Shown here: positions 1 to 64,000 of the stretch, piece after piece | How positions within the stretch are numbered: the first letter of the stretch is position 1 | Layout: each line of letters opens with the position of its first letter | From: an uncultured Fibrobacteraceae bacterium | GTDB taxonomy: Bacteria; Krumholzibacteriota; Krumholzibacteriia; LZORAL124-64-63 | Assembly: GCA_964389015.1 (NCBI GenBank) | Contig: CAYMCR010000008.1 | Coordinates: forward strand, 312 to 64,311 | Direction of reading: 5' to 3' | DNA: 64,000 bases | Notes under the pieces: model-generated | Database searches by the model: none | What the model saw: only the letters and a program-made list of their open reading frames with translations | What the model was told of the DNA's origin: nothing | Program-made: the position numbers and the translations under genes

Positions 1-69
1 GAAACGGGACTCGAACCCGCGACCCTCAGCTTGGAAGGCTGATGCTCTAGCCAACTGAGCTACTCCCGC
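1..69 (-). tRNA. glyT: tRNA-Gly (anticodon UCC), 3' end truncated by window edge
   Basis: Reverse complement reads GCGGGAGTAGCTCAGTTGGCTAGAGCATCAGCCTTCCAAGCTGAGGGTCGCGGGTTCGAGTCCCGTTTC. The cloverleaf is complete, the anticodon loop is CTTCCAA, and it is closely similar to E. coli glyT. Confidence 0.88.
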
Positions 70-98
70 CCCGATCCTGAAGCCACTCTGTATCGTGT

Positions 99-184
99 TG
101 GTGGCGGGGGATGGATTCGAACCATCGAAGGCATCCGCCGACAGATTTACAGTCTGTTCCCTTTGACCACTCGGGAACCCCGCC
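99..184 (-). tRNA. tyrU: tRNA-Tyr (anticodon GUA), type II long variable arm, CCA encoded
   Basis: Reverse complement GGCGGGGTTCCCGAGTGGTCAAAGGGAACAGACTGTAAATCTGTCGGCGGATGCCTTCGATGGTTCGAATCCATCCCCCGCCACCA aligns almost base-for-base with E. coli tRNA-Tyr. Confidence 0.92.
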
Positions 185-207
185 ACTCATCCTGCACCAC
201 TTGTCGT

Positions 208-284
208 TGGAGCTGGCGAGAGGACTTGAACCCCCAACCACCTCATTACAAGTGAGGAGCTCTACCAATTGAGCTACGCCAGCC
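208..284 (-). tRNA. thrU: tRNA-Thr (anticodon UGU), CCA encoded
   Basis: Reverse complement GCTGGCGTAGCTCAATTGGTAGAGCTCCTCACTTGTAATGAGGTGGTTGGGGGTTCAAGTCCTCTCGCCAGCTCCA. The anticodon loop is CTTGTAA and the acceptor stem is GCTGGCG/CGCCAGC. Confidence 0.9.
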
Positions 285-380
285 CGTTCCTGACGAAATC
301 GTGGACACACGACAGGGAAGAGAGGCGACCGTTTGGCCGCCGCTTTTCTCGATCCCACCATTTTGGGGCGGGCCACGCAA

Positions 381-420
381 TATATATGAGGAAGCTCGCA
401 AGTGTCAAGTTTAAAAAGGC
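381..420 (-). promoter_or_regulatory. sigma70-type promoter of the tRNA operon: -35 TTGACA, 16-nt spacer, -10 TATATA, A/T-rich UP-like tract upstream
   Basis: Minus-strand read is ...cctttttaaacTTGACActtgcgagcttcctcaTATATAttgcg... The -35 box is at 403-408 and the -10 box at 381-386, about 90 nt upstream of the tRNA-Thr 5' end. Confidence 0.6.
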
Positions 421-422
421 AC

Positions 423-1871
423 TCAGGCGGGGCGCACCTGCGTGCCCGAGGCGCCGTCTTCGACCGAGAAGCCCCGCGTCTGGATCTCGTCCCGTAGGGC
501 GTCGGCCGCAGCCCAGTCCTTGCGGGCGCGGGCTGCTTCGCGCTGCGCCGCCATGGCCAGAATCTCGTCCGGAATGCCGGCGACGCCGGTGGCGGTCATG
601 CCGGCCAGGCCGTCCCGATGCAGACCCAGGATGTCCACGGTCTCGACGAAAAGGGTTTGAGCATCCTCAAGGCATTGTATGTCAACGAGTTCATCTCCAG
701 CAGCGCTATAGTACTGGTTGAGATCGCGCACCAGGCCGAACAAGGCCCCAAGGGCGCCGGCCGAGTTGAAATCGTCGTCCATGGCCGCAAAAAAGCGACG
801 TCGGTGGTTACGGACGGCCTTGGTGAGACTCTCGCCCGGTTCGGAAACCAGCCCCTCCGGCACCGGTTCGACACCGGATGCCAGTTTTTCCCGCAGACGC
901 ACCGCGCCACGCACCAATCGGTCCAGGGCGGCCTCGGCCTCGCGCAGACGCTCCTCGCTGTAGTCGATCTGGCTGCGGAAATGGGCGTTCAACAGGTAAA
1001 AGCGGATCACCTCGGGACGGAACTTCGCCAGGACGTCGCCCATGGCGAAGAAATTGCCGTCGGACTTGGACATCTTCTTGTCGCCGAGGAAGAGCAACCC
1101 GTTGTGCAACCAGTAGTTGACGAACTTTTCGCCGGTCCCGCAGCTGCTCTGGGCGCATTCGTTCTCGTGATGCGGGAAGAGCAGGTCGCGTCCGCCGCCG
1201 TGGAAGTCGAAATGGTTGCCGAGGAACTTCGTGGACATGACCGAACACTCGATGTGCCAGCCTGGTCGGCCCCGGCCCCAGGGCGAGTCCCAGCCGGGCT
1301 CGTGCTCCGCGGCGGACTTCCAGAGGGCGAAATCGAGGGGATCTTCTTTGTTGTCACCGACTTCCACGCGCACACCACTGCGCATGTCGTCCACGTGGCG
1401 GCCCGAAAGAAAGCCGTAATCGTCATAGGAACGGACGCGGAAGTAGACGTCGCCGGCGGCCGCATAGGCGTGATCCTTGGCGACGAGTCCCTCGATGAAG
1501 GCGATGATTTCCGGGATGTGGGTCGTCACCAGAGGGTATTCGTGGGCCGGCTGGATGTTGAGCACCTCGGCGTACTCGTGATAGAGCGCGATGTTGCGGT
1601 CGGCCACGACACGGTAGTCGACACTCTCCTCGGCGGCCTTGGCGATGATCTTGTCGTCGATGTCGGTGAAGTTCTGGATGTGCTGGACCTCGTAGCCCAG
1701 GTGCTCCAGGTAGCGGCGCACCATGTCGCAGGCGACGAAGGCGAACATGTGGCCCACGTGCGGCTTGTCCTGGACCGTCATGCCGCAAACGTACATGCCG
1801 ACCTTGCCAGGATGGATCGGTTCGAACTTCCGTCGCGTACGGGCGACGTGGTCGTAAACGTGCAGGGTCAT
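423..1871 (-). CDS. cysS: cysteine--tRNA ligase
   Basis: 482 aa. HVGH (HIGH) and KMSKS motifs, a WHIECS zinc-site motif, and the N-terminus typical of CysRS (MYVCGMTV). Confidence 0.95.
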   Translation of the reverse strand: MTLHVYDHVARTRRKFEPIHPGKVGMYVCGMTVQDKPHVGHMFAFVACDMVRRYLEHLGYEVQHIQNFTDIDDKIIAKAAEESVDYRVVADRNIALYHEYAEVLNIQPAHEYPLVTTHIPEIIAFIEGLVAKDHAYAAAGDVYFRVRSYDDYGFLSGRHVDDMRSGVRVEVGDNKEDPLDFALWKSAAEHEPGWDSPWGRGRPGWHIECSVMSTKFLGNHFDFHGGGRDLLFPHHENECAQSSCGTGEKFVNYWLHNGLLFLGDKKMSKSDGNFFAMGDVLAKFRPEVIRFYLLNAHFRSQIDYSEERLREAEAALDRLVRGAVRLREKLASGVEPVPEGLVSEPGESLTKAVRNHRRRFFAAMDDDFNSAGALGALFGLVRDLNQYYSAAGDELVDIQCLEDAQTLFVETVDILGLHRDGLAGMTATGVAGIPDEILAMAAQREAARARKDWAAADALRDEIQTRGFSVEDGASGTQVRPA

Positions 1872-2917
1872 GCATCTCTCCTGACCGGGCTGTGACGTGT
1901 GCGCTCGCGTGCTCTGCGGACGGCGTCCCGGCAGAGATCGGTCAACAGATCACCGAAACCGATGCCGACCGCCGCCGCCGCTTTGGGCACCAGGCTGTTG
2001 CCCGTCATACCCGGAATTGTGTTTACTTCGAGACAGAAATAAGTAGCTCCATCCAGCCGGAAGTCAATCCTCACGACGCCACGGCAACCGAGCAGATCGT
2101 AGACCCGGCGGGCGTCGCCGCTGATCATCTCGTAGAGGGGCGAGTGCACGGGCGCCGGGCAGAGGTAGTCGCTGGCGCCGTCGGTGTACTTGTGTTCGTA
2201 ATCGTAGAAGCCCTCGCGGGGAACGATCTCCACCAGGGGTAGACGGCGTCCCATGAGGATGGCGGCGGTCAGTTCGCGGCCCGGGACATAGGACTCCAGC
2301 AGGACGCTGTTGCCGTGACGGGCCGCCTCGACAAAGGCGGCAGGGAAACCGGCGACGTCCTCGACCATGCGCACGCCCACGCTCGAACCGTCGGCGTTGG
2401 GCTTGACCACGAGAGGAAAACCGAGCTCGGACGCGGCCCGGTCGCACAGGCGGTCCACGTCCAGCCTTCCCTCGTTGGTCAGACCGGGCCCGCTCGCGGA
2501 AACCGGCCGCGTGCCGGCCCCTTCCCAGCTCACCAGCAACCAGTCGGGCGTGGGGATGCCGGCGCCGCGCAACAGGCGCTTGGTGGCCGATTTATCCATG
2601 GCGACGGCGCTGGACCGCGGACCGGACAAGGCGTAGGTCACGCCCATCAGATCCAGCAGCGCCTGCAGATGCCCGTCTTCACCGTCGCCGCCGTGCAGAG
2701 CCGGAAAGATCACGTCGAAGTCGGCCAGGTCGGTCATGTCCATGACGGCGGGCACGGAGTCGATCACCCTGGCCTCCACGTCGTGACCCGCCGCGGTGAG
2801 AGCCTCGACCGCCGCTTTTCCCGTCGCCAGGGATATGGCCCTCTCCCGGGAATCGCCGCCCATGAGCACGGCGATGCGCAGGGGATCCGCGGTACGGGTT
2901 TCGTTCATGCCCATCAC
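1868..2917 (-). CDS. ddl: D-alanine--D-alanine ligase (start may be the ATG at 2914 overlapping the ispF stop)
   Basis: IAVLMGGDSRERAISL ... HGGDGEDG motifs of an ATP-grasp Ddl. 4-nt overlaps with cysS and ispF. Confidence 0.88.
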   Translation of the reverse strand: MMGMNETRTADPLRIAVLMGGDSRERAISLATGKAAVEALTAAGHDVEARVIDSVPAVMDMTDLADFDVIFPALHGGDGEDGHLQALLDLMGVTYALSGPRSSAVAMDKSATKRLLRGAGIPTPDWLLVSWEGAGTRPVSASGPGLTNEGRLDVDRLCDRAASELGFPLVVKPNADGSSVGVRMVEDVAGFPAAFVEAARHGNSVLLESYVPGRELTAAILMGRRLPLVEIVPREGFYDYEHKYTDGASDYLCPAPVHSPLYEMISGDARRVYDLLGCRGVVRIDFRLDGATYFCLEVNTIPGMTGNSLVPKAAAAVGIGFGDLLTDLCRDAVRRARERTRHSPVRRDA

Positions 2918-3417
2918 TCATCACCTCCGGCAGCAACCGGCGTCAGCATGACCACGGCCTGGGCGGTTACGCACTCGCCCCGCCCCTCGGGTCCGACACC
3001 CTCTCCCCTTGTGGCCTTAACCGAGACCGCGCCCGCCGGTACGCCGAGAGCCCCGGCCAGGGCGGTGCGCATCTCGTCCGCGCGGGGGGCGATGCGCGGC
3101 TGTTCCGTGATCACGGTCGTATCGACGTTGCCGACCCGCCAACCAGCGTCCGCCACCAACCGCGTGGCCCGCACCAGCAGATCCAGGCCCGCGGCGTCCG
3201 CCCAGGCGGGATCGGTATCGGGAAAATGACAACCGATGTCGCCCAGGGCCGCGGCGCCCAGCAGGGCGTCGATCACGGCGTGCGCTACGGCGTCACCGTC
3301 CGAATGACCGACAGGACCGACCGGGCAAGCGGGGAAGTGCACTCCGCCCAAGCGGCAAGCCCTGCCTTCCGACAGGAGATGTCGGTCCCAGCCAAAGCCG
3401 ATCCTCACGACACTCAC
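2914..3417 (-). CDS. ispF: 2-C-methyl-D-erythritol 2,4-cyclodiphosphate synthase
   Basis: 167 aa. IGFGWDRH ... GHSDGDAVAHAVIDALLGAAALGDIG motifs of IspF. Confidence 0.93.
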   Translation of the reverse strand: MSVVRIGFGWDRHLLSEGRACRLGGVHFPACPVGPVGHSDGDAVAHAVIDALLGAAALGDIGCHFPDTDPAWADAAGLDLLVRATRLVADAGWRVGNVDTTVITEQPRIAPRADEMRTALAGALGVPAGAVSVKATRGEGVGPEGRGECVTAQAVVMLTPVAAGGDE

Positions 3418-4334
3418 TCCAGGGAGATGTTGTCCAGTTGAATGACGGTCGTACGTTCCAAGCGACCCAGGAATAATAGCAGACTGTCGATATCGTCCAA
3501 CCGGAATGTCCGCACCGTGACTTCACCCGCCGCGGCGGCGAGATCCATTTCGTAGCGCTGCCATTCACTGTTGATCCGGAAGCTCTCGCTGCACCACACC
3601 GCATCCCGCCGGCTGTCGAAATCGTCCAGACGCACCGAAAGGACGGCCTGTCCGCCGCCGTCGACCCGCGCCTCGAAGACCAGCTTACTGAAACGGCTCC
3701 AGTCGCGGGGCATGCCTTTCAGGAATACGCCCGGCCAGATGTCCTCGGGATCCCCGGTGAAGCTTATCAGACGTCCACCACCGGGACGGTCCACGAAGCG
3801 ACACGATACCTCACGGGCCTCGTTCTCGTTCCACATGAACAGTTCACGATCATCCTCGAAATCGGCCAGCAGGGGAAAGCGTGCGTGGGCCAGGCGTTCA
3901 CCGCGATAATAAGCCGGCATCTCCCGCAGCTGATAGGGCAGGACGGCGAGACCGGCCAGAAAGATCGGAATCGCCCAGCGACGTCCGTATTCTAATCGCA
4001 GCAACAATCCCGCGGCCGACACCACGCCCGCCAGATCCACGCCCGCGTCCTGCAGTCGGGGATGGCGACCGACCAATAGCTGGGGAATTTCGCAGCCCGC
4101 GGCCAATAGGAAGGCCATGGCCGCAGCGGCGCCCAGCCGCCCCTGCAGCGGACCGAAGCGGTGCAATAGCAAAACGAGGCCGAAGGGGAGCCCGAAGTGG
4201 GCGACCACCCCGAACGAGCGCACGATATGAATCCGTTCCAGCTGCCCGGGGATGGGCACCACGAACGGAACCAGCAGCAGCAGGGCGCCCAGCAACCACC
4301 ACCGTGCCTTGACGTGCGCGACCGCCGCGTTCAC
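3414..4334 (-). CDS. VanZ-like membrane protein with C-terminal extracytoplasmic domain of unknown function
   Basis: The N-terminal ~150 aa has four hydrophobic helices and the VanZ-type E..Q...GR.....D...G signature (CEIPQLLVGRHPRLQDAGVDLAG). The C-terminal ~150 aa is not recognisable. 4-nt overlaps on both sides. Confidence 0.55.
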   Translation of the reverse strand: MNAAVAHVKARWWLLGALLLLVPFVVPIPGQLERIHIVRSFGVVAHFGLPFGLVLLLHRFGPLQGRLGAAAAMAFLLAAGCEIPQLLVGRHPRLQDAGVDLAGVVSAAGLLLRLEYGRRWAIPIFLAGLAVLPYQLREMPAYYRGERLAHARFPLLADFEDDRELFMWNENEAREVSCRFVDRPGGGRLISFTGDPEDIWPGVFLKGMPRDWSRFSKLVFEARVDGGGQAVLSVRLDDFDSRRDAVWCSESFRINSEWQRYEMDLAAAAGEVTVRTFRLDDIDSLLLFLGRLERTTVIQLDNISLE

Positions 4335-5704
4335 GAGGTCACCCCGCCGCCGACGCGGCAGATGGAGAACCGGTACTTGCCGTTGGGTTCACGTGGGATG
4401 CTGTCGACGAAACGCAATTCCACCACCAGATCCTCGCCGAGGGCGCTGCGGAAGGACTTGGCGAGCGCGTCCGCGGTCTCCTCGCGCCAGCCCTCGGCGC
4501 GCACCAGGTTCACCACCAGCCGGGAGATCTCCTCCTGGACGACCTGGAGCTGACCGATGCCGCGGTAACGTGTCAGCGTGTTTTCGATCAGGGAGATGCC
4601 GGCCACACGGCTGCCGTCGGCCGCAATGAGAAAATCGGCGACCCGACCGGTGACCGCGCGCAGCAGGGGGTGCGGGCGCCCGCACGTGCAGGGCGCGTCG
4701 TGCATCACGCCGCGGTCTCCCACCTCGTAGCGCAGCATGGGCATGCCGAAGTTGACGAACTCGGTGATCACCAGGCGTCCGTCCTCGCCGGGAGCGCAGG
4801 GCGAACCGTCATCGCGAAGCACCTCGACGGCCACGTGCTCGGCGTTGACATGGAGGCCCTCGTGCCGCTCGCATTCGCAGGCGATGAGGCTCACCTCCTC
4901 GCAGCCATACCTATTGGTGACAGTCCGGGCGAACACGCGCTCGATCACCTCACGCTCGGGCTGGAGCAGCATCATGCTCGTGGCGACGATGCCCGCGGGT
5001 CGGAGCTCGATGCCCATCGCCTCGATCATCTCCGCCAGGAGAAAAATGGAATGGGCGTGACCGTACAACAGACCCGGGCGCATGTGCCGCCAGGCGGCAG
5101 CGAATTCGCGCACCGCCGCCTCGTCCAACCGCATCGTGTCCAGGTAGACGACACGGTCCTTCAGGATGGTGCGCAGGTGATTCCGCCAGCTGACCGGTGC
5201 GGTGGGATTGCCCCAGACCGCCGCGACCGGCTGCCCCAGCCGCCACCCGCTCCAGGTGTCGGCCAGCAGGGCCGCGCCGTTGCGGCGCTGCACGCCACGC
5301 GCGTCGCAGAAGACCAGCAGGGCGGTACCGGTGGAGCCGCCGGTCTTGGCCGGCACCAGTTCGTCACGGCTGTACGCTGCCGAGAGTATCTCGTCCAGGT
5401 TGTCGCGCACTTCGGTCTTGGTCAGCAGGGGCAGGCGCGCCAGGTCGTCGATGGTCCACACCGCAGCGGGATCGAGGCCGGCGTCGGCGAAACGCCGGCG
5501 GTGGAAAGGGGAGGTCGCGACTGCGTGCCGGACGATCCGGTTGAGACGGATCCCGCGCCGCCGTGCCAGGGCGGCGGGAGCGTCGTACTGGTCCAGGGCC
5601 AGGCGGTGGCAGGTGCGCAGGCGCACGCTTCGCTCGTAGAGATCCCAGGCGGGCTCCATGATACGGCCAACGAGCCAGTCCGGCAGGCGTGGCGGCGTGC
5701 TCAT
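4331..5704 (-). CDS. PaaK/CapK-like adenylate-forming enzyme (phenylacetate-CoA ligase / coenzyme F390 synthetase family)
   Basis: 457 aa. TGGSTGTAL P-loop-like AMP-binding motif and the overall PaaK-family length and order. Sits in a polysaccharide gene context. Confidence 0.75.
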   Translation of the reverse strand: MSTPPRLPDWLVGRIMEPAWDLYERSVRLRTCHRLALDQYDAPAALARRRGIRLNRIVRHAVATSPFHRRRFADAGLDPAAVWTIDDLARLPLLTKTEVRDNLDEILSAAYSRDELVPAKTGGSTGTALLVFCDARGVQRRNGAALLADTWSGWRLGQPVAAVWGNPTAPVSWRNHLRTILKDRVVYLDTMRLDEAAVREFAAAWRHMRPGLLYGHAHSIFLLAEMIEAMGIELRPAGIVATSMMLLQPEREVIERVFARTVTNRYGCEEVSLIACECERHEGLHVNAEHVAVEVLRDDGSPCAPGEDGRLVITEFVNFGMPMLRYEVGDRGVMHDAPCTCGRPHPLLRAVTGRVADFLIAADGSRVAGISLIENTLTRYRGIGQLQVVQEEISRLVVNLVRAEGWREETADALAKSFRSALGEDLVVELRFVDSIPREPNGKYRFSICRVGGGVTS

Positions 5705-6843
5705 GTCCGCGGGGTCCAGGTCACCAGCCGCTCACCGCGCAGGAAACGGATCAGCGCATTGCCGGCCGCGCCGTTGAGCAGGCAAAGGTAGAAGGGGAAG
5801 GACAACGGTGGGGGCAGCCGGTGATTTCTAAGCAGCAGGCCGACCAGGGCCAGCGCGTAGAAGACGGCTTGCAGGGCCAAGAGCGCATTCCAGATCGGCG
5901 CCGTCCCGACGAGGATGGCATTGGAGACCAGAGCGCCGAGCTGGAAGATCGGCGCGAGGTACCGCAGCCACTTATGGGAAAAGAGCTGCCAGGAGTAGAA
6001 CCCGTGGCGGAAGGGATTGAGCAGCATCGCCTTGTCCTTCAGGGCGTGCCAGGCGCGCAGGGCCACGCGCGTCCGCATGCGAAACTCGTCCGAGGGGACG
6101 GACAGGCTATCTTCGTAGAGCAGGGCCCGGGGCTGGAAGACGACCCGCAGGTCGCGTTGCACGATGCTGAGCGGCAGGACGAAGTCCGGCTGCTGGTCGT
6201 GCCGCATCGGGGCGTATAGCGAGGCGCGCACGGCGTCGATGCCACCGTCCACACCGACCACCGAGCCGAGCCGGGTCTCCAGTCCGCGCAGCACGTTCTC
6301 GTAACGCATGTAGGCCGAGCAGCCCTCTCCGGTCAGGGAACCGTCGGGTGCCTTGTAGACCATGCGGCCGGTCACATACCCGACCTCGGGATCGGCGAAC
6401 GGCTCGACCAGACGGCGCAGGGCCGACGGGCCGTACAAGGAGTTCGCGTCGGAGAAGACCAGCAGCTCGCCCGAGGCATTCTCCACGGCCAGATTCAGGG
6501 CGGCGGTCTTGCCCGCGCGCGGTTCCTGGCGCAAGAGACGCACCGCGCGGCCCGTCTCGTCGGCCGCCCTCCGGACGATCTCGTCCGTGCCGTCGTCCGA
6601 GGCATCGGAAACGACGATGACCTCGACCCGCTCGGGGGGATAATCCAGCGACAGCTTGTTGCGCAGCGTGCGTTCGATGCAAGCGGCTTCGTTGAAGGCG
6701 GCGATGATGATCGTCACCGTCGGCGTGCCCTCGGCGCCGCGCACGCCACGGTTGCACAGAGCCGCGATCATGGCGCACAAGGCCGGATAACCGGCGTACA
6801 CGTACACCAGCATCAACACGCAGATTGTAAAAACGATCGACAT
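5701..6843 (-). CDS. family 2 glycosyltransferase, membrane-anchored (processive/synthase-like)
   Basis: N-terminal TM helix, then IIIAAFNEA ... VVSDASDDGT (DXD) ... RVALRAW (QxxRW-like). C-terminal TM helices. Confidence 0.85.
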   Translation of the reverse strand: MSIVFTICVLMLVYVYAGYPALCAMIAALCNRGVRGAEGTPTVTIIIAAFNEAACIERTLRNKLSLDYPPERVEVIVVSDASDDGTDEIVRRAADETGRAVRLLRQEPRAGKTAALNLAVENASGELLVFSDANSLYGPSALRRLVEPFADPEVGYVTGRMVYKAPDGSLTGEGCSAYMRYENVLRGLETRLGSVVGVDGGIDAVRASLYAPMRHDQQPDFVLPLSIVQRDLRVVFQPRALLYEDSLSVPSDEFRMRTRVALRAWHALKDKAMLLNPFRHGFYSWQLFSHKWLRYLAPIFQLGALVSNAILVGTAPIWNALLALQAVFYALALVGLLLRNHRLPPPLSFPFYLCLLNGAAGNALIRFLRGERLVTWTPRT

Positions 6844-6858
6844 CCTCGAATCCTATCC

Positions 6859-7956
6859 TCAAACGACTCCGGCCCTGCGCAGCTCCTGTGCATAATGATC
6901 CTGATATTCGTCCACGCAGCTGCTCCAAGTAAAACTCGCCTCGGCGACGGTGCGGGCCCTGAGAGTCAACATCAGTCGGGTCTTGTTCTCCTCCACCAGA
7001 CGCGTCATGGCGCTGGCGAGGGCCGTCACGTTACCAGGCGGTACCAACAAACCCGTCTCGCTGTCACGCACCACTTCCAGGTTTCCGCCGACCGAAGTGG
7101 CCACCACGGCGCAGCCTCGCAACATGTACTCCAATACTGAGTTGCTGAAGCCCTCCGAGTCCGAGCACATCACGCCGACGGCCAGCTTGCCCAGATAGCC
7201 GGGCACGTCGTCGATCCGACCGGCGAACACCGTGCTGCCGGCGATGCCCAGCTCCGCGGCGAGATTCTCATACTCCGATCGCAGCTCGCCGTCCCCGATC
7301 ACGTGGAAAACGACCTCGGGGTGCCGGGTATGCATCTGAGCCGCCGCGCGCAGGAAGAGATCGGTCCTCTTGACGCGCCGGTTGAGATTGCCCACGATCC
7401 CGATCGCAACCTCGGGTTCGAGATGCTCCACGAACTGGTATTCATTCGTATCGACACCATTGTAGACTACCTTAATCCGGGATGGCTCGAGGTGGTCCTT
7501 ACGACACACATGATTCTTCACCGCTTGCGAGTTGGCCATGAACCCCGTCGCTAGCGGATAAGCCCGGCGCATCAGGAATTCCTGTAGCGGCGTTCGCCAG
7601 AAACCCAGGTCCCGGAAGGAGATCAGCCTCACCGGAGCCTTGCCCAGACGGGCGGCCGGCATGGCCAGCAGGGTCGGATCCTGGAAGAACGAGTGGACGA
7701 TGGCCACGCCCTCGGTGGAGATGTGACGGGCGAGACGGCGCACCGACGCCAGGCCCCGGGGCGACATCAGGCGCGACATGTTCAGCTCCAGGCACGGGCA
7801 ATCGACCTCGTCCAGATAATCGCTCGAGGGACGCAAGGTGCAGAGCTGCGGTTGAAAGAGTTCCCTGTCGAGACGGTTGATCAGGCCGACCAGCTGTTTC
7901 TCCGTGCCGCCACGGCCGATACTCTCGATGCAGTATAAAATCTTCTGCGAGGCCAT
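6859..7956 (-). CDS. family 4 (GT-B) glycosyltransferase
   Basis: Start chosen at MASQKILYCIES, preceded by GAGGAGA. C-terminal EGFSNSVLEYMLRGCAVVATSVGGNLEVV is the classic GT4 EX7E region. The upstream 70 codons of the long ORF lack support. Confidence 0.85.
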   Translation of the reverse strand: MASQKILYCIESIGRGGTEKQLVGLINRLDRELFQPQLCTLRPSSDYLDEVDCPCLELNMSRLMSPRGLASVRRLARHISTEGVAIVHSFFQDPTLLAMPAARLGKAPVRLISFRDLGFWRTPLQEFLMRRAYPLATGFMANSQAVKNHVCRKDHLEPSRIKVVYNGVDTNEYQFVEHLEPEVAIGIVGNLNRRVKRTDLFLRAAAQMHTRHPEVVFHVIGDGELRSEYENLAAELGIAGSTVFAGRIDDVPGYLGKLAVGVMCSDSEGFSNSVLEYMLRGCAVVATSVGGNLEVVRDSETGLLVPPGNVTALASAMTRLVEENKTRLMLTLRARTVAEASFTWSSCVDEYQDHYAQELRRAGVV

Positions 7957-8128
7957 TCTCCTCTCACGTCGACGTCCAGGCGCAGTCGGCGCGCGAACAG
8001 ACGGGTCAGTCTGCCACATGGCGACGAGGAGCGGAAGTTGTTTCCCGCTCTCGACAAAACGTACCGGACAGGTTAACTCTGAAAGCGCCGTATACAGCGG
8101 TGAACCACCAAGAAGGATCCACGACGTC

Positions 8129-9013
8129 ATGAACGACACGCCCCTGGTCTCCGTCATCACCGCCACCTACAACATGGGTCGTTACGTGGCCGACACGGTC
8201 GACTCCATCCTGGCGCAGACCCACCCGGCCGTGGAGGTCGTCGTTGTCGACGACGGCTCCACCGACGATACGCCCGCGGTGCTCGCCGGCTATGCCGATG
8301 ACCCGCGCGTGAAAACCGTGCACCAGGACAATGCGGGCCAGACCGTGGCCAAGAATCGGGGCCTCCGGGAAGCGACCGGGGAGTTCGTCGGCTTCTGCGA
8401 TGCGGACGACCTGTGGCGGCCGGACAAGCTGGCGCGGCAGTTGCCGCACTTCGCGGACGAACGCATCGGCGTGGTCTACGGCAATTTCCAATTCATCGAC
8501 GGCGCGGGACAGCCCATCGAGACCGATCGCCCGGCCACTTACAGCGGTCGCATCACGGGCGAACTGCTGGTGGACAACTTCGTCCACTTCCCCACCGCCC
8601 TGGTCAGACGCAGCATCATCGAGCGGGCGGGCGGCTTCGACGAGTCGCTGTCCATGGGCATCGACTTCGACCTCTGGCTGCGCATCTCCGTGGATCACGA
8701 ATTCCTCTACCTGCCCGACATTCTGGTCGATTATCGCATCTGGGCAGGTCAGATGTCCCATCGTACCGGCGAGCGTCTCGACAACGCCTTCAAGCTGATG
8801 CGCCGGTTCCTCGCGAACCACCCGGGCTGCGTAACCGGCGCGCAGAAGCGGAAGGCCTGGGCCCACACCTATGTGTCGCGGGGTCTCTGGAAAACGCGTC
8901 AGGGTGAGCGGGGCGCGGGCACGATCGATCTTGTTCGCGCCTGCGCGCAACGACCCTGGGATCGCCGTCTCTGGACCTCAATCACCAAGCTCTTGCTGGG
9001 ACGCCAGGTATGA
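8129..9013 (+). CDS. family 2 glycosyltransferase
   Basis: VSVITATYNMGRYVADTVDSILAQT ... VVVVDDGSTDDT. Start chosen at ATG 8129 after AGAAGGA. Confidence 0.85.
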   Translation: MNDTPLVSVITATYNMGRYVADTVDSILAQTHPAVEVVVVDDGSTDDTPAVLAGYADDPRVKTVHQDNAGQTVAKNRGLREATGEFVGFCDADDLWRPDKLARQLPHFADERIGVVYGNFQFIDGAGQPIETDRPATYSGRITGELLVDNFVHFPTALVRRSIIERAGGFDESLSMGIDFDLWLRISVDHEFLYLPDILVDYRIWAGQMSHRTGERLDNAFKLMRRFLANHPGCVTGAQKRKAWAHTYVSRGLWKTRQGERGAGTIDLVRACAQRPWDRRLWTSITKLLLGRQV

Positions 9014-9107
9014 CGACGTCGAGCAGGTGACAATTGCCTCCAAAAATGCTATAATCTTGAATCCATCCACGTTCGAACCGTCAATAACAGCGACGAGGCT
9101 TGCACCA

Positions 9108-10481
9108 ATGGCTCGTTCGAGAATTTCTATAACCTGTCTACTCACTCTGTTTGCGATTTGCGGCACGGCCACGGCCGGAACCCTGCAATCCCTCTCGCAC
9201 GATCCCGTCGATTTCATCTACAACGAGGATCGCGTCGACTGTTACTGGTCGTTCAGCGCCGGCACGGACTCCGTACAGGTCGATTTCCACGACGGCACCG
9301 TCGTCACCGTCATGCCCGACCAGACACCGTTCCGGCACATCTACGCCGACGCCGGACGTTACGACCTCACCTTCACAATCTGGGAGGACGGTGACTCCGA
9401 ACTGCACGAAGAGAGCAACTTCGTGTTCGTCCGTCAACGTCCCCTCCCCGACGGCAAATTCATGTTCGTGCACCATTCCACCGGGCGGAACATGATCACC
9501 GACGCCGGCGTGCGCAGCTTGCTGGACCTGCACAACGAACAGTTCGAAACGTCCATCGAGTTCTGGGATCACGACTACCACAGCGGCAACTCGGTTACCG
9601 GCATCATCGTGCCGGACAGCACCGTATACCACGACTGGTCCTATGGCGTGGAGGCCAACGACATCCAGCCCGGGGGATATTACACGATCTTTTGCGGGAG
9701 CAGCGCCTTCCGTGACTCGCTGTTCAGCCGCCACGACGTGATCGTCCTGAAGAACGACCACAAGACCGGCGACATCATCCACGACGGCCAGCTGGCCGCC
9801 TACAAGTACTGGTATATGCTGATCCGCGACGAGATAGACCAGTACCCGGATAAGCGCTTCGTCCTGGTCTCCGGACCGCCCCGTCGTCCCGAAGACATCA
9901 CCAACGGCGAAGCAGACCGGGCTCGCGAGTTCTACGACTGGCTGCAGAGTCCCGAGTTCATGAACGGACATGCGAACATCTCGTTCTTCGATCTGTTCGA
10001 CTACCTGGCCTACCCCGACGATCCGAGCGACCCGCAACGCAACATGCTGCGTTCGCAGTATCGCCGCCCCTACGGCATGACCGACAGCCACCCCAACGAA
10101 TACGCCAACAACGTGATCGGCCCCGTCTTCGCCGGCATGTTGATCCGTGTCGTCGATCCCTCCTGGGTCAGCATAGTGTCGGACGTCCAACTGCCCACCG
10201 CGACGCCGCGGCTCCATCCGAACCACCCCAATCCATTCAACCCCAGCACCTCGATCGCCTATGACCTGGAACGACCGGGCCTGACCGATCTGAGCATTTT
10301 CGACTTGTCGGGACGTCTGATCCGCAGCATCCTGACACCGACGATGCAGCAACCGGGCAGTTACACCCTGCGCTGGGACGGCACGGACGCTACGGGCCGT
10401 ACCCTGCCGTCCGGCGTGTACCTGTACCGCCTCTCCAGCGGGCGCACCGCGGTGAGCCGCCGCATGGTCCTGATCCGCTGA
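9108..10481 (+). CDS. secreted protein with T9SS/Por-type C-terminal sorting domain (FlgD-Ig-like); N-terminal catalytic domain unknown (HHS-G motif family)
   Basis: Signal peptide MARSRISITCLLTLFAICGTATA. The C-terminus NPFNPSTSIAYDL ... WDGTDATGRTLPSGVYLYRL ... MVLIR matches Por_Secre_tail architecture. Paralogous to the 20447..21388 product. Confidence 0.7.
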   Translation: MARSRISITCLLTLFAICGTATAGTLQSLSHDPVDFIYNEDRVDCYWSFSAGTDSVQVDFHDGTVVTVMPDQTPFRHIYADAGRYDLTFTIWEDGDSELHEESNFVFVRQRPLPDGKFMFVHHSTGRNMITDAGVRSLLDLHNEQFETSIEFWDHDYHSGNSVTGIIVPDSTVYHDWSYGVEANDIQPGGYYTIFCGSSAFRDSLFSRHDVIVLKNDHKTGDIIHDGQLAAYKYWYMLIRDEIDQYPDKRFVLVSGPPRRPEDITNGEADRAREFYDWLQSPEFMNGHANISFFDLFDYLAYPDDPSDPQRNMLRSQYRRPYGMTDSHPNEYANNVIGPVFAGMLIRVVDPSWVSIVSDVQLPTATPRLHPNHPNPFNPSTSIAYDLERPGLTDLSIFDLSGRLIRSILTPTMQQPGSYTLRWDGTDATGRTLPSGVYLYRLSSGRTAVSRRMVLIR

Positions 10482-10515
10482 CGGAACGACTGGACGCAAC
10501 GCAAGGACGCGAACC

Positions 10516-11079
10516 ATGCTCCAAACCCTCAAGGAATGGTATTGGTCCATGAAGGACCCGACGGGGCGCATGTACCTGCGCTATAGCGTGGTGCGCAACT
10601 GTCCGGGATCGTACGGTTTCAGGCTGCGCGCCAATGCCCTGCGGGAGCACTTCAAGACATGCGGCGAGACACTGCGTATCCACGAAGGCGCGCGCTTCCG
10701 CAACGTGCACCGGATCGCCCTGGGCGAACACGTCACCGTGGGCGTCGACAACTTCATACAGGCCGCGGGCGGCGTGACCATCGGCGACTACACGCTGCTC
10801 GGACCGGGCGTGAAGATCTGGAGCACCAACCACGTCTTCGCAGATCCGGACCGGCTTATCCGCGAACAAGGCGCGGAGTACAAGGAAGTCGTGATCGGCC
10901 GGGACGTGTGGATCGGATCGAATACCTTCATCATGCCCGGCACCCAGCTCGGCGACGGCTGCATCGTATCGGCCGGCTCGGTGGTCGGCGCCAAGAAGTA
11001 TCCCCCCTACAACATCCTGATGGGCAATCCCGCCCGGGTGATCGGCAACCGGAAGAAGCGTGCCGATGACGGGGATTGA
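10516..11079 (+). CDS. hexapeptide-repeat (left-handed beta-helix) O-acetyltransferase, WcaF/maltose-acetyltransferase-like
   Basis: 187 aa. Repeated [LIV]G-x4 hexapeptides (VGVDNFIQAAGGVTIGDYTLLGPGVKIW ... IGSNTFIMPGTQLGDGCIVSAGSVVG). Confidence 0.85.
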   Translation: MLQTLKEWYWSMKDPTGRMYLRYSVVRNCPGSYGFRLRANALREHFKTCGETLRIHEGARFRNVHRIALGEHVTVGVDNFIQAAGGVTIGDYTLLGPGVKIWSTNHVFADPDRLIREQGAEYKEVVIGRDVWIGSNTFIMPGTQLGDGCIVSAGSVVGAKKYPPYNILMGNPARVIGNRKKRADDGD

Positions 11080-12829
11080 AAATCTCGACAGCCTGCTCGA
11101 TGAGACCGCGAACGCCTCCCTGCCGGAGTTGCTCGATCGCCTCGCTGCCGCCTTGCCGGCCGAGCCCGACAAGCGCGCCCGCATCGCCGAACTGGTGGAC
11201 GAGTCCCGGACGGCCTGGCAATGGCTGCTGGGTGGCCGTCGTCGCGGCCACATCCTGCACATCTCGGGCGGTTGGAACGCGAGCGCCGTGGCCCTGGCGC
11301 GGGTCTGGGAGAAGGTCACCGTGCTCGAGAGTTCGGCGGCGGCCTTGCGCGTGCTCGAAAGGAGGATCGCCGACGGGGATCTCCACAACCTGGAACTGAT
11401 CCCCGGCGACGGCAACGGGCACCTGCCCTGCGCAGACGCAGTTTTCGACGCCGTCTGCTGGACGGCGGCTCCCGGCACACGCGTCCCCTGTGCCACGCCG
11501 GACATGGCCTACGATCTCGAGCCTCTGCTGCGTGAGGCGACGCGCGTGCTGAAACCGGACGGGGAGTTGTTCCTGGGATTGCCGAATCGATGGCGCCGCA
11601 GCCATCTCCTGCAGAAGGGCGATCCACCGCTCTACACCCTGCGCAACGTCATGCGGACCCTGCACAAGGCGGGCTACAAGCTCCACTCGCTGCACGCCCA
11701 CGAGAACGAGTACGAACAGGAACGCATCTTCGTGGATCTGGCCGACAAGTCGGCCATCCGCGCCTTCCAGAAACAGCATCCGGGCCGTGGCCGGCTCCTG
11801 CCCCTCTGGTTCTACCGCCGCATGGCGCCCCAGTACGCCATCGTCGCCGGACCGGGCCGGGCCAGAACATCCTGGCTGACCGGCGCCCTGAACTCCGTTC
11901 GCCGGCAACTGGGAGCCCTCGACGACGACTGGACCGTTTCACCGCCCGCGGTGAACCGCAAGGGCAAGCTGGTGTCCGTGCTGTCGCGCAGGAAAAGACC
12001 CGCGTGGATCGTGAAGATCCCCCTGCGTCCGATAACGAGAGCCGGCGTGGAAAACGCCCATCGCATATTGGCGGGATTGTCGGCCCACCTGGCCGACGAT
12101 GACATCCTCGCGGGCCTGCTGCCCAACAACCTCCGCCGTCTCGAATTCGAGGGCATGCCCATCTATGTGGAATCGGCTTGCCCCGGCAAGCCCTGGGCCG
12201 ATTTCCGGAAACGGCCGCCACACGTGCTGGACACCAATCTTCCGGATGTTCTCACACGCCTGCTGCAACTGGACGCGGCCGACCTTGGCCTCACCGAGGC
12301 ATCAGACGCCCTGACCCCCAAGGTGGATCACCTCAAGAGATTGCTGGCGCGGCACGCGCCCGACCTGGTCCCGGTGATGGCCGCCGTCGGCGAGAAACTG
12401 GATGCCGCCGGGACCGGCCGCCCCTTGAAGCTGCGCAAGGGCGACATGACCCTGAGCAACGTCTTCCTGGTCGGCGGGCACGTTTCGGGTCTCATCGACT
12501 GGGACGAGACCGAGACCAGTCGGCTGCCCCTGGCCACCTACGCCGACCTGCTCTTCTCGTGGCTTTGGCAGCGTGAGGGGATGCGCAGGGCCGACGGGCT
12601 GGCGATGCTGGCCGGCGGCGCGTTCGACGACATGCCCAGGGCGCTGGCCGTGCGCGAGACTCTCTCCCGGCTGGATTGCGACGCGGACGATCTCGCCGCC
12701 GGCGCCGTCGCGTCCTGGTTGGACCACGCCTATCACGAACTCATGCATCCCGTGTTCAGGTATCAGCCCGACCGCCTCCGGGGCTTGCTGGTGGAACCCT
12801 GCCGGGCGCTGGCCCGTCTGTGGGGGTAA
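11060..12829 (+). CDS. bifunctional methyltransferase / protein-kinase-like (APH-fold) phosphotransferase, WbdD-like
   Basis: 589 aa. The N-terminal half has a class I SAM-MTase-like core (ILHISGGWNA ... VLKPDGELFLGLPNRW). The C-terminal half has kinase-fold motifs: WIVKIPL (beta3 Lys), LRKGDMTLSNVFL (catalytic loop, H.D...N) and IDWDE (DFG-equivalent). Confidence 0.6.
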   Translation: MPMTGIENLDSLLDETANASLPELLDRLAAALPAEPDKRARIAELVDESRTAWQWLLGGRRRGHILHISGGWNASAVALARVWEKVTVLESSAAALRVLERRIADGDLHNLELIPGDGNGHLPCADAVFDAVCWTAAPGTRVPCATPDMAYDLEPLLREATRVLKPDGELFLGLPNRWRRSHLLQKGDPPLYTLRNVMRTLHKAGYKLHSLHAHENEYEQERIFVDLADKSAIRAFQKQHPGRGRLLPLWFYRRMAPQYAIVAGPGRARTSWLTGALNSVRRQLGALDDDWTVSPPAVNRKGKLVSVLSRRKRPAWIVKIPLRPITRAGVENAHRILAGLSAHLADDDILAGLLPNNLRRLEFEGMPIYVESACPGKPWADFRKRPPHVLDTNLPDVLTRLLQLDAADLGLTEASDALTPKVDHLKRLLARHAPDLVPVMAAVGEKLDAAGTGRPLKLRKGDMTLSNVFLVGGHVSGLIDWDETETSRLPLATYADLLFSWLWQREGMRRADGLAMLAGGAFDDMPRALAVRETLSRLDCDADDLAAGAVASWLDHAYHELMHPVFRYQPDRLRGLLVEPCRALARLWG

Positions 12830-12872
12830 CCGGTTGTTATAGTTGAGCTTGGGACAGCGGGGCGTCTGACAG

Positions 12873-14078
12873 TCATGCTCCCGGCGTTGCAGATCCAGCG
12901 CCGGGGACATTGTCAGCGACAGAACTCTCGAGATAGACGGCTTCGTAGCAGCCGGTCATTCCTTCAAGCGTGTACCTGCGCCTCTGTTCACGAGCAGCCG
13001 AGGCACCGAGCCGTACGGCGAGATCCCGGTCAAGCATCAGTCGACGGCAGGCCGTGGCAATGGCTCCCGCATCTCGGCAGGGAAAGAGAAGTCCGGTCTC
13101 ACCATCGACCAGGACTTCGTCCAGGCCGCCCACCTGCGATGCCAGCACGGGCAATCCCAGCGACATGGCTTCGAGCAGCGTGTAGGGAAGACCTTCATGA
13201 AGCGAGGGCATGAGCAGGGCGTCCAAGTGAGCCATGATCTCGTACACATCCCGGCGGAAACCGAGGAAAACCACCCTGTCTGAAACGCCGAACTCCCGCG
13301 CACACCTGCGGAGATGTTCCTCCTGTGGGCCCGAGCCGACGACGACGCAACGCGCGGCCGGGGGCATATCCGGCGAAGCCAGCGCCCTGAGAGCGTATTC
13401 GATCCCTTTCACTTCCGATACACGCCCCACGATGCCGAAGTTGAAGCCGCCGGCCGGCACGCCATCGGGTCTGACCGCCCCGGTCCGTTCGAGCGGTGCG
13501 ATGCCGTTGGGAACAGTATGCCGGACGAGTCCTGCGTGAGCGTGATCGAAACGGGACCGGATATCATCGGTGACATAACAGACCGTGGCCTGAAGACGTC
13601 GCGTCGCCCAGCGATCGAGGAGATGGTTCCACTTCGCCTTTACGGTGTCAAAGGGCCGGTTCCGCATCGGCTCCGGCAATCCGTGTTCGGTTTTCACGAC
13701 CGGCGGCAGCTGATAACCCCGGATCGCCGCGACCGCCAGCGTCACCATGGCACGGTAGCCATGTGCGTGTACAACCATGGCATTTCGGTTCTCGAAGTAT
13801 CGCGCTAGATGTGTGGCGGCGGCAGGGTCGTAGCGGTGGCGTGCCTCGATGATGTGGACGTCGCCCCCCGCGGAACCGATCCGCCTCGCCAGCTCGCCCT
13901 CGTGAAACAGCAATACCGCCGGTTCGCGTCCGATACGCTCGCTCAATTTCCCGTGAAGATCCACAACTTGGCGTTCGACCCCTCCGTACAGCTCGCCTGG
14001 GGCGAGGATGACGGGTCCGGACGCAGCCACGTCCACATCGCCGAACGGTTTCGAGTTAGCCTTCACCTTATCCTCCAT
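12873..14078 (-). CDS. family 4 glycosyltransferase
   Basis: 401 aa. C-terminal LHEGLPYTLLEAMSLGLPVLASQVGGLDEVL (EX7E). Confidence 0.88.
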   Translation of the reverse strand: MEDKVKANSKPFGDVDVAASGPVILAPGELYGGVERQVVDLHGKLSERIGREPAVLLFHEGELARRIGSAGGDVHIIEARHRYDPAAATHLARYFENRNAMVVHAHGYRAMVTLAVAAIRGYQLPPVVKTEHGLPEPMRNRPFDTVKAKWNHLLDRWATRRLQATVCYVTDDIRSRFDHAHAGLVRHTVPNGIAPLERTGAVRPDGVPAGGFNFGIVGRVSEVKGIEYALRALASPDMPPAARCVVVGSGPQEEHLRRCAREFGVSDRVVFLGFRRDVYEIMAHLDALLMPSLHEGLPYTLLEAMSLGLPVLASQVGGLDEVLVDGETGLLFPCRDAGAIATACRRLMLDRDLAVRLGASAAREQRRRYTLEGMTGCYEAVYLESSVADNVPGAGSATPGA

Positions 14079-14130
14079 GTATCATGACGCACACTGATAT
14101 GGACAACCATTTCCTGGAGGAGCGATCTCC

Positions 14131-15474
14131 GTGGTGAATCTCCGTCATCTCCTGTGGGGCAGGCTGATAATGCCTCTCGGTGGGCTTGCGACACGCCAAC
14201 CTGTGGCCAAGTACCTCGCATACTATCAGGAAAGTCAATACTGGCCTCGGGAAATAATCGCAGCCGAACGTGATCGCGCACTCCACGAGACGATCAAGGT
14301 CGCCTATCAAGAGGTTCCCTTCTATCGCGACCTCTATCGCGAACATGGCGTACATCCCCGTGACATCCTGTGTGCCGACGATATGCACAAGCTGCCCGTC
14401 GTGACGAAGCAGATGTTGTCGGCCGCTTATCCCGACCGCTGTCTCCGTCACACGGGTTTCCCCACCGAGGAGCAAGCTACGAGCGGATCGACGGGACAGC
14501 CCTTCCGCAGCATGATCGACACGGATTCGCAGGCACGAGCGCGTGCCTTGATGTTCCTCAGGGCGATGATGAGCGGCTACAAGCCCGGCGACGCCATGGT
14601 GCAGACAGGCATATCCGGAAACCGGCATGGGCTCAAGGGCTGGAAAGACCGACTACTGGCCATCACATATGTGCCGACGGTGGATCTGAGCGACTCTGCC
14701 CTGGACAAGGCCCTGCATTCGATGGTCAGTCGGCGAGCACGTTATCTCATGGGCACCGCACAGAGCATGCACCTCTTGGCGATGAGGGCGATCGAGGTCG
14801 GGACCCGCCATCGGCTCGCCGGTGCGGTCTCGTGGGGAAGTCATCTGCTGCCTCAACACCGGTACGCGATCCAGGAGGCGTTCGGCTGTCGCACGATCGA
14901 CACGTACGGCGTTTCGGAGGGTATGCAGGTTGCGTCGCAATGCGGCGAAGACCATGGAGAATATCACCTGTTCGCCCTCCACGTGTTCACCGAGTTCTGC
15001 CACGACGGACACCCCGTCCCCACAGGTGAAACGGGCGAGGTGCTGCTGACCCGACTCAACCCCGGAGTTATGCCGTTCATTCGCTACCAGGTAGGTGACC
15101 TCGGCCGAGCTTCGACCCGCAAGACCTGTCCCTGTGAACGGACATTGCCGATGATGGCGAGCCTCGTCGGTCGAACGGCCGATATCATCCTCACGCCCCG
15201 GGGCAACAGGCTCACGGTGCACTTCTTCAGCCATCTCTTCGGACAGATGTCTGAAATACGGAGCTTCCAGGTCCATCAGACGACAAGCGACCACCTGCAC
15301 CTCCTGATTGCCACAGACGGCCCGGCCGATGCTCGCGCCTCCGACACCATTCGTGATCTTATTAAAAACGAGGGAGATCCGGACTTGCAAATCACAATAG
15401 AGTGGGTGGACGAAATTCAACTGGAAATGACGGGCAAGCAGAAATACATTGTATCAACAGTGGAACTTCAATGA
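14131..15474 (+). CDS. PaaK/CapK-like adenylate-forming enzyme (second copy)
   Basis: 447 aa. TSGSTGQPF motif. Same family architecture as 4331..5704, but the two sequences are clearly diverged, so this is not a recent duplicate. GTG start preceded by GGAGG. Confidence 0.75.
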   Translation: MVNLRHLLWGRLIMPLGGLATRQPVAKYLAYYQESQYWPREIIAAERDRALHETIKVAYQEVPFYRDLYREHGVHPRDILCADDMHKLPVVTKQMLSAAYPDRCLRHTGFPTEEQATSGSTGQPFRSMIDTDSQARARALMFLRAMMSGYKPGDAMVQTGISGNRHGLKGWKDRLLAITYVPTVDLSDSALDKALHSMVSRRARYLMGTAQSMHLLAMRAIEVGTRHRLAGAVSWGSHLLPQHRYAIQEAFGCRTIDTYGVSEGMQVASQCGEDHGEYHLFALHVFTEFCHDGHPVPTGETGEVLLTRLNPGVMPFIRYQVGDLGRASTRKTCPCERTLPMMASLVGRTADIILTPRGNRLTVHFFSHLFGQMSEIRSFQVHQTTSDHLHLLIATDGPADARASDTIRDLIKNEGDPDLQITIEWVDEIQLEMTGKQKYIVSTVELQ

Positions 15475-15588
15475 TCATGATGCATTCCACGGGAATTGCC
15501 ATACGCAGAAACATGGTCTCGATCTTGCTAGAGGAGTTTGGAGCTGCTACGTGAGAGCTGGCTCCGGGGCTCGCAGGAGGTCTGCATT

Positions 15589-16701
15589 TTGAGGGTCAGA
15601 GGATGGATCGGCTTCACCGTGGTCTTGATCACAGCTACGACTGTTATAGCACAGCCGATCGTTCAATCCGTGACAGGTGATTTCACGGATGGCACCACCA
15701 TCGCGATCGAAGGCATGGGGTTCGGCACGAAACCGACCCAGCAACCCTATCTATGGGACACACTGTCCAATCAGTCCGGATACGTGGATCGTGAGCTCCA
15801 GCACGGCGACATCATCCCCTCCACCCAGGGCGATTGGGGACTTTCGCCTTGCCCGGACTGCCCTTGGGATGTGAATCAACCCAACTGGACCTCCCCGATG
15901 AGGTACTGGGACCAGAATCACCGTGTCCCGGGTCGGCCGTTCTACCGGGTCGAGCGGAAGGGCTATTTCCGCATGTCCGACTGGGGCGACACCTTACCGG
16001 ACCGGGTCTACTTGAATTGGTGGTTCCGCACTTCGGCTCCCGATCTCACCGTCGGTTCCAACAAGTTCGTGCGGCTCTGGGCGGATACAGAAAGACCCGA
16101 GGGCTCGGTCTCGTGGACGGGGATGCACCTCACCTACACCGCGGACGCGAACCACGACGGCGTCAACGACGGCGGTGAAGGTCACGTGACCACCTGGGGG
16201 AACTGGGGCGGTTCCTCTGGCAGCTGGCACAACCTCGAAATGGTCTACGATGGGCAAGGCGATATCCAGCACGGCTACGGCACGTTGCGCATCTACCGCG
16301 ACGGCCGCCTGGTCCATGCCGTGAACGACGCCTTCGGCGAGCTCCCCTGGAACCGTCTCTACGTGTTCGGGTTCGATGCCTCGGTCGGTGAGCCCTTCGC
16401 GGGGGAGACCTTCGATTTCTCCGACATCTATATCGATACGAGCCTGGCTCGCGTCGTCGTGGGCAATGCCGCGCAGTACGCGAACGTGACACACCAGGAA
16501 GTGCAGATCCCCCAGAGCTGGAATACGGACTCCATCAACGTGACTGTCAACTCGGGTTCCTTCGCACCCAGCGAGGATTTATGGTTGTTCGTCTTCGATG
16601 TGGATGGTGAAGTGAACCCCGTAGGCCACTCCGTCACCACGCCCGATATCCCCGATGACGGCCCGCCCGGCATGCCGGGTCAACCGGTCCGGAATATATA
16701 G
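15589..16701 (+). CDS. secreted protein, possible polysaccharide-acting enzyme (concanavalin-like/lyase-like fold guessed); likely TTG start
   Basis: The in-frame TTG at 15589 is preceded by GGAGG with an 8-nt spacer and yields the signal peptide MRVRGWIGFTVVLITATTVIAQP. The long ORF from 15538 lacks an RBS. No T9SS tail. No close family recognised by eye. Confidence 0.5.
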   Translation: MRVRGWIGFTVVLITATTVIAQPIVQSVTGDFTDGTTIAIEGMGFGTKPTQQPYLWDTLSNQSGYVDRELQHGDIIPSTQGDWGLSPCPDCPWDVNQPNWTSPMRYWDQNHRVPGRPFYRVERKGYFRMSDWGDTLPDRVYLNWWFRTSAPDLTVGSNKFVRLWADTERPEGSVSWTGMHLTYTADANHDGVNDGGEGHVTTWGNWGGSSGSWHNLEMVYDGQGDIQHGYGTLRIYRDGRLVHAVNDAFGELPWNRLYVFGFDASVGEPFAGETFDFSDIYIDTSLARVVVGNAAQYANVTHQEVQIPQSWNTDSINVTVNSGSFAPSEDLWLFVFDVDGEVNPVGHSVTTPDIPDDGPPGMPGQPVRNI

Positions 16702-16708
16702 AGTCGGA

Positions 16709-17692
16709 TCAGAGAGCCGCGACTCTGTCGATGAGCTCCTCAAACCTGGGCTTCCACTCGCTTAGCAAGCGCTCTCGCAGTTCCTCGACTGCCTGGGCTC
16801 TCTGCGTGCGTTCCTCGAGAGCCTGGCACAAGGTGGCGGCAATCGTTTCCGGATCGAGAGAAGTGAACAGCACACCGCTGTTGAAGTACTCGCGCAGGGC
16901 ATGCGTATCGGCTAGGACCAGGGGTTTGCCGAGAGCCACGGCTTCGTAGGCGCTGCACAGCAGCGTGTGGTCCTGACGCGTGAGAGCCAGCACGACATCC
17001 ACTGACTTGAGCAACGACTGGAAGTCCGTCTCGTGCAGGTAGCCTGTGAGTCGCACATTGTCGGGCACACTGGACAACAGGGCCGGACTCAGGCGGGAAT
17101 CGTCGCCGGTGATATGGAGAGTCACCCCGTCCGGCAGGTATTTCGCCGCGTCGAGAACCGCTTCCACCGGTTCATCGGCACTGAATGAATTCACCCAGGC
17201 GATGTTCGAGCGGCCGCTCAGGGAGACGGCATCTCCCGCCGTCAGGGTCGGCATCATATCCTGAAGAACGTACGGTCTGCCACCCCAGCCCTCGACGATC
17301 CCGGCAAGATGCCCGTTCGTCACGATCGTCAGATCCGCCCTGGCCACGGTCATGCGACTCAGGGCGTGAAAGAGCCTGTACTTCAGCGAACGGCTCTCCA
17401 TCGTAGGGAACTTGAAGTTCGAGTGCCGATCGATGACGAGCCTGTAGCCGAACAACGGTTTCAGCCAGCAGACCAGGCCGGCCAGTGCCATCGACGGGTT
17501 CTGAACGACGAGGCGTCGCGGCCGTTTCGAGAGCAGAACGAGCAGAGTCCGCAGCGAAAGCAAGAGAACCTTCAGACTGTAGATCCTCACCGGCCTGAAA
17601 CGGTAGAGAGGGATCTCGAGCGCCTTGGCGAGCGTCTCCGTACGCCTTTGCTGCTCCCAAGTTATCCAAATCGTGTCGGCCAGACAGCTCAT
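16709..17692 (-). CDS. GT4-like glycosyltransferase (GT-B fold, retaining-type C-terminal domain)
   Basis: Start taken at MSCLADTIWITWEQQ. The upstream 55 codons of the ORF (MITIYTCATTV...) have no coding-like character. The C-terminal half matches the GT-B nucleotide-binding domain pattern (VLALTRQDHTLLCSAYEAVALGKPLVLADT). Confidence 0.6.
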   Translation of the reverse strand: MSCLADTIWITWEQQRRTETLAKALEIPLYRFRPVRIYSLKVLLLSLRTLLVLLSKRPRRLVVQNPSMALAGLVCWLKPLFGYRLVIDRHSNFKFPTMESRSLKYRLFHALSRMTVARADLTIVTNGHLAGIVEGWGGRPYVLQDMMPTLTAGDAVSLSGRSNIAWVNSFSADEPVEAVLDAAKYLPDGVTLHITGDDSRLSPALLSSVPDNVRLTGYLHETDFQSLLKSVDVVLALTRQDHTLLCSAYEAVALGKPLVLADTHALREYFNSGVLFTSLDPETIAATLCQALEERTQRAQAVEELRERLLSEWKPRFEELIDRVAAL

Positions 17693-17729
17693 CGTTGACA
17701 CCCGGTCGAGGTAAATGATGGAGACGTGT

Positions 17730-18848
17730 TCAGGACTCGACGGCCAGTGACAGATCCTCCAGCCAATATGCCGTGTCGTCACGATGGCACACCAGCATCC
17801 GGCTCTCCTGGTCAGGATCCGGGGAACGGTGGTAGCGCAGGTATATATGGTGATCATCCACGCCCAGCACCTCGATCTTACCGGTGGCGTGGCTCATGCA
17901 GAAGCGGACCCGTCGCGACAGACCCGAGCAGCGGCGCCGAGCAGCATCGAAAATCTGCCAGCTCTCCACCAGAGGAACCTTGTAGGGCTCGTTGCCGGAA
18001 GTCGGCCGGCCCTGGAACAGGTAGTACTGGGGTGCACCGAGTACGGTCATGGTCTCGAAGAGCTCGGCCAGGACGCCGGCGTCATCGTTCACGCCGCGTA
18101 CCAGAGGACACTGGTTGATCACGTGGGTGCCCGTTTCCCGCAAAGCGCGGATCGCCTCGCGGGCCGGCTCGGTCAGCTCGCGAGGATGGTCGAAATGGGC
18201 CATGAGATAAACGGCGGTACCCCCGGCGACCGTCCGTTTGAATCCCTCCAGCAAACCGGGATCGTCGAAGATGCGATAGGGATTGAAAGCAATGCTCTTG
18301 GTGCCCACACGTATGATACGGACGTTCGCCATCGCTGCGAAACGCTCGATGATCTGCAGCAGACGATCCGTCGAGAGAACCAGCGGGTCGCCGCCGGAGA
18401 GCAGGACATCGGTGATCTTCGGATGAGCCTCGACATACTCGTAGGCCGTGGACAGGTCCCGCGCCGCCTCCTCGTTCTCATCCATGAACAGCCGCTTGCG
18501 GAAGCAAAAGCGGCAGTATGCAGCGCACGTGGACGCCACGAGCACCAGGGCCGTGTCGCCATACTTGTGTTGGACGCCCCGGACCACGGTATTGGCTGCC
18601 TCGTTGCTGGCGTCGAGTCGGCCCCAGTCGTCGAGTTCCGCGGCATCGGGCACGATCAAGCGACGGATGGGGTCGTCGGGATCTTCCCAGTCGATCAGGT
18701 CCAGGTAATAATCGTTGGCGCGAAAAGCATATTTCTCCGCCACCTTTTCGAGCACGGGGGCCAGATCCGGCGGCAGGTCCGGGATCTGGGACGGCGCGCG
18801 CAGGTAGCGAACCCTCGGAGGAGTAGGTATAGGCTCGGGAACAGACAT
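17730..18848 (-). CDS. KamA-family radical SAM aminomutase (lysine 2,3-aminomutase / EpmB-like)
   Basis: 372 aa. CAAYCRFCFRKR (CxxxCxxC radical-SAM cluster in the KamA-type context) and the PLP-region similarity typical of KamA/EpmB. Confidence 0.8.
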   Translation of the reverse strand: MSVPEPIPTPPRVRYLRAPSQIPDLPPDLAPVLEKVAEKYAFRANDYYLDLIDWEDPDDPIRRLIVPDAAELDDWGRLDASNEAANTVVRGVQHKYGDTALVLVASTCAAYCRFCFRKRLFMDENEEAARDLSTAYEYVEAHPKITDVLLSGGDPLVLSTDRLLQIIERFAAMANVRIIRVGTKSIAFNPYRIFDDPGLLEGFKRTVAGGTAVYLMAHFDHPRELTEPAREAIRALRETGTHVINQCPLVRGVNDDAGVLAELFETMTVLGAPQYYLFQGRPTSGNEPYKVPLVESWQIFDAARRRCSGLSRRVRFCMSHATGKIEVLGVDDHHIYLRYHRSPDPDQESRMLVCHRDDTAYWLEDLSLAVES

Positions 18849-19030
18849 CCGATCGGTCCTTCCTTTATCGCGACCTCCCGCGTAATCCTCAAGTAAGTGG
18901 AGTGTTACTATGCCGGAGGGTCCATCGGAGCAAGTCCCTTTACATGCTGGGACTTACTCTGAATTCACGTATGATGGGTCTTAACAGTATGGCACAGATA
19001 TACCTATCCAGCAAGCCCTCCAGCTAACCA

Positions 19031-20413
19031 TCATTCCGGCGTCACCGCCTCCAATTGCGACACCAGATAGCGCGAGCCCCGGCGCATTTCCTTCGCGATG
19101 TAGACCAGATTGAAGGCCAGACCCGCGCCGAACCACCAGTAAGGCTCGTAGAGATCCATGCCGAACATGCCGAGCGCCAGCCTGATCACGATGAAACCGC
19201 TGGCGGCGATCGAGACCCCCCGCATGAAACGCAGGTCGCTCGACCAGGACTCGCATTCACGCCGGAGCTTGCCAGGCGGTTTTCGTTTGCGGGCCGCCCT
19301 GGCCAGGGCGCGCATCTGCGCCTCGAAACTGCGCTGGGCGGATCGATAGGCACGCATCAGGGAAACGAGCAGGAACACGAAAACGACCACCCCCTGCACG
19401 CCGAGGTTCGTAGCCACCTCGAGGTACAGGTTGTGGGTGTCCTGCTTGCGCCCGAACTTGCGCATGCGTACGGCGGGAAACGAGGCGATGCCAACGCCGC
19501 CCGGATTGGCGAGGAAGATAGCGGTCGCGTCCTGGAGGATCTCGATCCGCTTCTCCTTGGAATGCCCCTCCGCCTCCTGACCGCCGATGCTCTTGAACCT
19601 CTCCACATACTGTTCGGGGAGCAGGGGTATCGCCAGGCTGATCAGCAGCACGGCGATGACGGCGCTACGAAACTTCTTTCGCGTTTGGGACCACCAGAAC
19701 AGGATCAGCACCGCGAAGGCCACATAGCCGGTCCGGGAGCCCGAGAACAGCACGCAGGTGGATGCTGTGCCCACCAGCGGCAGCAGCGGCAGACGATAGA
19801 GCCACCTCTTGATCGCCGGGAACAGGAAGAAGCAGAACGGCAACGTCCCCATGGCGACGCCGGCCAGGCTGTTGGGATGGGCATAGATGGGCACAGCGCC
19901 GTGCAATCGCATCACGCCCTGGTTCTGCCAGACCAAGCCGCCGGAAATGAGCCCGCGCGTGGATTCCTGCGTGACGTAGAAACAGGCGAAGAGAAATGCA
20001 CCCATGAACAACCGCATGGCCCGCGGTGACCGGATCAGCACCACCATGAAGAACGTGAGCATTGCGAATTTGATGACCCGATCGATGAAGATGGAATTGG
20101 CCAGCTCCTTGTCGGCGGCGAAGGGAATCTGGATTATCATCACGGCGAACAGCAGCGCGATGCCGATCAGCACGTTCCTGGCGGTCTTGAGCGTACCGAA
20201 CTTCACGGGACTGGCGGAGATCAGGAAAGCGCAGGCTACCGCCAGCACCAGCCCGAACACGAACTCGATGCGCAGGGTCTTGAAGATCTCCCGGCGCGCG
20301 CCCCACTGCATGTACCTGGCCACGACGAAGATCAGGAAGGTCGCGGTGACGAACAGCGGCGCCTCCCAGTAGCGTGGGAGGCGCAAGCGGCCGGTTTTGA
20401 TACGCTGCATCAT
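19031..20413 (-). CDS. O-antigen ligase/polymerase (Wzy_C) family membrane protein
   Basis: 460 aa with about 10-12 TM segments, a periplasmic loop carrying the DTHNLYLEVATNLG motif (the H-N-x-Y-L hallmark of Wzy_C/WaaL), and a basic cytoplasmic tail. Confidence 0.8.
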   Translation of the reverse strand: MMQRIKTGRLRLPRYWEAPLFVTATFLIFVVARYMQWGARREIFKTLRIEFVFGLVLAVACAFLISASPVKFGTLKTARNVLIGIALLFAVMIIQIPFAADKELANSIFIDRVIKFAMLTFFMVVLIRSPRAMRLFMGAFLFACFYVTQESTRGLISGGLVWQNQGVMRLHGAVPIYAHPNSLAGVAMGTLPFCFFLFPAIKRWLYRLPLLPLVGTASTCVLFSGSRTGYVAFAVLILFWWSQTRKKFRSAVIAVLLISLAIPLLPEQYVERFKSIGGQEAEGHSKEKRIEILQDATAIFLANPGGVGIASFPAVRMRKFGRKQDTHNLYLEVATNLGVQGVVVFVFLLVSLMRAYRSAQRSFEAQMRALARAARKRKPPGKLRRECESWSSDLRFMRGVSIAASGFIVIRLALGMFGMDLYEPYWWFGAGLAFNLVYIAKEMRRGSRYLVSQLEAVTPE

Positions 20414-20446
20414 GCCGACGCCAGCATCCTCGTGAGGGTGGTCAGG

Positions 20447-21388
20447 CTATTTCATCCCCGCTACCGCGGCGTTGATGAAGGGTACGAAGGCCGCCGCGGC
20501 CTTTGCGTTGCCCTGCCGGCTGGGATGGCTGTCGCGTCCGCCGCCGGTCGGGTAGGCCGACCAGTTCCCCTCATCGCCGGTCAGGATGTCGTAGTAATCG
20601 AAAACCGCCACGTTGGGCAGGTCGTAAGTTGCGAGCCAGCCGTTCTCATGATCGACCAGCCAGGTATTGAACTCGCGGGCGAAATCGGCCGCGGTCGTCC
20701 CGGAACCGAAGGCGCCCTTCAGGCGGTCCTTGAGGCCCTGCTTCGGCTCGGCGCGCGGCGGCGCGGTGAAGGCCACGAAGAGCACGCCGGGTCGCGCCCG
20801 GAAATGGGGCAGCAACGCGCGGTAGGCGGCCTTGGCGTTGGCCACGGTCAACTCCTCGGCGTCGGGGTTGCCAGGCTCGGCGCCGGGGCCCGTGAAATCG
20901 TTGTTCGGGTAGCAGGACTTGAAGGCGACGATGTCGTTGGTCGTGCCGCCGGTATACTGCCGATCCTGGTGGTCGGTGGCCAGGATGGCGTCCATGTGCT
21001 CGGCGAACTTGCGTCGCCAGTGGCGGATGTCCGTGTCCGCGCCGAGGACCGACTCGTAGCTCAGTTCGCTCACGTCGTAGCCGTTCGCCGTGAGCAGGGT
21101 TCGCAGCCCGCCCCCGTTGTGATGGCTGTCGTAGATGCAGCGCTGGCCGGAGCCGGGCTCGCCGCCGGCGCGCTTGCCGTGGTCCGCCATGAGCTGCCCA
21201 CCGCAGGAATGGTGGATGAAGAGCAGGCGCTGGGGGGTCTCGGGCGCCGCGTCCGATGTCCGTTGTGTCTCTTGCATGGCGGCATCGCCTCCGTTCTCGT
21301 CGCCGGCCGTGCCGCAGGCGGCGATCGGCAGGAGCAGGGCGAGAGCCAGTGTCGTCCTCGTCGCACGCAACCTGTTCGTGTCACGCAT
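20447..21388 (-). CDS. lipoprotein, paralog of the N-terminal domain of the 9108..10481 product (unknown hydrolase-like family)
   Basis: Start at MRDTNRL, preceded by GGAGGAGG. Lipobox LLLPIAAC. Shares FIHHS.G, VLFVAFTAPPR / FVLVSGPPRR, AREFNTWL / AREFYDWL and VFDYYDIL / FFDLFDYL blocks with 9108..10481. Confidence 0.65.
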   Translation of the reverse strand: MRDTNRLRATRTTLALALLLPIAACGTAGDENGGDAAMQETQRTSDAAPETPQRLLFIHHSCGGQLMADHGKRAGGEPGSGQRCIYDSHHNGGGLRTLLTANGYDVSELSYESVLGADTDIRHWRRKFAEHMDAILATDHQDRQYTGGTTNDIVAFKSCYPNNDFTGPGAEPGNPDAEELTVANAKAAYRALLPHFRARPGVLFVAFTAPPRAEPKQGLKDRLKGAFGSGTTAADFAREFNTWLVDHENGWLATYDLPNVAVFDYYDILTGDEGNWSAYPTGGGRDSHPSRQGNAKAAAAFVPFINAAVAGMK

Positions 21389-21545
21389 CTTGTCAGCCTC
21401 CTCCGGTCCGGTTTTTGCTGGCGGATCTGGAACAGTATACGCGCCGGGAAGTTTCCGGGCCACCGCTACGTTGTTGACAAGCCTCGAACGCGAGATCGAT
21501 GATGGTGACACTAAACGTACTCACCCCGACCAGGGAGGATAGATC

Positions 21546-23249
21546 ATGAAGAACTGGCGCATCCTGACCCTGCTGGCGATGCTGGCGCTGCTCACGGCGC
21601 TCGCCTCCTGCAGCGACGACCCGACCACCCCCGCTGAGGATACCGAGGCTCCCTTGGTGATCACGGTCGTTCCGAATCAGAACGTGACAGACGTGGCGGT
21701 AGGCGAGGACGTCACCGTCACCTTCAACGAGAACATGGACCCGGCTTCGGACGACGGCAACGTCACACTGTCCCACAGCACGATCAACGACTTCACCTGG
21801 ACCGACGCCCGCACGCTGGTGATCGATCACAGCGACTGGCCGGAAGGCACCCAGGTCACGGTCACGCTCGGCACGGGCCTGACCGACTGGGCCGGCAACG
21901 GGCTGGAAGAGCCTTTCGCCTGGCAGTTCTGGACCTTCACCAATGATGTCCTGCTGCAGAACACTCTGCCCATCGACGGCGCCGTGGACGTGCCGCTCAA
22001 CACGCAGGTCTGGCTGGAGTTCTCCGCTAACATGGACGGGGCCACCCTGCCGGGAGCCATCACCGTCACCAGCCCCGACAAGGTCGAGCACGCCTACACC
22101 CTCGACGGCGATTACGAATCCTGGACCCTGACCTTCGACGCCGACCTGCCGGCGTCCACGTTGATTACAGTTACCATCACCACTGCGGCCGAGGACCTAT
22201 TCGACAACCCCCTGGCCGCCGACACGGACTTCAGCTTCACCACCGGCGACGCAGCCGACACCACGCCGCCCCAACTCCTGTCTGTGGAGCCCGCGAGCGG
22301 GACAACGATCCCCGCGAGCACCAGCTACATCCGCATGACCTTCGACGAGCCCGTCGACGACGACTCCCTGCAGCCGTCGGTGGTCAGCGGCCAGTTCATG
22401 TTGAGTATGCCCGATCCCGACAACGTAGGCGTCTGGTCCGAGAACCACACGGTCTTAACGGTGGGCCTGGCCCCGCCCCTGACGCCGGGCGCCGTCTTCT
22501 ACGTGGAGTTCGACGATTTCGCTGACATGCACGGCAACGTCAACACCGACGGCTTCACCTGGGAGGTCAACGTCGAGGGCACGCCCGACTTCATGCCCGT
22601 CACCGACTCCTTCATGATGTTCTACGTGGGTTACTGGGAGAGTTTTCCCGTCAAGGACATGGGCGGGCTCCAAGTCATAACCAAATACGAGGTGAAAACC
22701 GGCGGCGAATTCTGGCGCTGGCAGGCGGATTACTACGACTACCCGAGAAAGTATCTGGAATTCGATTTCTACGACTACGACCGCTTCAAGACGACGACCT
22801 CGGCCATCCAGTTCCTGGGCTTCCACGAAGGGGATCCCCCGGGCAAGGAGAACGACGTCACCTTCAACCCGCCGGCGGACTGGCTCAAGCTGCCGGTGAC
22901 GACCCAGAGCTGGAACGGCACCTCCACCTTCTCCCCGGTCCCCGAGGATGGGCCGACCCAGGTCGCATACGGCGCCGAGATCCTGTCGGGCGTTACCGAC
23001 CTGGAAGGTCCCACCATGGACGACAAGCAGACCGATACGACCATCTTCTGGATGGCCTGCCGCACGCTTGTGGTGGACTACACCTTGAGCGACGGCATGG
23101 AAACCTATGTGACCGGCACCGATTCCATCTGGTTCTGCCCGGGCGTCGGCCCCGTGCGCAAGGTGACCGAGAGTGTCGAGGGCGGCGAGTCGTACTCGAC
23201 GACCCTGGATCTGTACTGGGCCGGTCTCGAAGAGAACATGCCCGAATGA
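21546..23249 (+). CDS. lipoprotein with three tandem SbsA-type Ig-like domains and a C-terminal domain of unknown function
   Basis: Lipobox LTALASC. Three repeats of the pattern 'P.v.sv.P..g.t.v.v...i.vtF.E.md..s....' each about 100 aa. The C-terminal ~230 aa is unassigned. Confidence 0.7.
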   Translation: MKNWRILTLLAMLALLTALASCSDDPTTPAEDTEAPLVITVVPNQNVTDVAVGEDVTVTFNENMDPASDDGNVTLSHSTINDFTWTDARTLVIDHSDWPEGTQVTVTLGTGLTDWAGNGLEEPFAWQFWTFTNDVLLQNTLPIDGAVDVPLNTQVWLEFSANMDGATLPGAITVTSPDKVEHAYTLDGDYESWTLTFDADLPASTLITVTITTAAEDLFDNPLAADTDFSFTTGDAADTTPPQLLSVEPASGTTIPASTSYIRMTFDEPVDDDSLQPSVVSGQFMLSMPDPDNVGVWSENHTVLTVGLAPPLTPGAVFYVEFDDFADMHGNVNTDGFTWEVNVEGTPDFMPVTDSFMMFYVGYWESFPVKDMGGLQVITKYEVKTGGEFWRWQADYYDYPRKYLEFDFYDYDRFKTTTSAIQFLGFHEGDPPGKENDVTFNPPADWLKLPVTTQSWNGTSTFSPVPEDGPTQVAYGAEILSGVTDLEGPTMDDKQTDTTIFWMACRTLVVDYTLSDGMETYVTGTDSIWFCPGVGPVRKVTESVEGGESYSTTLDLYWAGLEENMPE

Positions 23250-23269
23250 TCGGCAACGACGGACCCGAA

Positions 23270-23312
23270 CACGACGAGGGCGCCCCCGGGGGCGCCCTCG
23301 TTGCGTTACGGT
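23270..23312. terminator. GC-rich perfect palindrome acting as a bidirectional terminator between convergent genes
   Basis: cgacgagggcgcccccgggggcgccctcgttg is a 14-bp perfect stem with no loop, lying between the 21546..23249 (+) stop and the 23323..23811 (-) stop. Confidence 0.5.
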
Positions 23313-23322
23313 CGGAAAGCGA

Positions 23323-23811
23323 TCAGCAGGCCTTCTCTTGCGCCTCCTCCGCTTCCACTGCGGGGGCGAACTCCTCCAGCGCCTTCTCGAGCAGACGGCG
23401 GTGGTGGCGGCGGTGCTTGAGCGGGATGTTGAAATTCGTGCGCGCCTCGTCGTCCAGCTCGTCCCAGTGCTCGCGCAGAAAGCTCTGGAGTTTACGCGTG
23501 GCGGTATTGTAGATCTCGTACACATGCTCGAAGGGCATGTCGTAGATGCGTTCGAGTTCGGCGCGGTTGCGTTTCTCGAAATCACCGAGGGTTATCGCGT
23601 CGACCTCACGGCGGTGGCAACGGGCGTCGAAGAACTCCACCGTGAAACGATCCCAGAACGCCAGGTGGCCGAGCGTCTGCTTCAGGTTCAGCTTGCTGTG
23701 CTCAGGCGGCGTTTCGCGATGCGGGACCGGGAAACTGCGCGCCAGATCACGTAATCTACGATCCTCGTCGGCGAATAAAGCGATAAGTGTCTCGACCGAA
23801 CTCATCTTCAC
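23323..23811 (-). CDS. hypothetical helical protein (possibly DinB/DUF1706-like four-helix bundle)
   Basis: 162 aa, coding-like, no motif recognised with confidence. Confidence 0.4.
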   Translation of the reverse strand: MKMSSVETLIALFADEDRRLRDLARSFPVPHRETPPEHSKLNLKQTLGHLAFWDRFTVEFFDARCHRREVDAITLGDFEKRNRAELERIYDMPFEHVYEIYNTATRKLQSFLREHWDELDDEARTNFNIPLKHRRHHRRLLEKALEEFAPAVEAEEAQEKAC

Positions 23812-23920
23812 CCCCCGAATAAAGGTGCATAATCAAAATACTCTGCTTTTAACTAGCTACGCAATAGTTGTTTGCAAAATGCACCGGGTATTACAGCCCA
23901 GGGCGAATCAACTGCACCGT

Positions 23921-24370
23921 TCAGGCGTCCACGGGACCACCCCTGCGAAGCGACCGCAAGTACAGGATCGCTCCTGCGCCCAGGCAAAGACCCATGCCGA
24001 CGTACGTGGCGGCGAGCAGCGGCCGGGGCATAGGGCTGTGTCGCAACGCGACGCCGCCGACGGACATCACCAGCGCCACGACCCAACTGCGCCAGGCGAA
24101 CATGGAGAACAGGCACGGGCTCTCGGGTCGACGCGCCAACCGCGCGAGATTCACGCGCACCAGCGGCAGGAAGATGCGCGGGATCAGATAGGCGCCGATA
24201 GCCGCGCCGGCGGCGGCGGCGAGAAAGGCCGTCAGCACGGGCGACGCCAGGAGCCAGCCGCCGGCCCTCGTGAAGAGCATCGCCGCCACCAGCCCCCAGG
24301 TTAAGCCCGCCAGCAGCGGCAGTACGCGCTTGGGCACGGTCGGGTTCAGGCGTCGGAGCAGTTCGCCCAC
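23921..24370 (-). CDS. small integral membrane protein, unknown function
   Basis: 149 aa with four hydrophobic segments. 4-nt spacing to tyrS. Confidence 0.45.
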   Translation of the reverse strand: MGELLRRLNPTVPKRVLPLLAGLTWGLVAAMLFTRAGGWLLASPVLTAFLAAAAGAAIGAYLIPRIFLPLVRVNLARLARRPESPCLFSMFAWRSWVVALVMSVGGVALRHSPMPRPLLAATYVGMGLCLGAGAILYLRSLRRGGPVDA

Positions 24371-24376
24371 GACGCC

Positions 24377-25633
24377 CTACCCCACCTGGATGTGATGGTG
24401 GCGCTTCTTGCCCGCCTGCAGGGCGATCTTGCCGTCACGGACGTCGGCCGGGGCGAGCATACGCATCTCGTCGTCGACCTTGTCGCCGTTGACCTTGATG
24501 CCGCCTTGGCGGATGAGCCGCCGCGCCTCGCCCTTGCTCTTGGCCAGGCCGGCATCGGCCAGGGCGTCGATCAGGGACAGACCGTCCCCTGCCAGATCGA
24601 CGGCGGGACGCTGGCTCGACGGGATGGAGCCGGCCTCGGCACCGCCCGTGAAGAGGGCCGCCGCCGCTGCGGCCGCCGCCCGCGCCTCATCCTCGCCGTG
24701 CAGCAGGCTGGTGACCTCGTGGGCCAGGACCCGCTTGGCCTCGCGGATGTCGGCGCCCTGCAGCGCCGCCAGTCGCCGCACCTCGTCCATGGGCAACAAG
24801 GTGTAGAGCCCCAGGAATCGCTCGACGTCGCGGTCGTCCACGTTGACCCAGTACTGGTAGAAGTCGTAGGGGCTGGTGCGCCGGGCGTCGAGCCACACGG
24901 CGCCGGCGGCGGTCTTGCCCATCTTGGCGCCGGTGGCCGTGGCGATCAGTGGGAAGGTCAGGCCGAAGACCTCCTGGCGGTTCACGCGGCGCGTCAGGTC
25001 GATACCCGAGACGATGTTGCCCCACTGGTCGTCGCCGCCCATCTGCAGGCGGCAGCCGTGGTCGCGGTTGAGCACCATGAAGTCGTAGGCCTGCAGGATC
25101 ATGTAGTTGAACTCGATAAAGGACATGCCGGTCTCGAGCCGTGACTTCACCGAATCGCGCGAGAGCATGACGTTCACGCTGAAGTGCCGCCCGATCTCGC
25201 GCAGGAAGTCGATGTACGACCAGTCCACCAGCCAGTCGGCGTTGTTCACCATGAGCCCGTCGACGGGTCCATCGCCGAAGTGGATGTAGTGGGCTAGCTG
25301 GGCCTTGATGCCGTCGAGGTTGAGGTCGATCTGCTCGATGGTCAGCATCTTGCGCAGCTCGGTCTTGCCGCTGGGGTCGCCCACCATGGCGGTGCCGCCG
25401 CCGGCGATGGCGATGGGACGGTGGCCGTGGCGCTGCAGATGCACCAGTCCCATGATGGGGATCAGGCTGCCGATGTGCAGCGAGTCGGCGGTGGGGTCGA
25501 AACCGATGTACCCGGTGACGGTCTCCGACGCCAGCAGCTCGGTCAGCGCCGGTTCGTCGGTGCATTGCTTGAAGAAGCCGCGCTCCTTCAGGGCAGGCAG
25601 AAAAGCGGCGTCGGGCAGTGTCTCATCGCTCAT
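24377..25633 (-). CDS. tyrS: tyrosine--tRNA ligase
   Basis: 418 aa. KMGKT (KMSKS) motif and a C-terminal S4 RNA-binding domain. N-terminus typical of TyrRS (GFDPTADSLHIGSLIP). Confidence 0.93.
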   Translation of the reverse strand: MSDETLPDAAFLPALKERGFFKQCTDEPALTELLASETVTGYIGFDPTADSLHIGSLIPIMGLVHLQRHGHRPIAIAGGGTAMVGDPSGKTELRKMLTIEQIDLNLDGIKAQLAHYIHFGDGPVDGLMVNNADWLVDWSYIDFLREIGRHFSVNVMLSRDSVKSRLETGMSFIEFNYMILQAYDFMVLNRDHGCRLQMGGDDQWGNIVSGIDLTRRVNRQEVFGLTFPLIATATGAKMGKTAAGAVWLDARRTSPYDFYQYWVNVDDRDVERFLGLYTLLPMDEVRRLAALQGADIREAKRVLAHEVTSLLHGEDEARAAAAAAAALFTGGAEAGSIPSSQRPAVDLAGDGLSLIDALADAGLAKSKGEARRLIRQGGIKVNGDKVDDEMRMLAPADVRDGKIALQAGKKRHHHIQVG

Positions 25634-26748
25634 GCTGTATTCCTCTTGAAACGTGTCACGAGTTCATCCAGGGGACATTCTCCCAGGAAGCGGATCAACT
25701 CGACGGCCAGTTCCCAGGCCACGACCGCCTCGGCCACCACGCCGGCGGCCGGGACCACGCAGATGTCCGACCGTACCCAGGAGCCGCGCTTGGCCTTGCC
25801 GGTCTTCAGATCCACGCTGCGCAATCCCTTGCGTTGGGTGGAGATGGGCTTGACGTAAGCCCTGGCGCGGACCGGTTCGCCGTTGGTGACGCCGCCTTCC
25901 AGCCCGCCGGCGCGGTTGGTTTCGCGCTTCACGCCGCCGCTGCCGTCGGGGAAGAGTTCGTCGTGCGCCGATTGGCCGTCGCGGGCGCTGACCGCCACGC
26001 CGTCGCCGATCTCGGCGGCCTTTACGCTGGGAATCGTGACCAGGGCCGCCGCCAGAGCCGCGTCCAGTCGCCGGTCAGGCTGGGCGTAGGTGCCCAGTCC
26101 CGCCGGAACACCGAAAGCGATCACTTCGGTCACGCCGCCGAGGGTCACGCCCTCTGCGCGCGCCGCGTCGATGCGCGCGACCATCTCCGGCTCGGCCTTG
26201 CGGTCCAGGCAACGCAGAGGTGTGCCCTTGCGCACGCGGCGCAGCCTCGTCAAGGTGGGCTCCGGTCCGTGCGCCTCCAGGCCGCCCATCGACACGGTAT
26301 GGCTCCAGACCTCGATGCCCATGGCCCGGAGCAACTTCTTGGCGCAGGCGCCGACGGCCACCACACCGGCCGTGGAACGGGCGCTGGCACGTTCGGCCAC
26401 CGGCGCGAAGCCGTGGTAGCCATAGCGCTGGCGACCGGCCAGATCGGCGTGTCCCGGTCGCGGCACCGGCCAGTCGGGGTGGGGCTTGCCGCCGCGCGCG
26501 TCGAAATCGCGGTTCTTGATCACGATGGCCAGGGGCGAGCCGAGGGTCCGTCCCTTCCAAAGCCCCGCCGGGATCAGGCAGGTGTCGTTCTCGATGGATT
26601 GGGCGCGCGGGCCGCGGCCGTAGCCCTCGAGTCGGCGCGCGAGCTCGGTGTCCAGGTCGGCCTCGCGCAAACGCAGGCCGGCCGGGAAGCCCTCGATCAC
26701 CGAGACCAGGGCCCGGCCGTGGCTCTCACCCGCGAGCAGGTATCTCAT
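25630..26748 (-). CDS. aroC: chorismate synthase
   Basis: 372 aa starting MRYLLAGESHG, the canonical AroC N-terminus. 4-nt overlaps with tyrS and aroA. Confidence 0.93.
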   Translation of the reverse strand: MRYLLAGESHGRALVSVIEGFPAGLRLREADLDTELARRLEGYGRGPRAQSIENDTCLIPAGLWKGRTLGSPLAIVIKNRDFDARGGKPHPDWPVPRPGHADLAGRQRYGYHGFAPVAERASARSTAGVVAVGACAKKLLRAMGIEVWSHTVSMGGLEAHGPEPTLTRLRRVRKGTPLRCLDRKAEPEMVARIDAARAEGVTLGGVTEVIAFGVPAGLGTYAQPDRRLDAALAAALVTIPSVKAAEIGDGVAVSARDGQSAHDELFPDGSGGVKRETNRAGGLEGGVTNGEPVRARAYVKPISTQRKGLRSVDLKTGKAKRGSWVRSDICVVPAAGVVAEAVVAWELAVELIRFLGECPLDELVTRFKRNTA

Positions 26749-28073
26749 GTCTCTGTGCCTCCACGCTGCAGGTCTTCGAGGATCGCGAAGAAGTCCGGGA
26801 ATGATACCGCCACGCAGGCGTCGTCGTCCAGCAACACTCCCCCGCGCGAGGCCAGCGCGGCCACGGCGAAGGCCATGGCGATGCGATGGTCGCCCCGCGT
26901 AGACACCGCCGCGGCCTGCCGGGTGGGATAGCCGTCCGGATTGCCGACGATGTCCAGGCCGTCCTCGTGCACCGTTACCTCGACGCCCAGCGCACGCAGA
27001 CCGGCCGCCGTCGTCTCGAGGCGATCGGATTCCTTGTAACGCAGTTCCTTCGCATCACGGATGCGGGTGACACCCTCGGCGCGGCCGGCCAGCGCGGCCA
27101 GCAGGGGCAGCTCGTCGATCATGGCCGGGATGCCGGGGCCCGAGATCTCGCAGGCCCGCAGCGCGCCGTGGTGGGCACGGACCTCGCCCACCGGCTCGAC
27201 CGCCCGGCCCGTCTGCGGGCGGATCTCCAGTCCAGCCGCCATGTCATCCAGGACATCCAGGAAGCGCGCGCGGGTGGGATTGAACATCAAGTCGCGGATC
27301 TCGATCCCGCTGCCGGGCACCAGTACCGCGGCGGCCAGCAGGAAGGCAGCACTCGACGGGTCGCCCGGCACTGTCATGTCCAGAAGTGTCAGGGGGCGCC
27401 CCGGCTGGAGAGTGCAACGGTCGTCGCCGGTCCGGAGATCGGCGCCCATGGCCGCCAGCATCTTCTCGGTGTGATCGCGCGAAGCACCGCCGCCGGCCAC
27501 GACTGTCTCGCCGGCGGCGCAGAGACCCGCCAGCAGCAGGGCCGACTTGATCTGAGCCGAAGCCACGGGCAGGCGGTAGTCGATGCCGCGCAGGGCCGCG
27601 CCGCTGATCACCAGCGGCAGGCGTCCCTCGTCCTGCTCGTAGTCGATGCGGGCACCCATTAAGCGCAGCGGATCGACCACCCGGGCCATGGGACGTGATC
27701 TCAGACTGGCGTCGCCGTCGAGTCGCGCGCGGACCCGGCGACCGGCCAGCAGCCCCATCAAAAGCCGTGTAGTGGTCCCGCTGTTGCCGCAATCGATGTC
27801 CACCACGGGCGCATCGGAGGCGACCGCCCCGACGACCGGGAACGACCCCGGCCCGATCGAAAGCTCGCCGCCCTCGCGCCGCACCTCGGCCCCCAGAGCC
27901 TCGACGGCCGCCAAAGAGCGACCGGTATCCTCGGCCTCCAGCCAGCCCCGAATCCGGCTTACGCCGCCAGACAAGGGCGCAAAGAGCGCCGCCCGGTGTG
28001 AAACGGACTTGTCCCCCGGCACTTTCACGGCGCCGAGCAACGGACCCCTGGCAGGTTCGATCAAACGCGACAC
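26745..28073 (-). CDS. aroA: 3-phosphoshikimate 1-carboxyvinyltransferase (EPSP synthase)
   Basis: 442 aa. KVPGDKSVSHRAALFA motif of EPSP synthase. Confidence 0.93.
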   Translation of the reverse strand: MSRLIEPARGPLLGAVKVPGDKSVSHRAALFAPLSGGVSRIRGWLEAEDTGRSLAAVEALGAEVRREGGELSIGPGSFPVVGAVASDAPVVDIDCGNSGTTTRLLMGLLAGRRVRARLDGDASLRSRPMARVVDPLRLMGARIDYEQDEGRLPLVISGAALRGIDYRLPVASAQIKSALLLAGLCAAGETVVAGGGASRDHTEKMLAAMGADLRTGDDRCTLQPGRPLTLLDMTVPGDPSSAAFLLAAAVLVPGSGIEIRDLMFNPTRARFLDVLDDMAAGLEIRPQTGRAVEPVGEVRAHHGALRACEISGPGIPAMIDELPLLAALAGRAEGVTRIRDAKELRYKESDRLETTAAGLRALGVEVTVHEDGLDIVGNPDGYPTRQAAAVSTRGDHRIAMAFAVAALASRGGVLLDDDACVAVSFPDFFAILEDLQRGGTET

Positions 28074-28147
28074 GTTTCACCTTTCCGGTGGACTGCAACT
28101 TCGTCGAATCCGCAACGTAGCCGACTGCTCAAACGAAGGCAACCGCT

Positions 28148-28369
28148 GCTTGAACGGATACATACTCCTAACGGCATGCAAAAGGCGCTGGAGGTGGGCG
28201 GCTCTCCCGCTGGGCGTCTGAAGGAGTCCGCAGCCAAGGAGGGCGGAGGGCTCCGAATGCCGAGCGAGCAGACGACAGGAAGTCGTCTGCGAGCGCCCCG
28301 CCGGGAGAGCCGACCGCCTCCATCACCGCTCTCCCTGGCATGCCGTCAGGAGCATGTATCCGTTCAAGC
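28148..28369. repeat. 220-bp nested imperfect palindrome (about 70-nt arms around a 75-nt core with its own hairpin) in the aroA/MATE divergent intergenic region
   Basis: Arm 28148-28217 (gcttgaacggatacatactcctaacggcatgc ... ggcggctctcccgctgggcg) is the reverse complement of arm 28293-28369 (cgccccgccgggagagccg ... gcatgccgtcaggagcatgtatccgttcaagc). Only a few mismatches, several of them G-U compatible. The inner hairpin is gacgacaggaagtcgtc. Confidence 0.7.
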
Positions 28370-28413
28370 AACGCTTGTCTCACCCGGAGTCCGCACCCTA
28401 TCTTGCGTGAATC

Positions 28414-29820
28414 ATGAACGAAGCGACCCGCAGTCCCCTGAACCTGCTGCGCATCCACCACGGACGCGAGATCGTCGCGCTGGCCACGCCCATCGTGATG
28501 ACCACGCTTTCGATGACGCTCATGTGGACGGTGGACACGATCTTCCTGGGCCACTTCTCGAGCCTGGCTCTCGGTGCGGCGGGCCTGGGCGGTATTCTGA
28601 CCTGGGCCGCCTACAGCCTGTTCAACAACCTCAGCCGGATCAGCAACACCTTCGTCGCCCAGGCCCACGGCAAGGGCGACGACGAAACCGTCGGGCACTA
28701 CACCTGGCAAACGGTCTATCTTTCGTTGATCACGGGGACGCTGCTCACCGTTGCCGGCTACTACAGCTACGAGTTCCTGCCTCTGATCAAGAATCCGCCC
28801 GCGGTAACGGATGCCACCTACGTCTACATCAAGTGGCGCACCATGAGCGCGGTGTTCACCCAGGTGCTCTTCGCCCTCACCGGCTACTTCCAGGGCCGAC
28901 GCGACGTGCGCACGCCCATGTGGGCCGGCATCTTCGCCAACGCGCTCAACGCCGTGCTCGACGCCTGGTTGATCTTCGGCTGGTCGGGCCTGGAGCTGGG
29001 CGGCGCGCAGCTGCTTGCGATGCCCGCCATGGGCGTCAAGGGCGCAGCCATCGCCACGAGCATCGGCACCACCGTCAACGCGCTGATCCTGATCGTGGCG
29101 GCCGTCCTGCCCCGCGAGCACCGCCGACGCTACCGCATACACGTGCCCCGGCGCCTCGATCCGCGTGTCGTGCTGGAGATCGTGCGTGTCGGACAGCCCT
29201 CGGCGCTGGAGGGATTCGTGGACATGAGTTCCTTCGCGGTCTTCACGTCCTTGATCGGGCGGGCGGGCGCCGTGCCGCTGGCCGCCAGCCAGATCACCAT
29301 CCAGCTGCTCTCGTTCTCCTTCATGCCCATGTGGGGGCTGACGACCGCCGGCTCGGTCCTGACGGGCAACGAGGTAGGCGCCGGACGGCCGGACCGGGCG
29401 GCCTCGTACGGCCGGCAGGTCTACAAGCTGGGCATCTACTACAGCCTGGTCCTGGTCGCCATCTACCTGGTCGCGCGCGGGCACATGTTCCGGATCTTCA
29501 CCGACGATCCGGCCGTACTCGTCTTCGCGGGCACGCTGGTGGTGATCGCCGCCGGGTTCCAGTTCGCCGACGGCATGCGCATGGTCGGCAGCGGCATCCT
29601 GACCGGCGCCGGCGACACCCGCCCCGTCATGCTGGTCACCATGTTCATCATGTGGGGACTGTTCCTGCCCATGACCTGGTACCTGATCGTGCAGCAGGGC
29701 GGCGACGTCACCACCGCCTGGCTGGGCGGCTCGGTCTGCTACCTGCTCCAGGCAGTCGCCCTGTGGGGACGCTTCCAGTCGGGCCGCTGGCAACAGGTGC
29801 GCATCTTCCGCCGGGACTGA
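28414..29820 (+). CDS. MATE family efflux transporter (NorM-like)
   Basis: 468 aa with 12 predicted TM helices and the typical MATE N-terminal region (ALATPIVMTTLSMTLMWTVDTIFLGH). The overlapping long ORFs in other frames are GC artefacts. Confidence 0.88.
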   Translation: MNEATRSPLNLLRIHHGREIVALATPIVMTTLSMTLMWTVDTIFLGHFSSLALGAAGLGGILTWAAYSLFNNLSRISNTFVAQAHGKGDDETVGHYTWQTVYLSLITGTLLTVAGYYSYEFLPLIKNPPAVTDATYVYIKWRTMSAVFTQVLFALTGYFQGRRDVRTPMWAGIFANALNAVLDAWLIFGWSGLELGGAQLLAMPAMGVKGAAIATSIGTTVNALILIVAAVLPREHRRRYRIHVPRRLDPRVVLEIVRVGQPSALEGFVDMSSFAVFTSLIGRAGAVPLAASQITIQLLSFSFMPMWGLTTAGSVLTGNEVGAGRPDRAASYGRQVYKLGIYYSLVLVAIYLVARGHMFRIFTDDPAVLVFAGTLVVIAAGFQFADGMRMVGSGILTGAGDTRPVMLVTMFIMWGLFLPMTWYLIVQQGGDVTTAWLGGSVCYLLQAVALWGRFQSGRWQQVRIFRRD

Positions 29821-29892
29821 CGCCGCGGCCGGCGTGACGAAGCCCCGGGATATCCCGGGGCTCCGCCTCTCTTGCCCGAATGCTACAGGTAC

Positions 29893-31014
29893 TCAGCGAT
29901 AGATACTCTTGACGCTGCCCCAGTCCAGATCGGCGTTGGACATTGGCGCGTCGATCGTGATCGTGACCAGGCTGCAGGAGCCCGAATCGAAGCCGTCCAC
30001 GAAGAGATAGTACCAGCCGTCGGCGGGTATGACCCATTCGGGATCGCCGTCGGGTGGGATGTGCTCGTAGCCATCCCCGATCGTGTCGTCGGAGCCGATC
30101 ACACAGGTACCGGTCGGGTCGATGCAATTGGTCGCCACCCACAGCGAGGCGTCGTGGCTGCCCTGCATCGACACGATGAAGGGATCGCCCTGCAGCAGGT
30201 GGATCTTGTAGACCACGTCCCGGCCCTCGGAGGGATAGCCCGTACAGGCGTTGCCCATTTCGCCGGCGGTGTAGTCGTCGGTGGCCGGGCACAGGTCGAT
30301 CTCGAAGACCGCCAGGCCCTGCTCTCGCAGGTCGATGGCGTTTTCGCAGAGGTTATTGGCCGGGGGCGGCGGCGGTGGCGGCGGATCGTAGCCGGTGCCG
30401 TCGTCGACCATCACGGCGTCCAGGTAGTGGGAGTTGGCGTTGAAGCCCACGTAGCGGAAGGCGATCTCCACGGTCTGACCGTCGTAGAGGGACAAGTCCA
30501 CGAAGTACTTCTCGAACACGTAATGACCGCCGCCGCCGGCAGTCGAATCCCAGTCGAAGACGACAATGCCGTTGATTTCCACGGTCTCGACAGCGTCGTC
30601 GGCCCACTCGGTCTCGCGGTCGCCGGCCATCCAGAAGCTCAGCACGTATTCGTCGCCGGCCACGTCGACCGTCTGCATGAAGGAGATCGATTCGTCCTGG
30701 GAGATCGTTTCGCTCCATCTGATGTAAGCGGCGAAGTCGCCCTCGAGGCTACCACCGTCGATCGCCAGCTGCTGCCAGGTCTCGTCGCTGTTGGTGATGG
30801 CGGCCCAACCGCTCGGAGGCACGGCCACCTCGAAGCCCTCGAAGTAGGCGCGGGGACCGAACGCCGGACCGTGCAGTCGGTTCATCATCCCGAACGTCTG
30901 GCCGTCGGTGCGCTGCTGGTCCTTCGCGACGACCCCCGACGCCGCCAACGCGACCAGCAGTAACACGACCATCCATGATCCTGTCCTCATATCCATCCCT
31001 TTCGCCCGAGACAA
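29893..31014 (-). CDS. secreted protein: N-terminal choice-of-anchor-J-like domain, poly-Pro linker, C-terminal Cys-containing module ending WGSVKSIYR
   Basis: Signal peptide. FEGFEVAVPPSGWAAITNSD resembles the start of the choice-of-anchor J domain. PPPPPPPP linker. The C-terminal ~130 aa is homologous to the C-termini of the 31481..32473 and 44799..45371 products. Confidence 0.65.
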   Translation of the reverse strand: MSRAKGMDMRTGSWMVVLLLVALAASGVVAKDQQRTDGQTFGMMNRLHGPAFGPRAYFEGFEVAVPPSGWAAITNSDETWQQLAIDGGSLEGDFAAYIRWSETISQDESISFMQTVDVAGDEYVLSFWMAGDRETEWADDAVETVEINGIVVFDWDSTAGGGGHYVFEKYFVDLSLYDGQTVEIAFRYVGFNANSHYLDAVMVDDGTGYDPPPPPPPPANNLCENAIDLREQGLAVFEIDLCPATDDYTAGEMGNACTGYPSEGRDVVYKIHLLQGDPFIVSMQGSHDASLWVATNCIDPTGTCVIGSDDTIGDGYEHIPPDGDPEWVIPADGWYYLFVDGFDSGSCSLVTITIDAPMSNADLDWGSVKSIYR

Positions 31015-31416
31015 TCAACGTGACGCGTCGATACACGCGACCCGTCTCCTTGATAACCTGTATCCCATTATTATCGGCATGAGAATTGATAATTTTACAA
31101 GATTCTGCGATTAATAGCCCTGCAAGTGGCTCCCAAAACCGCCTCCGCCAGATATGCCAATATATGACAACATGTTACAAAGAGCCGCCACGTAGCTGGG
31201 CCACCACTTATATTGCACAGTACCGCCCGGATTGTCCATGGCGGCGGAGCCGCCGGGCCGAGCCATCACAACATCCACTGGTCAGGCCAACTATTCAGCT
31301 TACGGTCCCGCCATCAGGGTCCGTAGAGGACTTGCACCTTCAAGTCATCGACCGGACGCCATATCCAGCCGAACGGTGCTTACACACCACGCGCCATGCC
31401 TGGCGCACAAAGAAAG

Positions 31417-31443
31417 AGGCCCCGGAAGAATCCGGGGCCCCTC
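31417..31443 (-). terminator. rho-independent terminator of the 31481..32473 gene
   Basis: Minus-strand gaggggccccggattcttccggggcctc (11-bp GC stem) is followed by tttctttgtg. Confidence 0.6.
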
Positions 31444-31480
31444 GGTTACGACCGGTGGACCGGTCGATCAGGCTTTCAGG

Positions 31481-32473
31481 CTAGCGCCACAGGGCCTTGA
31501 CCTCACCCATGGTCATCGCCTCGTTGGCGATGGCACCATCACCCGATGTGAAATTGAGTTCGTAGGTGCCGCAGCAGTCATCATAGGCGTCGATGACCAG
31601 GTAGAACAGGGCATCCACACCCGTGTCGTTCGTGAACGGCATGTTCTCGAACGTGTCCGGGTACACGGCGTCCATGTAGCCGACGCAGTTGACGGGCTCC
31701 AAGCAGGCGTCCATCACGCGCAGACTGGCGTCGCAAGTGTGAATGACATCAGCCTGGAAGGTCGAGCCGGCGGGCATGAACACGCCGTAGTAGTCTTCCT
31801 GACCGTCGGACAGGTACTGGGTCGGGGTCGGCGGAATGATCACACACGTGCCGGCCGGAGTGTTGTACCCGTCGCAGGTGTCGCCAACGAAGATGCCGGT
31901 GCCGGTAACATCGATGACGTCCGCACAGAAGTCGAACGGGATGTACAGCCACGCACTGAAGCTGGCATCGAAGAAGAAGTCGCCGAAGCCATACTCGCCG
32001 TCGAGCCACATCCAGATCTCGCCATCCCAGCCACCGGTACCGGTCACGGAACCGCCGGAATCCAAGGTGCCCCAGGAAAGGCCCTCAACAAATTCCTCGC
32101 CGCAGCCTGTCGTGGAGTAGAACCAGTCGACATAGCCACCCGCGGGGTGGACCCAGGTGAAGTTCCAATCCCAGCCATCAGCGCTGGCGGGGAACGTGTA
32201 ATGGAAGACGACCTCGCCGCCGGTCCAGATAAAGTAGCTGGCACCAAAGTAGTCATCCACGTTGCCGACCGCCGGCATGTACATGAACGGGTTGCTGTAG
32301 GGATTGGTCAGTTCGGTCAGGCCACTGCAGTCCAGAGCGCCGCGAGAGTTGGACGCCTGGGGATTCTTGATCTCCTTGGTCCCCTTCTGCGCTTCGATCG
32401 TAGCAGCGAAAGCCACTCCGGTCATCATCGCAACAACCGCTACCACGGCCATCAGCTTCATCAAGTTACGCAT
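31481..32473 (-). CDS. secreted protein with the shared C-terminal Cys-containing module (ends MGEVKALWR)
   Basis: Start at MRNLMKLMAVVAVVAMMTGVAFA (signal peptide). The C-terminal block YLVIDAYDDCCGTYEL ... GEVKALWR aligns with YLFVDGFDSGSCSL ... WGSVKSIYR of 29893..31014. The upstream 27 codons of the ORF are unlikely to be translated. Confidence 0.65.
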   Translation of the reverse strand: MRNLMKLMAVVAVVAMMTGVAFAATIEAQKGTKEIKNPQASNSRGALDCSGLTELTNPYSNPFMYMPAVGNVDDYFGASYFIWTGGEVVFHYTFPASADGWDWNFTWVHPAGGYVDWFYSTTGCGEEFVEGLSWGTLDSGGSVTGTGGWDGEIWMWLDGEYGFGDFFFDASFSAWLYIPFDFCADVIDVTGTGIFVGDTCDGYNTPAGTCVIIPPTPTQYLSDGQEDYYGVFMPAGSTFQADVIHTCDASLRVMDACLEPVNCVGYMDAVYPDTFENMPFTNDTGVDALFYLVIDAYDDCCGTYELNFTSGDGAIANEAMTMGEVKALWR

Positions 32474-32767
32474 GAACGTTCCCCCTTGCATGGGTTGGGT
32501 GGAAGTGCGAGCCTCCCCGTCATGGGGAAAACTCTCAGAAACCTTGAGCTCCATGCCCTACCATCAAAAATTTGTGATGGTTTTGGCCTCTTGAGTGCTA
32601 CAACTCTAACATATTTCTGCAACACAATGCAATAGCATAATCCAGAAATGACAGTTTTTTTTGTTCTCATTAGACAGTATTGCAATCAATAAAGTTACGA
32701 TATCGTTGTTGAAGAAGAAAACCAATACGGTGTAAAAGGGTCGTTGATCAGAAATACCCGCGAGTGA

Positions 32768-34633
32768 TCAAAACGTGAGAGCCATGGTCGCCGTGATTAC
32801 CCGACCGGGCATAAGTACGCCGGGAACCTCCTCGTAGGCACGATCGAAGAGGTTGGTGGCGTCTAGGTTGAACCGCCATGCGGCATACGACCAGGTGGCT
32901 CTCAGATCGGCGACCAGGTGTCCGCCACTATCGGCGCGCTCCCGGTATCGCGCCTGGGGCGTCAAGCACAGACGTCGCAGAACGGACACGGTGGCACCGG
33001 CCGACAACAGGTGACGGGGCGCCAGGAAATCGTACTTGGCCACGTGATCGGCGGGCAGGCTGCGATCGCGGCTCAGATAGGTGTGGTTAAGGTAGACGAT
33101 ATTGCCGCGGGGGGTCTCCAGCCGATAGGTCTGGGTCCAGCCCCGAACCTCTCCGGTGGCGATGTTCATGACGCGCCAGGGCTCAGCGACGGCAGCGGTG
33201 GGCCGCGCCCAGTCGATCAGGTCGTGCTCGTAGCGCGTGAAGTACTCCCAGACCACCGTCCAGGGCCCGCGGCGCACTTCGCCGCCCATGTCCCACGACC
33301 AACCGCGTTCCGGCGACAGGGCGGGATCACCCCGGTTGGCGGGATCCTCGTAATGGAGTTCGGTGAAGGTCGGCACGCGGAAGACAGTGCCCGACGAGGC
33401 CCGCAGCAGGACGCCGCCGCCCAGCTCGAGACTCGCGGCCGCCGACCGCGAAAAGGTGGGCTCGAGGATGGACCAGGCGTCCAGCCGGGCGCCCAGGCTC
33501 CAGCGCAGGGGCAGGTGACGACCCGAGACCTCCCATGACGCGGATGCCCGCCGGCGCTCGTGATCGCCCAGGGCCGGTCCCGCCGTTCCCCCGCGGATGC
33601 CGTCGCTGCGGATGTCCTCGTACACGGCCTCGGTTCCGGTGGCCAAGGCGAGACCGTGGCCCAGTTCGACCAGCAGCCGTGTCTCGGCCGCGGCGCGGCG
33701 CGTCACGTGGTCGTTTCGATAGAGGTCGGGATCATCCCTGATAAGAGTGAAGCGGTCGCGATGGCGGCGGCCGCCGAGCCGTTGCTCGAGAACGACTGCA
33801 TCGGAGAGATCGGCGCGCAGCTTGATGCCGGCGAACAGGGTCTGCGTGTGTTCGAACGACGGAAAGGGCGCGTAGAAGTCCAGGGCGCCGAACTCGCGGT
33901 TTGCGTATCCGGCCAGCAGATCCAGCTCGCCCCAACCCGTGCGGCCGGTGGCGTGCGTGGAAGCGTGCCAATGTTCGACGTCGGTGTCGACGCGGTCTCC
34001 GTCGGTGCGGAACCAGCCGCCCGAGAGCCAGGCCCGACCGTCCAGGCCCAGGCCGGTGACGGCGCCGCTCTCCAGCCGGCCGTCGGCGTAACGCGTCCCG
34101 GCGTCGCCGCCCCCGAGCGCGAGCGCGCCGCCCCGGGTCGGGGCCGGAGCGCGGGGCATCACGTTGACCACGCCGCCGAAGGCGTTGGCCCCGTACAGGG
34201 CGGAGCCGTGGCCCCGGAGAACCTCCAGACGCGCCACGTCCGCCAGACCGAGAGGCAGATCGAGGTTGTGGTGGCCGGTCTGGGAATCGCCCACATCCCA
34301 GCCGTCGAGCAGCACCTGCACCTGCTCGAAAGAGGAACCGCGGATACTCAGGTCGGCCTGCGTGCCGTACTGCTGGCGCTGGTTCACCTCGACGGCGGGC
34401 AGGGTGGCGAGCAGTTCCGCGGCCGAGCGGACGGGCGCGGCGGCGGCGGGATCGGCCGCGGCCACTGGACGCAGGAGGCCGGGCAGAGCCGTCGGCACAC
34501 GCGAGCCGAGAACGATCACGGGCTCGGTGAGCCAGACGGTATCGCCGTCGGCGACGACGAAACGTTCGGCCCGGACACCGCCGGCGAAAGCCACGCACGC
34601 CAGCGTCAACAACATGCAAGACGGTCTCATCAT
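32768..34633 (-). CDS. TonB-dependent outer-membrane receptor (small, BtuB-like size)
   Basis: Signal peptide, a plug domain (TLPAVEVNQRQQYGTQADLSIRGSSFEQVQVLLDG), a beta-barrel, and a C-terminal aromatic residue (..MALTF). Confidence 0.88.
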   Translation of the reverse strand: MMRPSCMLLTLACVAFAGGVRAERFVVADGDTVWLTEPVIVLGSRVPTALPGLLRPVAAADPAAAAPVRSAAELLATLPAVEVNQRQQYGTQADLSIRGSSFEQVQVLLDGWDVGDSQTGHHNLDLPLGLADVARLEVLRGHGSALYGANAFGGVVNVMPRAPAPTRGGALALGGGDAGTRYADGRLESGAVTGLGLDGRAWLSGGWFRTDGDRVDTDVEHWHASTHATGRTGWGELDLLAGYANREFGALDFYAPFPSFEHTQTLFAGIKLRADLSDAVVLEQRLGGRRHRDRFTLIRDDPDLYRNDHVTRRAAAETRLLVELGHGLALATGTEAVYEDIRSDGIRGGTAGPALGDHERRRASASWEVSGRHLPLRWSLGARLDAWSILEPTFSRSAAASLELGGGVLLRASSGTVFRVPTFTELHYEDPANRGDPALSPERGWSWDMGGEVRRGPWTVVWEYFTRYEHDLIDWARPTAAVAEPWRVMNIATGEVRGWTQTYRLETPRGNIVYLNHTYLSRDRSLPADHVAKYDFLAPRHLLSAGATVSVLRRLCLTPQARYRERADSGGHLVADLRATWSYAAWRFNLDATNLFDRAYEEVPGVLMPGRVITATMALTF

Positions 34634-34642
34634 CGGACTACC

Positions 34643-36169
34643 TCAATGGGCCGCGGCCTTGCCCTTGGGCTTGGCGTGCCAGACACGGGTGGCCAGGATC
34701 AGCCCCAGGGCCGCCAGCGGCACCATGGCGATGGGCCAGGCCTTCCAGTTAGCCGGATCAGTGGCCGGACCGATGATCTGACCCGCGGCATCCAGCTGCT
34801 CCTTGGGCAGCACGATGGCGTAGGTGAAGGACATCACCCCGGTGCCCAGGTACACGAAGCCGTCGATGATGCCCACGGCGATGCCCGTGTTCTTCGACCC
34901 GCCGAAGTCCATGCTGGCGGTGCCCGACAGCATGCCGTGCACGCCGATCACGGCCATGGACATGATCAGCACCAGCCAGCCCACGTAGGGTTGCTGGTAG
35001 GTGAAGACCAGCATCAGCGAGCCCACCAGCATCGTGCCGTAGAGGAAAGCCGCCACGGGGCCTCGCCGCGACTGGAAGAGATGGTCGCTGATGGTGCCCG
35101 CCACCACGCCGCCCAGGATACCGGCGATGCAGAGCATCAGGCCCCAGTTCTCGTAGACGAAGCTGCTCTTGAGTCCGAGCAGCGTGTCGGTCTGCTTGGC
35201 GAAGGTGCGGAACCACTGCATGATCGCCTGGCGCAGGAAGCCGCTGCAGAACTCGATCAACGCGATGGTGACGATGATGGGGTTGGTCATCATCATCTTG
35301 AAGACCGTGACCGCGCTCTTGCGCGGCCCCTCGTCGCCAGAGGTGGCGTCGGCCGTGTTGAAGTCCTCCTGCCCCGCCTCGCTGGGCTTGTTGCGCACCA
35401 CGAAGAAGTCGATGATCCAGAAGAGCGTCAGCAACAACGCCGGCATCAGGAAGACCCAGGCCAGGCCCATGTCCTGCAGGATCATGTAGCCCAGATCAAA
35501 GGCGAAGTAGATGCCCAATGAGATCAGGATGCCGAAGATGGCCCCGAAGACGCCGCGTTCGCGCACGTGGAACCACGACGAGTTCACCTTGACGATGGCC
35601 ACCGCGCCGAAGCTCTGGAAGTACATGTTCACGGCGTAGAGGATCGAGAAGACCATCACGAAGTTGGTCGCGAGGAAGCCGGAGGCGGGGCCGTCGTGCA
35701 GCAGTGAGAGCGACGCCAGGCCCATCAGGGCGTTGGCGACCGCCGCACCCGCGGCGCCGATCAGGATGGCGAAGCGCCCGCCCAGCTTGTCGGTCAGCGG
35801 CCCGTTGATCAGGAAGGAGAAGCCGTAGACGATGGTGCCCACGCCGAAGATCACACCAAAAGCCTCGTTGCCCATCATGGCGCCGCCGTCGCCGCCGGAT
35901 AGGTTCTCGAAGGCGAACTTGCTCACCTTGAGGTTGTAGCGCCCCATATAAAGGAAGGCGTAGGTGAGCCCCAGGGGCAGCCAGTTCATGACGCGGCGCC
36001 GCTTGAAATCCTTGTCGTGCCCCACTTCGACCGTCGGCAGGCGGTAGAAGACGAAGACCACCACAATCAGCAGCAGCAGCACTGGCGTGAATTTCTCCAG
36101 CCAGTCGGGGGCGATGTCGTAGTAGGTGTCCGAGATGAAGCGCAGGGCATCCATGATGCGGTCGAGCAT
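34643..36169 (-). CDS. MFS transporter
   Basis: 508 aa with 12-14 TM helices and MFS signature loops. Confidence 0.8.
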   Translation of the reverse strand: MLDRIMDALRFISDTYYDIAPDWLEKFTPVLLLLIVVVFVFYRLPTVEVGHDKDFKRRRVMNWLPLGLTYAFLYMGRYNLKVSKFAFENLSGGDGGAMMGNEAFGVIFGVGTIVYGFSFLINGPLTDKLGGRFAILIGAAGAAVANALMGLASLSLLHDGPASGFLATNFVMVFSILYAVNMYFQSFGAVAIVKVNSSWFHVRERGVFGAIFGILISLGIYFAFDLGYMILQDMGLAWVFLMPALLLTLFWIIDFFVVRNKPSEAGQEDFNTADATSGDEGPRKSAVTVFKMMMTNPIIVTIALIEFCSGFLRQAIMQWFRTFAKQTDTLLGLKSSFVYENWGLMLCIAGILGGVVAGTISDHLFQSRRGPVAAFLYGTMLVGSLMLVFTYQQPYVGWLVLIMSMAVIGVHGMLSGTASMDFGGSKNTGIAVGIIDGFVYLGTGVMSFTYAIVLPKEQLDAAGQIIGPATDPANWKAWPIAMVPLAALGLILATRVWHAKPKGKAAAH

Positions 36170-36271
36170 GTCTTCGTTCTCCTGGTCTCCGCCGAAATGA
36201 CGGGGCTGCGTTCAAGATGCGACCGGCTGTTCACGATACGCGTTTCCCGTCTCGCGATCCAGCCGGAATTC

Positions 36272-36916
36272 TCAGCGTATGCCGTGTTCTTCCTTGTAAG
36301 CCGCCCAGTTCTCCTTGAGCTGCTCGAAAGCCTCGAGATCCGGACAGAGCAGGAAGGGATTATGGACGCGTTCGTAGGCCAGGGTCGAGTGCGGCATCTC
36401 CCCCTCGCCGCCGTAATAGTCGTGACCGGGGAGCACCACGCTATCGCCGGACAGCTCGAGGATACGGTGCAGGGACGTCCATTCCGCCGCGGCCGAGGAA
36501 CCGGGGAAGAACGGGCCGGTGCCGCCCACCTTGCCACAGAAGAGCAGGTCCCCGGTGGCCAGGAAGTCCGCGAATAACCAGCAGAGGTGATCCGGCGCGT
36601 GTCCGGGCGTTTCGAGGACGACCAGGTCTTGCGTGCCCAGGCGGCACGATGCCGTGGCGACGGTCGCACCCGTCAGAGCCGCGAGGCGATCGAGGCCGCC
36701 CACGTGGTCCGCGTGACCGTGGGTGATCAGGATGTACTTGAGTTCGAGTCCCGCCTCACGCACGGCGGCGGCCAACTCGTCGGGCCCGTAACCGGGATCC
36801 ACGACCGCCGCCTCGCCGCTGGCGCGGTCGCCGAAGATGTAGCTGAAATTACGGTCTCCCCCCAGCTGCAGCTGCTGCACGATGACGTCGCCGCGCGACA
36901 AGTCGTTGATGATCAT
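36272..36916 (-). CDS. MBL-fold metallo-hydrolase (hydroxyacylglutathione hydrolase-like)
   Basis: Start at MIINDLSRGDV. THGHADHVGG (HxHxDH) motif. The upstream 339 codons of the ORF are a GC artefact overlapping the next gene. Confidence 0.82.
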   Translation of the reverse strand: MIINDLSRGDVIVQQLQLGGDRNFSYIFGDRASGEAAVVDPGYGPDELAAAVREAGLELKYILITHGHADHVGGLDRLAALTGATVATASCRLGTQDLVVLETPGHAPDHLCWLFADFLATGDLLFCGKVGGTGPFFPGSSAAAEWTSLHRILELSGDSVVLPGHDYYGGEGEMPHSTLAYERVHNPFLLCPDLEAFEQLKENWAAYKEEHGIR

Positions 36917-36936
36917 GCCCTGGTCTTCCTCCCGTT

Positions 36937-38022
36937 TCAGATGCCCACGATCAGGCCCAGGGACACGCCGACCCAGACATCGCGGTCTTCGGCGGTGAAC
37001 ATGGCCCCCGTGTCCGGATTCTCCAGCAGCGAGGCTTCCGCCCCGTAGAACTCGTAGCGCACGCTCAGGTCGAGCAGCCTGGGCTTGGCGCCGCGGGCGC
37101 CCAGGCGCCATTGCACACCGAAGCGGGCCGCGCCGCCCCAGTCTGAAAATTCGCGTACAAACGACCCGCTCTCGTAGACATCGAGATAGCTGTAGTAGAG
37201 GGTGCCGCCCCAGCGCAGGGAGCGCATGTAGTAGCCGCCGGCCAGCCCCAGGTAGACGTCGGTTTCCGCGGCCAGAGGCGCGCGCAGCTGGACGCCCAGC
37301 TCGAGCGCGTAGTGGGCGGACTTGCCGTTGCCGGTGAGCTCTTCGAAGTCGTCCTGCAGATCGCCGATGCCCACCTGGAAGCCGATGGTGGGCACGAACC
37401 AGTCGCGCAACGGATAGCCCACGGCCACGCCCAGTAGCAACATGTCGGTGAAGTAGTCGCCGAAACGCGTAGTGCTGTGCTTGTAGCCAACGTCGACCAG
37501 AGTCACCCAGTCGGCGGCGGACAGGGGAAGCGTGGTATCGGGCGGGGCGGGCAACGGCGGCGGCGCCTCGCCCAGGTCCGGCAGGCACGCTTCGGGCCAG
37601 AGGGCAGCTGCGCCCGGGACCGGCGGCGCTCCCTCGCCGTCGACCGGCACGCCGCGGTCGAGGCAGTCCCGCCAGGACTCCCACACCGAGTACGGCACGT
37701 TGCGCTCGCGCAGTCGCGGGCCGTCGGGGCCGTCGAGATGGAGTCGGGCGACATAACCGCCGGTCGGTGCGATGCGAAAGACGACGAGGCGCAGTTCGGG
37801 CACGTCGGGGAACAGTCCCCAGCGAAGAGCTTCGTCGCGACTGAGGGTGTCGCCCACCGCCTCGTGCAAGATCACCGGTTCTGCTGCCTGGACCGCGGAC
37901 GCTGGCGCGCAGAAGACGATCAGCGAAGCACATGGCACCAACGCCGCGACAAGAATCGCGCGTACCTGCCGTTTCACCGTCGTGAATCCCATGAGCTGCT
38001 CCCCTACCGGAATCTGCCGCAC
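36937..38022 (-). CDS. secreted / outer-membrane protein of unknown function (beta-rich C-terminal half)
   Basis: Signal peptide (VAALVPCASLIVFCAPASAVQA). The C-terminal half has alternating hydrophobic/aromatic beta-strand-like periodicity. It is the first gene of the operon that ends in the TonB-dependent receptor. The true start may be M11 (37992). Confidence 0.5.
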   Translation of the reverse strand: MRQIPVGEQLMGFTTVKRQVRAILVAALVPCASLIVFCAPASAVQAAEPVILHEAVGDTLSRDEALRWGLFPDVPELRLVVFRIAPTGGYVARLHLDGPDGPRLRERNVPYSVWESWRDCLDRGVPVDGEGAPPVPGAAALWPEACLPDLGEAPPPLPAPPDTTLPLSAADWVTLVDVGYKHSTTRFGDYFTDMLLLGVAVGYPLRDWFVPTIGFQVGIGDLQDDFEELTGNGKSAHYALELGVQLRAPLAAETDVYLGLAGGYYMRSLRWGGTLYYSYLDVYESGSFVREFSDWGGAARFGVQWRLGARGAKPRLLDLSVRYEFYGAEASLLENPDTGAMFTAEDRDVWVGVSLGLIVGI

Positions 38023-38109
38023 CGTAATCTGCCGCTCTTGCCTGGACGCATCCGGTGGTCTAGTGTTGGCGGGACGAAGATCGCATCCTGCTCAAGATAA
38101 GGACAGATC

Positions 38110-38775
38110 ATGACCGCACACGGCCCGGATGCCAAGATACTTCCCGTGGACCTGCCCGCGGCAGACGAGTTGCTGCCCATTCTCTGGCAAGTCATCGAGA
38201 ACTGGCACGAAAAGGAACACCTGGTACAGGGCTGGGACGACGCCCTGCGGATCCTGCCGCCCGAACACGTCGGCTGGGCCGGCCTGGCCGAGCTGCTCCA
38301 ACTCATCAACACCTTCCAGTGGCACGAGGAGGACCGCAGCCGCGCCCACGACGACGACAGCGACGTCCTCGCCGCGGTCAAGCACTCCATCGACGAATCG
38401 AACGCGCGCCGCGTCAAGACCATCGAGCTCTTCGACAGCCAGATCATGCTGGTGCTGGCCTCCGCGTCTTTGCCCCTGGAATCCGCGCCGCTGCACTCCG
38501 AATCGCCGGCCAGCATCGTGGACCGGATCACCGTGCTCGCCCTCAAGCTCTACCATATCCGCGAGGAACTCTCCACCGCCGGCGGCACCATCGACGAGGC
38601 CATCCTCCATTCGCGCCTCGAGAGCCTCAAGGAGCAGATGGACGACCTGGCCGGCTGCCTGGACAGCCTGTTCCTGGATATCGCCGCCGGCTTGCGCAGC
38701 ATCAAGCTCTACAAGCAGGTAAAGGTCTACAAGGATCCCGCCACCGGGCGCTACCGGTCGGGACTGGAGGACTGA
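38110..38775 (+). CDS. hypothetical helical protein (DUF4254-like?) immediately upstream of the GlnE-like gene
   Basis: 221 aa, acidic, predicted all-alpha. The family assignment is from memory only. Confidence 0.4.
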   Translation: MTAHGPDAKILPVDLPAADELLPILWQVIENWHEKEHLVQGWDDALRILPPEHVGWAGLAELLQLINTFQWHEEDRSRAHDDDSDVLAAVKHSIDESNARRVKTIELFDSQIMLVLASASLPLESAPLHSESPASIVDRITVLALKLYHIREELSTAGGTIDEAILHSRLESLKEQMDDLAGCLDSLFLDIAAGLRSIKLYKQVKVYKDPATGRYRSGLED

Positions 38776-38856
38776 ACGGCTTATTATACAGTGGTGGAGC
38801 GGTGGGATAGAGGGCGGTTAGCTTCCCCATTCCCCTGTCGCCCGCAAAGGAAAGCC

Positions 38857-41823
38857 ATGCTGAACGACTTCGACCGCCTGCAGGAACGCATCGGCGAACT
38901 GGGCAACCACCACCGCAAGTTCACCCACTTCATTTCCCTGCACAAGGATCTGCTCACCGAACGTCTCGAGGAATCCGGCGCCATCGACGAGGTCCATTTC
39001 TGGTCCTCGGCCCCTGACATCACCCTGGAGATGGACCTGGTCTGCGAAATGGGCCTCGACGAATCGGAGCAGCTCAATTTTCTCGGCTGTTTTTTCGCTT
39101 TCCAGTTGCTCAATCTGAACGTCCGCGCCGTGGACGTGTTGCGGCTCGGCCTCTCCTCCGGGTCCGACCGTTTCGGCGTCTACCGCGATTTCATGCTGCA
39201 GATGGGCCGTGACCTGCGTCGGTTGACCGGCGCCTACATGTCCAAGCTGCTCAGCCTCTTTCTCGCGGCGGACGAACAGCCCGACTTCGTGATCTGCGGC
39301 GTCGGCACCCGGGCCGACCAGGACGATTTCGATCTCGGCATCATCGACGACGGCAGCGACCGGCGCGACGCCTTCAACCACGCCCTCGGCAGACTGCAGC
39401 GGGAGATGCTGCGCCGCGCCATCCCGCTGCATCTGCACCTTTCCGAGCATGTGGGCGAACAGAGCTTCTCCGCCTCCATCCCCGAATACATCAAGCTGCT
39501 CAAGGGCGAGATCCAGGACTTCATCATCATCACCGAGATGCTCGGCGCCAGGCACATCGTCGGCAGCAAGGACCTGTTCGAGGAGTACACCGCCCAGGTT
39601 ACCGACCGCTATTATTGCGACCCCGAAGGCGACAACCGTTATCACGAGGGCTACCTGCGGGGCATGATGGGTGAGATCCGCGCCCTGTTGCTGCGCAAGC
39701 TCCCCAGCGACAGTCTCCACCCCAAGCGAGACGCCCTGCGCATCATCAAAGGGCTCCTCGCCGCCAAGAAGACCGTGCTCGGCATCAAGGAAGTCAATGC
39801 CTGGCGCATCCTTGAGGAGCTGATGGCCCGGGACCCGGGCAACCTACAGACCTACACCGACCTGGAGGACGCCCTCTCCTTCATCGAGGTTTTCCGCTTC
39901 CTCTATCAGTTGCTGGAGGTGCAGGAAGAGGAGATCCTGCTCAAGGAGGCCGGCTCGCGCGCCCAGCTCGAATCGGTGGCCGACCTGATGGGCTACCGGG
40001 ACACCGGCGTGGTCCGTGGCTACGACCATCTGCTCATTCACTACCACGAGCACGTGCAAACCGTTCGCGCCGCCGCCAGAAAGCTACAGGACGACTTGTT
40101 GCATCACCTCGAGGAGATCAGCGTTTTCTCGAGTTTTCTGCGCGACCGGAACACCAACCTGGCGAGCTGGCGGAAAAAGAAGAACATCGCCACCGAGTTC
40201 GTCATGGCGTTGCGTTTCTTCCGCGGCACCCGGTTCTGGGACGACGTCATGACCCCTATCGAGCAGCACCGTGAGCTGCTGCACGAGTTCGTCGACGACT
40301 TCGAGGTGCTCGCCACGGAAGACCGCCTACAACTGGTACAGCGATACGCCAAGTGGGGCGAGGTCACCAGCCTCGTGGTCCTGCGGTTGCTGGTGCTGCT
40401 GCACCAGCAGCGCAGCTACGAGAACGCCGACGCCCTGTTCAACGATTTGAGCAGCGTCTTCGTCACCCGCATCAGCCAGGTGCCGGACGTGATTTCCCGC
40501 ATGACGGCCGTATTCGAAAACTATCCCAAACTGATGAACGATTTCCTGGCGGGGCTGCACGATGACGACCGCGAACGATTCACGCGGATCTTCGAGGACG
40601 AGGTCTGGAACGAGGAGGTGGAGGAGCTGCGCAAGAATCTACTCTACTTCTGCAAGCTCCACTGCTCGTCCAGCCATTACTTCAAGCGCTTCCTGCAACG
40701 CACCGTCGACAGGTACGCCGAATACGTCCGCCACCTGCACGAACCCGCACGGCTCAAGGTCATCGCCAAGGGGATCTTCGCCCGCGTCGATACCTTCCCC
40801 ACCTTCGCCCGCAAAAAAGAGGAACTGGGGAGCTATTACGATCTGGAATTCCTGCGCATCGGCCTGGAATGCCGGGAGGGCGCGCCCAGCGAGCAGATCA
40901 ACGCCGAATTCACCGAGTTCGTCGACACCTACCTCGAATCGCTCTTCGACATCTGCAAGCAGGAGGTGAGATCACAAGCCGAGATGTGGGTGCGCACACG
41001 TGACCTGCTGGCCATCTATGCCGCCGGCGGCCACGGCCGCAAGCTCGCTTTCGACGACGACTACGATCTGATCATCCTGCTCAATTCCGACGATCCGGAG
41101 ATCCGCAACTACTGCGGCAGGATCCTGACCCGCATGAACAGCGAGATCATCAAGCGCGGCACCATGCCCCAGTACCGCTTCGCGGAGCGCTTCGGCAATT
41201 ACGTCACCACTTTCACGGAGCTGAAGGATCTGTTCGAGGCGCCGGACGAGGTGACCTTTATCGACATGTCCCAGCTCATGGGCGCACGTAAGATCGTCGG
41301 CAGCAAGAAGTTCGAGGTTGAACTCTACCATCGGATCATCCGCCCCCATATCCTCGACCATCAGGACAGTTTCGTGCGCCAGATCGCCGACGAGATTCGG
41401 TCCCGTCACCAGGCGGTGGATCAGGGCGTCATCTCGGCGCTGGATATCAAGGAGACCAAGGGCGGCTTGCGGGATATCGAATTGATGCTGCTGATCCTCA
41501 TGGCCAGGTCCGATCTCTGGCGTCCGGTCACCCAGGAACTGTACACACCCCTGGCGGAGCGCCTACCGCACCGGGCCTACGATCTGGACCAGATGTTCGG
41601 GTCCTTCCGCTACCTGAAGCACGTGCGTGACATATACCGTCTGGCCGTCGCCGCCGAGGACAACCTCCTGCCCGAGGAGCTCGGCTACCTGGCCCATATC
41701 CTTGATTACTGCGAAGATGCCGACTGTGAGAAGGGACGCCAGCAACTGGTCGACGAGTTGCTCGCCCGCACCCAGCAGGTCTCGAACATCGTCTACTCTC
41801 TGCTGGACGAGCTACAGATCTAA
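38857..41823 (+). CDS. GlnE-like bifunctional nucleotidyltransferase (two Pol-beta-type NTase domains)
   Basis: 988 aa. Start at MLNDFDRL after AAGGAAAG. Two NTase signatures: FVICGVGTRADQDDFDLGIIDD and LAIYAAGGHGRKLAFDDDYDLIILL, each followed by a long helical domain. Architecture as in glutamine-synthetase adenylyltransferase. Confidence 0.65.
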   Translation: MLNDFDRLQERIGELGNHHRKFTHFISLHKDLLTERLEESGAIDEVHFWSSAPDITLEMDLVCEMGLDESEQLNFLGCFFAFQLLNLNVRAVDVLRLGLSSGSDRFGVYRDFMLQMGRDLRRLTGAYMSKLLSLFLAADEQPDFVICGVGTRADQDDFDLGIIDDGSDRRDAFNHALGRLQREMLRRAIPLHLHLSEHVGEQSFSASIPEYIKLLKGEIQDFIIITEMLGARHIVGSKDLFEEYTAQVTDRYYCDPEGDNRYHEGYLRGMMGEIRALLLRKLPSDSLHPKRDALRIIKGLLAAKKTVLGIKEVNAWRILEELMARDPGNLQTYTDLEDALSFIEVFRFLYQLLEVQEEEILLKEAGSRAQLESVADLMGYRDTGVVRGYDHLLIHYHEHVQTVRAAARKLQDDLLHHLEEISVFSSFLRDRNTNLASWRKKKNIATEFVMALRFFRGTRFWDDVMTPIEQHRELLHEFVDDFEVLATEDRLQLVQRYAKWGEVTSLVVLRLLVLLHQQRSYENADALFNDLSSVFVTRISQVPDVISRMTAVFENYPKLMNDFLAGLHDDDRERFTRIFEDEVWNEEVEELRKNLLYFCKLHCSSSHYFKRFLQRTVDRYAEYVRHLHEPARLKVIAKGIFARVDTFPTFARKKEELGSYYDLEFLRIGLECREGAPSEQINAEFTEFVDTYLESLFDICKQEVRSQAEMWVRTRDLLAIYAAGGHGRKLAFDDDYDLIILLNSDDPEIRNYCGRILTRMNSEIIKRGTMPQYRFAERFGNYVTTFTELKDLFEAPDEVTFIDMSQLMGARKIVGSKKFEVELYHRIIRPHILDHQDSFVRQIADEIRSRHQAVDQGVISALDIKETKGGLRDIELMLLILMARSDLWRPVTQELYTPLAERLPHRAYDLDQMFGSFRYLKHVRDIYRLAVAAEDNLLPEELGYLAHILDYCEDADCEKGRQQLVDELLARTQQVSNIVYSLLDELQI

Positions 41824-42368
41824 GGTACCAGTTCCTGAGCCGCTTCGACGCCGGCCTTGAAGGCGCTCAGGTTCAGTTCCTCGGTGCCCTTGGGCACCCG
41901 CGCGAGGATGGCCGCTTCGACCGCCTCCCGGGTGACCACCTTGGCCAGCTCGGTAATGACTCCCAAAGCGACGATGTTCGCCACCAGCACCTTGCCCACC
42001 TTCTCGCGGGCGATTTCGATGATGGGGACCCGGTAGACCTTGAAGCCGCCCTCGGGGATTTCGGAACAGGCATCCGCGTCCACGAGCAGGATACCGTCGT
42101 CCTTGAGATCGGCGTGGTACTTGTTCACCGACTCCTGGGTCAGAGCCAGCAGCAGATCGATGTTCACCGCCTTGGGATAGTCGATGTCCTCGTCCGAGAT
42201 GATGACCTCGGAGCGACTGGCGCCGCCGCGCGCCTCGGGACCGTAGGACTGGCTCTGGGTGGCGTTCTTGTCGTCGTAGATGGCTGCCGCCTCGGCAAGC
42301 ACCTTGCCGGCGAGCACGAGCCCCTGGCCGCCCTCACCGCTCAACCGGACCTCGTAGCGGAAACTCAT
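41820..42368 (-). CDS. korG: 2-oxoacid:ferredoxin oxidoreductase, gamma subunit
   Basis: 182 aa. GEGGQGLVLAGKVLAEAA motif of POR/KOR gamma. Confidence 0.85.
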   Translation of the reverse strand: MSFRYEVRLSGEGGQGLVLAGKVLAEAAAIYDDKNATQSQSYGPEARGGASRSEVIISDEDIDYPKAVNIDLLLALTQESVNKYHADLKDDGILLVDADACSEIPEGGFKVYRVPIIEIAREKVGKVLVANIVALGVITELAKVVTREAVEAAILARVPKGTEELNLSAFKAGVEAAQELVP

Positions 42369-43189
42369 GCCGACCCTCCCAGCTTTGCAATGAGCTTTTT
42401 GTACTCAGCCGTGTACTCGGGCTTCTCGATGTCGGTGAGGACGCCGGTGACGATCTTGTCCTCCAGCTCCTCCTTCGTCATCGTGGCCGCCTTCTTCACC
42501 GGCACCGATCTTTCGTGAAGGTCCTCGATCATCTGTACGGGGGTACGCATGCTGTTGCGTCGCCCGAAAACGGTGGGACAGGGAGACATCGCCTCGACCA
42601 CGGACAGGCCTTTCTTGAGCAAGGCCTTCTCGATGTACTTCGAGAGCTGGACCGCCCCGTAGGCCGTGCCGCGCGCCACGAAGGACGCGCCCGCGGCCTC
42701 GGCCAACCCGCTGATGTTGAACGACGCTTCGATGTTGCCGAACGAGGCGGTGCTGGCCCGCTTGCCCACGGGCGTCGTGGGACTGACCTGGCCGCCGGTC
42801 ATGCCGTAGATGGTGTTGTTCAGCAGGACGACCGTCAGATCGATGTTCCGCCGCGCGGCGTGGATGTAGTGGTTGCCGCCGATCGCGGTGGCGTCGCCAT
42901 CGCCGGTGATCACGACCACGTGCAGATCGGGATTGGCCATCTTGACGCCGGTGGCGAACGGGATGGCCCGGCCGTGGGTAGTGTGCAGGGTATTGAAATC
43001 AACGTACCCCGGCATGCGGCTCGAACAGCCGATACCCGAGACCATCACCATGTCGTCCCGGTTCCAGCCCACGCGATCGACAGCCCGCAGGATCGACTTC
43101 ATGACGATGCCGTGCCCGCAGCCCGGGCACCAGATGAGGGGAAACTTCGGGCCCCGCATATAGGGTGTATAATCGAAGCTCTCCATCAC
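42365..43189 (-). CDS. korB: 2-oxoacid:ferredoxin oxidoreductase, beta subunit (TPP-binding)
   Basis: 274 aa. WCPGCGHG ... GIGCSSR ... ITGDGD TPP/[4Fe-4S] motifs. Confidence 0.88.
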   Translation of the reverse strand: MMESFDYTPYMRGPKFPLIWCPGCGHGIVMKSILRAVDRVGWNRDDMVMVSGIGCSSRMPGYVDFNTLHTTHGRAIPFATGVKMANPDLHVVVITGDGDATAIGGNHYIHAARRNIDLTVVLLNNTIYGMTGGQVSPTTPVGKRASTASFGNIEASFNISGLAEAAGASFVARGTAYGAVQLSKYIEKALLKKGLSVVEAMSPCPTVFGRRNSMRTPVQMIEDLHERSVPVKKAATMTKEELEDKIVTGVLTDIEKPEYTAEYKKLIAKLGGSA

Positions 43190-44337
43190 TTCACCGCCTT
43201 CTCGATGGCAGTCAGGATTTCAGGCGGGCTGATCGGTTCACCGTTGATCTTGTTCACCTTGATCACCTCGGCTTGCCCGGCGACCGCCCACTCGACCTCG
43301 TGCGCGAGCTGGCCGAGGTTCATCTCCGGCACGATGATGCATCTGACCTTTTCACCCAAGGCGCGAACTTCCCGGTCGGGGAACGGCCACATGGTGCGTG
43401 GCCGCAGGAAGCATACCTTGAGACCCTTCTCCTGGGCCATCTGCATGGCCCGCTTGGCCGAACGCGCGGTTGAGCCGTAGGCGAAGATGCCGATCTCGGC
43501 GCCATCGTCACCGACCTGCTCCACTTCGATGATCTCGTCGCGGTAACGCTCCAGCTTGCGGTTGAGCCGGAGCATCTGCTTTTCGATCTCCACCGGGTCG
43601 TTGGTGGGGAAACCGGTCTCGTCGTGGCACAGCCCGGTGACATGGAACCGATAGCCGGTACCGAAGGTGGCCATCTCGGGAATGTCGTCGTCGGTGTGCC
43701 GGTATGGGAGGTAATCCTCCGGCGGCACGGTCGGTTTGTGCCGCTCGTAGATCTCCAGTTCAGAGTACTCCGGGATCCGGATCTTCTCGCTGATGTGCCC
43801 CACGGTCTCGTCCAGCAACAGGATGACGGGGATCCGGTACTTCTCGGTGAGGCTGAAGGCGCGCACCGTGAGGTCGATGGTCTCGGCCACGCTCTGCGGA
43901 CAGAGGACGATGATCGGATGGTCGCCGTGAGTTCCCCAGCGCGCCTGCATGACGTCCGACTGCTGGGGCATCGTCGGCAGCCCGGTGCTCGGCCCACCCC
44001 GCATGACGTTGACGATAACGCACGGAACCTCGGTGATGCAGGCGTAGCCGATGTTCTCCTGCTTCAGGGAAAATCCCGGGCCGCTGGTGGCGGTCATGGA
44101 TTTGGATCCCGCCAGGGAGGCGCCGATCACCGCACCCATGGCGGAGATCTCGTCCTCCATCTGGATGAACTTGCCGCCGCCGGCGGGCAGCTTGGTCGAC
44201 AGCTCCTCGGCGATCTCGGAAGACGGCGTGATGGGATAACCGGCGAAGAACTCGAGCCCGGCCGCGAGCGCCGCCTCGGCGCACGCCTCGTTGCCGGTCA
44301 TGACCCGAACTCTGTCATCTCTCTTGGTAACTGGCAT
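43186..44337 (-). CDS. korA: 2-oxoacid:ferredoxin oxidoreductase, alpha subunit
   Basis: 383 aa. TGNEACAEAALAAGLEFFAGYPITPSSEI typical of KorA/PorA. Confidence 0.88.
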   Translation of the reverse strand: MPVTKRDDRVRVMTGNEACAEAALAAGLEFFAGYPITPSSEIAEELSTKLPAGGGKFIQMEDEISAMGAVIGASLAGSKSMTATSGPGFSLKQENIGYACITEVPCVIVNVMRGGPSTGLPTMPQQSDVMQARWGTHGDHPIIVLCPQSVAETIDLTVRAFSLTEKYRIPVILLLDETVGHISEKIRIPEYSELEIYERHKPTVPPEDYLPYRHTDDDIPEMATFGTGYRFHVTGLCHDETGFPTNDPVEIEKQMLRLNRKLERYRDEIIEVEQVGDDGAEIGIFAYGSTARSAKRAMQMAQEKGLKVCFLRPRTMWPFPDREVRALGEKVRCIIVPEMNLGQLAHEVEWAVAGQAEVIKVNKINGEPISPPEILTAIEKAVK

Positions 44338-44358
44338 TGACCAGGATCCTTTCCGCGA

Positions 44359-44565
44359 TCACTTCACGGTGATGGCAAAATCGGGGCAGCGATAGTCGCA
44401 GAGCTGACACCTGTTGCAGGGATCGAGATTGACAACGACCGCGACACCATTCTCGAGCGCCAGTACGTCCTGGGGACAGTATTCGACACAGATGTTGCAG
44501 CCCTTGCACCACACCGTGTTGATCTCGATCACAGGAGGGGCTTCCTGTTCTGTTTTCTTGCTCAC
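44359..44565 (-). CDS. korD: 2-oxoacid:ferredoxin oxidoreductase, delta subunit (2x[4Fe-4S] ferredoxin)
   Basis: 68 aa with two CxxCxxCxxxCP motifs. Confidence 0.85.
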   Translation of the reverse strand: MSKKTEQEAPPVIEINTVWCKGCNICVEYCPQDVLALENGVAVVVNLDPCNRCQLCDYRCPDFAITVK

Positions 44566-44798
44566 TTGGATCTCCTGTCGAAGCCACCTGCCGGTTGCCG
44601 CGCTTCAGCGTGATCCGGGCTCCTCGAAAGCCCGCTGATCTCGCGCAAATATAGTGCCTTGGACTCGATACGAGCAAGAAAGTCGCCTCAATTAGAACGG
44701 GAAATATGGCAGGAAAAATCAGGCGCACAGTTCACTGGGCGCGTACGTCCGGGGAGGCATGATAGTGGACTGAAGAACCGGCTCGCTACTTGTCGCCG

Positions 44799-45371
44799 TC
44801 ACCTGTACAGATTCTTGACCCCGCCCCAGCTCCGGCTCTCCGCCGGCGTGATGCCCAGGGGCGTGATCCGCACCGAACAGCCCGACAGGAACTGAGGGTC
44901 CTCCCCGCAGATCTCCACGGACGACATGGCGGCCGCGCCCATGAAGAACGGTCCCGTCGGCTGGTAGATCCAGGTGAAGGTGAGCGTGGCGATGTGGATG
45001 ATATCCGTCGGGAGGCAGTCCGGGGCGCTGGTGCGCACACCGAGAATCGGATCGCCCTCGTGGACGAGCGAGGCGGAGATCAGATCGGACTCGACCATGT
45101 AGGCTGGCGAACCGCCGCAGCAGCTCTGCAGGACGGCCCAGTCGACGGCTGAGAAGTCCCAGGGCAGGGGTTCGACCGCGCCGGGGCCGGCGAGAATGAC
45201 GTACAGTTCGAAGTCGCTGTCGAAATCGACCTCGGCCTCGCCGAGGTAGGCGTCCGGCGCCGCGGAGAGACCGAGTACGCTGTACTCCCCCTGCGCCGTG
45301 GCGAAACCGGCGTAGAGCGAGAGCGACAGGACGCAGGCGAACACGAGAGCAAGGCTGCGCAGACGAGGCAT
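44799..45371 (-). CDS. small secreted protein carrying the shared C-terminal module (ends WGGVKNLYR)
   Basis: Signal peptide MPRLRSLALVFACVLSLSLYAGFATAQG. Cys-containing. The terminal motif is shared with 29893..31014 and 31481..32473. Confidence 0.6.
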   Translation of the reverse strand: MPRLRSLALVFACVLSLSLYAGFATAQGEYSVLGLSAAPDAYLGEAEVDFDSDFELYVILAGPGAVEPLPWDFSAVDWAVLQSCCGGSPAYMVESDLISASLVHEGDPILGVRTSAPDCLPTDIIHIATLTFTWIYQPTGPFFMGAAAMSSVEICGEDPQFLSGCSVRITPLGITPAESRSWGGVKNLYR

Positions 45372-45496
45372 GGATCATCCTCCAGGTCCGGTCGGGGGCC
45401 GACGCCGGTCGGGTCATGCGTGCGAGCAATCCCCGACAATAAAGGTATGTGTTCGCGGGACTGCAACCCCTTGGCGGCTGAATCGATGCAGCGACG

Positions 45497-46501
45497 TCAG
45501 CCGGGCGGGGCCTGGTAGAAGAAGACGGCTTGATCTCCCTCGCCACGGACGTTGAGGGCCCGGGCGCGCTGTTCGAACTCGGCCAGCCGGCCGCTGTCGA
45601 ACAGGGACCGGGCGGGATTTGACGCCACCGACCGTGGATCGCGCAGGGGCACATCCTGGCGGTATTGCTCGCTGCCCCAGAACTGGAAGCCGGTGGAATC
45701 GTGCAGCAGACGGCGGCGCTGGAAACCCGCGGCGCTCGCGAGACGGTCCAGACTCTTGCAGGTGTGCAGGTAGAGATGCCGCGGCGCGTCGAGCTGGACC
45801 CAGTCGACGCCGTACTCGCGCCAGGCGGCGCTGTCGGTCACGGGGATGCGGATCAACAGCCAGCCGCCGGGTCGAACCAGGCGCTGCAGGTGCCCGAAGA
45901 CGTCCTGCTGGTCGGGCATGTGCTCCAGGGAATGATGCAGCATGACCAGGTCGTGCGTTGCGGCGTGATCGGCCAGGCCACAGCGGTGGATCAGCAACCC
46001 GCCGCCGTGGTCGAGATCCGCCGCGAGGAAGGGATCGATCCCCTGCAGGTCGCGGAAACCGTCGCTACGGAGCTCCTGCAGCAACTCCCCCGCGCCGCAG
46101 CCCACGTCCAGGATCGAGGCCTCGAAACCCAGGCCCATCCAGGCCATCCACTCGAGTTGCGGCGTGGTGCCGAGCAGGCGCAGGAGCACCGCGCCCAGGG
46201 GATCGCCGCCGCGCAGCCGGGCCCTGGCCCGACACCGTTTGAGCCGGTCCCGCAGACCGTTCCAGCGCGCAGGGCCGTTCTTGGCATAGGAGTAGTAGTC
46301 GGACGGGTAGTAGGACGACAGGTCGGTGGACGGATGGACGAGCTGGACGCAGCCGCAGCCGGCGCATTCCAGATAGGTGAAGGTGTCGCGCAGGCCGAAC
46401 ATCATCTCGCGGACCTCGTGCAGGCGGTTGCCCTCGACGTTGCTGCAGATGCTGCAGATGGCGCTGGCCGTGTTCAACCCAGCCCCTCCAGCAGCTCGCA
46501 C
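45497..46501 (-). CDS. class I SAM-dependent methyltransferase with N-terminal CxxC...CxxC zinc ribbon
   Basis: LDVGCGAGELL (motif I) ... LVMLHHSLEHM ... RPGGWLLIRIP. CSIC and CAGCGC pairs at the N-terminus. The start is uncertain: the ORF start at 46501 overlaps the 3' end of ispD by 28 nt. Confidence 0.7.
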   Translation of the reverse strand: MRAAGGAGLNTASAICSICSNVEGNRLHEVREMMFGLRDTFTYLECAGCGCVQLVHPSTDLSSYYPSDYYSYAKNGPARWNGLRDRLKRCRARARLRGGDPLGAVLLRLLGTTPQLEWMAWMGLGFEASILDVGCGAGELLQELRSDGFRDLQGIDPFLAADLDHGGGLLIHRCGLADHAATHDLVMLHHSLEHMPDQQDVFGHLQRLVRPGGWLLIRIPVTDSAAWREYGVDWVQLDAPRHLYLHTCKSLDRLASAAGFQRRRLLHDSTGFQFWGSEQYRQDVPLRDPRSVASNPARSLFDSGRLAEFEQRARALNVRGEGDQAVFFYQAPPG

Positions 46502-47193
46502 GCTCGCACGAGATCGGCGGCCGTGGTGACCTTCCAGTTGGTCTCGTCCCCCGGCACGATCACCGGCGGCTCGCCCCGGGCCGCGAGCAGACCGCCGTCG
46601 TCGGTGAAGGACGCGTCCTCAGCCGCGGCCCAGGCGTGCACGTCGTACAACAGCGCCCAACGGAAGACCTGCGGCGTCTGCACGGCGAACAGGGTGTCGC
46701 GGTCCAGATAGGCCACCGCGCCGTCGGCTGCGGTGCGGGAAGCCACGATCGTGTCGGCGACCGGAACACCAGGGACGGCGCCGCCGCTCGCGCCGGCGGC
46801 TTCGTACAGGCGGCCCAGCAGCTCCGCCTTGACGAACGGGCGGGCCGCGTCATGGACGGCGACAAGATCGTCGTCACCGGGATCCTCGCCTGCGCGCAGA
46901 ACCTCCAACGCACTACAGGTCGACGCCGTGCGCGTAGGGCCGGGATCGGCGAAGCGGACCGCGGGTCGGTCCGGCAGGGCCGTGCCGACCGTCTCGCGCC
47001 AGGCCTCGGCGCAGGTCACCGTCAGACTGGTCACGGCGGGGTGGGCGGCCAGGGCACGGGCACTCCAGCCCAGCAGGATGCGGCCCGCAGCCACGGCGAA
47101 CTGCTTGGGCGGCGCGCCCTCGGCGCGGCGGGCGCGCGACCCGCTACCGCCGGCGAGGATGATCAGATGCAGGGGTGCCGGCGCGACGGTCAT
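46474..47193 (-). CDS. ispD: 2-C-methyl-D-erythritol 4-phosphate cytidylyltransferase
   Basis: Start at [21 protein letters not shown] (ATGA overlap with the radA stop). The IspD P-loop-like N-terminus is ..PKQF.. The upstream 169 codons of the ORF are an artefact. Confidence 0.85.
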   Translation of the reverse strand: MTVAPAPLHLIILAGGSGSRARRAEGAPPKQFAVAAGRILLGWSARALAAHPAVTSLTVTCAEAWRETVGTALPDRPAVRFADPGPTRTASTCSALEVLRAGEDPGDDDLVAVHDAARPFVKAELLGRLYEAAGASGGAVPGVPVADTIVASRTAADGAVAYLDRDTLFAVQTPQVFRWALLYDVHAWAAAEDASFTDDGGLLAARGEPPVIVPGDETNWKVTTAADLVRACELLEGLG

Positions 47194-48635
47194 GCCTTCC
47201 CCTCCCCGGCGGCGCGCGCACGGCTCAGGGCCAGGGCCACGGCTTCGTCGACGGTGGCGGCCACGACCACGGCCAGGCCCTGCTCGGTCTTGCGGTTGCG
47301 CTTGGCGCGCGCGACCACCGCCCGCTTGAACCCGTGCCGCTTCGCCTCGCGCAGACGACCGGGACGATCGCCGACGCCGCGCACGTCCCCGGTCAGGCCG
47401 ACCTCGCCGAGCACCAGGGTGTCGACCGGCACCGGGATCTCGCGCAGCGAGGAGGCCAGGGCGGTGATGATGGCCAGGTCCGCGCCGGGATCCTCCAGAC
47501 GCGCGCCGCCGGCCACCTTGACGAAGATGTCGCAGCCGGCCAGGTCCAGTCCCGCGCGCTTCTCGAGGATGGCCGCCAGCAGCGCCACGCGCTTGCTGTC
47601 CACGCCCTGGACCACCCGCTGGGGCGTGCCGTAACGCGAGGGCGACACGAGGGCCTGCACCTCCACCAGGAAGGTGCGCGACCCGTTGCGCACGGCGCAC
47701 ACGGCCGAGCCCGGCTCCTTGCCGCGGCGACCGCTCAAAAAGAGGGCCCCCGCCTCATCCACCGGTACCAGGCCATCGCTCCGCATCTCCAGGATGGCCA
47801 GTTCTCCGGTGGCGCCGAAGCGGTTCTTCACCGCGCGCACCATGCGCACGGCGCCGCCGTCGCTGCCCTCGAAGTAGAGCACCGTATCGACCATGTGCTC
47901 GAGCAGCTTGGGCCCGGCCAGGTCGCCGCTCTTGGTGACGTGTCCGACCAGAAACACGGGACGGCCTGAAGTGCGCGCGTAATCGGCAAGCACGCCGCCG
48001 CAGTAGCGGATCTGGCTGACGCTGCCGGGGAAGGCGTCGATCTCGCTGCTGTGCAGGGTCTGGATGGAATCCGCGATGATCACGCACGGGCCTTCGTGAG
48101 CCGCGCGATCGTCATAGAGGGCGGCCAGCAATTTCTCCAGGTCGACTTCGTTCAGGATGTGAAAGCCCTCGGTCGTCTTGGGGTCGAAGCCGAGCCGCTC
48201 GGCGCGCATGCGAATCTGCGCAGGCGATTCCTCCCCGGCCACGTAGAGCACGCGCACACCCTGCCCCATCCAGCTCAGCGCCAGACCGGTCAGCAGGGTG
48301 GACTTGCCCACGCCGGGCTCGCCGCCGAGCAGGACCACCGAGCCGGTCACCAGTCCGCCGCCGAGGACGCGGGCGATCTCCGCCGGTTCCACCGCCAGAC
48401 GCTCCTGGTTCGCCGAGGTGACTTCGGCCAGGGAAAGGGGACGCAGCAGGTCGCCGCCGCCGGACGACACCGGACGCGCGCGGCCGAAACCGGCGCCGCG
48501 GCCTTTGCCTTCGGCCTTGCCGAGCTTGAACTCGGTCAGGGAATTCCACTCCCCGCACTGGGGGCAGCGTCCTAGCCAGCGGACTTCCTCGTGCCCGCAA
48601 TTGCCGCAGACGTAGCGTGTAACTGTCTTGGCCAT
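47190..48635 (-). CDS. radA: DNA repair protein RadA/Sms
   Basis: Start at [31 protein letters not shown] (Zn finger) after GGAAGG. Walker [15 protein letters not shown] motif, and a Lon-like C-terminal domain. Confidence 0.92.
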
Positions 48636-48754
48636 GGATCGCCTTCCGGTTGGAACCCGTGGAGGATAGCGGTAATTCGGCGGGAGGTCAAAGGGGGTGC
48701 GGTCCGGAGAGCAAGAATCGCGCACGGGGATTGCATCCGCTGCGACCCGGTGGC

Positions 48755-48785
48755 TTGACGAAGGGGTATAACTTGAGTTATACTG
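48755..48785 (+). promoter_or_regulatory. mazEF promoter with overlapping operator palindrome GTATAAC-ttga-GTTATAC
   Basis: -35 TTGACG (48755-60), a 17-19-nt spacer, and -10 TATACT. A perfect 7+7 palindrome at 48766-48783 overlaps the -10. ATG at 48791 implies a near-leaderless transcript. Confidence 0.5.
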
Positions 48786-48790
48786 ACAGC

Positions 48791-49033
48791 ATGAAGACAG
48801 CCATCTCCCTACCGGATCACCTTTTCGAGGACGCCGAGCAGTTGGCCCGGCACCTCGGGATCAGCCGCAGCGAGCTCTATCAGCGCGCCGTGGCCGCGTA
48901 TCTCGAGCGGGAGGGGCAACAGGCGATTACGGATGCGCTCAACGCCGTCTACGGGGATGACCCGGAGTCCAGTCGGCTCGACCCGGCATGGGCCGCCGCT
49001 CAGAGCGCTTCACTGGAGCATGAGGAGTGGTGA
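48791..49033 (+). CDS. mazE: type II antitoxin, ribbon-helix-helix (MazE/CopG-like)
   Basis: 80 aa. MKTAISLPDHLFEDAEQLARHLGISRSELYQRAVAAYL has the RHH pattern. Overlaps the toxin gene. Confidence 0.75.
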   Translation: MKTAISLPDHLFEDAEQLARHLGISRSELYQRAVAAYLEREGQQAITDALNAVYGDDPESSRLDPAWAAAQSASLEHEEW

Positions 49034-49377
49034 TCGGACGCGGTGACGTGTGGTGGGCGAACTTACCTCCACCCAGCGGTTCGGGTCCCGGTTTCCGCCG
49101 TCCCGCCGTCGTGGTTTCCGCGAACTCCTTTAATCGCAGCGGGATCGGCACGATCATCTTGGTCATTCTGACGACGAACATGTCACGAGCGGACGCACCA
49201 GGGAATGTACGCTTGAACCGTCGGGATACCGGCCTGACACGCAACTCGGTAGCGAACGTGACCCAACTCGTGACCCTCGACAAACACAGGTTGATCGAAA
49301 AGGTCAAACGCCTCCCCCACCCCACCATGGCCAAGCTCGACTCCGGCCTACGCCAGGCCCTCTCTCTGAAGTGTTGA
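49027..49377 (+). CDS. mazF: type II toxin, MazF/PemK-family endoribonuclease
   Basis: 116 aa. RGDVWWANL ... RPAVVVS ... is the classic PemK/MazF N-terminal strand pair. Confidence 0.8.
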   Translation: MVIGRGDVWWANLPPPSGSGPGFRRPAVVVSANSFNRSGIGTIILVILTTNMSRADAPGNVRLNRRDTGLTRNSVANVTQLVTLDKHRLIEKVKRLPHPTMAKLDSGLRQALSLKC

Positions 49378-49386
49378 AAGGGCGAC

Positions 49387-49458
49387 CCGGATGAGAAGAC
49401 ACCCTCTGACCGGATGCGTGGCGCGTCGTATCCGGTCAGAGGGTGTCTTCTCATCCGG
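49387..49458. terminator. 29-bp perfect-stem hairpin (14-nt loop) between convergent mazF and the S8 peptidase gene; bidirectional terminator candidate
   Basis: ccggatgagaagacaccctctgaccggat gcgtggcgcgtcgt atccggtcagagggtgtcttctcatccgg, then cgcgtttt. It produces the mirrored spurious 'MRRHPLTG' ORFs on both strands. Confidence 0.65.
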
Positions 49459-49469
49459 CTCCCGCGTTT

Positions 49470-53261
<3,792 letters not shown>

Positions 53262-53440
53262 TACGGGCCTCCCGAAAGGCAGAATTGAGACTTTCGATTG
53301 TGGCGGGGGTCGACACCCTAGTATAACACGAAAGATCACCCTGGACTTCGGCTCTCCGAACTTACCGCAACGTTGCCCATCCCCTGCTCCTGCGCTACCA
53401 TGCCCTCGGATTCCAGCCTACCCGGCGAAAAGGAGCAATC

Positions 53441-54436
53441 GTGGCCCTGCGCGGTCTCATCAAGTCGATTATCGGCAACGGCCTCATCACACGGCTTGCA
53501 ACCCGCCGCGGTCCCGCGCGTGTGCTCGTGCTCATGTACCACGACCTGCGCGACGACGACGACTTCGGCAACTGGCTGCGCGTGCGCACCTCGGATTTCG
53601 ACGCCCAGCTCGCCTGGCTCGGGCGGGTCGGCCGCTTCGTCGCGCCCGACGCCTTGGCCGACCCGGACAGCCTCGATCCCGGTCGCCTGAACGTCCTGCT
53701 GACCTTCGACGACGGCTACGTCAACAACCACCGCCTGGCGCTGCCCCTGCTGGCGAAACACCGGGCGCCGGCGCTCTTCTTCGTCTCCACGCGCCACCTG
53801 CAGGAACAACGGACGTTCTGGCCGGATGTGGTCATCACCCCGATACAGGCCGGCCGTCTCGAGGCGCTGGACCTGCGCGAGTTCGGTCTGGGCGAACACC
53901 GGTTTCGCCCGGTCGATGGGTCCGACCGGTGGGACGACATCCAGAACCTGCTCGTGGCCATCAAGTCCGTGGGCAACGCCGACCAGCCGACGATCGCGGC
54001 GCTGCTGTCACATCTGCGGGACCGGTACGCCGACCTGCTGGACGAGCACCTGCCCCGCTTCCGTCCCCTGAACGCGACCGAAGTGCGCGAGATGGCGGAA
54101 AGCGGCCTATGCACCTTCGGTTCCCACGGCCACGACCACGACATCCTCACCTACCTGGACGACGCAAAGCTGGACTACAACTTGTGCGAATCCCGCCGAT
54201 TACTGGAGGAAGCGGCCGGCGCCCCGGTGCGCGACCTGGCCTATCCCAACGGCGACTTCGACGAGCGCGTCACCGCACACGCCGCCGCCGCGGGCTACGA
54301 GCGCGCCTATACGACGCAACCGGGTCTGGTACGACGAAAAACGCCGTCCCTGCTGCTGCCCCGCCTGGGCGTGGGTGGCTACGAGTCGCTGTCCGTGCTG
54401 CGTTACCTGATCAACCGCCTGTTGCTGGAGGGTTGA
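53441..54436 (+). CDS. polysaccharide deacetylase (CE4 / NodB-homology) family protein
   Basis: GTG start after AAGGAG. LLTFDDGY ... FFVS ... GSHGHDHD motifs. Confidence 0.8.
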   Translation: MALRGLIKSIIGNGLITRLATRRGPARVLVLMYHDLRDDDDFGNWLRVRTSDFDAQLAWLGRVGRFVAPDALADPDSLDPGRLNVLLTFDDGYVNNHRLALPLLAKHRAPALFFVSTRHLQEQRTFWPDVVITPIQAGRLEALDLREFGLGEHRFRPVDGSDRWDDIQNLLVAIKSVGNADQPTIAALLSHLRDRYADLLDEHLPRFRPLNATEVREMAESGLCTFGSHGHDHDILTYLDDAKLDYNLCESRRLLEEAAGAPVRDLAYPNGDFDERVTAHAAAAGYERAYTTQPGLVRRKTPSLLLPRLGVGGYESLSVLRYLINRLLLEG

Positions 54437-54440
54437 GGAC

Positions 54441-55436
54441 TTGGAGATCGTCCGCGCACATGCCGACGAGTTCGACGCCATCGTCGATCTGTTCCGTGCC
54501 TACGACTTCGCCCTGAAGGAACGTGCCTGGTTCGACTGGAAACACCTCGAGAACCCCTTTGGCGAGCCGCACCTCTACAAGTTGATCGAGAACGGCGAAC
54601 TGGACGGCACCGTCGGCCTGCTGGCCCAGCCCTTCCACTACGGCGAGCGCGAGCTGACCGCGGTGCAGGCGGTCGACGGCCTGATGGGCCGCTCCATTCG
54701 TGGCAAGGGGTTGTTCAACGACGTGATGGCTTTCGCCGTCGACACACCGCCCGACGGCGTCGCGGGTCCGCGCTTCGGCACCGGCTTCGCCTCGCTGCCC
54801 GGCTCCGTGAAGGCCCTGGAGAACGCGGGCTGGCTGAAGCTGGCGAGGTTCCGCGTGCGCAAGGCCCTGCTGTCGGCGCGCGCCCTGCGCAACCTGTCCG
54901 GCGGCGCGCTGCTGTCGCGCCTGCTGGCCCCGTTCTGGGGCCTGGTGCGCGCGCAATACTTCGCCGGCGCAACGACGGATCTGGCGGTAATCGAGGTAAC
55001 GCGCTTCGACGAGGACCTCGACCGCTTCCAGCCCGCCGAACGCGTGGTCGGCGGACGCAGCACCGCCTTCATGAACTGGCGCGTCTTCGACAACCCACGC
55101 GACGAGATGCGCGCCTTCACTTTCCGGCTCGACGATCGCCTCGTGGGCTACGCGATCTGCAAGGTCCACCCCAAGACGTGGGAGGTCGTGGAGTTCCGCA
55201 CCGACCTCCCCGGGCGCGGCGTCGCCGCGGCCTTCCTGAAGCATCTGCACGCTCACCGGCTGGCCGACTCGGTAGATTTCTGGTTGCTGGACGGTTTCTT
55301 GCAGGAGGACCGTCTGCCGCGCGGCCTGCTGGAGCGCGGCACGACTGGCGCCATGTTCGTGCACGGGCTCGAGGCGGCGGGACTGCCCGCCGATCCCGGC
55401 GCGTGGGCGACCAGCTATCTGGACTCGGACTGGTAA
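54441..55436 (+). CDS. FemAB-like / Acetyltransf_6 (GNAT-fold) acyltransferase
   Basis: 331 aa. TTG start after GGAGGG. Size and bipartite GNAT-like layout as in BioF2-like/FemAB-related proteins that pair with CE4 deacetylases. Confidence 0.55.
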   Translation: MEIVRAHADEFDAIVDLFRAYDFALKERAWFDWKHLENPFGEPHLYKLIENGELDGTVGLLAQPFHYGERELTAVQAVDGLMGRSIRGKGLFNDVMAFAVDTPPDGVAGPRFGTGFASLPGSVKALENAGWLKLARFRVRKALLSARALRNLSGGALLSRLLAPFWGLVRAQYFAGATTDLAVIEVTRFDEDLDRFQPAERVVGGRSTAFMNWRVFDNPRDEMRAFTFRLDDRLVGYAICKVHPKTWEVVEFRTDLPGRGVAAAFLKHLHAHRLADSVDFWLLDGFLQEDRLPRGLLERGTTGAMFVHGLEAAGLPADPGAWATSYLDSDW

Positions 55437-55447
55437 GGAGAAACGAC

Positions 55448-56377
55448 ATGAGCGACAAACCGGTCATCGGCCTGGCCCTGGGCAGCGGCGGCGCGCGCGG
55501 CACGGCCCACGCCGGGGTCCTGGCTGCCCTGGAGGAAGCGGACCTGTGCCCCGACGTCATCGCCGGCACCAGCATGGGCGCCATCGTCGGCGGTCTCTAC
55601 GCCGAAACACAGGACGCCGCCCTCACCTGGCGGCGTCTGGAGAGACTGGCTCAGGACCCCGAGTTCCTGGACACCTGGACCCACTTCATCGGCAAGGGCA
55701 GCGGCGAGGAGGCGCAGCTCGGTCTCATCCAGGACCTCTTCGACACCGTGGCGCGCAAGTTCATGGCCTTCAAGACGATGACGCGTCCCTCCCTGACCGA
55801 CGCCGACAAGCTGCGCAATCCCCTGTTGCACATGTTCACCGCGCGCGATTTCTCGGAGCTGCGCATCACCTTCGCCGCCATCGCCGTGGACCTGATCTCG
55901 GGCGACAAGATACTCTTCGACAAGGGCGACCTCATCGACGGTATCTACGCCAGCTCGGCGATCCCCGGCGTCTTCCCGCCCGTCCAGCGCAACGGCCAGT
56001 TCGTGGTCGACGGCGGCGTGCTCTACCGCGTGCCCATCAACACCTGCCGCAAACTGGGCGCCGACCTCGTGATCGCCGTGGACCTGCCCGCCTTCGAGTC
56101 AAGCAAGCCGGAGTACAAGACGGGCCTGGAGATCATGATGCGCGCCGATACCCTGGCCAAGCTGCGGCTGAACGACTTCGTGCTCCAGACGGCCGATCTG
56201 GTGATCAGCCCCGAAGTGTCCGCCTACCACTGGGCCGACTTCCGCTGTGCACGGGAATGCTGTGACCGCGGCTACGAAGCGGCCAAGGCGATGATCCCCT
56301 CCATCCGGGAGGCCGTGGACAGCCGTCGCGGCTGGCGCGCGCGCCTGCGCAAACTCTTCGGGCGCGACGCGGCCTGA
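55448..56377 (+). CDS. patatin-like phospholipase (RssA-like)
   Basis: Start at MSDKPVIGLALGSGGARG after TAAGGAG. GTSMGAIVG (GxSxG nucleophile) and DGG motif. Confidence 0.85.
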   Translation: MSDKPVIGLALGSGGARGTAHAGVLAALEEADLCPDVIAGTSMGAIVGGLYAETQDAALTWRRLERLAQDPEFLDTWTHFIGKGSGEEAQLGLIQDLFDTVARKFMAFKTMTRPSLTDADKLRNPLLHMFTARDFSELRITFAAIAVDLISGDKILFDKGDLIDGIYASSAIPGVFPPVQRNGQFVVDGGVLYRVPINTCRKLGADLVIAVDLPAFESSKPEYKTGLEIMMRADTLAKLRLNDFVLQTADLVISPEVSAYHWADFRCARECCDRGYEAAKAMIPSIREAVDSRRGWRARLRKLFGRDAA

Positions 56378-56405
56378 CCTCTATCCCGGCCGTCTCCTGG
56401 TGACA

Positions 56406-58625
56406 TCAGCGCGCCAGCGTCAGCTTGCGCGTAGCCACCGACTCGCCACAACGCACCTGCGCGAAGTAGACGCCCGACGGCGCGGGCGAGCCGGCGTCCG
56501 TCGCGCCGTCCCAGTGCGCCGTGTGTCCGCCGGCGCCGCGGGTCTCGTCGAGCAGTGTGGCGACCAGACGGCCGCGAGCGTCCAGCACGCGCACCTGCAC
56601 AAGTCCCGGCACGGCCATGGCGAAGGAGATCTCGAGGCTGGGGTTGGCGGGATTGGGCCGGACCGCGTCCACGCGCAGGGCGGCGGCCGGCAACGCGGCG
56701 AGTTCACGGCCGGCCAGCAGGAACAGGGTGCCGTCTTCGCGGCGTCCGTGCAGACGATACGTCAGCTCCCGTCCGCCGCGGGCGGCGGAGGAACGATCCC
56801 ACGCGCGGAACCGGTAGGCATCGAGGGCCTCGACCGTCAGGTTCCAGCCCGTAGCGCCTGTCGCGGCGGTCAGGACGAAGTCGCTCGCCGCCGCGGGCGC
56901 GGACGTTTCCCAGCCCAGCGTCACGCCGCCGTGGTCGCGTGTCGCGTTCAGCCGGACCAGTTCCAGCGGCACGACGACATCGAACGCCATTTCCGACGGC
57001 GAGATCGACCCGTCGCCGTCACCCGCCGGGGCCTGCCGCATCAGGACGCCGCCGGCCCACGTCTCGTAAGCCGCCGCGGCCAACCAGAGATCGTGCGTCG
57101 AACGGCCGACCAGCAATTCATCCAGATCCAGCACGCCTTCGAGCACCTCGCCGTTGGCGCGGCGGAAGGCGGCGCCGTCCTGCACATCCTCGATCGCGTC
57201 GAACCATCCCGACCAGTTGTTGTCGACCTCGGCCGCCAGGTACCAGGACCACGTGACCACCTGCCCGGACTTGGTCCACGGCGCGGTCCGCATCGACAGC
57301 GTGTCGGTCGCGACGAGGGCGAAGAGGTCCTGTGTACGCGGGGTCGCCAGGTCCTGCACGGCGAGATAGAGCAGCGGACCCGAGACAGCGCTCCACAGGC
57401 TCAGCTCTTCGCTGGATGCCAGCTGGACGGCTCCCGGATCTAGCAGTCCGTCCATCACGAAAGCGGGAGCTGAGCCGAAGAGCGGCACGATCCAGTCGGC
57501 GCCGCCGTTGTTGTCCCACGTGTCGGCGCCGTCCGTGAAGACGAACTCCAGGGAGACGGCCCAGTCGGGCGTCGTGACGATGACCTCCCAGAGGTTCCCG
57601 CCCAGGGAGGTCATGGGCGTATCGGTAACACTCTGCCAGTCGTCGTGCCCCCAGTGGATAAGCATACTCCCGGCGCCGGCAAGGGGCCGTCCGGTCACGT
57701 CGTAGGTGATCGTGACCGGTTCGCCGGGGACGATCTCGGCCGGCGACCACGTGACGCTGGGCGTCCAGCCGGGGTCGTAGCTACAGGCGAGCGAATAATC
57801 CGCGAAGTCGCAGCCGCTGTCGTAGGCGACCCGACAGTAACCGTCCTCCCCCCAGTCGGTGCCCCAGCTGTTCTTGGCGATCCAGCACTGTTGGGCGTCG
57901 TCGTAGCCCACGATCAGGACGGTGTGTCCCTCGCCGATGTCGGGACTGCCGTAGGCGTCGTACACGCCGCCCGTATAGCCGAGGAAGTTATCGTGGATCA
58001 CCATGCCGACGGAGACCGGTCCGTACTGCAGGGCGGTCTTGATCGCCGTGGGATCTGCGTCGCCGGCGGTGACGAACCACCACTGGTCGACCTTCTCCAA
58101 CAGGTCGAACGTGGCGTGGCAGCTCTCGCGACAGGGGATCGCGTCGTCGCCCAGGTACGTGAAGCACGCTTCGGTCGGTGTCCCGGCCAGGCGCAGGAAC
58201 TCGAAGGCGCCCTCGAGCCAGCCGCCGGTACAGTTCCCGGCCATCACGTTGCAGGAGAGGATGTACTGCTCGGACAGGTCCAGGTCCGAGTCTGGCTCGT
58301 CGCGGCCGATCAGCACCATGGACTCGAAGGCCGCCAGCGCGGAGAAGGCCCAGCAGGAACCGCAGATGCCTTGCCAGCGCACGCCGGTGACGAACGAGCC
58401 GCCGGGGGTGTCGCGCCAGTCGAGGGCGGACGGCAACTGGGCGGCGGGAGCGTAGGCGTGAACCTCGATATCGCCCTCGGGCAGGCGCAGGTCGCCGAAC
58501 AGCACGGCGCGCTCCTGCGGGGAAAGACGGGTGATAGCAGTCTCGCCCACGGTATAGTCTCCGGCCGGGGCGCTCAGCGGTACGATGATCGCGATGGCGA
58601 GCAGGGGCAGCATGAAGCGGCACAT
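56406..58625 (-). CDS. papain-like C1 cysteine peptidase with C-terminal Ig/FN3-like domains and T9SS/Por sorting domain
   Basis: Start at MCRFMLPLLAIAIIVPLSAPA. QGICGSCWAFSA (catalytic Cys) and the H/N region ..GHTVLIVGYDD..NSWG. Tail SGVYFAQVRCGESVATRKLTLAR. Confidence 0.85.
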   Translation of the reverse strand: MCRFMLPLLAIAIIVPLSAPAGDYTVGETAITRLSPQERAVLFGDLRLPEGDIEVHAYAPAAQLPSALDWRDTPGGSFVTGVRWQGICGSCWAFSALAAFESMVLIGRDEPDSDLDLSEQYILSCNVMAGNCTGGWLEGAFEFLRLAGTPTEACFTYLGDDAIPCRESCHATFDLLEKVDQWWFVTAGDADPTAIKTALQYGPVSVGMVIHDNFLGYTGGVYDAYGSPDIGEGHTVLIVGYDDAQQCWIAKNSWGTDWGEDGYCRVAYDSGCDFADYSLACSYDPGWTPSVTWSPAEIVPGEPVTITYDVTGRPLAGAGSMLIHWGHDDWQSVTDTPMTSLGGNLWEVIVTTPDWAVSLEFVFTDGADTWDNNGGADWIVPLFGSAPAFVMDGLLDPGAVQLASSEELSLWSAVSGPLLYLAVQDLATPRTQDLFALVATDTLSMRTAPWTKSGQVVTWSWYLAAEVDNNWSGWFDAIEDVQDGAAFRRANGEVLEGVLDLDELLVGRSTHDLWLAAAAYETWAGGVLMRQAPAGDGDGSISPSEMAFDVVVPLELVRLNATRDHGGVTLGWETSAPAAASDFVLTAATGATGWNLTVEALDAYRFRAWDRSSAARGGRELTYRLHGRREDGTLFLLAGRELAALPAAALRVDAVRPNPANPSLEISFAMAVPGLVQVRVLDARGRLVATLLDETRGAGGHTAHWDGATDAGSPAPSGVYFAQVRCGESVATRKLTLAR

Positions 58626-58816
58626 GATCTCTCCTATCGATAACTCCGGTAAGGATGGGACGGGGATCATACCAGCCGTGTCAGAGTCTGACAATCGCCT
58701 CCCCTGTCAGCTGTTCGGGATAGGCACCTTCTTGAGGTAGGGAATTCCCTTGTTGTCCGTCCACGTTCGCCATACCTTGCCGGACAGACCTCAACACCAA
58801 GAGGGATACGAGAAAG

Positions 58817-59485
58817 ATGCCGCCTGAACTCGATACTTTCGACTGCACGGTCACCCTGCCGGACTGGAGACTTCATCTCGCCTCATTGACCGTGGCCCGA
58901 AATCGAGATCTCGGCAACGTGCTGGACATGGCCACACAAGGCGCAATGTCCGAGATGAAGCGCAGCTTCCCCGACAACCGGCTGAATGCTCACACCACGA
59001 TATCCGCCCTCCGCAGCCGGCTTCCGGAACTCGGCATCGACCCCGACGCGACCCCGCTCTGTTCCGAACTGATGCTCCGCGACATAACCGCCGCGGGAGG
59101 CATCCACCGCGGCTGTCTGGCCTGGGAATTCCTATCCATGCTCACCATCAGGTCCGCTGCGCCCTGGGCGGCGATGGATCGTCGCTCGCTGCAGACGCCG
59201 CTCGTCTTCAGGCTGGGCGAAACCGGTGAGACGCTGCCCCTGGGCGATGGAAGTCTCGACTGTGCGGGATTACCCGTGCTGGCCGATCAAACAGGTGTGC
59301 AGGCATCCCCCTGGACCCTCGGCACACCGGAGGCGCTGCAGGACCTCGACGAAGTGGTCTTTCTGTGCTTCCTGCCCGCCGACCTGTTCAGATCCGTGAA
59401 TCCCCGCGACCACCTCGGCCGCGTCATGTGGTTGACATGGGCTTACCGTTTCGTCTTCGAACGGTCGTGTCGTTTCAGGGGATAG
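58817..59485 (+). CDS. hypothetical protein (possibly B3/4-domain-like)
   Basis: 222 aa coding-like ORF. The family guess is weak. Confidence 0.35.
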   Translation: MPPELDTFDCTVTLPDWRLHLASLTVARNRDLGNVLDMATQGAMSEMKRSFPDNRLNAHTTISALRSRLPELGIDPDATPLCSELMLRDITAAGGIHRGCLAWEFLSMLTIRSAAPWAAMDRRSLQTPLVFRLGETGETLPLGDGSLDCAGLPVLADQTGVQASPWTLGTPEALQDLDEVVFLCFLPADLFRSVNPRDHLGRVMWLTWAYRFVFERSCRFRG

Positions 59486-59509
59486 ACCGGCTGACGCAGC
59501 CGCCGTCGC

Positions 59510-61582
59510 TCACGCTTCATCGAGGACGCCGTCGGCGGGGACCTCGATGCGGAAGGTCGAGCCGCGACCTTCCTCCGCTTCGATGGTCAACGTCCCCCTG
59601 TGCTCCTTGACGATCTTCTGCACGACCTGGAGTCCCAGACCGGTCCCCTTGGATCCCTTGGTGGAGTACATGCCGCCCTTTATCTTGGCGATCGTCTGCG
59701 GGCTCATGCCCATGCCGTCATCGTGAACGGCGAAGTAGGCGTTTCCCCCCTCGTACCCCAGTTCGACCACGATGTCGCCTTCCTCGCCCTTGGCGAAGGC
59801 ACCCACGGCGTTGTTGACCAGGTTGGACAGGCATTGATGAAGCGCGTGACGGTCCAGCATCACGCTCCGGTCGGATCCCGGACCCTCGACTCGAATGCTG
59901 ATCTTGCTCGCCGACGGGAACCCGACGCTGGCGATCACATCCTCGACCAGTTTCCTGGGATCGCAGGGGGCCATCACCGGCTTGCGCTCCTTGGCGAAGT
60001 TAAGCAGATCGTTGGCCAGATCGGAGATGATCTTCACGTTGCGCTCGATCATGCCGAAGCCGGTGGCCATCTTCCGCTCGTCCTGTCGCTTCTTCCCGGC
60101 CCGGTAGACGTAGACGCCGCCGTTGAAGCCATCCATGATGTTCTTGATGGAGTGACTGATGCCCGCGGCCGCCTGCCCCGCCGCCGCCAGCCGCTCCGAC
60201 TGGATCAGGTCCTCGCGGAGTTGCTTGATCTCACGCATGTCCTCGAAGAAGAATACCTTGCCGATGTGAATGCCCCGCTCGTACAGGCTGATACCGGCCA
60301 CGCGGATATCGATCCGGGAACCGTCGACTCGTTTGATCGTCGCCTCCCGGGGCGCAAAGCCGCGCACGCGCCGGACCGGCTCGTGTGAGATGGGGATATC
60401 CATGGCCTTCTCGAGCTCCTCGTCCAGGAACTCATGCCATTGTTTTCGGTTGAGCACCTCCGCGCTCGGGACGCCCACCAGTTCTTCGGCCACCTGATTG
60501 AAGATGTTGACGATCCCGTCGGCGTTGGTGGCGATGATGCCGTCGAAGGAGTACTGGATCAAACGCTTCTGGAAATCGTCGGCATCGACCAGCAGCTCCT
60601 GGGACGCCTTGAGCGAGTTGGTCATGTGCCGGATGGAATCCGCGAGCTGGACCACCTCGTCGCCACGGTGTGTCTGATAAACCTCGCAGGTGCGGCAGCC
60701 CTCCAGCTTCTGGGGAAAACGCGGCTCGAATCCCTCGCACGGCGTGTCGTCGATGTACCAGCACTGCTGGGTGAAGTTCTGGTACGCATCACAATCGGTG
60801 CGCTGGCAGTTCTTGATTTCCCAGCAGTTGACATGAACGCCGAAATCGAAGCTGGGATCGAGATTACCGGCGCTGATCTCGTCGGCCACTCTCGTCAGTT
60901 CCTTCAAAGGCGCAACGGCCTTGCGGATCGCGACCCGGGCGACGCCGATCACCAGGGCTCCCGGCATCACCATGAGGATGATGGCCATCAAGGCCGCTCG
61001 CGAAGCGACCCGATCGCCGTACCGGGTCGACACTCCGATGTAGAGTCCGCCGACACGCTCGCCGTTCAACGAGAGGACATAACTGAATTCGTCGAAATCA
61101 CGTGGCTTCCAACCATAGCGGGAAGGGACTGCCTCGTGTGTGGCCAGGTAGGCTTGCAGTCTCGGCGTGTCCGAAGGCGGACGGGCGTGGCAGGCGAGCA
61201 GTTCATCCGCCGCATCAACCACTACGAGATAAGAGATCTGGTCGTCCAGGTCCAGCACCCGGTCCAGCAACACCGGCAACTCGCCCGCCGGCTCATTTGC
61301 CACGACCTTACCGAGGGGAGCGGCCCACATTTCGTAGGACGCCTCGGCCCGGCTGGACAGCATGCCGGAAACCGCATCCTGGGTAGCCCAGTAGACCGCG
61401 ATCAGCACCACGGAACACAGGAACACCATCAGGAAGGTGAAGAAGAGGAGAATCTTGTTTTCCAGCAGAAACTTGCGGTAGATGGGTACAGCTCGTCTGA
61501 CATCCCAGCTCATGACAGCGTGGGCTGGCTGGTTTGCCCGATGAGCTGTACCACGATCGTCATCCGTGGAGTACCTCGCCAT
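59510..61582 (-). CDS. sensor histidine kinase: TM-HAMP, 7-Cys insertion, PAS, HisKA, HATPase_c
   Basis: H-box AAAGQAAAGISHSIKN, G-box GTGLGLQVVQKIV, a PAS region, and the cysteine cluster CWEIKNCQRTDCDAYQNFTQQCWYIDDTPCEGF ... CRTCEVY. The start may be M24 (61513). Confidence 0.8.
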   Translation of the reverse strand: MARYSTDDDRGTAHRANQPAHAVMSWDVRRAVPIYRKFLLENKILLFFTFLMVFLCSVVLIAVYWATQDAVSGMLSSRAEASYEMWAAPLGKVVANEPAGELPVLLDRVLDLDDQISYLVVVDAADELLACHARPPSDTPRLQAYLATHEAVPSRYGWKPRDFDEFSYVLSLNGERVGGLYIGVSTRYGDRVASRAALMAIILMVMPGALVIGVARVAIRKAVAPLKELTRVADEISAGNLDPSFDFGVHVNCWEIKNCQRTDCDAYQNFTQQCWYIDDTPCEGFEPRFPQKLEGCRTCEVYQTHRGDEVVQLADSIRHMTNSLKASQELLVDADDFQKRLIQYSFDGIIATNADGIVNIFNQVAEELVGVPSAEVLNRKQWHEFLDEELEKAMDIPISHEPVRRVRGFAPREATIKRVDGSRIDIRVAGISLYERGIHIGKVFFFEDMREIKQLREDLIQSERLAAAGQAAAGISHSIKNIMDGFNGGVYVYRAGKKRQDERKMATGFGMIERNVKIISDLANDLLNFAKERKPVMAPCDPRKLVEDVIASVGFPSASKISIRVEGPGSDRSVMLDRHALHQCLSNLVNNAVGAFAKGEEGDIVVELGYEGGNAYFAVHDDGMGMSPQTIAKIKGGMYSTKGSKGTGLGLQVVQKIVKEHRGTLTIEAEEGRGSTFRIEVPADGVLDEA

Positions 61583-61979
61583 CCGTGGCCTCGCCCGAGA
61601 GCACGCCGTTGACCACCTTCATCAATTTATCCGGGTCAATGGGTTTCTCGACAAAACCGTCCGGTTTACGCGTCCGATACCGGTCAACGATATCGCCCCA
61701 ATCGATACCGAGCTGATCCTTGATACCGGTGACCATCACCATGGGAATGTTTTTGGTGGCATCATTGGCGCGCAGCTTCGTGAAGAGCTGGATCCCCGTC
61801 CGCCCCGGCATCATCAGGTCGATCAGGATGATGTCGGGCGGTGACTCCAGGATGAGCTGTTCACCCGAAACCGCATCGTTGGCGACCCGCACCGAGAAAT
61901 CGTTCTCCTCGAGAATGGACGACAGGAAAGTCGTCAGGTCCACCTCGTCATCGATTACCACGGCAGTTCTCGCTGGCAT
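61560..61979 (-). CDS. stand-alone response-regulator receiver (CheY-like)
   Basis: 139 aa. VVIDDE ... DIILIDLMMPGRTG ... KNIPMVMVTG receiver motifs (Asp acceptor in IDLMMP). Confidence 0.85.
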   Translation of the reverse strand: MPARTAVVIDDEVDLTTFLSSILEENDFSVRVANDAVSGEQLILESPPDIILIDLMMPGRTGIQLFTKLRANDATKNIPMVMVTGIKDQLGIDWGDIVDRYRTRKPDGFVEKPIDPDKLMKVVNGVLSGEATDGEVLHG

Positions 61980-63376
61980 TACTCAACCTCCTCTGCGATA
62001 TGTGCTGCGGCATCGCCGGCAGCACCCTGCTCTTCGGTTTCCAGGACGATGGCTTTGCCGAACAGGTCGAACACCCCGCCGACCTTCACACCGGTCTCGT
62101 AGTGCTCCATGAGCTGCATGACCTGGCGCTTGCAGTTGGCGCACGGCGCGGCGCAGTAGTTGGCCTTCGTGGTGGCGATCTGGTCCACCTTCACCTTGCC
62201 GACCTTCATGCGGTAGTCGAGGAACGTGCCCTCCAGCTTGGCGACCTTCTCCGCTCCGTCCATGACGGCCAGGCCGCCGCCGCCGCCGCAACACCAGTTC
62301 TCGGTCCGGTTGGGCGTCATCTCGATGAAGTTGTCGGTCATGGCGTTGATCAGGTTCCGCGGCTCCTCGAAGATGCCGGTGGAACGCGCGAAGTTGCAGG
62401 GATCGTGGTAGGTCACGATCTCGTCCACCTTCGACTTGTCGAACTTGAACGCCCCCTTCTGCAGGTATTCGTCGGCCAGTTCGAAGATGTTGGTGGTCTC
62501 GAAGGGGTTGTTGTTCTTCGAAGCCGTCGGGCCCATCCGCTTGGCGATCCTGTAGGCGTGACCGCACTCGCCGATGACCAGCTTATTCACGCCCAGCTCG
62601 ATGCAGGCGTCGTGGGCCACCTGGTTCTTGCGGTTCATGTGCGGATCGTCACCGGTGAACAGGCCGAAGTTCGCGCCGTCGAACGCCTTCGACGACATGG
62701 TCCAGGTGGTCCCGTCGTACACCTCCAGAGCCTTGAAGAAGACGGCCACGCCCATGTGGGTCTCCGGGAAGGAGATGAGATCTGCCGAGGCGGGGATGAA
62801 CAGTATGTCCGCTCCCTCCTTGTCGATGGGTATCTCGACGTCCAGTCCCCAGTCGTCCTTGACCTCCTCGCACAGGAAGCGGCAGGCCTCCACGAACGCC
62901 TTGTAAGTCTGACCCTCGTCGTTCCCCGTCTCGTCGGAGATCCGCTGGGTTTCGGACATCATGAAGGGCGATTTGCCCAGCGCATGGACCACGGCCCGGC
63001 CCTTGCGCGTGATTATGGAATTGTCGATGCCGAAGGGACAGAACTTCGCGCACCGGCGGCAACCGGAGCATTCGTAGAAATCACGCTGCCAGATCTCCAC
63101 CTCTTCGGGACTGATGTCGCGGGCGGCCCCGACGGCCTTCAGCACCTGGCCCCAGGTGGAACCATAGCGCTTGTAGAGCTTCCGGATGAGATCCGAGCGT
63201 TTCGCCGGATTGGCCCGGCTCTCCGGGATGGTCTGGGCCACGTGACACTGATCCGAGCAGATCCCGCACTTGGCGCAGATATCCATGTACAGCTGCAGTA
63301 CCTGTGGTCCGTTCTTGAGGGCCTTGACCTGGTCGATGACCTTCTGCAGGTCCGTGTCGTTATGGTTTGTTTCCAT
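61979..63376 (-). CDS. HdrD/DsrK-like Fe-S oxidoreductase (two [4Fe-4S] ferredoxin motifs + two CCG domains)
   Basis: CAKCGICSDQC and CSGCRRCAKFCP ferredoxin motifs. CCG-domain cysteines (..WCCGGGGG.., HDPCNF). Confidence 0.8.
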   Translation of the reverse strand: METNHNDTDLQKVIDQVKALKNGPQVLQLYMDICAKCGICSDQCHVAQTIPESRANPAKRSDLIRKLYKRYGSTWGQVLKAVGAARDISPEEVEIWQRDFYECSGCRRCAKFCPFGIDNSIITRKGRAVVHALGKSPFMMSETQRISDETGNDEGQTYKAFVEACRFLCEEVKDDWGLDVEIPIDKEGADILFIPASADLISFPETHMGVAVFFKALEVYDGTTWTMSSKAFDGANFGLFTGDDPHMNRKNQVAHDACIELGVNKLVIGECGHAYRIAKRMGPTASKNNNPFETTNIFELADEYLQKGAFKFDKSKVDEIVTYHDPCNFARSTGIFEEPRNLINAMTDNFIEMTPNRTENWCCGGGGGLAVMDGAEKVAKLEGTFLDYRMKVGKVKVDQIATTKANYCAAPCANCKRQVMQLMEHYETGVKVGGVFDLFGKAIVLETEEQGAAGDAAAHIAEEVE

Positions 63377-63377
63377 C

Positions 63378-63965
63378 TTAGTAGTCCTTTGCTAGCAAGG
63401 TTCTGCTGAAGAAAATGCCCGGAATGTGCAGGAACTTGCCGAAGGGCAGGTAGATCAACAGCAATTGCACAGCGAAGTAATGCATCAGGAACAGGTGGTC
63501 CTGAGGCACCATGGTTTCGCTGGTACTGAACAGAGTGCCGAAGTACAACTGCACCTGGGTGATGTCGTAGTGCGCGAAGAAACGCATCATGTTACCGGTC
63601 ACCAGGATGAAAAGCAGCAACAGCAGTACTCCGTAATCCTCGCCGGAGGACATTTCGCGGACCCGCGTGAGTGTGAATCGGCGGAACAGCAGTAACAGGC
63701 AACAGACCAGGGCCAACACGCCCGCGATGCCACCGCCCCAGGCACTGATGGAGTGAACGGTTTCTTCCGACAGTCCCAGCAACACACGCAGGGGCCAGTC
63801 GGTGATCAGACGGGAATGACCCAAGACGATCAGGACGATCGCGGTGTGAAACGGCCAGGTCGTCAGCCAGAGGGATTTGTTTTCCTTCCGGAAACTGCTG
63901 AACCAGACCACCTCTCCCATCACCTTCTTGAACAGCTGAGAGCCATCGGCCGCGGAGGGGAACAA
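63378..63965 (-). CDS. NarI-type membrane b-cytochrome (DsrM/HdrE-like) partner of the HdrD-like protein
   Basis: 195 aa with 5 TM helices and conserved His in helices (FHTAIVLIVLGHS, FFAHYD). 2-nt spacing to the downstream Fe-S subunit gene. The N-terminus may extend toward the window edge. Confidence 0.65.
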   Translation of the reverse strand: MFPSAADGSQLFKKVMGEVVWFSSFRKENKSLWLTTWPFHTAIVLIVLGHSRLITDWPLRVLLGLSEETVHSISAWGGGIAGVLALVCCLLLLFRRFTLTRVREMSSGEDYGVLLLLLFILVTGNMMRFFAHYDITQVQLYFGTLFSTSETMVPQDHLFLMHYFAVQLLLIYLPFGKFLHIPGIFFSRTLLAKDY

Positions 63966-64000
63966 GGCGATGTTGCCAACAGCGGCCTTTTGCCATCGCC

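What the first reader, a model, noticed from the sequence alone, without database searches (positions are those of the whole stretch)
3414..21388. Polysaccharide locus combining two PaaK/CapK-like adenylating enzymes with a KamA-family aminomutase
Within an 18-kb block of GT2/GT4 transferases, an acetyltransferase and a Wzy-like polymerase, there are two diverged PaaK-family ligases (4331..5704 and 14131..15474) and a lysine-2,3-aminomutase-like radical SAM enzyme (17730..18848). CapK-like ligases are recurrent but functionally unassigned members of capsule and EPS loci. A KamA-type enzyme there is unusual. Together they suggest that a beta-amino acid such as beta-lysine is made in situ, adenylated and amide-linked to a sugar or lipid carrier, giving an aminoacylated surface polymer. 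No Wzx flippase, priming transferase or Wza/Wzc exporter is in the window, so the locus may continue outside it or use another route.
Basis: inference. Interest (0 to 1): 0.75.

Follow-up and report, generated by a model that had tools for sequence, protein, structure and literature searches.

The report
Polysaccharide locus with stray aminomutase gene
This is an ordinary surface-polysaccharide gene cluster carrying two CapK-type ligases, and the lysine-aminomutase-like gene inside it is most likely a stray insertion found only in this lineage, not part of a beta-lysine decoration pathway.

Summary
There are two PaaK-superfamily CapK-like ligases (27% identical to each other), a KamA-family radical SAM protein, GT2/GT4 transferases, a hexapeptide acetyltransferase and a Wzy polymerase. 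No Wzx, priming transferase or Wza/Wzc was found in the window.

The proposed link between the aminomutase and the ligases does not hold up:
- In four related copies with the same or nearly the same gene order (L086, L088, L173, L174) and one looser relative (L087), the KamA-like gene is absent. In L086, L173 and L174, GT4 directly abuts or overlaps Wzy.
- In 165 loci encoding relatives of the KamA-like protein (47-72% identity, many phyla), none has a CapK-like ligase or Wzy nearby. The three closest relatives with annotated contexts sit beside a GFO/IDH/MocA oxidoreductase, near pdxS/pdxT.
- The protein scores below every NCBIfam equivalog cutoff (lysine, EpmB, glutamate and arginine aminomutases).
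- KamA Asp293, which binds the lysine epsilon-amino group, is an invariant Arg here. Beta-lysine is therefore unlikely.

The CapK-like ligases are a conserved part of the locus. V. cholerae VpsH, a PaaK/CapK-like protein, was shown genetically in 2026 to be required for glycine amidation of a lipid-linked uronic acid. Amide decoration by the ligases is therefore plausible without any aminomutase.

The parts
3414..4334 (-). Membrane protein, weak VanZ / CBM_11 similarity; left edge of the locus
   Evidence: Pfam hits are weak. Three TM-like segments. A gene with a weak CBM_11 hit sits at the same position in L086, though tblastn found no match there because the locus ends inside that gene.
4331..5704 (-). 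CapK1: CapK-like adenylate-forming ligase of the PaaK superfamily
   Evidence: NCBIfam PaaK/F390-type hits lie far below cutoffs. PDB PaaK hits. The ortholog in L086 carries CapK_C and is 77% identical.
5701..6843 (-). GT2 glycosyltransferase with TM segments
   Evidence: Pfam Glycos_transf_2. TM scan. 72% identical in L086.
6859..7956 (-). GT4 glycosyltransferase (GT4a)
   Evidence: Pfam Glycos_transf_1 and Glyco_transf_4. Gene call of 365 aa.
8129..9013 (+). GT2 glycosyltransferase (GT2b)
   Evidence: Pfam Glycos_transf_2. Gene call of 294 aa.
9108..10481 (+). Secreted protein with a C-terminal FlgD_ig / T9SS-type sorting tail
   Evidence: Pfam FlgD_ig and NCBIfam Por_Secre_tail. Conserved in all syntenic loci.
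10516..11079 (+). Hexapeptide-repeat O-acetyltransferase (WbbJ/WcaF-like)
   Evidence: Pfam Hexapep and NCBIfam WbbJ/WcaF-type hits.
11066..12829 (+). 587-aa protein: N-terminal SAM methyltransferase domain plus about 400 aa of unknown function; a variable gene of the locus
   Evidence: Pfam Methyltransf_11/25. An APH-like kinase protein takes its place in L173 and L174.
12873..14066 (-). GT4 glycosyltransferase (GT4b)
   Evidence: Pfam. Gene call.
14131..15474 (+). CapK2: second CapK-like adenylate-forming ligase, 27% identical to CapK1
   Evidence: NCBIfam. PDB PaaK at E 1e-21. Precomputed CapK_C hit. Pairwise comparison.
15589..16701 (+). Secreted Trp-rich protein of unknown function; follows CapK2 in the window and in four of five related loci
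   Evidence: Signal-peptide-like N-terminus. No Pfam, NCBIfam or PDB homology. Directly after CapK2 in L086, L173 and L174, one gene further in L087, and two genes away in L088.
16709..17692 (-). GT4 glycosyltransferase (GT4c); starts 37 nt after the KamA-like stop codon
   Evidence: Pfam. Gene call of 327 aa. In L086, L173 and L174 its ortholog abuts or overlaps Wzy directly.
17730..18848 (-). KamA-family radical SAM / PLP aminomutase-like gene. It is a lineage-specific insertion between Wzy and GT4c, and belongs to an uncharacterised subfamily with Arg in place of the lysine-binding Asp293.
   Evidence: family and residues. (context).
18849..19030 (-). 182-nt AT-richer leader upstream of the KamA-like gene, with an 11-bp hairpin at about 18928-18959
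   Evidence: Sequence. Fold z-score -1.45. No Rfam match. The last ~45 nt resemble the leaders of homologs in L089 and L091.
19031..20413 (-). Wzy-type polymerase / O-antigen-ligase family membrane protein
   Evidence: Pfam Wzy_C and NCBIfam PEP_O_lig_1, 72 bits and below cutoff. Eight TM-like segments.
20447..21388 (-).
   Evidence: Pfam Lipase_GDSL_2 at E 0.002. 74% identical in L086 and L088.
21546..23249 (+). Secreted Big_5 (bacterial Ig-like) repeat protein, syntenic with the locus
   Evidence: Pfam Big_5. Present in L086 and L088.

Best explanation
The block 3414-23249 is a Wzy-dependent heteropolysaccharide locus. It is conserved at this chromosomal site, between ispF and tyrS, in an uncultured lineage whose nearest named TyrRS relatives are Candidatus Krumholzibacteria.

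The two CapK-like ligases are core parts of this locus. By analogy with V. cholerae VpsH, they most likely use ATP to activate a carboxylate as an acyl-adenylate and form an amide bond. The likeliest substrates are a uronic-acid carboxylate on the lipid-linked repeat unit and an ordinary amino acid or amine. Having two diverged ligases suggests two different decorations.

The KamA-like gene is not part of that pathway. It belongs to a widespread, highly conserved, normally stand-alone subfamily of radical SAM/PLP aminomutase-like enzymes. The active-site residues point away from lysine. In this one lineage the gene has been relocated between Wzy and GT4c, possibly together with its own proximal leader.

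Shown: gene identities, synteny, absence of the KamA-like gene from related loci, absence of CapK/Wzy genes from KamA-like loci, and the residue substitutions.
Inferred: the amide-forming chemistry of the ligases, the non-lysine substrate, and the lack of functional coupling.
For: - Synteny without the KamA-like gene. L086 has the same gene order at 50-77% amino-acid identity, and GT4c abuts Wzy. L173 and L174 share that order except that an APH-like kinase protein replaces the methyltransferase fusion and L174 adds a Wzx; there GT4c overlaps Wzy. L088 lies at the same aroA-aroC-tyrS site (tyrS 86% identical), has a rearranged centre, and has no KamA-like gene. L087 has two adjacent CapK_C genes, Wzy and Wzx, and no KamA-like gene.
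- 0 of 165 KamA-like loci have CapK or Wzy within up to 10 kb. The only specific recurrent neighbour is an aminotransferase, in 8-9 loci.
- The three closest relatives with annotated contexts (66-72% identity) share a different context: pdxS, pdxT and a GFO/IDH/MocA oxidoreductase on one side of the KamA-like gene, and type II secretion or sulfatase genes on the other.
- Residues: R134 of KamA is kept as R117, K337 aligns with K324, and D293 is an invariant R281, whereas KamA and EpmB both keep Asp there. D330 (Glu in EpmB) is lost.
- The protein scores below all aminomutase equivalog cutoffs.
- VpsH precedent for a PaaK/CapK-like protein required for glycine amidation of BPP-linked GulNAcA (PMC13463779).
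Against: - The KamA-like gene sits on the same strand inside the operon, 37 nt upstream of GT4c. It is therefore probably co-transcribed with glycan genes.
- The centre of the locus is its variable part (50-62% identity against 68-77% at the flanks). This is where serotype-specific decoration genes are typically gained.
- Absence from relatives is therefore also what a strain-specific decoration gene would show.
- I could not determine whether this genome has a second KamA-like copy at the usual site.
VpsH chemistry itself has not been shown in vitro.
- No uronic-acid or amino-sugar precursor genes lie in the locus to anchor the proposed chemistry.
Confidence: 0.62

Rival explanations
1. Strain-specific recruitment. 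In this lineage the KamA-like enzyme was captured into the variable centre of the locus. It makes a beta-amino acid that one of the CapK-like ligases attaches to the polymer. Given Arg281, that product is more likely beta-glutamate or another acidic or neutral beta-amino acid than beta-lysine.
For: Same strand, 37 nt upstream of GT4c and 182 nt downstream of Wzy. The gene is intact and keeps every residue invariant in its subfamily. The centre of the locus is its most variable part. CapK-type ligases plausibly handle amino acids.
Against: 0 of 165 relatives are in such a context. All five related CapK loci work without it. The subfamily's 50-72% identity across phyla and its stand-alone habit suggest a conserved role unrelated to glycans. 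The proximal leader looks carried over from the gene's usual context.
Confidence: 0.15
2. The CapK-like ligases do not amidate sugars. They activate an organic or fatty acid, as a CoA thioester or directly, to O- or N-acylate the polymer or build a lipid anchor. The KamA-like gene is again unrelated.
For: The best NCBIfam matches are CoA-ligase families (DVU_1553 family, PaaK, FlxY). The PDB neighbours are all CoA ligases or aryl-acid-activating enzymes. No uronic-acid synthesis genes lie in the locus.
Against: All those matches are far below family cutoffs. No acyl carrier protein, acyltransferase partner or CoA-handling gene lies in the locus, apart from a sugar-type hexapeptide acetyltransferase. 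The one genetically studied PaaK/CapK-like protein in a glycan locus, VpsH, adds an amino acid.
Confidence: 0.2

Closest known systems
V. cholerae VpsH, a PaaK/CapK-like protein of the VPS locus (PMC13463779)
   Same: A PaaK-superfamily, CapK-like protein encoded in a Wzx/Wzy-type exopolysaccharide locus together with GT4 transferases and a hexapeptide-type acetyltransferase. It is genetically required for an amino-acid (glycine) amide on a lipid-linked uronic acid.
   Different: The window has two diverged ligases rather than one. No uronic-acid synthesis genes, Wzx or priming transferase are in the window. The substrates here are unknown.
Lysine 2,3-aminomutase KamA (C. subterminale, PDB 2A5H) and E. 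coli EpmB
   Same: The CxxxCxxC radical SAM motif, the alpha-carboxylate-binding Arg (R134, aligned with R117) and a candidate PLP lysine (K337, aligned with K324). 35% identity to the KamA fragment and 31% to EpmB, with E 1e-43 to 2A5H.
   Different: Asp293 is an invariant Arg, and Asp330 (Glu in EpmB) is lost. Zn-site Cys268 is Asp, and the C-terminal region differs. Scores are below all equivalog cutoffs. No efp/epmA, ablB or lysine-fermentation genes lie nearby.
Glutamate 2,3-aminomutase (TIGR04368; C. difficile enzyme of Ruzicka and Frey, from my own knowledge)
   Same: A KamA-family enzyme in which the two lysine-binding Asp residues are replaced, one by a basic residue. This is consistent with an acidic side chain as substrate.
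   Different: Only 177 bits against a cutoff of 650. The replacement pattern recalled for that enzyme (Lys/Asn) is not the one seen here (Arg, then Cys/Met). The substrate of the window's subfamily is untested.
True phenylacetate-CoA ligase PaaK (PDB 2Y27, 2Y4N, 2Y4O)
   Same: The same fold and adenylation motifs. These are the best solved-structure matches for CapK2, and among the best for CapK1, whose top match is the Bacteroides-type entry 4R1L.
   Different: 70-119 bits against PaaK equivalog cutoffs of 646-700. No paa genes lie in any of six loci. The context is always glycan biosynthesis.

Membership tests
KamA family radical SAM aminomutases (TIGR00238) | CxxxCxxC [4Fe-4S]/SAM motif | tested here: met
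   C108-x3-C112-x2-C115 aligns with C125/C129/C132 of 2A5H and is invariant in the subfamily.
KamA family radical SAM aminomutases (TIGR00238) | Family HMM score at or above the curated cutoff | tested here: not met
   187.9 bits against a cutoff of 199.2. This is a near miss, consistent with a diverged subfamily.
KamA family radical SAM aminomutases (TIGR00238) | PLP-binding lysine (K337 of 2A5H) | tested here: inconclusive
   An invariant GK (K324) lies at the expected distance after the SGL/SGY motif. However, the HMMER alignment to 2A5H stops at residue 310, so the equivalence is inferred.
Lysine 2,3-aminomutase (KamA/AblA, TIGR03820) and EpmB (TIGR03821) | Acidic residues that bind the lysine epsilon-amino group (Asp293 and Asp330 of 2A5H) | tested here: not met
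   Position 293 is an invariant Arg281, while KamA and EpmB have Asp. Position 330 (Glu in EpmB) aligns with Cys317/Met318.
Lysine 2,3-aminomutase (KamA/AblA, TIGR03820) and EpmB (TIGR03821) | Equivalog HMM cutoffs | tested here: not met
   AblA 177 bits against 525. EpmB 169 against 369. Also Glu 2,3-aminomutase 177 against 650, Arg 2,3-aminomutase 166 against 600, and AblA_like_2 211 against 396.
EpmB (EF-P beta-lysylation) | Genomic association with efp and epmA | tested here: not met
   No efp or epmA was found in the window. None appears among recurrent neighbours in 165 loci. In E. coli, epmB is adjacent to efp.
CapK-like ligases (Pfam PF27533 CapK_C; PaaK superfamily) | CapK_C domain hit | tested here: met
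   Precomputed Pfam hits are on record for CapK2 and for CapK1 orthologs. The local Pfam copy lacks this model, so my own scan found nothing.
CapK-like ligases (Pfam PF27533 CapK_C; PaaK superfamily) | Adenylate-forming core motifs and PaaK fold | tested here: met
   Alignment to 2Y27 and 4R1L covers the P-loop-like SGSTGQP, YGVSE and RYQVGD motifs. CapK1 matches 4R1L and 2Y4O.
True phenylacetate-CoA ligase PaaK | Equivalog HMM cutoff and paa operon context | tested here: not met
   70-119 bits against cutoffs of 646-700. No paa genes in the window or in L086-L088, L173 and L174.
VpsH-type uronic-acid amino-acid ligase | Orthology to VpsH and amino-acid amidation of a lipid-linked uronic acid | not testable with these tools
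The activity needs biochemistry or glycan analysis. Only a literature analogy is available.
Wzx/Wzy-dependent polysaccharide pathway | Wzy polymerase | tested here: met
   Pfam Wzy_C at 66.5 bits, above the cutoff of 31.7. Eight TM-like segments.
Wzx/Wzy-dependent polysaccharide pathway | Wzx flippase, priming phosphoglycosyltransferase and Wza/Wzc export genes in the locus | tested here: not met
   None was found among the ORFs of the 64-kb window that were scanned. Related loci L087 and L174 do carry a Polysacc_synt Wzx.

The most novel reading that the evidence does not exclude
The KamA-like protein represents an uncharacterised, widespread clade of radical SAM/PLP 2,3-aminomutases. An invariant Arg replaces the lysine-binding Asp, implying a new substrate specificity, possibly an acidic amino acid. 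In this one lineage the enzyme would have been captured into an exopolysaccharide operon, so that a beta-amino acid is attached to the polymer by a CapK/VpsH-type ligase. That would be the first glycan decorated with a beta-amino acid made in situ.
Probability: 0.12. Interest if true: 0.7.

Novelty: new member of a known kind. Interest (0 to 1): 0.27.

Why it matters
The comparative evidence argues against that, which saves an expensive heterologous-expression and LC-MS effort aimed at beta-lysine.

Two things remain useful:
- A lineage-conserved locus with two diverged CapK-type ligases is a good test bed for the newly proposed VpsH-type amino-acid amidation chemistry.
- A large, highly conserved KamA subfamily with an Arg-for-Asp active-site swap has an unknown substrate and is worth characterising in its own right.

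Tried and rejected
- Riboswitch hunt upstream of the KamA-like gene. A lysine, Na+ or other riboswitch would have hinted at the substrate, but there was no Rfam match even at E <= 5. The leader folds no better than shuffles (z -1.45).
- Flanking repeats or a target-site duplication around the insertion. Only short, chance-level repeats were found. The only junction remnant shared with L086 is a trivial TGATGG.
- Promoter and terminator scan of 16600-20600. The counts were at shuffle level.
- Conserved partner of the KamA-like subfamily. Clustering neighbours in 82 and then 165 loci gave only generic ABC ATPases and an aminotransferase in 8-9 loci.
- Direct comparison with VpsH. No supplement text is held and the sequence is in no accessible collection.
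- Literature on KamA-family specificity residues and on other characterised CapK/F390-like enzymes in glycan loci. Nothing beyond VpsH turned up.
- Closest relative by TyrRS (89% identity, L175). Its contig ends inside the locus, so it could not show how recent the insertion is.
- Remote homology of the conserved secreted ~370-aa protein next to CapK2. Nothing significant in the PDB.
- EpmB and true-PaaK readings. Both were rejected on HMM cutoffs and genomic context.

Full report
**1. What is there**

The window is a GC-rich (about 64%) metagenomic contig. The identical KamA-like protein occurs on 18 public contigs, all with the same context (JGI 3300009128 and ENA SUTE22-1). The nearest named TyrRS relatives are Candidatus Krumholzibacteria at 72-73% identity.

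I called genes from codon-position GC and annotated them with Pfam and NCBIfam. The gene order is:
- cysS, ddl and ispF (423-3417, minus strand)
- a VanZ-like membrane protein
- CapK1
- GT2
- GT4
- GT2
- a secreted FlgD_ig-tailed protein
- a hexapeptide acetyltransferase
- a methyltransferase fusion (587 aa)
- GT4
- CapK2
- a secreted unknown protein
- GT4
- the KamA-like gene
- Wzy
- an unknown protein
- a Big_5 protein
- two small unknown proteins
- tyrS, aroC, aroA and a MatE transporter

**2. The two ligases**

CapK1 and CapK2 match PaaK/F390-type NCBIfam models at only 70-119 bits, against PaaK cutoffs of 646-700. They match solved PaaK structures at E 1e-13 to 1e-21. CapK2, and the CapK1 orthologs in L086 and L173, carry precomputed hits to the newer Pfam CapK_C domain. 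The two are 27% identical to each other and retain the adenylation motifs. No paa genes occur near them or near their relatives. They are CapK-like ligases, not phenylacetate-CoA ligases.

**3. The KamA-like protein**

It has the CxxxCxxC motif, and the alpha-carboxylate-binding Arg of 2A5H (R134) aligns with R117. It falls below every curated cutoff:

| NCBIfam model | Score (bits) | Cutoff (bits) |
|---|---|---|
| KamA family (TIGR00238) | 188 | 199 |
| AblA_like_2 | 211 | 396 |
| Glutamate 2,3-aminomutase | 177 | 650 |
| Lysine 2,3-aminomutase AblA | 177 | 525 |
| EpmB | 169 | 369 |
| Arginine 2,3-aminomutase | 166 | 600 |

Its subfamily is large and unusually conserved. Relatives at 47-72% identity occur in Eisenbacteria, Planctomycetota, Vicinamibacterales, Gemmatimonadota, Nitrospinota, Rhodocyclaceae and others.

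I aligned the subfamily with the 2A5H KamA fragment and with E. coli EpmB fetched from MG1655. Both lysine-using enzymes have Asp at KamA position 293, and the subfamily has an invariant Arg (R281). The second epsilon-amino ligand, Asp330 (Glu in EpmB), corresponds to Cys317/Met318. A candidate PLP lysine (K324) is invariant.

From my own knowledge of the Frey laboratory's work, these two Asp residues hold the lysine epsilon-ammonium group, and they are replaced in glutamate 2,3-aminomutase. Lysine, and therefore beta-lysine, is an unlikely substrate and product. The true substrate is unknown. An acidic or neutral amino acid is my inference.

**4. Is the KamA-like gene part of the glycan pathway? 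Test from the ligase side**

CapK2's closest relatives lie in clearly related loci.
- L086 has the same gene order at 50-77% amino-acid identity, but GT4c abuts Wzy directly.
- L173 and L174 share that order, except that an APH-like kinase protein replaces the methyltransferase fusion and L174 adds a Wzx. There the GT4c and Wzy genes overlap.
- L088 sits at the same chromosomal site (MatE, aroA, aroC, tyrS; tyrS 86% identical). Its centre is rearranged, and it has no KamA-like gene.
- L087 has two adjacent CapK_C genes, Wzy, Wzx, an AsnB-like amidotransferase and an Asp/Glu racemase, and again no KamA-like gene.

A tblastn search with the KamA-like protein finds nothing in L086-L088. L173 and L174 were checked only through their gene calls and Pfam annotation. 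The two-ligase glycan locus is therefore a conserved feature of the lineage, and the KamA-like gene is an insertion specific to the window's population.

**5. Test from the aminomutase side**

I collected 82 loci of relatives from reference genomes (plus two earlier look-ups) and 83 from metagenomes and close relatives. Each had up to 10 kb of flank per side.
- None of the 165 has a CapK-like ligase or a Wzy.
- Seven loci show even a weak glycosyltransferase match: four in the first set and three in the second.
- Clustering all neighbouring ORFs gave no common partner. The only specific one is a class I/II aminotransferase directly downstream in 8-9 loci.
- The three closest relatives with annotated contexts (66-72% identity) share a different, mutually conserved context. 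On one side lie pdxS, pdxT and a divergently transcribed GFO/IDH/MocA oxidoreductase (with pdxR and lplA in two of the three). On the other lie type II secretion or sulfatase genes.
- The last ~45 nt of the window's leader resemble those of two of these relatives. This suggests the gene moved with its proximal upstream sequence.
- No riboswitch, terminator, repeat or mobile-element signature marks the insertion.

**6. What the ligases probably do**

A 2026 study of V. cholerae VPS assembly examined VpsH, previously annotated as phenylacetate-CoA-ligase-like and described as partly similar to CapK-like proteins. VpsH is required for adding glycine to the GulNAcA carboxylate of the bactoprenyl-linked disaccharide. 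The chemistry (adenylate or acyl-phosphate) is still untested (PMC13463779).

This is the best available model for CapK1 and CapK2: ATP-dependent carboxylate activation followed by amide formation on a lipid-linked intermediate. It needs no aminomutase. I could not test orthology with VpsH. No uronic-acid or amino-sugar precursor genes lie in the locus, so this step is inference.

**7. Verdict**

- Amide-type decoration by CapK-like ligases is plausible.
- In-situ beta-lysine synthesis by the KamA-like enzyme is not supported.

A residual possibility of about 0.12-0.15 remains that the gene was recruited as a strain-specific decoration gene. It lies on the same strand, 37 nt upstream of GT4c, in the variable centre of the locus. 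Absence from relatives is also what such a gene would show.

Novelty: this is a new member of a known kind, a Wzy-type locus with CapK/VpsH-like ligases. The uncharacterised Arg281 KamA subfamily is a separate lead.

Noticed in passing
window 17730-18848; loci L004-L085, L089-L091, L093-L172: The KamA-like protein belongs to a large subfamily that is 47-72% identical across many phyla. It has an invariant Arg where KamA and EpmB have the lysine-binding Asp293, and a distinctive C-terminal motif (IYLRYHRA..DP.DE.R). It is usually a stand-alone gene, and its substrate is unknown.
   Followed up: partly
L089 4067-7796, L090 1247-4657, L091 3498-7819: In the three closest KamA-like relatives with annotated contexts, the gene lies divergent from a GFO/IDH/MocA oxidoreductase and within 4 kb of the PLP synthase genes pdxS and pdxT (with pdxR in two of them). 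Proximity of a PLP enzyme to PLP synthesis may be a coincidence.
   Followed up: no
e.g. L035 11179-12540, L027 12053-13366: In 8-9 of 165 loci (for example the Planctomycetota MAGs L027 and L035), a class I/II aminotransferase-like gene follows the KamA-like gene on the same strand at a median distance of about 190 nt. This is the only specific recurrent neighbour.
   Followed up: partly
window 15589-16701; L086 11395-12513; L173 11532-12629; L174 11390-12529: A secreted, Trp-rich ~370-aa protein with a signal peptide and a weak IPT/TIG-like N-terminal domain follows CapK2 in the window and in four of five related loci. It has no Pfam, NCBIfam or PDB homology, and may be an extracellular glycan-processing protein.
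   Followed up: partly
window 9108-10481, 49470-53339, 56406-58694: Several secreted proteins end in a FlgD_ig / Por_Secre_tail-like C-terminal domain: one protein inside the glycan locus, an S8 subtilase of 1289 aa, and a C1 papain-like protease. This suggests a T9SS-like sorting signal typical of FCB-group bacteria.
   Followed up: no
window 11066-12829 versus L173 7463-8848 and L174 7291-8724: The 587-aa methyltransferase fusion protein of the window is replaced, at the same position in related loci, by an APH-like (aminoglycoside phosphotransferase fold) kinase protein. The locus therefore swaps decoration genes between lineages.
   Followed up: no
L174 3653-5218; L087 17935-19401: Related loci carry a Polysacc_synt-type Wzx flippase. 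In L174 it sits between GT2b and the FlgD_ig protein. That slot (about 9013-9108) is empty in the window, in L086 and in L173, so the flippase must be encoded elsewhere in those genomes.
   Followed up: partly
L087 19445-21335: A more distant two-CapK locus is flanked by an asparagine-synthase-like amidotransferase (GATase_7) and an Asp/Glu racemase. This fits uronamide and/or D-amino-acid decoration in that polysaccharide.
   Followed up: no
window 18849-19030 (minus strand): The 182-nt leader of the KamA-like gene is AT-richer than its surroundings and contains an 11-bp hairpin at about 18928-18959. Its last ~45 nt (GGGAGGTCG...GGAAGG) resemble the leaders of homologs in L089 and L091. It matches no Rfam family.
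   Followed up: partly
L175 (contig end at 12930): The contig of the closest long-contig relative (TyrRS 89% identical) ends just inside the glycan locus. This suggests strain-level heterogeneity that breaks assemblies at this locus.
   Followed up: no
window 1-283: Three tRNA genes lie on the minus strand at the left edge of the window, upstream of cysS.
   Followed up: no
window 38110-41823: A DUF4254 protein is followed by a 1010-aa protein whose only recognisable domain is a C-terminal GlnD-type nucleotidyltransferase region. It is unrelated to the finding.
   Followed up: no

What the first reader, a model, noticed from the sequence alone, without database searches (positions are those of the whole stretch)
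11060..12829. WbdD-like methyltransferase-kinase fusion inside the polysaccharide locus (possible chain-end capping enzyme)
A single 589-aa protein carries a SAM-methyltransferase-like N-terminal half and an APH/eukaryotic-like kinase-fold C-terminal half. The kinase half has a VAIK-like WIVKIPL strand, an HxD-like catalytic loop LRKGDMTLSN and a DFG-like IDWDE. In E. coli O9a the bifunctional WbdD phosphorylates and then methylates the non-reducing end of the O-polysaccharide to stop polymerisation. A fusion of the same two activities here suggests phosphate or methyl-phosphate decoration or length control of this glycan. The gene sits beside a Wzy-type polymerase rather than an ABC exporter, which would be an unusual pairing.
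Basis: inference. Interest (0 to 1): 0.6.

Follow-up and report, generated by a model that had tools for sequence, protein, structure and literature searches.

The report
Methyltransferase–kinase fusion in a glycan locus
A real, conserved gene in a sugar-polymer locus encodes one protein joining a methyltransferase to an antibiotic-kinase-type kinase; it has the same domain order as the E. coli chain-capping enzyme WbdD but is not related to it and lacks its length-measuring parts, so it more likely decorates the glycan.

Summary
ORF 11060-12829 (+) encodes 589 aa, with the likely true start at ATG 11066. It is a real gene with an N-terminal class I SAM-methyltransferase and a C-terminal APH-type kinase.

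The WbdD reading is only partly supported.
- Domain order matches, and WbdD is the only solved structure that aligns over both halves.
- Profile comparison with authentic WbdD finds only the generic Rossmann core.
- WbdD's kinase resembles eukaryotic protein kinases. This one resembles aminoglycoside and macrolide phosphotransferases.
- There is no C-terminal coiled coil.
- No ABC exporter was found among the ORFs scanned in the 64-kb window, nor by BLAST in 11 syntenic relatives.

The gene is translationally coupled to an O-acetyltransferase. It belongs to an uncharacterised family of at least 145 clusters that sits mainly in Wzx/Wzy_C-type glycan loci. Two distant members lie beside Wzm/Wzt(Wzt_C) exporters.

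Most likely it is a cytoplasmic enzyme that phosphorylates and methylates a lipid-linked glycan, possibly forming methyl phosphate. That would be decoration, not ruler-type termination. Verdict: new variant of a known kind, moderate interest.

The parts
11060..12829 (+). Whole ORF of the methyltransferase-kinase fusion. It is 589 aa from GTG 11060, and probably 587 aa from ATG 11066. The stop codon TAA is at 12827-12829.
   Evidence: ORF list; GC3 0.85; homologues at 31-76% identity with the same architecture, starting at MTG; sequence at the start and stop.
11060..11851 (+). N-terminal half (aa 1-264). It comprises a helical lid (aa 9-56), a seven-stranded class I Rossmann methyltransferase core (aa ~60-226) and a linker.
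   Evidence: Pfam Methyltransf_11 matches aa 68-171 at 32.8 bits, above the cut-off. The profile hits PDB methyltransferases, e.g. 3BUS at 1.9e-12. The AF2 strand order is E64-68, 85-90, 111-115, 129-135, 164-176, 207-215, 221-226.
11252..11278 (+). Methyltransferase motif I, ILHISGGWN. It is atypical: the family consensus is vLDlGCGwG. Here Asp is replaced by His, the first Gly by Ser and the third Gly by Asn.
   Evidence: Translation; column counts over 146 family members give G69 119/146, G71 118/146 and G73 101/146.
11852..12826 (+). C-terminal half (aa 265-589): a bilobal APH/MPH-type small-molecule kinase domain. The protein ends directly after the C-lobe helices, with no coiled-coil extension.
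   Evidence: AF2 model of this half alone has pLDDT 92.9. All top-50 Foldseek PDB hits are APH(2''), APH(3'), MPH, homoserine kinase II, APH(4), Rv3168 or 25-hydroxysteroid kinase, with TM 0.46-0.61. Profile hits to 5IGH and 1ND4.
12005..12025 (+). The beta3 'VAIK-like' strand WIVKIPL, carrying the nucleotide-binding Lys319.
   Evidence: Translation. The position is K in 104 and R in 34 of 146 members. It aligns with the 'rrWVLRIP' strand of MPH(2')-I.
12431..12460 (+). Catalytic loop LRKGDMTLSN, with catalytic Asp462 and Mg-ligand Asn467.
   Evidence: Translation. D462 is conserved in 144/146 and N467 in 145/146; position 460 is H in 96 and K in 47. It aligns with HGDLYVGHV of MPH and HGDACLPN of APH(3')-IIa.
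12494..12508 (+). The DFG-equivalent motif IDWDE, with Mg-binding Asp480.
   Evidence: Translation. D480 is conserved in 143/146 and W481 in 122/146. It aligns with GMIDWSE of MPH(2')-I.
10516..11079 (+). Upstream hexapeptide-repeat O-acetyltransferase (WbbJ/WcaF/Maa-like). Its 3' end overlaps the start of the target, so it is a translationally coupled partner gene.
   Evidence: Pfam Hexapep at 4.3e-15. Best NCBIfam similarities are WbbJ, maltose and galactoside O-acetyltransferases and WcaF. A Hexapep gene is next to the fusion gene in L001-L004 and in L019, L020, L021 and L027. tblastn places it directly upstream of the fusion in L006-L013, L015 and L016.
8871..10481 (+). Upstream co-directional gene for a secreted protein with a T9SS type-A C-terminal sorting domain. 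The true start is probably further downstream, because homologues are 455-457 aa.
   Evidence: NCBIfam Por_Secre_tail scores 28.5 bits against a cut-off of 23, and Pfam FlgD_ig also hits. The gene is conserved upstream of the acetyltransferase in relatives.
12873..14078 (-). Convergent downstream GT4 glycosyltransferase, 43 nt from the target's stop codon.
   Evidence: Pfam Glycos_transf_1 at 2.1e-35. It is found at the same position in all relatives whose sequence extends that far.
19031..20413 (-). Wzy_C-domain membrane protein with at least 8 hydrophobic segments. It could be a polymerase or a ligase; this is the locus's only Wzy/WaaL-family protein.
   Evidence: Pfam Wzy_C at 2.9e-18. NCBIfam TIGR03097 'putative O-glycosylation ligase' scores 72 bits, below its cut-off. 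Hydrophobic-segment scan.

Best explanation
The gene encodes a soluble cytoplasmic bifunctional enzyme that modifies the glycan made by the surrounding ~20-kb locus (about 3.4-23.2 kb, between ispF and tyrS).

The C-terminal APH-type kinase uses ATP or GTP. Lys319 binds the nucleotide, Asp462 is the catalytic base, and Asn467 and Asp480 bind Mg. It would phosphorylate a sugar hydroxyl on the polyprenol-linked glycan or repeat unit. The fused N-terminal SAM-methyltransferase then methylates that phosphate or a neighbouring group. Methylating the phosphate would give a methyl-phosphate substituent, the chemistry shown for WbdD and for K. pneumoniae O7 ORF6.

The enzyme is co-expressed with an O-acetyltransferase to which it is translationally coupled. 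The three activities together decorate the glycan before export. It is not a WbdD-type ruler or terminator. It is an independently evolved fusion from an uncharacterised family.

Shown: gene reality, both folds, conserved catalytic residues, synteny, and absence of WbdD-specific features. Inferred: the substrate (lipid-linked glycan), the order of reactions and the methyl-phosphate product.
For: Fold and catalytic residues:
- Methyltransferase fold above the Pfam cut-off; profile hits to PDB methyltransferases.
- APH/MPH-type kinase shown by profile hits, Pfam APH in 5/17 homologues and the Foldseek top 50.
- The full-length AF2 model has pLDDT 89.5 and pTM 0.88, which implies a fixed two-domain arrangement.
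- Kinase residues D462, N467 and D480 are conserved in 143-145 of 146 representatives. MTase residues D130, E159, R162, G168 and N176 are >=90% conserved and R177 is 87%. Both halves are therefore under purifying selection.
- No TM segment was found.

Gene neighbourhood:
- The 14-nt overlap with the acetyltransferase is conserved.
- The block T9SS-CTD protein -> Hexapep -> fusion <- GT4 is seen in full or in part in all 11 window-clade loci.
- Relatives at 27-32% identity are still next to a Hexapep gene, in loci with a Wzx flippase, GT4/GT2 and CapK-like ligases, and in one case Wzy_C.
- All 10 independent contexts outside the window clade are glycan loci.

Precedent: two unrelated MTase-kinase fusions both make methyl phosphate on glycans. 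These are WbdD (PMC3482155) and ORF6 of K. pneumoniae O7, which has an APH-like AmiN-type kinase (PMC11231755).
Against: - No biochemical data exist for any family member, so the substrate and product are inferred from context and analogy.
- Motif I of the methyltransferase deviates from the family consensus in the window clade (S69, H67, N73). The post-I acidic residue is Gly in 3 of 17 close homologues. The MTase half may therefore be weakened.
- The window protein itself does not reach any Pfam APH score.
- The locus has no recognisable flippase or exporter, so the assembly pathway is not established.
- APH-type kinases usually act on free small molecules, so a precursor-level substrate is not excluded.
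Confidence: 0.55

Rival explanations
1. True functional analogue of WbdD. The enzyme caps the non-reducing end of the polymer with phosphate or methyl phosphate and thereby stops elongation or marks the chain for export or ligation.
For: - The domain order is the same, and WbdD is the only solved structure aligned across both domains (E 2e-8, 590 columns).
- Two distant family members (P0203, P0199) lie 2-3 genes from Wzm plus Wzt carrying the Wzt_C cap-binding module. The family as a whole may therefore include real terminators.
- PF04932 (Wzy_C) also covers WaaL-type ligases, so the Wzy_C protein at 19031-20413 could be a ligase rather than a polymerase.
Against: - There is no coiled-coil or ruler. 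The protein ends with the kinase C-lobe, and the family's median C-terminal extension is -4 aa.
- No ABC transporter or Wzt_C was found among the ORFs scanned in the 64-kb window, nor by BLAST in 11 syntenic relatives.
- The ABC-context members belong to the other (HGD) subfamily and share only ~15-25% identity with the window protein.
- The closest relatives outside the clade sit with Wzx flippases. In such pathways chains grow at the reducing end, so a cytoplasmic cap cannot terminate polymerisation (established Wzx/Wzy mechanism).
- The superposition on WbdD is poor (TM 0.23-0.30, rmsd ~21 A).
Confidence: 0.15
2. Precursor-level enzyme. The kinase phosphorylates a free small molecule, and the MTase methylates that precursor. 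The small molecule could be an anomeric sugar hydroxyl (as for NahK/AmgK) or an amino alcohol (as for choline/ethanolamine kinase). One example would be phosphoethanolamine converted to phosphocholine, which is then transferred to the glycan.
For: - All the closest structures are small-molecule kinases.
- One distant member also hits Pfam Choline_kinase (P0213).
- The Methyltransf_11 fold is the one used by phosphoethanolamine N-methyltransferases (general knowledge).
Against: - No nucleotidyltransferase (LicC/MurU-like) or LicD-type transferase appears in the window locus, or in 9 of the 10 other family contexts examined. Only L026 has an NTP_transferase.
- The constant neighbours are glycosyltransferases and an O-acetyltransferase, not activation enzymes.
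Confidence: 0.15
3. Kinase-only enzyme. The methyltransferase half of the window clade has lost SAM binding and serves only as a scaffold, so the product is a plain phosphate on the glycan.
For: - Motif I in the window protein is ILHISGGWN against the family consensus vLDlGCGwG.
- Motif I is variable among the 16 closest homologues (SGGW, SNGL, WGGW, SGAW, DAGW and others).
- The post-I acidic residue is Gly in 3 of 17.
Against: - E90, D130, E159, R162, G168 and N176-R177 are retained in the window protein.
- The MTase half is about as conserved as the kinase half among close homologues.
- Pfam still scores it above the cut-off.
- Active methyltransferases with a non-Gly first position in motif I are known (general knowledge, e.g. 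glycine N-methyltransferase 'VACGTG').
Confidence: 0.1
4. An antibiotic-resistance phosphotransferase (aminoglycoside or macrolide kinase) that happens to lie in the locus.
For: The best sequence and structure matches of the kinase half are MPH(2'), APH(3'), APH(2'') and APH(4).
Against: - Identity to these enzymes is only 10-20% with TM ~0.5-0.6. That is superfamily-level similarity.
- The fusion to a methyltransferase is obligate across at least 145 clusters.
- Synteny inside glycan loci and coupling to an acetyltransferase are conserved from 72% down to 27% identity.
Confidence: 0.03

Closest known systems
WbdD of E. coli O9a / K. pneumoniae O3 (PDB 4AX8, 4AZS, 4AZT, 4UW0): a bifunctional kinase-methyltransferase O-antigen chain terminator
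   Same: It is one polypeptide with an N-terminal class I SAM-methyltransferase followed by a protein-kinase-like fold domain, encoded in a glycan locus. It is the only solved structure that aligns over both domains of the model. A plausible shared chemistry is phosphorylation of a sugar hydroxyl followed by methylation of the phosphate (PMC3482155).
   Different: - No sequence relationship exists beyond the generic Rossmann core.
- WbdD's kinase is eukaryotic-protein-kinase-like (Src/ROCK; PMC3482155), whereas this one is APH/MPH-like.
- WbdD has a ~250-aa C-terminal coiled coil and membrane/WbdA-binding region that acts as a ruler. There is none here.
- WbdD works with Wzm/Wzt. No ABC exporter was found here.
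- The predicted domain arrangement differs (rmsd ~21 A, TM 0.23-0.30).
ORF6 (N-terminal module) of the K. pneumoniae O7 O-antigen cluster: a methyltransferase-kinase methylphosphate terminator (PMC11231755)
   Same: A methyltransferase is followed by a kinase of the aminoglycoside-kinase type (closest to AmiN) rather than the WbdD type. It was shown in vitro to phosphorylate and then methylate a glycan acceptor. This shows that MTase plus APH-like kinase fusions can make methyl phosphate.
   Different: - ORF6 is a 1414-aa protein with a CBM, a coiled coil and two GT2 polymerase modules, and it belongs to an ABC-transporter pathway (PMC11231755).
- Its kinase segment is only 223 aa and had no recognisable sequence similarity to known kinases. 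This one is ~325 aa with clear APH motifs.
- AmiN is not among the PDB sequences matched by the kinase profile at E<=1, nor in the Foldseek top 50.
APH / MPH phosphotransferase enzyme family (Pfam PF01636; e.g. MPH(2')-I 5IGH, APH(3')-IIa 1ND4, APH(4)-Ia 3W0M, homoserine kinase II 2PPQ)
   Same: It shares the bilobal fold, the beta3 Lys, the catalytic loop (H/K)GDxxxxN and the IDW(D/E) Mg-binding motif. These are the best sequence-profile and structure matches of the C-terminal half.
   Different: - Identity is only 10-20%.
- The window protein itself is below Pfam detection.
- His is replaced by Lys before the catalytic Gly-Asp in this subfamily (46 of 145 representatives).
- It is always fused to a methyltransferase and embedded in glycan loci, not in resistance contexts.
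Uncharacterised 'SAM-dependent methyltransferase / aminoglycoside phosphotransferase' fusion proteins of metagenome-assembled genomes (names given by JGI/NCBI sources)
   Same: This is the protein's actual family. There are 170 clusters (50% identity) at E<=1e-30, and 145 of the sequences examined cover both domains. Members at 27-40% identity share the architecture, the catalytic residues and the glycan-locus context.
   Different: - Most members (82/145) carry an extra N-terminal Zn-ribbon (Trm112-like) that the window clade lacks.
- Most have a canonical motif I.
- A few are fused to GT2 or a second MTase and reach 934-1007 aa.
- No member has been studied experimentally, as far as four literature searches show.

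Membership tests
WbdD-type chain terminator | N-terminal class I methyltransferase followed by a kinase-fold domain in one polypeptide | tested here: met
   Pfam Methyltransf_11 at aa 68-171; kinase half at aa 265-589; AF2 full-length model.
WbdD-type chain terminator | Detectable sequence homology to WbdD over both domains | tested here: not met
   BLASTP gives no alignment better than E=1.1. hhalign with A1 gives 0.9% probability. With the 146-sequence profile only 97 Rossmann-core columns align (82%) and the kinase does not align. WbdD is absent from the PDB profile hits listed.
WbdD-type chain terminator | Kinase domain of the eukaryotic protein-kinase type (Src/ROCK-like) | tested here: not met
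   WbdD's sequence hits CBK1, STK38 and DMPK (PMC3482155). For the kinase half here, all top-50 Foldseek hits are APH/MPH-type small-molecule kinases and WbdD is not among them.
WbdD-type chain terminator | Long C-terminal coiled coil (WbdD aa 460-708) that oligomerises and sets chain length | tested here: not met
   The protein ends at aa 589 with packed C-lobe helices at pLDDT ~95. The family-wide median C-terminal extension beyond the profile is -4 aa, with a single outlier.
WbdD-type chain terminator | Operates with an ABC exporter whose Wzt carries a cap-binding C-terminal module | tested here: not met
   No ABC2_membrane, ABC_tran or Wzt_C was found among the locus ORFs or the other large ORFs scanned in the window. 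There are no tblastn hits to Wzm/Wzt in the window or in loci L006-L016. This feature is met only for the distant family members P0203 and P0199.
WbdD-type chain terminator | Phosphorylates and then methylates the non-reducing terminal sugar, stopping polymerisation | not testable with these tools
   This requires enzyme assays and glycan structure determination.
APH phosphotransferase enzyme family (PF01636) | Match to the Pfam model at its threshold | tested here: inconclusive
   The window protein has no hit at E<=10. Five of 17 close homologues hit, with a best E-value of 4.2e-9. Many distant family members carry a precomputed PF01636 hit.
APH phosphotransferase enzyme family (PF01636) | Bilobal APH fold | tested here: met
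   Foldseek gives APH(2'')-Ib 4DCA at E 1.9e-7, APH(3')-IIa 1ND4 at TM 0.55/0.68, APH(4) 3W0P at TM 0.60/0.65 and MPH 8IXI at TM 0.57/0.61.
APH phosphotransferase enzyme family (PF01636) | Catalytic loop (H)GDxxxxN and downstream (I)D(W/F) Mg-binding Asp, plus the beta3 Lys | tested here: met
   KGDMTLSN and IDWDE align with HGDLYVGH/IDWSE of MPH(2')-I and HGDACLPN/ID of APH(3')-IIa. Conservation is 143-145 of 146. His is replaced by Lys in this subfamily.
Class I SAM-dependent methyltransferase (Methyltransf_11/25) | Pfam match above the gathering score and a seven-strand Rossmann core | tested here: met
   32.8 bits against 21.2, and 28.7 against 27; strand order in the AF2 model; PDB MTase hits.
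Class I SAM-dependent methyltransferase (Methyltransf_11/25) | Motif I glycine-rich loop (E/D)xGxGxG | tested here: inconclusive
   The window has H-I-S-G-G-W-N. Only the middle Gly is retained, whereas the family consensus is D-l-G-C-G-w-G. Whether SAM still binds cannot be decided in silico.
Class I SAM-dependent methyltransferase (Methyltransf_11/25) | Acidic residue at the end of beta2 (post-I) and Asp of motif II | tested here: met
   E90 is present (D/E in 124/146) and D130 is present (139/146).
K. pneumoniae O7 ORF6-N type terminator | MTase plus AmiN-like kinase joined to a CBM, a coiled coil and GT2 polymerase modules in an ABC-transporter locus | tested here: not met
   The 589-aa protein has no CBM, coiled coil or GT module. 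AmiN is not among the kinase hits. No ABC transporter was found. Features are taken from PMC11231755. The ORF6 sequence itself was not compared.

The most novel reading that the evidence does not exclude
This protein represents a third, independently evolved lineage of methyltransferase-kinase enzymes that install methyl phosphate on bacterial glycans. Unlike WbdD and ORF6-O7, its 'KGD' subfamily has been recruited to flippase/Wzy_C-type (non-ABC) assembly in uncultured FCB-group bacteria. There it would place methyl phosphate, together with O-acetyl, on every repeat unit or on a defined oligosaccharide. In distant 'HGD' cousins next to Wzm/Wzt(Wzt_C), the same module would act as a ruler-less chain cap.
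Probability: 0.3. Interest if true: 0.7.

Novelty: new variant of a known kind. Interest (0 to 1): 0.5.

Why it matters
Methyl phosphate is known on bacterial glycans only as the chain-end cap of a few ABC-transporter-dependent O antigens. It is made there by two unrelated methyltransferase-kinase fusions.

This family would be a third fusion type. It is widespread, with at least 145 clusters at 50% identity. It is built from an antibiotic-kinase-type domain and is found mostly in flippase-dependent loci. If confirmed, that would show the chemistry is more common and more versatile than thought, serving as decoration as well as termination.

The family would also give glycobiologists a sequence marker for predicting phosphorylated or methyl-phosphorylated glycans in uncultured bacteria. 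It is also a caution for resistome annotation, because these APH-like domains are not resistance genes.

Tried and rejected
- Direct homology to WbdD. I located authentic wbdD in E. coli HS between wzt and wbdA and confirmed it against PDB 4AZS. BLASTP and two hhalign runs found only the generic MTase core, so homology was rejected.
ORF 14131-15474 is a soluble PaaK/CapK-like ligase, so this was rejected. The Wzy_C protein is 6 kb away.
- Search for an exporter or flippase. Pfam scans of 40 ORFs across the window and tblastn with Wzx, Wzm and Wzt from related loci found none. The only candidate is a MatE-type transporter at 28414-29820, outside the locus. The pathway type of the window locus stays unresolved.
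- Phosphocholine and NDP-sugar salvage readings. No LicC, LicD or nucleotidyltransferase was found in the loci, so these are kept only as a low-probability rival.
- Antibiotic-resistance reading. Rejected on context and low identity.
- Literature. Four full-text searches found no paper on this fusion family.
- The ORF6-O7 sequence could not be obtained, so that comparison is indirect.

Full report

Yes. The ORF 11060..12829 (+), 589 aa with a GTG start, is present. Its GC content by codon position is 0.71/0.48/0.85, typical of genuine genes in this ~64% GC sequence. A search of 5.8 billion proteins returned 18 relatives. Sixteen have the same length and architecture at 31-72% identity, one is a 503-aa partial at 76%, and one is a 100%-identical fragment.

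The homologues begin at 'MTG', which is codon 3 here. The true start is therefore probably ATG 11066, preceded by GGAAGAAG. That start overlaps the last 14 nt of the upstream acetyltransferase gene, and the same 14-nt overlap is seen in locus L001.

**2. What the two halves are.**

N-terminal half:
- It passes the Pfam gathering thresholds for Methyltransf_11 (32.8 bits against 21.2) and Methyltransf_25.
- A 17-sequence profile hits many solved class I methyltransferases, for example 3BUS at 1.9e-12.

C-terminal half:
- It is below Pfam detection in the window protein itself.
- Five of 17 homologues hit PF01636 (APH).
- The profile hits macrolide 2'-phosphotransferase (1.3e-6) and APH(3')-IIa (4e-5). 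KGDLTLSN aligns with HGDLYVGH, and GLIDWDE aligns with GMIDWSE.

Structure models:
- The AlphaFold2 full-length model is confident (pLDDT 89.5, pTM 0.88).
- The kinase half alone gives pLDDT 92.9.
- Its 50 best Foldseek matches in the PDB are all small-molecule kinases of the APH superfamily. They include APH(2''), APH(3'), APH(4), MPH, homoserine kinase II, Rv3168 and a 25-hydroxysteroid kinase, with TM 0.46-0.61.

**3. The family.**

An exhaustive HMM search of 1.84 billion cluster representatives found 170 proteins at E<=1e-30. Of the 166 sequences I examined, 145 cover both domains.

Conservation across 146 aligned members:
- Kinase catalytic residues are almost invariant: D462 144/146, N467 145/146, D480 143/146, G461 135/146, and K/R319 138/146.
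- Methyltransferase positions D130, E159, R162, G168 and N176 are >=90% conserved, and R177 is 87%. The Asn176-Arg177 pair is family-specific.
- Both halves are therefore maintained by selection.

Other family features:
- The median length is 670 aa.
- 82 of 145 members carry an N-terminal double-CxxC Zn ribbon that the window clade lacks.
- There is essentially no C-terminal extension (median -4 aa).
- The catalytic loop divides the family into a 'KGD' subfamily (46 representatives, including the window clade and its nearest relatives) and an 'HGD' subfamily (96 representatives).
- In the window clade, motif I is atypical. It reads ILHISGGWN against the consensus vLDlGCGwG, and it varies among close homologues. 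The post-I acidic residue (E90) is replaced by Gly in 3 of 17. The methyltransferase may be weakened there, although the remaining motifs are intact.

**4. Comparison with WbdD.**

I retrieved authentic wbdD from E. coli HS (O9). It lies between wzt and wbdA, and it matches PDB 4AZS/4AX8 at E=0.

- BLASTP against the window protein finds nothing.
- hhalign with the 17-sequence profile gives 0.9% probability.
- With the 146-sequence profile (Neff 7.2), only 97 columns of the Rossmann core align (82%) and no kinase columns align.
- WbdD's own kinase hits eukaryotic Ser/Thr kinases, as its structure paper reports (PMC3482155).
- That paper also describes the C-terminal coiled-coil region (aa 460-708) as part of the architecture. 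Nothing equivalent exists here.
- WbdD does appear at rank 5 and rank 48 in the full-length Foldseek search and is the only two-domain hit. But the superposition is poor (TM 0.23-0.30, rmsd ~21 A, 12% identity). This reflects shared domain order, not a shared arrangement.

Conclusion: the architecture is analogous, but the fusion arose independently.

**5. Genomic context.**

The gene lies in a ~20-kb glycan locus between ispF and tyrS. The locus contains:
- three GT2 and three GT4 glycosyltransferases;
- two PaaK/CapK-like ligases;
- a KamA-type aminomutase;
- a Wzy_C membrane protein;
- secreted proteins with Big_5 or T9SS domains.

The target is the last gene of a co-directional block: GT2 -> T9SS-CTD protein -> O-acetyltransferase -> fusion. 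A convergent GT4 faces it. The whole cysS-to-tyrS arrangement is syntenic in MAGs at 72% and 44% identity. The core block is seen, in full or in part, in all 11 window-clade loci recovered from GTDB genomes. Most of those records are labelled uncultured Fibrobacteraceae or simply 'bacterium'.

No ABC transporter was found among the ORFs scanned in the window. No Wzx was found either, although one syntenic relative (L015) carries a Wzx just upstream of the block.

Outside the clade I examined 10 independent contexts. All are glycan loci:
- Seven contain a Wzx flippase: L019, L020, L021, L022, L023, L026 and L027. Several also have Wzy_C. In the four nearest relatives (27-32% identity: L019, L020, L021, L027) a hexapeptide acetyltransferase is again adjacent to the fusion gene.
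- Two (L024 and L025, both HGD subfamily, ~15-25% identity) lie 2-3 genes from Wzm plus a Wzt carrying the Wzt_C cap-recognition domain.
- One (L028) is next to a GT-C/PMT_2 glycosyltransferase.

**6. Most likely mechanism.**

The protein has no TM segment, so it acts in the cytoplasm. Its constant partners are glycosyltransferases and an O-acetyltransferase, not sugar-activation enzymes.

Two unrelated methyltransferase-kinase fusions have been shown to phosphorylate a terminal sugar and then methylate the phosphate. These are WbdD (PMC3482155) and ORF6 of K. pneumoniae O7, whose kinase is AmiN/APH-like (PMC11231755).

By analogy, I propose the following (inference). This enzyme phosphorylates a hydroxyl of the polyprenol-linked glycan, using D462 as the catalytic base and N467/D480 to bind Mg. 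Its MTase domain then methylates that phosphate or a neighbouring group.

The clade and its nearest relatives are associated with Wzx/Wzy_C-type genes, and the protein lacks a ruler and a Wzt partner. In flippase-dependent assembly, chains grow at the reducing end in the periplasm (established mechanism). A cytoplasmic modification there is therefore a repeat-unit or oligosaccharide decoration, not a chain terminator. The distant HGD members next to Wzt_C exporters may be genuine caps.

**7. Rivals and limits.**

Not excluded, but less likely:
- a true capping role;
- a precursor-level small-molecule kinase/MTase (no nucleotidyltransferase or LicD partners were found);
- a kinase-only enzyme with a decayed MTase.

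An antibiotic-resistance role is very unlikely.

Limits of the analysis:
- The ORF6-O7 sequence could not be compared.
- Four literature searches found no study of this family.
- All functional statements beyond fold, motifs and context are inference.

**8. Verdict.**

The protein is a member of an uncharacterised, fairly widespread MTase-APH-kinase fusion family of glycan loci. It is a new variant of the known 'methyltransferase-kinase glycan modifier' theme, not a WbdD family member. Interest is moderate (0.5). It would rise if methyl-phosphate decoration in a non-ABC pathway were demonstrated.

Noticed in passing
window 17730-18848 (-), 4331-5704 (-), 14131-15474 (+): A KamA-family radical-SAM 2,3-aminomutase and two PaaK/CapK-like adenylate-forming ligases sit inside the glycan locus. 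This suggests a beta-amino acid is made and attached by an amide bond to the glycan. The aminomutase gave no tblastn hit in any syntenic relative.
   Followed up: partly
window ~14100-18850: The segment between the conserved GT4 and the Wzy_C gene differs between the window and its relatives L001-L004. GC content dips to 0.585 at 14-16 kb against ~0.65 on either side. It looks like a variable, possibly exchanged cassette of the locus.
   Followed up: partly
window 8871-10481 (+), 49470-53339 (-), 56406-58694 (-): Three secreted proteins carry FlgD_ig-type C-terminal domains, and the first passes the NCBIfam T9SS type-A sorting-domain cut-off. One is in the same operon-like block as the target and is conserved there in relatives. 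The others are an S8 subtilase with a P-domain and a papain-like C1 protease with CBM53. A link between this glycan and T9SS cargo anchoring is conceivable but was not tested.
   Followed up: no
L024 5300-7498 and 10001-11839; L025 4752-7075 and 10001-12052: Distant family members P0203 and P0199 lie 2-3 genes downstream of Wzm and a Wzt with the Wzt_C cap-binding domain. They are candidates for ruler-less chain terminators of a new type.
   Followed up: partly
L015 6084-7340: One relative with the same syntenic block (CapK 65%, T9SS-CTD 58%, Hexapep 74%) carries a Wzx-like flippase directly upstream of the block, where the window has a GT2. The window has no Wzx hit anywhere in its 64 kb.
   Followed up: partly
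family alignment (positions 319 and 460 of the window protein): The family splits into a 'KGD' catalytic-loop subfamily (46 representatives, nearly all with Lys319) and an 'HGD' subfamily (96 representatives, Lys or Arg at 319). In the contexts sampled, the KGD members were the ones next to hexapeptide acetyltransferases.
   Followed up: partly
window 7877-9013 (+), 6859-8166 (-), 8871-10481 (+), 16709-17857 (-): The mechanical ORF starts are probably too far upstream. The GT2 domain starts at aa 92 and its homologue is 294 aa. The GT4 homologue is 365 aa against 435 here. The T9SS-CTD homologue is 457 aa against 536 here. The GT4 at 16709-17857 overlaps the aminomutase gene by 128 nt.
   Followed up: no
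window 5701-6843 (-): A GT2 (Glyco_tranf_2_3/Glyco_transf_21-like) has hydrophobic segments at aa 1-30 and 299-340. It could be a membrane-embedded synthase-like or polyprenol-phosphate glycosyltransferase, which is relevant to how this locus exports its product.
   Followed up: no
window 38110-41823 (+): A DUF4254 protein is followed by a 1010-aa protein whose only Pfam match is a C-terminal GlnD-type uridylyltransferase domain. It appears unrelated to the finding.
   Followed up: no

What the first reader, a model, noticed from the sequence alone, without database searches (positions are those of the whole stretch)
28148..28369. 220-bp nested palindrome between aroA and the MATE efflux gene
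Two ~70-nt arms (28148-28217 and 28293-28369) are reverse complements of one another, with only a few substitutions. Several of those substitutions would still pair as G-U in RNA. The arms enclose a 75-nt core that contains its own short hairpin, gacgacaggaagtcgtc. The right arm ends 44 nt before the MATE start codon. A structure of this size in a divergent promoter region is not a simple terminator. It could be a long structured 5' leader or riboregulator of the efflux pump, a MITE-like mobile palindrome, or a cruciform-forming regulatory site. The G-U-compatible mismatches favour selection at the RNA level.
Basis: seen in the sequence. Interest (0 to 1): 0.6.

Follow-up and report, generated by a model that had tools for sequence, protein, structure and literature searches.

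The report
Dispersed hairpin repeat between two promoters
The palindrome is real, but it is most likely one copy of a previously undescribed family of hairpin-forming repeats sitting between the aroA and efflux-pump promoters, not an RNA switch that controls the pump.

Summary
Window 28137-28380 is a ~245-bp nested inverted repeat that is unique in the window, with fold z = -10 on both strands.

It is probably not a MATE leader. Conserved Bacteroidota-type promoter boxes (TTG, then TAnnTTG) lie outside the palindrome on both sides. The MATE -7 box ends 9 nt before the ATG.

The inner 169 nt (28175-28343) belongs to a sharply bounded family:
- a 31-bp stem, P1
- an asymmetric apex with two hairpins whose unpaired bases are 85% purine and GGA-rich
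- a C-rich tail

Copies sit at the same site in four related species and at at least four unrelated intergenic sites in related metagenomic contigs. Of 56 pairs, 32 show double changes, and 98% of cells are paired. P1 diverges about as fast as 4-fold sites.

Four lineages have lost the centre of the element. More distant orthologues lack it altogether. Rfam has no match.

My best reading (0.5) is a REPIN/MITE-like repeat that is a passenger at this locus, with arms kept complementary by templated correction. The main rival (0.25) is a small RNA with a GGA-rich, protein-binding apex.

The parts
28113..28119 (-). Inferred -7 promoter box of aroA (TACGTTG on the minus strand). It lies inside the block GCAACGTAG, which is conserved in all clade orthologues.
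   Evidence: The TAnnTTG motif lies just upstream of operon-first genes in the window. The block is conserved in L009, L012, L015, L017, L019, L028 and L037.
28137..28147 (-). Outermost arm segment, containing the inferred aroA -33 box (TTG on the minus strand = CAA at 28140-28142, 20 nt from the -7 box).
   Evidence: The conserved block GGCAACCGCT is present in all orthologues. It is an inverted near-copy of the MATE -33 region.
28148..28179 (.). Left outer arm. It is locus-specific and evolves fast, but stays complementary to 28338-28369.
   Evidence: Complementarity scores z = 25 against shuffles. The sequence is unrelated to the outer arms of copies at other loci.
28175..28343 (+). The inner family element, as matched by the covariance model: P1 stem, two-hairpin apex and C-rich tail.
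   Evidence: Model R1 scores 158 bits (E = 1.6e-39) on the + strand and 30 bits on the - strand. It aligns with nine other copies.
28184..28214 (+). Left strand of P1, which pairs with 28297-28327.
   Evidence: Of its 31 pairs, 22 show changes on both sides across copies.
28223..28254 (+). Hairpin A: a 7-bp stem, a GGA/GGA-type 3x3 internal loop, a 3-bp stem, and the hexaloop AAGGAG (ACGGAC in most copies).
   Evidence: Consensus fold and pair counts. Five of its 10 pairs show double changes.
28264..28294 (+). Hairpin B with its flanking GAGCG repeats. The stem-loop is 28268-28290 with loop AGGAA.
   Evidence: The motif CGACAGGA[A/T/G]GTCG is present in all 10 copies; it is invariant in A3 apart from the variable loop base.
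28297..28327 (+). Right strand of P1.
28328..28337 (+). Unpaired C-rich tail (GCTCTCCCTG). It is homologous to the CTTCGCCCC tail of the copies at other loci.
   Evidence: Alignments. It appears as a bulge on the right arm.
28338..28369 (.). Right outer arm.
28370..28380 (+). Outermost arm segment, containing the inferred MATE -33 box (TTG at 28375-28377, 21 nt from the -7 box).
   Evidence: The conserved block GCAACGCTTGTC is present in all orthologues.
28399..28405 (+). Inferred -7 promoter box of the MATE gene (TATCTTG). It ends 9 nt before the ATG at 28414, which implies a nearly leaderless mRNA.
   Evidence: CTAT[C/G]TTGC is conserved in all clade orthologues. The distant orthologue L020 has GGTATTTTGCTACGATG at the same place.

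Best explanation
The palindrome has three nested layers.

Layer 1, the centre (28175-28343), is one copy of a dispersed, sharply bounded, non-coding hairpin element of about 165 nt. It has a 31-bp stem (P1), an asymmetric apex with two small hairpins, and a short C-rich tail. I read this as a non-autonomous, REPIN/MITE-like repeat that entered the aroA-MATE intergenic region in the ancestor of this clade.

Layer 2 is a locus-specific pair of outer arms, 28148-28179 and 28338-28369.

Layer 3, outside those arms, is the two divergent promoters, which are themselves inverted near-copies of one another.

So the element lies upstream of both promoters. At this locus it is a passenger, not a regulator of the pump.

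The arms stay complementary mainly through a DNA-level process. A change in one arm is copied into the other by intramolecular template switching, also called quasipalindrome correction. The same hairpin-forming tendency causes frequent deletions of the centre.

The conserved, purine- and GGA-rich apex is probably what a protein recognises on the folded + strand. For a mobile element, that protein would be the mobilising enzyme acting on single-stranded DNA.

Shown: the family, its structure, its dispersal, the position of the conserved promoter-like boxes, the deletions, and the near-neutral rate of P1.

Inferred: that those boxes are the promoters in use, mobility, template switching, and protein recognition of the apex.
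For: Family and dispersal. A core-pattern scan of metagenome contigs found the same element in the orthologous loci L025 and L028 and in four other contexts (L023, L026, L035, L036). One of these sites, between a D-Ala-D-Ala carboxypeptidase gene and a tricorn protease gene, was confirmed in an independent assembly (L038) and is empty in a relative with 81% protein identity (L040). Homology stops sharply at GGCAAAG... and ...CTTCGCCCC.

Structure. 98.2% of cells are paired against 78.6% in shuffles. Of 56 pairs, 32 changed on both sides, and 0 of 500 shuffles reached that value.

Not a leader. TAnnTTG boxes sit just upstream of operon-first genes in the window. The -33 and -7 blocks are conserved outside the palindrome in every orthologue. 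There is no sigma-70 promoter or intrinsic terminator.

Dispensable at this locus. On the MATE tree the full element occurs in both subclades, while L013, L015/L016, L037 and L019 carry different deletions of the centre. The outgroups have none.

DNA-level maintenance. P1 identity between species is 65-79%, about the same as 4-fold-site identity in MATE (63-77%). Even so, intact copies have 0-3 non-Watson-Crick pairs out of 56. Point mutation followed by selection for compensation would be far slower than neutral, or would leave many mismatched intermediates (inference from population genetics). Template switching is documented to homogenise inverted-repeat arms (PMC5941160). REPINs show the same hairpin with compensatory changes, and excisions that leave a few bases behind (PMC3116915). 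Compare L012 with L013, where exactly P1 plus the apex (147 nt) is missing at a CCGG microhomology and the tail remains.

No link to transcription direction. The element's orientation relative to its neighbouring genes is inconsistent: 2 co-directional, 2 convergent, 1 divergent. Assemblies often break inside the element.
Against: No target-site duplication was found, and no two copies are near-identical. P1 differs by about 20-25% between copies.

Copy number per genome is unknown. There is only one copy in the 64-kb window and none in about 100 kb of other sequence from the lineage.

No transposase, RAYT or integrase is seen in the window or in the 357 kb held.

Conservation is inside-out compared with MITEs and REPINs: the apex is the most conserved part, and the middle of the stem the least.

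Two strand asymmetries point to a function of the folded + strand, which could equally be RNA. Unpaired apex bases are 85% purine, with 4-7 unpaired GGA per copy against 0-2 TCC. Wobbles are 13 G·T against 3 A·C.

The large L035/L038 difference (19% in the element against about 0.35% in the flanks) may be only a short recombination import.

The promoters are inferred from motifs, not mapped.
Confidence: 0.5

Rival explanations
1. The inner element is a gene, or a transcribed module, for a structured small RNA. In this reading the long P1 stem clamps and protects an apex that displays several unpaired GGA motifs. That apex would bind and titrate a GGA-recognising RNA-binding protein, working like the Csr/Rsm sponge RNAs. 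The several copies would be redundant paralogues.
For: Both apical loops fit the CsrA/Rsm-type site CANGGANG. Hairpin B reads GACAGGAUGUC and hairpin A reads CCACGGACGG (the consensus is from my own knowledge of SELEX and RsmE studies).

Each 80-nt apex has 4-7 GGA motifs, nearly all in unpaired positions, against 0-2 TCC. Unpaired positions are 85% purine on the + strand. Wobbles favour the + strand, 13 to 3.

The small hairpins A and B covary. The apex is more conserved than 4-fold sites, 74-87% against 63-77%. The only Rfam similarity for the apex is a far sub-threshold match to rsmX (9.6 bits against a 56-bit threshold).
Against: No promoter or terminator was found around any copy. Orientation relative to neighbouring genes is inconsistent. 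G·U is almost absent from P1: 2 in about 217 pairs of the intact copies.

P1 evolves at the neutral rate, which selection on RNA pairing alone does not explain. The element has been lost repeatedly at this locus. No csrA was seen in the 357 kb held, although this is uninformative for a whole genome. No Rfam family reaches threshold.
Confidence: 0.25
2. The palindrome acts as double-stranded DNA at this locus. It would be a cruciform-prone spacer or protein-binding site between the back-to-back aroA and MATE promoters, setting their spacing or insulating them from each other's supercoiling.
For: The whole intergenic region is symmetric, from -7 box to -7 box. The box-to-box distance is held at 285-288 nt in all five full-length orthologues despite heavy sequence divergence. 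The two promoters are inverted near-copies (z = 3-14 in seven of eight loci, not significant in L028). Both strands fold equally well.
Against: Four related lineages deleted the centre and kept both promoters, at box-to-box distances of 73-162 nt. More distant orthologues manage with intergenic regions of 82-127 nt. The same inner element occurs at gene 3' ends at unrelated loci. The conserved apex is asymmetric and strand-biased.
Confidence: 0.08
3. This is the first reader's preferred reading: a long structured 5' leader or riboregulator of the MATE efflux mRNA.
For: The element is close to the MATE start (44 nt) and has the same sense as MATE. It has strong predicted structure.
Against: Conserved -33/-7 boxes lie downstream of the palindrome, and the -7 box ends 9 nt before the ATG. 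The element is absent upstream of MATE orthologues at 65-70% identity and has been deleted in four closer ones. It occurs at loci with no MATE gene. Only 2 of the 10 arm mismatches in the window are G·U on this strand. No Rfam cis-regulatory family matches.
Confidence: 0.03
4. An invertible DNA switch (inverton). The long inverted repeats would be recombination sites, and the asymmetric centre would flip to change expression.
For: Inverted repeats flank an asymmetric segment that lies between two promoters.
Against: The centre has the same orientation relative to aroA and MATE in all five species, and in seven contigs of the window's own species from six further samples. No recombinase gene is nearby. 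The centre carries no promoter-like boxes.
Confidence: 0.02

Closest known systems
REPINs (REP doublets forming hairpins) mobilised by RAYT transposases
   Same: Both are extragenic, non-coding and dispersed. Both are long hairpins in single-stranded DNA or RNA, with compensatory changes on the two sides. REPINs persist at orthologous sites over long periods. Their excision events remove the hairpin and leave a few terminal bases (PMC3116915); compare L012 with L013.
   Different: In REPINs the conserved parts are the two terminal REP 16-mers and the middle is variable. Here the most conserved part is an asymmetric apex with two direct-orientation hairpins, and the middle of the stem is the least conserved. 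No RAYT gene was seen, and no high copy number has been shown. The element is about 165 nt (about 245 nt with the outer arms), against about 70-110 nt for REPINs.
Palindromic MITE-like repeats such as Neisseria Correia elements and enterobacterial ERIC/IRU (from my own knowledge)
   Same: Both are 100-170-bp imperfect palindromes in intergenic DNA. Both fold as long hairpins if transcribed. Both can sit next to promoters or contribute to them. Both vary in presence between relatives.
   Different: Those families have conserved terminal inverted repeats, target-site duplications (TA for Correia elements) and many near-identical copies. None of these was found here.
Csr/Rsm protein-sponge sRNAs (CsrB, RsmX/Y/Z) and the TwoAYGGAY motif (RF01731)
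   Same: Both carry several GGA motifs in hairpin loops and single-stranded linkers. The two apical loops fit CANGGANG / AYGGAY-like sequences. These sRNAs also occur as multi-copy families.
   Different: No Rfam match reaches threshold: rsmX scores 9.6 bits against 56, and TwoAYGGAY does not appear at E <= 10. No promoter or terminator was found. The 31-bp (up to about 100-bp) closing stem is not a feature of those RNAs. Whether CsrA is present in this lineage is unknown.
Quasipalindrome correction: concerted evolution of inverted-repeat arms by template switching
   Same: It explains arms that diverge between species yet stay complementary within each copy, and the deletions of the centre (PMC5941160).
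   Different: That process has been documented mostly for short inverted repeats. It does not explain dispersal to new loci or the conserved asymmetric apex.

Membership tests
cis-regulatory 5' leader / riboswitch of the MATE gene | Lies inside the 5' UTR, downstream of the promoter. | tested here: not met
   The conserved TTG (28375-28377) and TATCTTG (28399-28405) boxes lie between the palindrome and the ATG. The promoter is inferred from motifs, not mapped.
cis-regulatory 5' leader / riboswitch of the MATE gene | Conserved upstream of orthologous genes. | tested here: not met
   Present in 5 lineages. The centre is deleted in 4 (L013, L015/16, L037, L019). It is absent from the orthologues at 65-70% identity, L020-L022.
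cis-regulatory 5' leader / riboswitch of the MATE gene | Matches a described RNA family. | tested here: not met
   Rfam 15 at E <= 10 gave only a sub-threshold generic long-hairpin hit to MIR1437 (43 bits against 168). Nothing was found for the copies at other loci.
MITE | Multiple copies dispersed in a genome, with sharp boundaries. | tested here: inconclusive
   At least 5 distinct loci across related metagenomic contigs, with sharp boundaries. There is only 1 copy in the 64-kb window and no whole genome was available.
MITE | Target-site duplications flanking the element. | tested here: not met
   No consistent direct repeat at the boundaries of 5 loci. GCATGC flanks the window's inner element, but it is itself a palindrome and is not shared by the orthologues.
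MITE | Near-identical copies and conserved terminal inverted repeats. | tested here: not met
   Copies differ by 20-35% in P1. Only the base (AAGGCC/GGCCTT) and the top of the stem are conserved.
REP/REPIN | A hairpin formed by two inverted conserved REP units separated by a variable spacer. | tested here: inconclusive
   The hairpin with compensatory changes is met. However, the conserved parts are the apex and the base of the stem, not two terminal REP units.
REP/REPIN | A cognate RAYT (Y1/HUH) transposase gene in the genome, flanked by repeats. | not testable with these tools
   None in the window. tblastn against the 357 kb held found none either. The rest of the genome is not available.
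Csr/Rsm sponge sRNA | Several GGA motifs exposed in loops or single-stranded regions. | tested here: met
   4-7 GGA per 80-nt apex, nearly all unpaired. Both apical loops fit CANGGANG.
Csr/Rsm sponge sRNA | An independent transcription unit with its own promoter and terminator. | tested here: not met
   No sigma-70 or TAnnTTG box upstream, and no terminator tail (flanks).
Csr/Rsm sponge sRNA | A CsrA/RsmA gene in the same genome. | not testable with these tools
   tblastn against the 357 kb held was negative, but the genome is unsampled.
TwoAYGGAY RNA motif (RF01731) | Scores with the family covariance model. | tested here: not met
   It does not appear at E <= 10 in scans of the window region or of the L026 apex.
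Inverton (invertible promoter) | Both orientations of the segment between the repeats are present in populations. | tested here: not met
   A single orientation in all five species and in all contigs of the window's own species.
Intrinsic terminator | A G+C-rich hairpin followed by a T tract, downstream of a gene. | tested here: not met
   No terminator-like site. The flanking genes diverge from it.

The most novel reading that the evidence does not exclude
The family would be a new kind of self-maintaining hairpin replicator, and it would work both as DNA and as RNA.

As DNA, it spreads to new intergenic sites. It keeps its long stem perfectly paired by self-templating while the stem sequence drifts at the neutral rate. 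It also nucleates outward growth of palindromes. At this locus that growth would have duplicated one promoter in inverted orientation, creating the bidirectional aroA/MATE promoter pair.

As RNA, its conserved GGA-rich two-hairpin apex would act as a decoy for a GGA-binding regulator in a phylum where no such post-transcriptional system is known.
Probability: 0.12. Interest if true: 0.75.

Novelty: new variant of a known kind. Interest (0 to 1): 0.45.

Why it matters
If the main reading holds, this adds a repeat family from a barely studied, uncultured lineage whose relatives are labelled Candidatus Krumholzibacteriota. The family inverts the usual MITE/REPIN pattern: the apex is conserved and the stem drifts at the neutral rate yet stays paired. 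That would be a clean natural example of inverted-repeat arms evolving in concert.

It is also a warning for RNA-motif discovery. Abundant 'compensatory' covariation can arise in palindromic DNA without selection at the RNA level.

For annotation, the MATE pump here should not be described as riboregulated. If the apex instead turns out to be a GGA-displaying RNA, it would point to a Csr-like regulatory layer in this group.

Tried and rejected
- **Rfam.** The window region, four other-locus contigs and the isolated apex were scanned. Only generic long-hairpin microRNA models and a 9.6-bit rsmX match appeared, all far below threshold.
- **Genome-collection scan.** The outer-arm pattern found one chance match in a Bacteroidaceae MAG, and the window's genome is not in that collection. 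This used the only genome scan, so the MITE census within a genome could not be done.
- **Viral, plasmid and phage collections.** Viral contigs were scanned with three core or junction patterns; one gave 5 hits that the covariance model rejected, and the other two gave none. Plasmids and phages gave nothing by blastn.
- **Stem as a guide against foreign DNA.** Two 22-nt P1 sequences have no match in viral contigs. P1 variants are also homologous to one another rather than acquired.
- **Second copy nearby.** The covariance model found no second copy in the window or in about 310 kb of fetched loci beyond the known sites.
- **Sigma-70 promoters and intrinsic terminators.** None. The strict motif CTANNTTGC is not a general promoter motif, but the looser TAnnTTG is.
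- **CsrA, IS200 TnpA and RAYT.** tblastn against everything held was negative.
- **Transition/transversion spectrum of compensated pairs.** I tried this as an RNA-versus-DNA discriminator. Two ways of counting gave 10:19 (by hand) and 32:21, so I dropped the argument.
- **Hypermutation or re-insertion from L035 versus L038.** I weakened this reading after finding that the divergent tract extends into the 3' end of the PBP gene and that other short divergent clusters exist. That pattern fits a recombination import.

Full report
**The observation.** The sequence is as described, and slightly larger. The repeat finder reports arms 28137-28179/28338-28380 (43 nt, 88% complementary) and 28184-28214/28297-28327 (31 nt, 81% complementary) around an asymmetric centre. 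The region folds at -162.5 kcal/mol on the + strand and -168.9 kcal/mol on the - strand. The z-scores are -10.2 and -9.8, and none of 200 shuffles does as well. It lies between aroA (26745-28073, minus strand; EPSP synthase, E = 3e-104) and a MATE transporter gene (28414-29820, plus strand; MatE, E = 2e-50). The arm sequence occurs nowhere else in the window. Rfam gives only a sub-threshold match to a plant microRNA precursor, which is a generic long hairpin.

**Source and orthologous loci.** The window's MATE protein is encoded on 15 marine-metagenome contigs. Seven places were fetched, and the intergenic region is identical in the six that cover it. Relatives at about 63% identity are labelled Candidatus Krumholzibacteriota. 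I fetched orthologous aroA/MATE loci at several distances.
- *Full-length palindrome.* L028 (90% MATE identity), L009/L010 (89%), L017/L018/L025 (86%) and L012 (82%) carry a full-length palindrome at the same place. The outer-arm sequence is almost unrecognisably diverged but still self-complementary, and the inner core is conserved.
- *Centre lost.* L015/L016 (two samples), L037 and L013 have lost the centre but keep the outer arms. L013 has the same MATE protein as L012. L019 keeps only a perfect 16-nt inverted repeat.
- *No palindrome.* Orthologues at 65-70% identity have intergenic regions of 82-127 nt with no palindrome.

On a MATE tree the full form occurs in both subclades. It was therefore present in the clade's ancestor and was truncated independently at least four times.

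**Promoters.** No sigma-70 promoter or intrinsic terminator is found. The Bacteroidota-type -7 motif TAnnTTG occurs 26 times in the window, and about ten of these lie just upstream of operon-first genes in the correct orientation (the consensus is as used in PMC4747536, found, and from my own knowledge). Two of them flank the palindrome: TACGTTG at 28113-28119 (minus strand) and TATCTTG at 28399-28405 (plus strand). Each has a TTG 20-21 nt upstream. These blocks are the best-conserved intergenic sequence in all orthologues. The distant L020 has GGTATTTTGCTACGATG in the same place.

The MATE -7 box ends 9 nt before the ATG, so the mRNA should be nearly leaderless and the palindrome lies upstream of both promoters. 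This is an inference from motifs. The two promoter regions are themselves inverted near-copies (z = 3-14 in seven of eight loci), and the distance between the -7 boxes is 285-288 nt in all full-length orthologues.

**A dispersed family.** I scanned metagenome contigs with the conserved core pattern CGAGCGANCNNNCGACAGGANGTCG. It returned two orthologous loci and four contigs of one metagenome assembly (L023, L026, L035, L036) that carry the same core at other places. The remaining eight hits look like chance matches in coding DNA. That collection evidently lacks the window's own contigs, so abundance is underestimated.

These copies belong to the same broad lineage, because their neighbouring PBP gene has its relatives on the same large contigs as the MATE relatives. 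One site, between a D-Ala-D-Ala carboxypeptidase gene and a tricorn protease gene, recurs in an independent assembly (L038/L039) and is empty in a relative with 81% protein identity (L040). L039 and L009 come from the same sample at similar coverage (15.6x and 16.4x). One genome therefore probably holds at least two copies of different subtypes, which is an inference.

Homology between copies stops sharply at GGCAAAG... and ...CTTCGCCCC. The outer arms are locus-specific: strong at the aroA/MATE loci and L026 (z = 10-25), weak at L035 and L036 (z about 4), and absent at L038. Orientation relative to neighbouring genes is inconsistent. No copy occurs in viral contigs, plasmids or phages.

**Structure.** An alignment of eight copies gives this consensus:
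- P1, 31 bp
- a 4-bp P2
- hairpin A: 7 bp, a 3x3 internal loop, 3 bp, and a hexaloop A[C/A/T]GGA[C/G/T]
- hairpin B: 9 bp, with the pentaloop AGGA[A/T/G]
- a C-rich tail

Of all cells, 98.2% are paired against 78.6% in shuffles. Of 56 pairs, 32 changed on both sides, 0 of 500 shuffles reached this, and slid controls fell to 38-49% paired. A covariance model scores the + orientation at 150-181 bits and the reverse at 30-55 bits. It finds no further copy in the window or in about 310 kb of fetched loci. Among the ten copies, the window's is the most decayed, with 48 of 56 Watson-Crick pairs against 53-55 in the other full-length copies.

**RNA or DNA?** The evidence pulls both ways.

*For a DNA-level process:*
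- P1 identity between species (65-79%) is no higher than 4-fold-site identity in MATE (63-77%). P1 therefore evolves about neutrally, yet intact copies are almost perfectly Watson-Crick. Point mutation followed by selection for compensation cannot give a neutral rate without many mismatched intermediates. A templated double change can. Template switching between inverted-repeat arms is a documented homogenising process (PMC5941160).
- The deletions of the centre, the locus-specific outer palindromes, the lack of promoter or terminator, and the random orientation relative to genes fit DNA as well.
- REPINs show the same combination: a hairpin, compensatory changes, and excisions that leave a few terminal bases (PMC3116915). 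L013 lacks exactly P1 plus the apex (147 nt) at a CCGG microhomology and keeps the tail.

*For a single-strand function of the + strand:*
- Unpaired apex positions are 85% purine.
- Each apex carries 4-7 GGA motifs, nearly all unpaired, against 0-2 TCC.
- Both apical loops fit the CsrA/Rsm-type CANGGANG site.
- Wobbles are 13 G·T against 3 A·C.
- The apex is more conserved than 4-fold sites, 74-87%.

A repeat that acts as folded single-stranded DNA would reconcile both sets. A transcribed GGA-displaying RNA is the main rival.

**Within-species variation.** L035 and L038 differ at about 18 sites in 5.3 kb of flanks (about 0.35%) but at 36 sites in the 190-nt element (19%), plus a 140-nt indel. 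Six P1 pairs and two hairpin-A pairs are changed on both sides, and no paired position is left uncompensated. L038's hairpin A is of the type found at the L036 locus, and L035's is of the L023 type, which suggests exchange among copies. However, the divergent tract also covers the last 16 nt of the PBP gene, and other short divergent clusters exist. A short recombination import is therefore an adequate explanation.

**Verdict.** The riboregulator reading and its G-U argument are not supported: in the window's arms, 2 mismatches are G·U on the MATE strand, 5 are A·C and 3 are other. The MITE-like reading is the nearest, in modified form. The element is one copy, and a decaying one, of an undescribed REPIN/MITE-like hairpin family with an unusually conserved GGA-rich apex. 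It sits as a passenger between two promoters. Whether the apex works as single-stranded DNA or as RNA is open.

Noticed in passing
window 28106-28147 and 28370-28408: The aroA and MATE promoter regions (-33 and -7 boxes and the sequence between them) are inverted near-copies of each other in seven of the eight clade loci tested (not significantly in L028), including L019, which lacks the element (33/40 identity there). The more distant orthologues do not show this. One promoter may have arisen as an inverted duplicate of the other.
   Followed up: partly
window 49377-49468: A 42-nt-arm, 88% complementary hairpin with an 8-nt loop lies immediately downstream of the stop (49470) of a 1315-aa subtilase-like gene. 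It has no T tract and looks like a very long terminator-type hairpin.
   Followed up: no
window 23262-23313 and 29827-29876: Palindromes with 26-nt arms lie exactly between convergent gene pairs. The second is just after the MATE stop codon. They are probably bidirectional terminators without T tracts. The covariance model gives weak hits to such hairpins.
   Followed up: no
window, e.g. 15445, 21467, 23834-23840, 31158-31164, 38093-38139, 61623-61629: TAnnTTG boxes lie a few to tens of nt upstream of start codons of operon-first genes. This suggests Bacteroidota-type promoters and frequent short or absent leaders in this lineage.
   Followed up: partly
L035:2191-2276: A perfect 31-bp hairpin with a 19-nt loop lies directly after the PBP stop codon. 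It is part of a ~140-nt segment that is absent from L038, although the PBP proteins are identical.
   Followed up: partly
L008, L011, L014, L016, L023, L039 (contig ends): Six independent assemblies break inside or at the edge of the element. This is the behaviour expected of a repeated or strain-variable sequence.
   Followed up: no
window 29893-31014 and 31481-32557 (minus strand): Two adjacent genes of about 360 aa have no Pfam match. The first contains a run of eight or more prolines. Both are conserved next to the MATE gene in all clade orthologues, followed by a TonB-dependent receptor gene.
   Followed up: no
window 28073 vs about 28040 (aroA start): Gene callers in different assemblies give aroA as 442 aa or 431 aa from identical DNA, so the true start, and hence the 5' UTR length, is uncertain.
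   Followed up: no
L026:5700-5959: Immediately to the right of that copy of the element, the contig turns sharply A+T-rich in an otherwise ~70% G+C contig, and it ends there.
   Followed up: no
L035 vs L038 (L035:713-791 and 3288-3315): Differences between these two near-identical strains are clustered in short tracts of 9-18% divergence. This is the pattern expected from short recombination imports from a diverged relative.
   Followed up: partly
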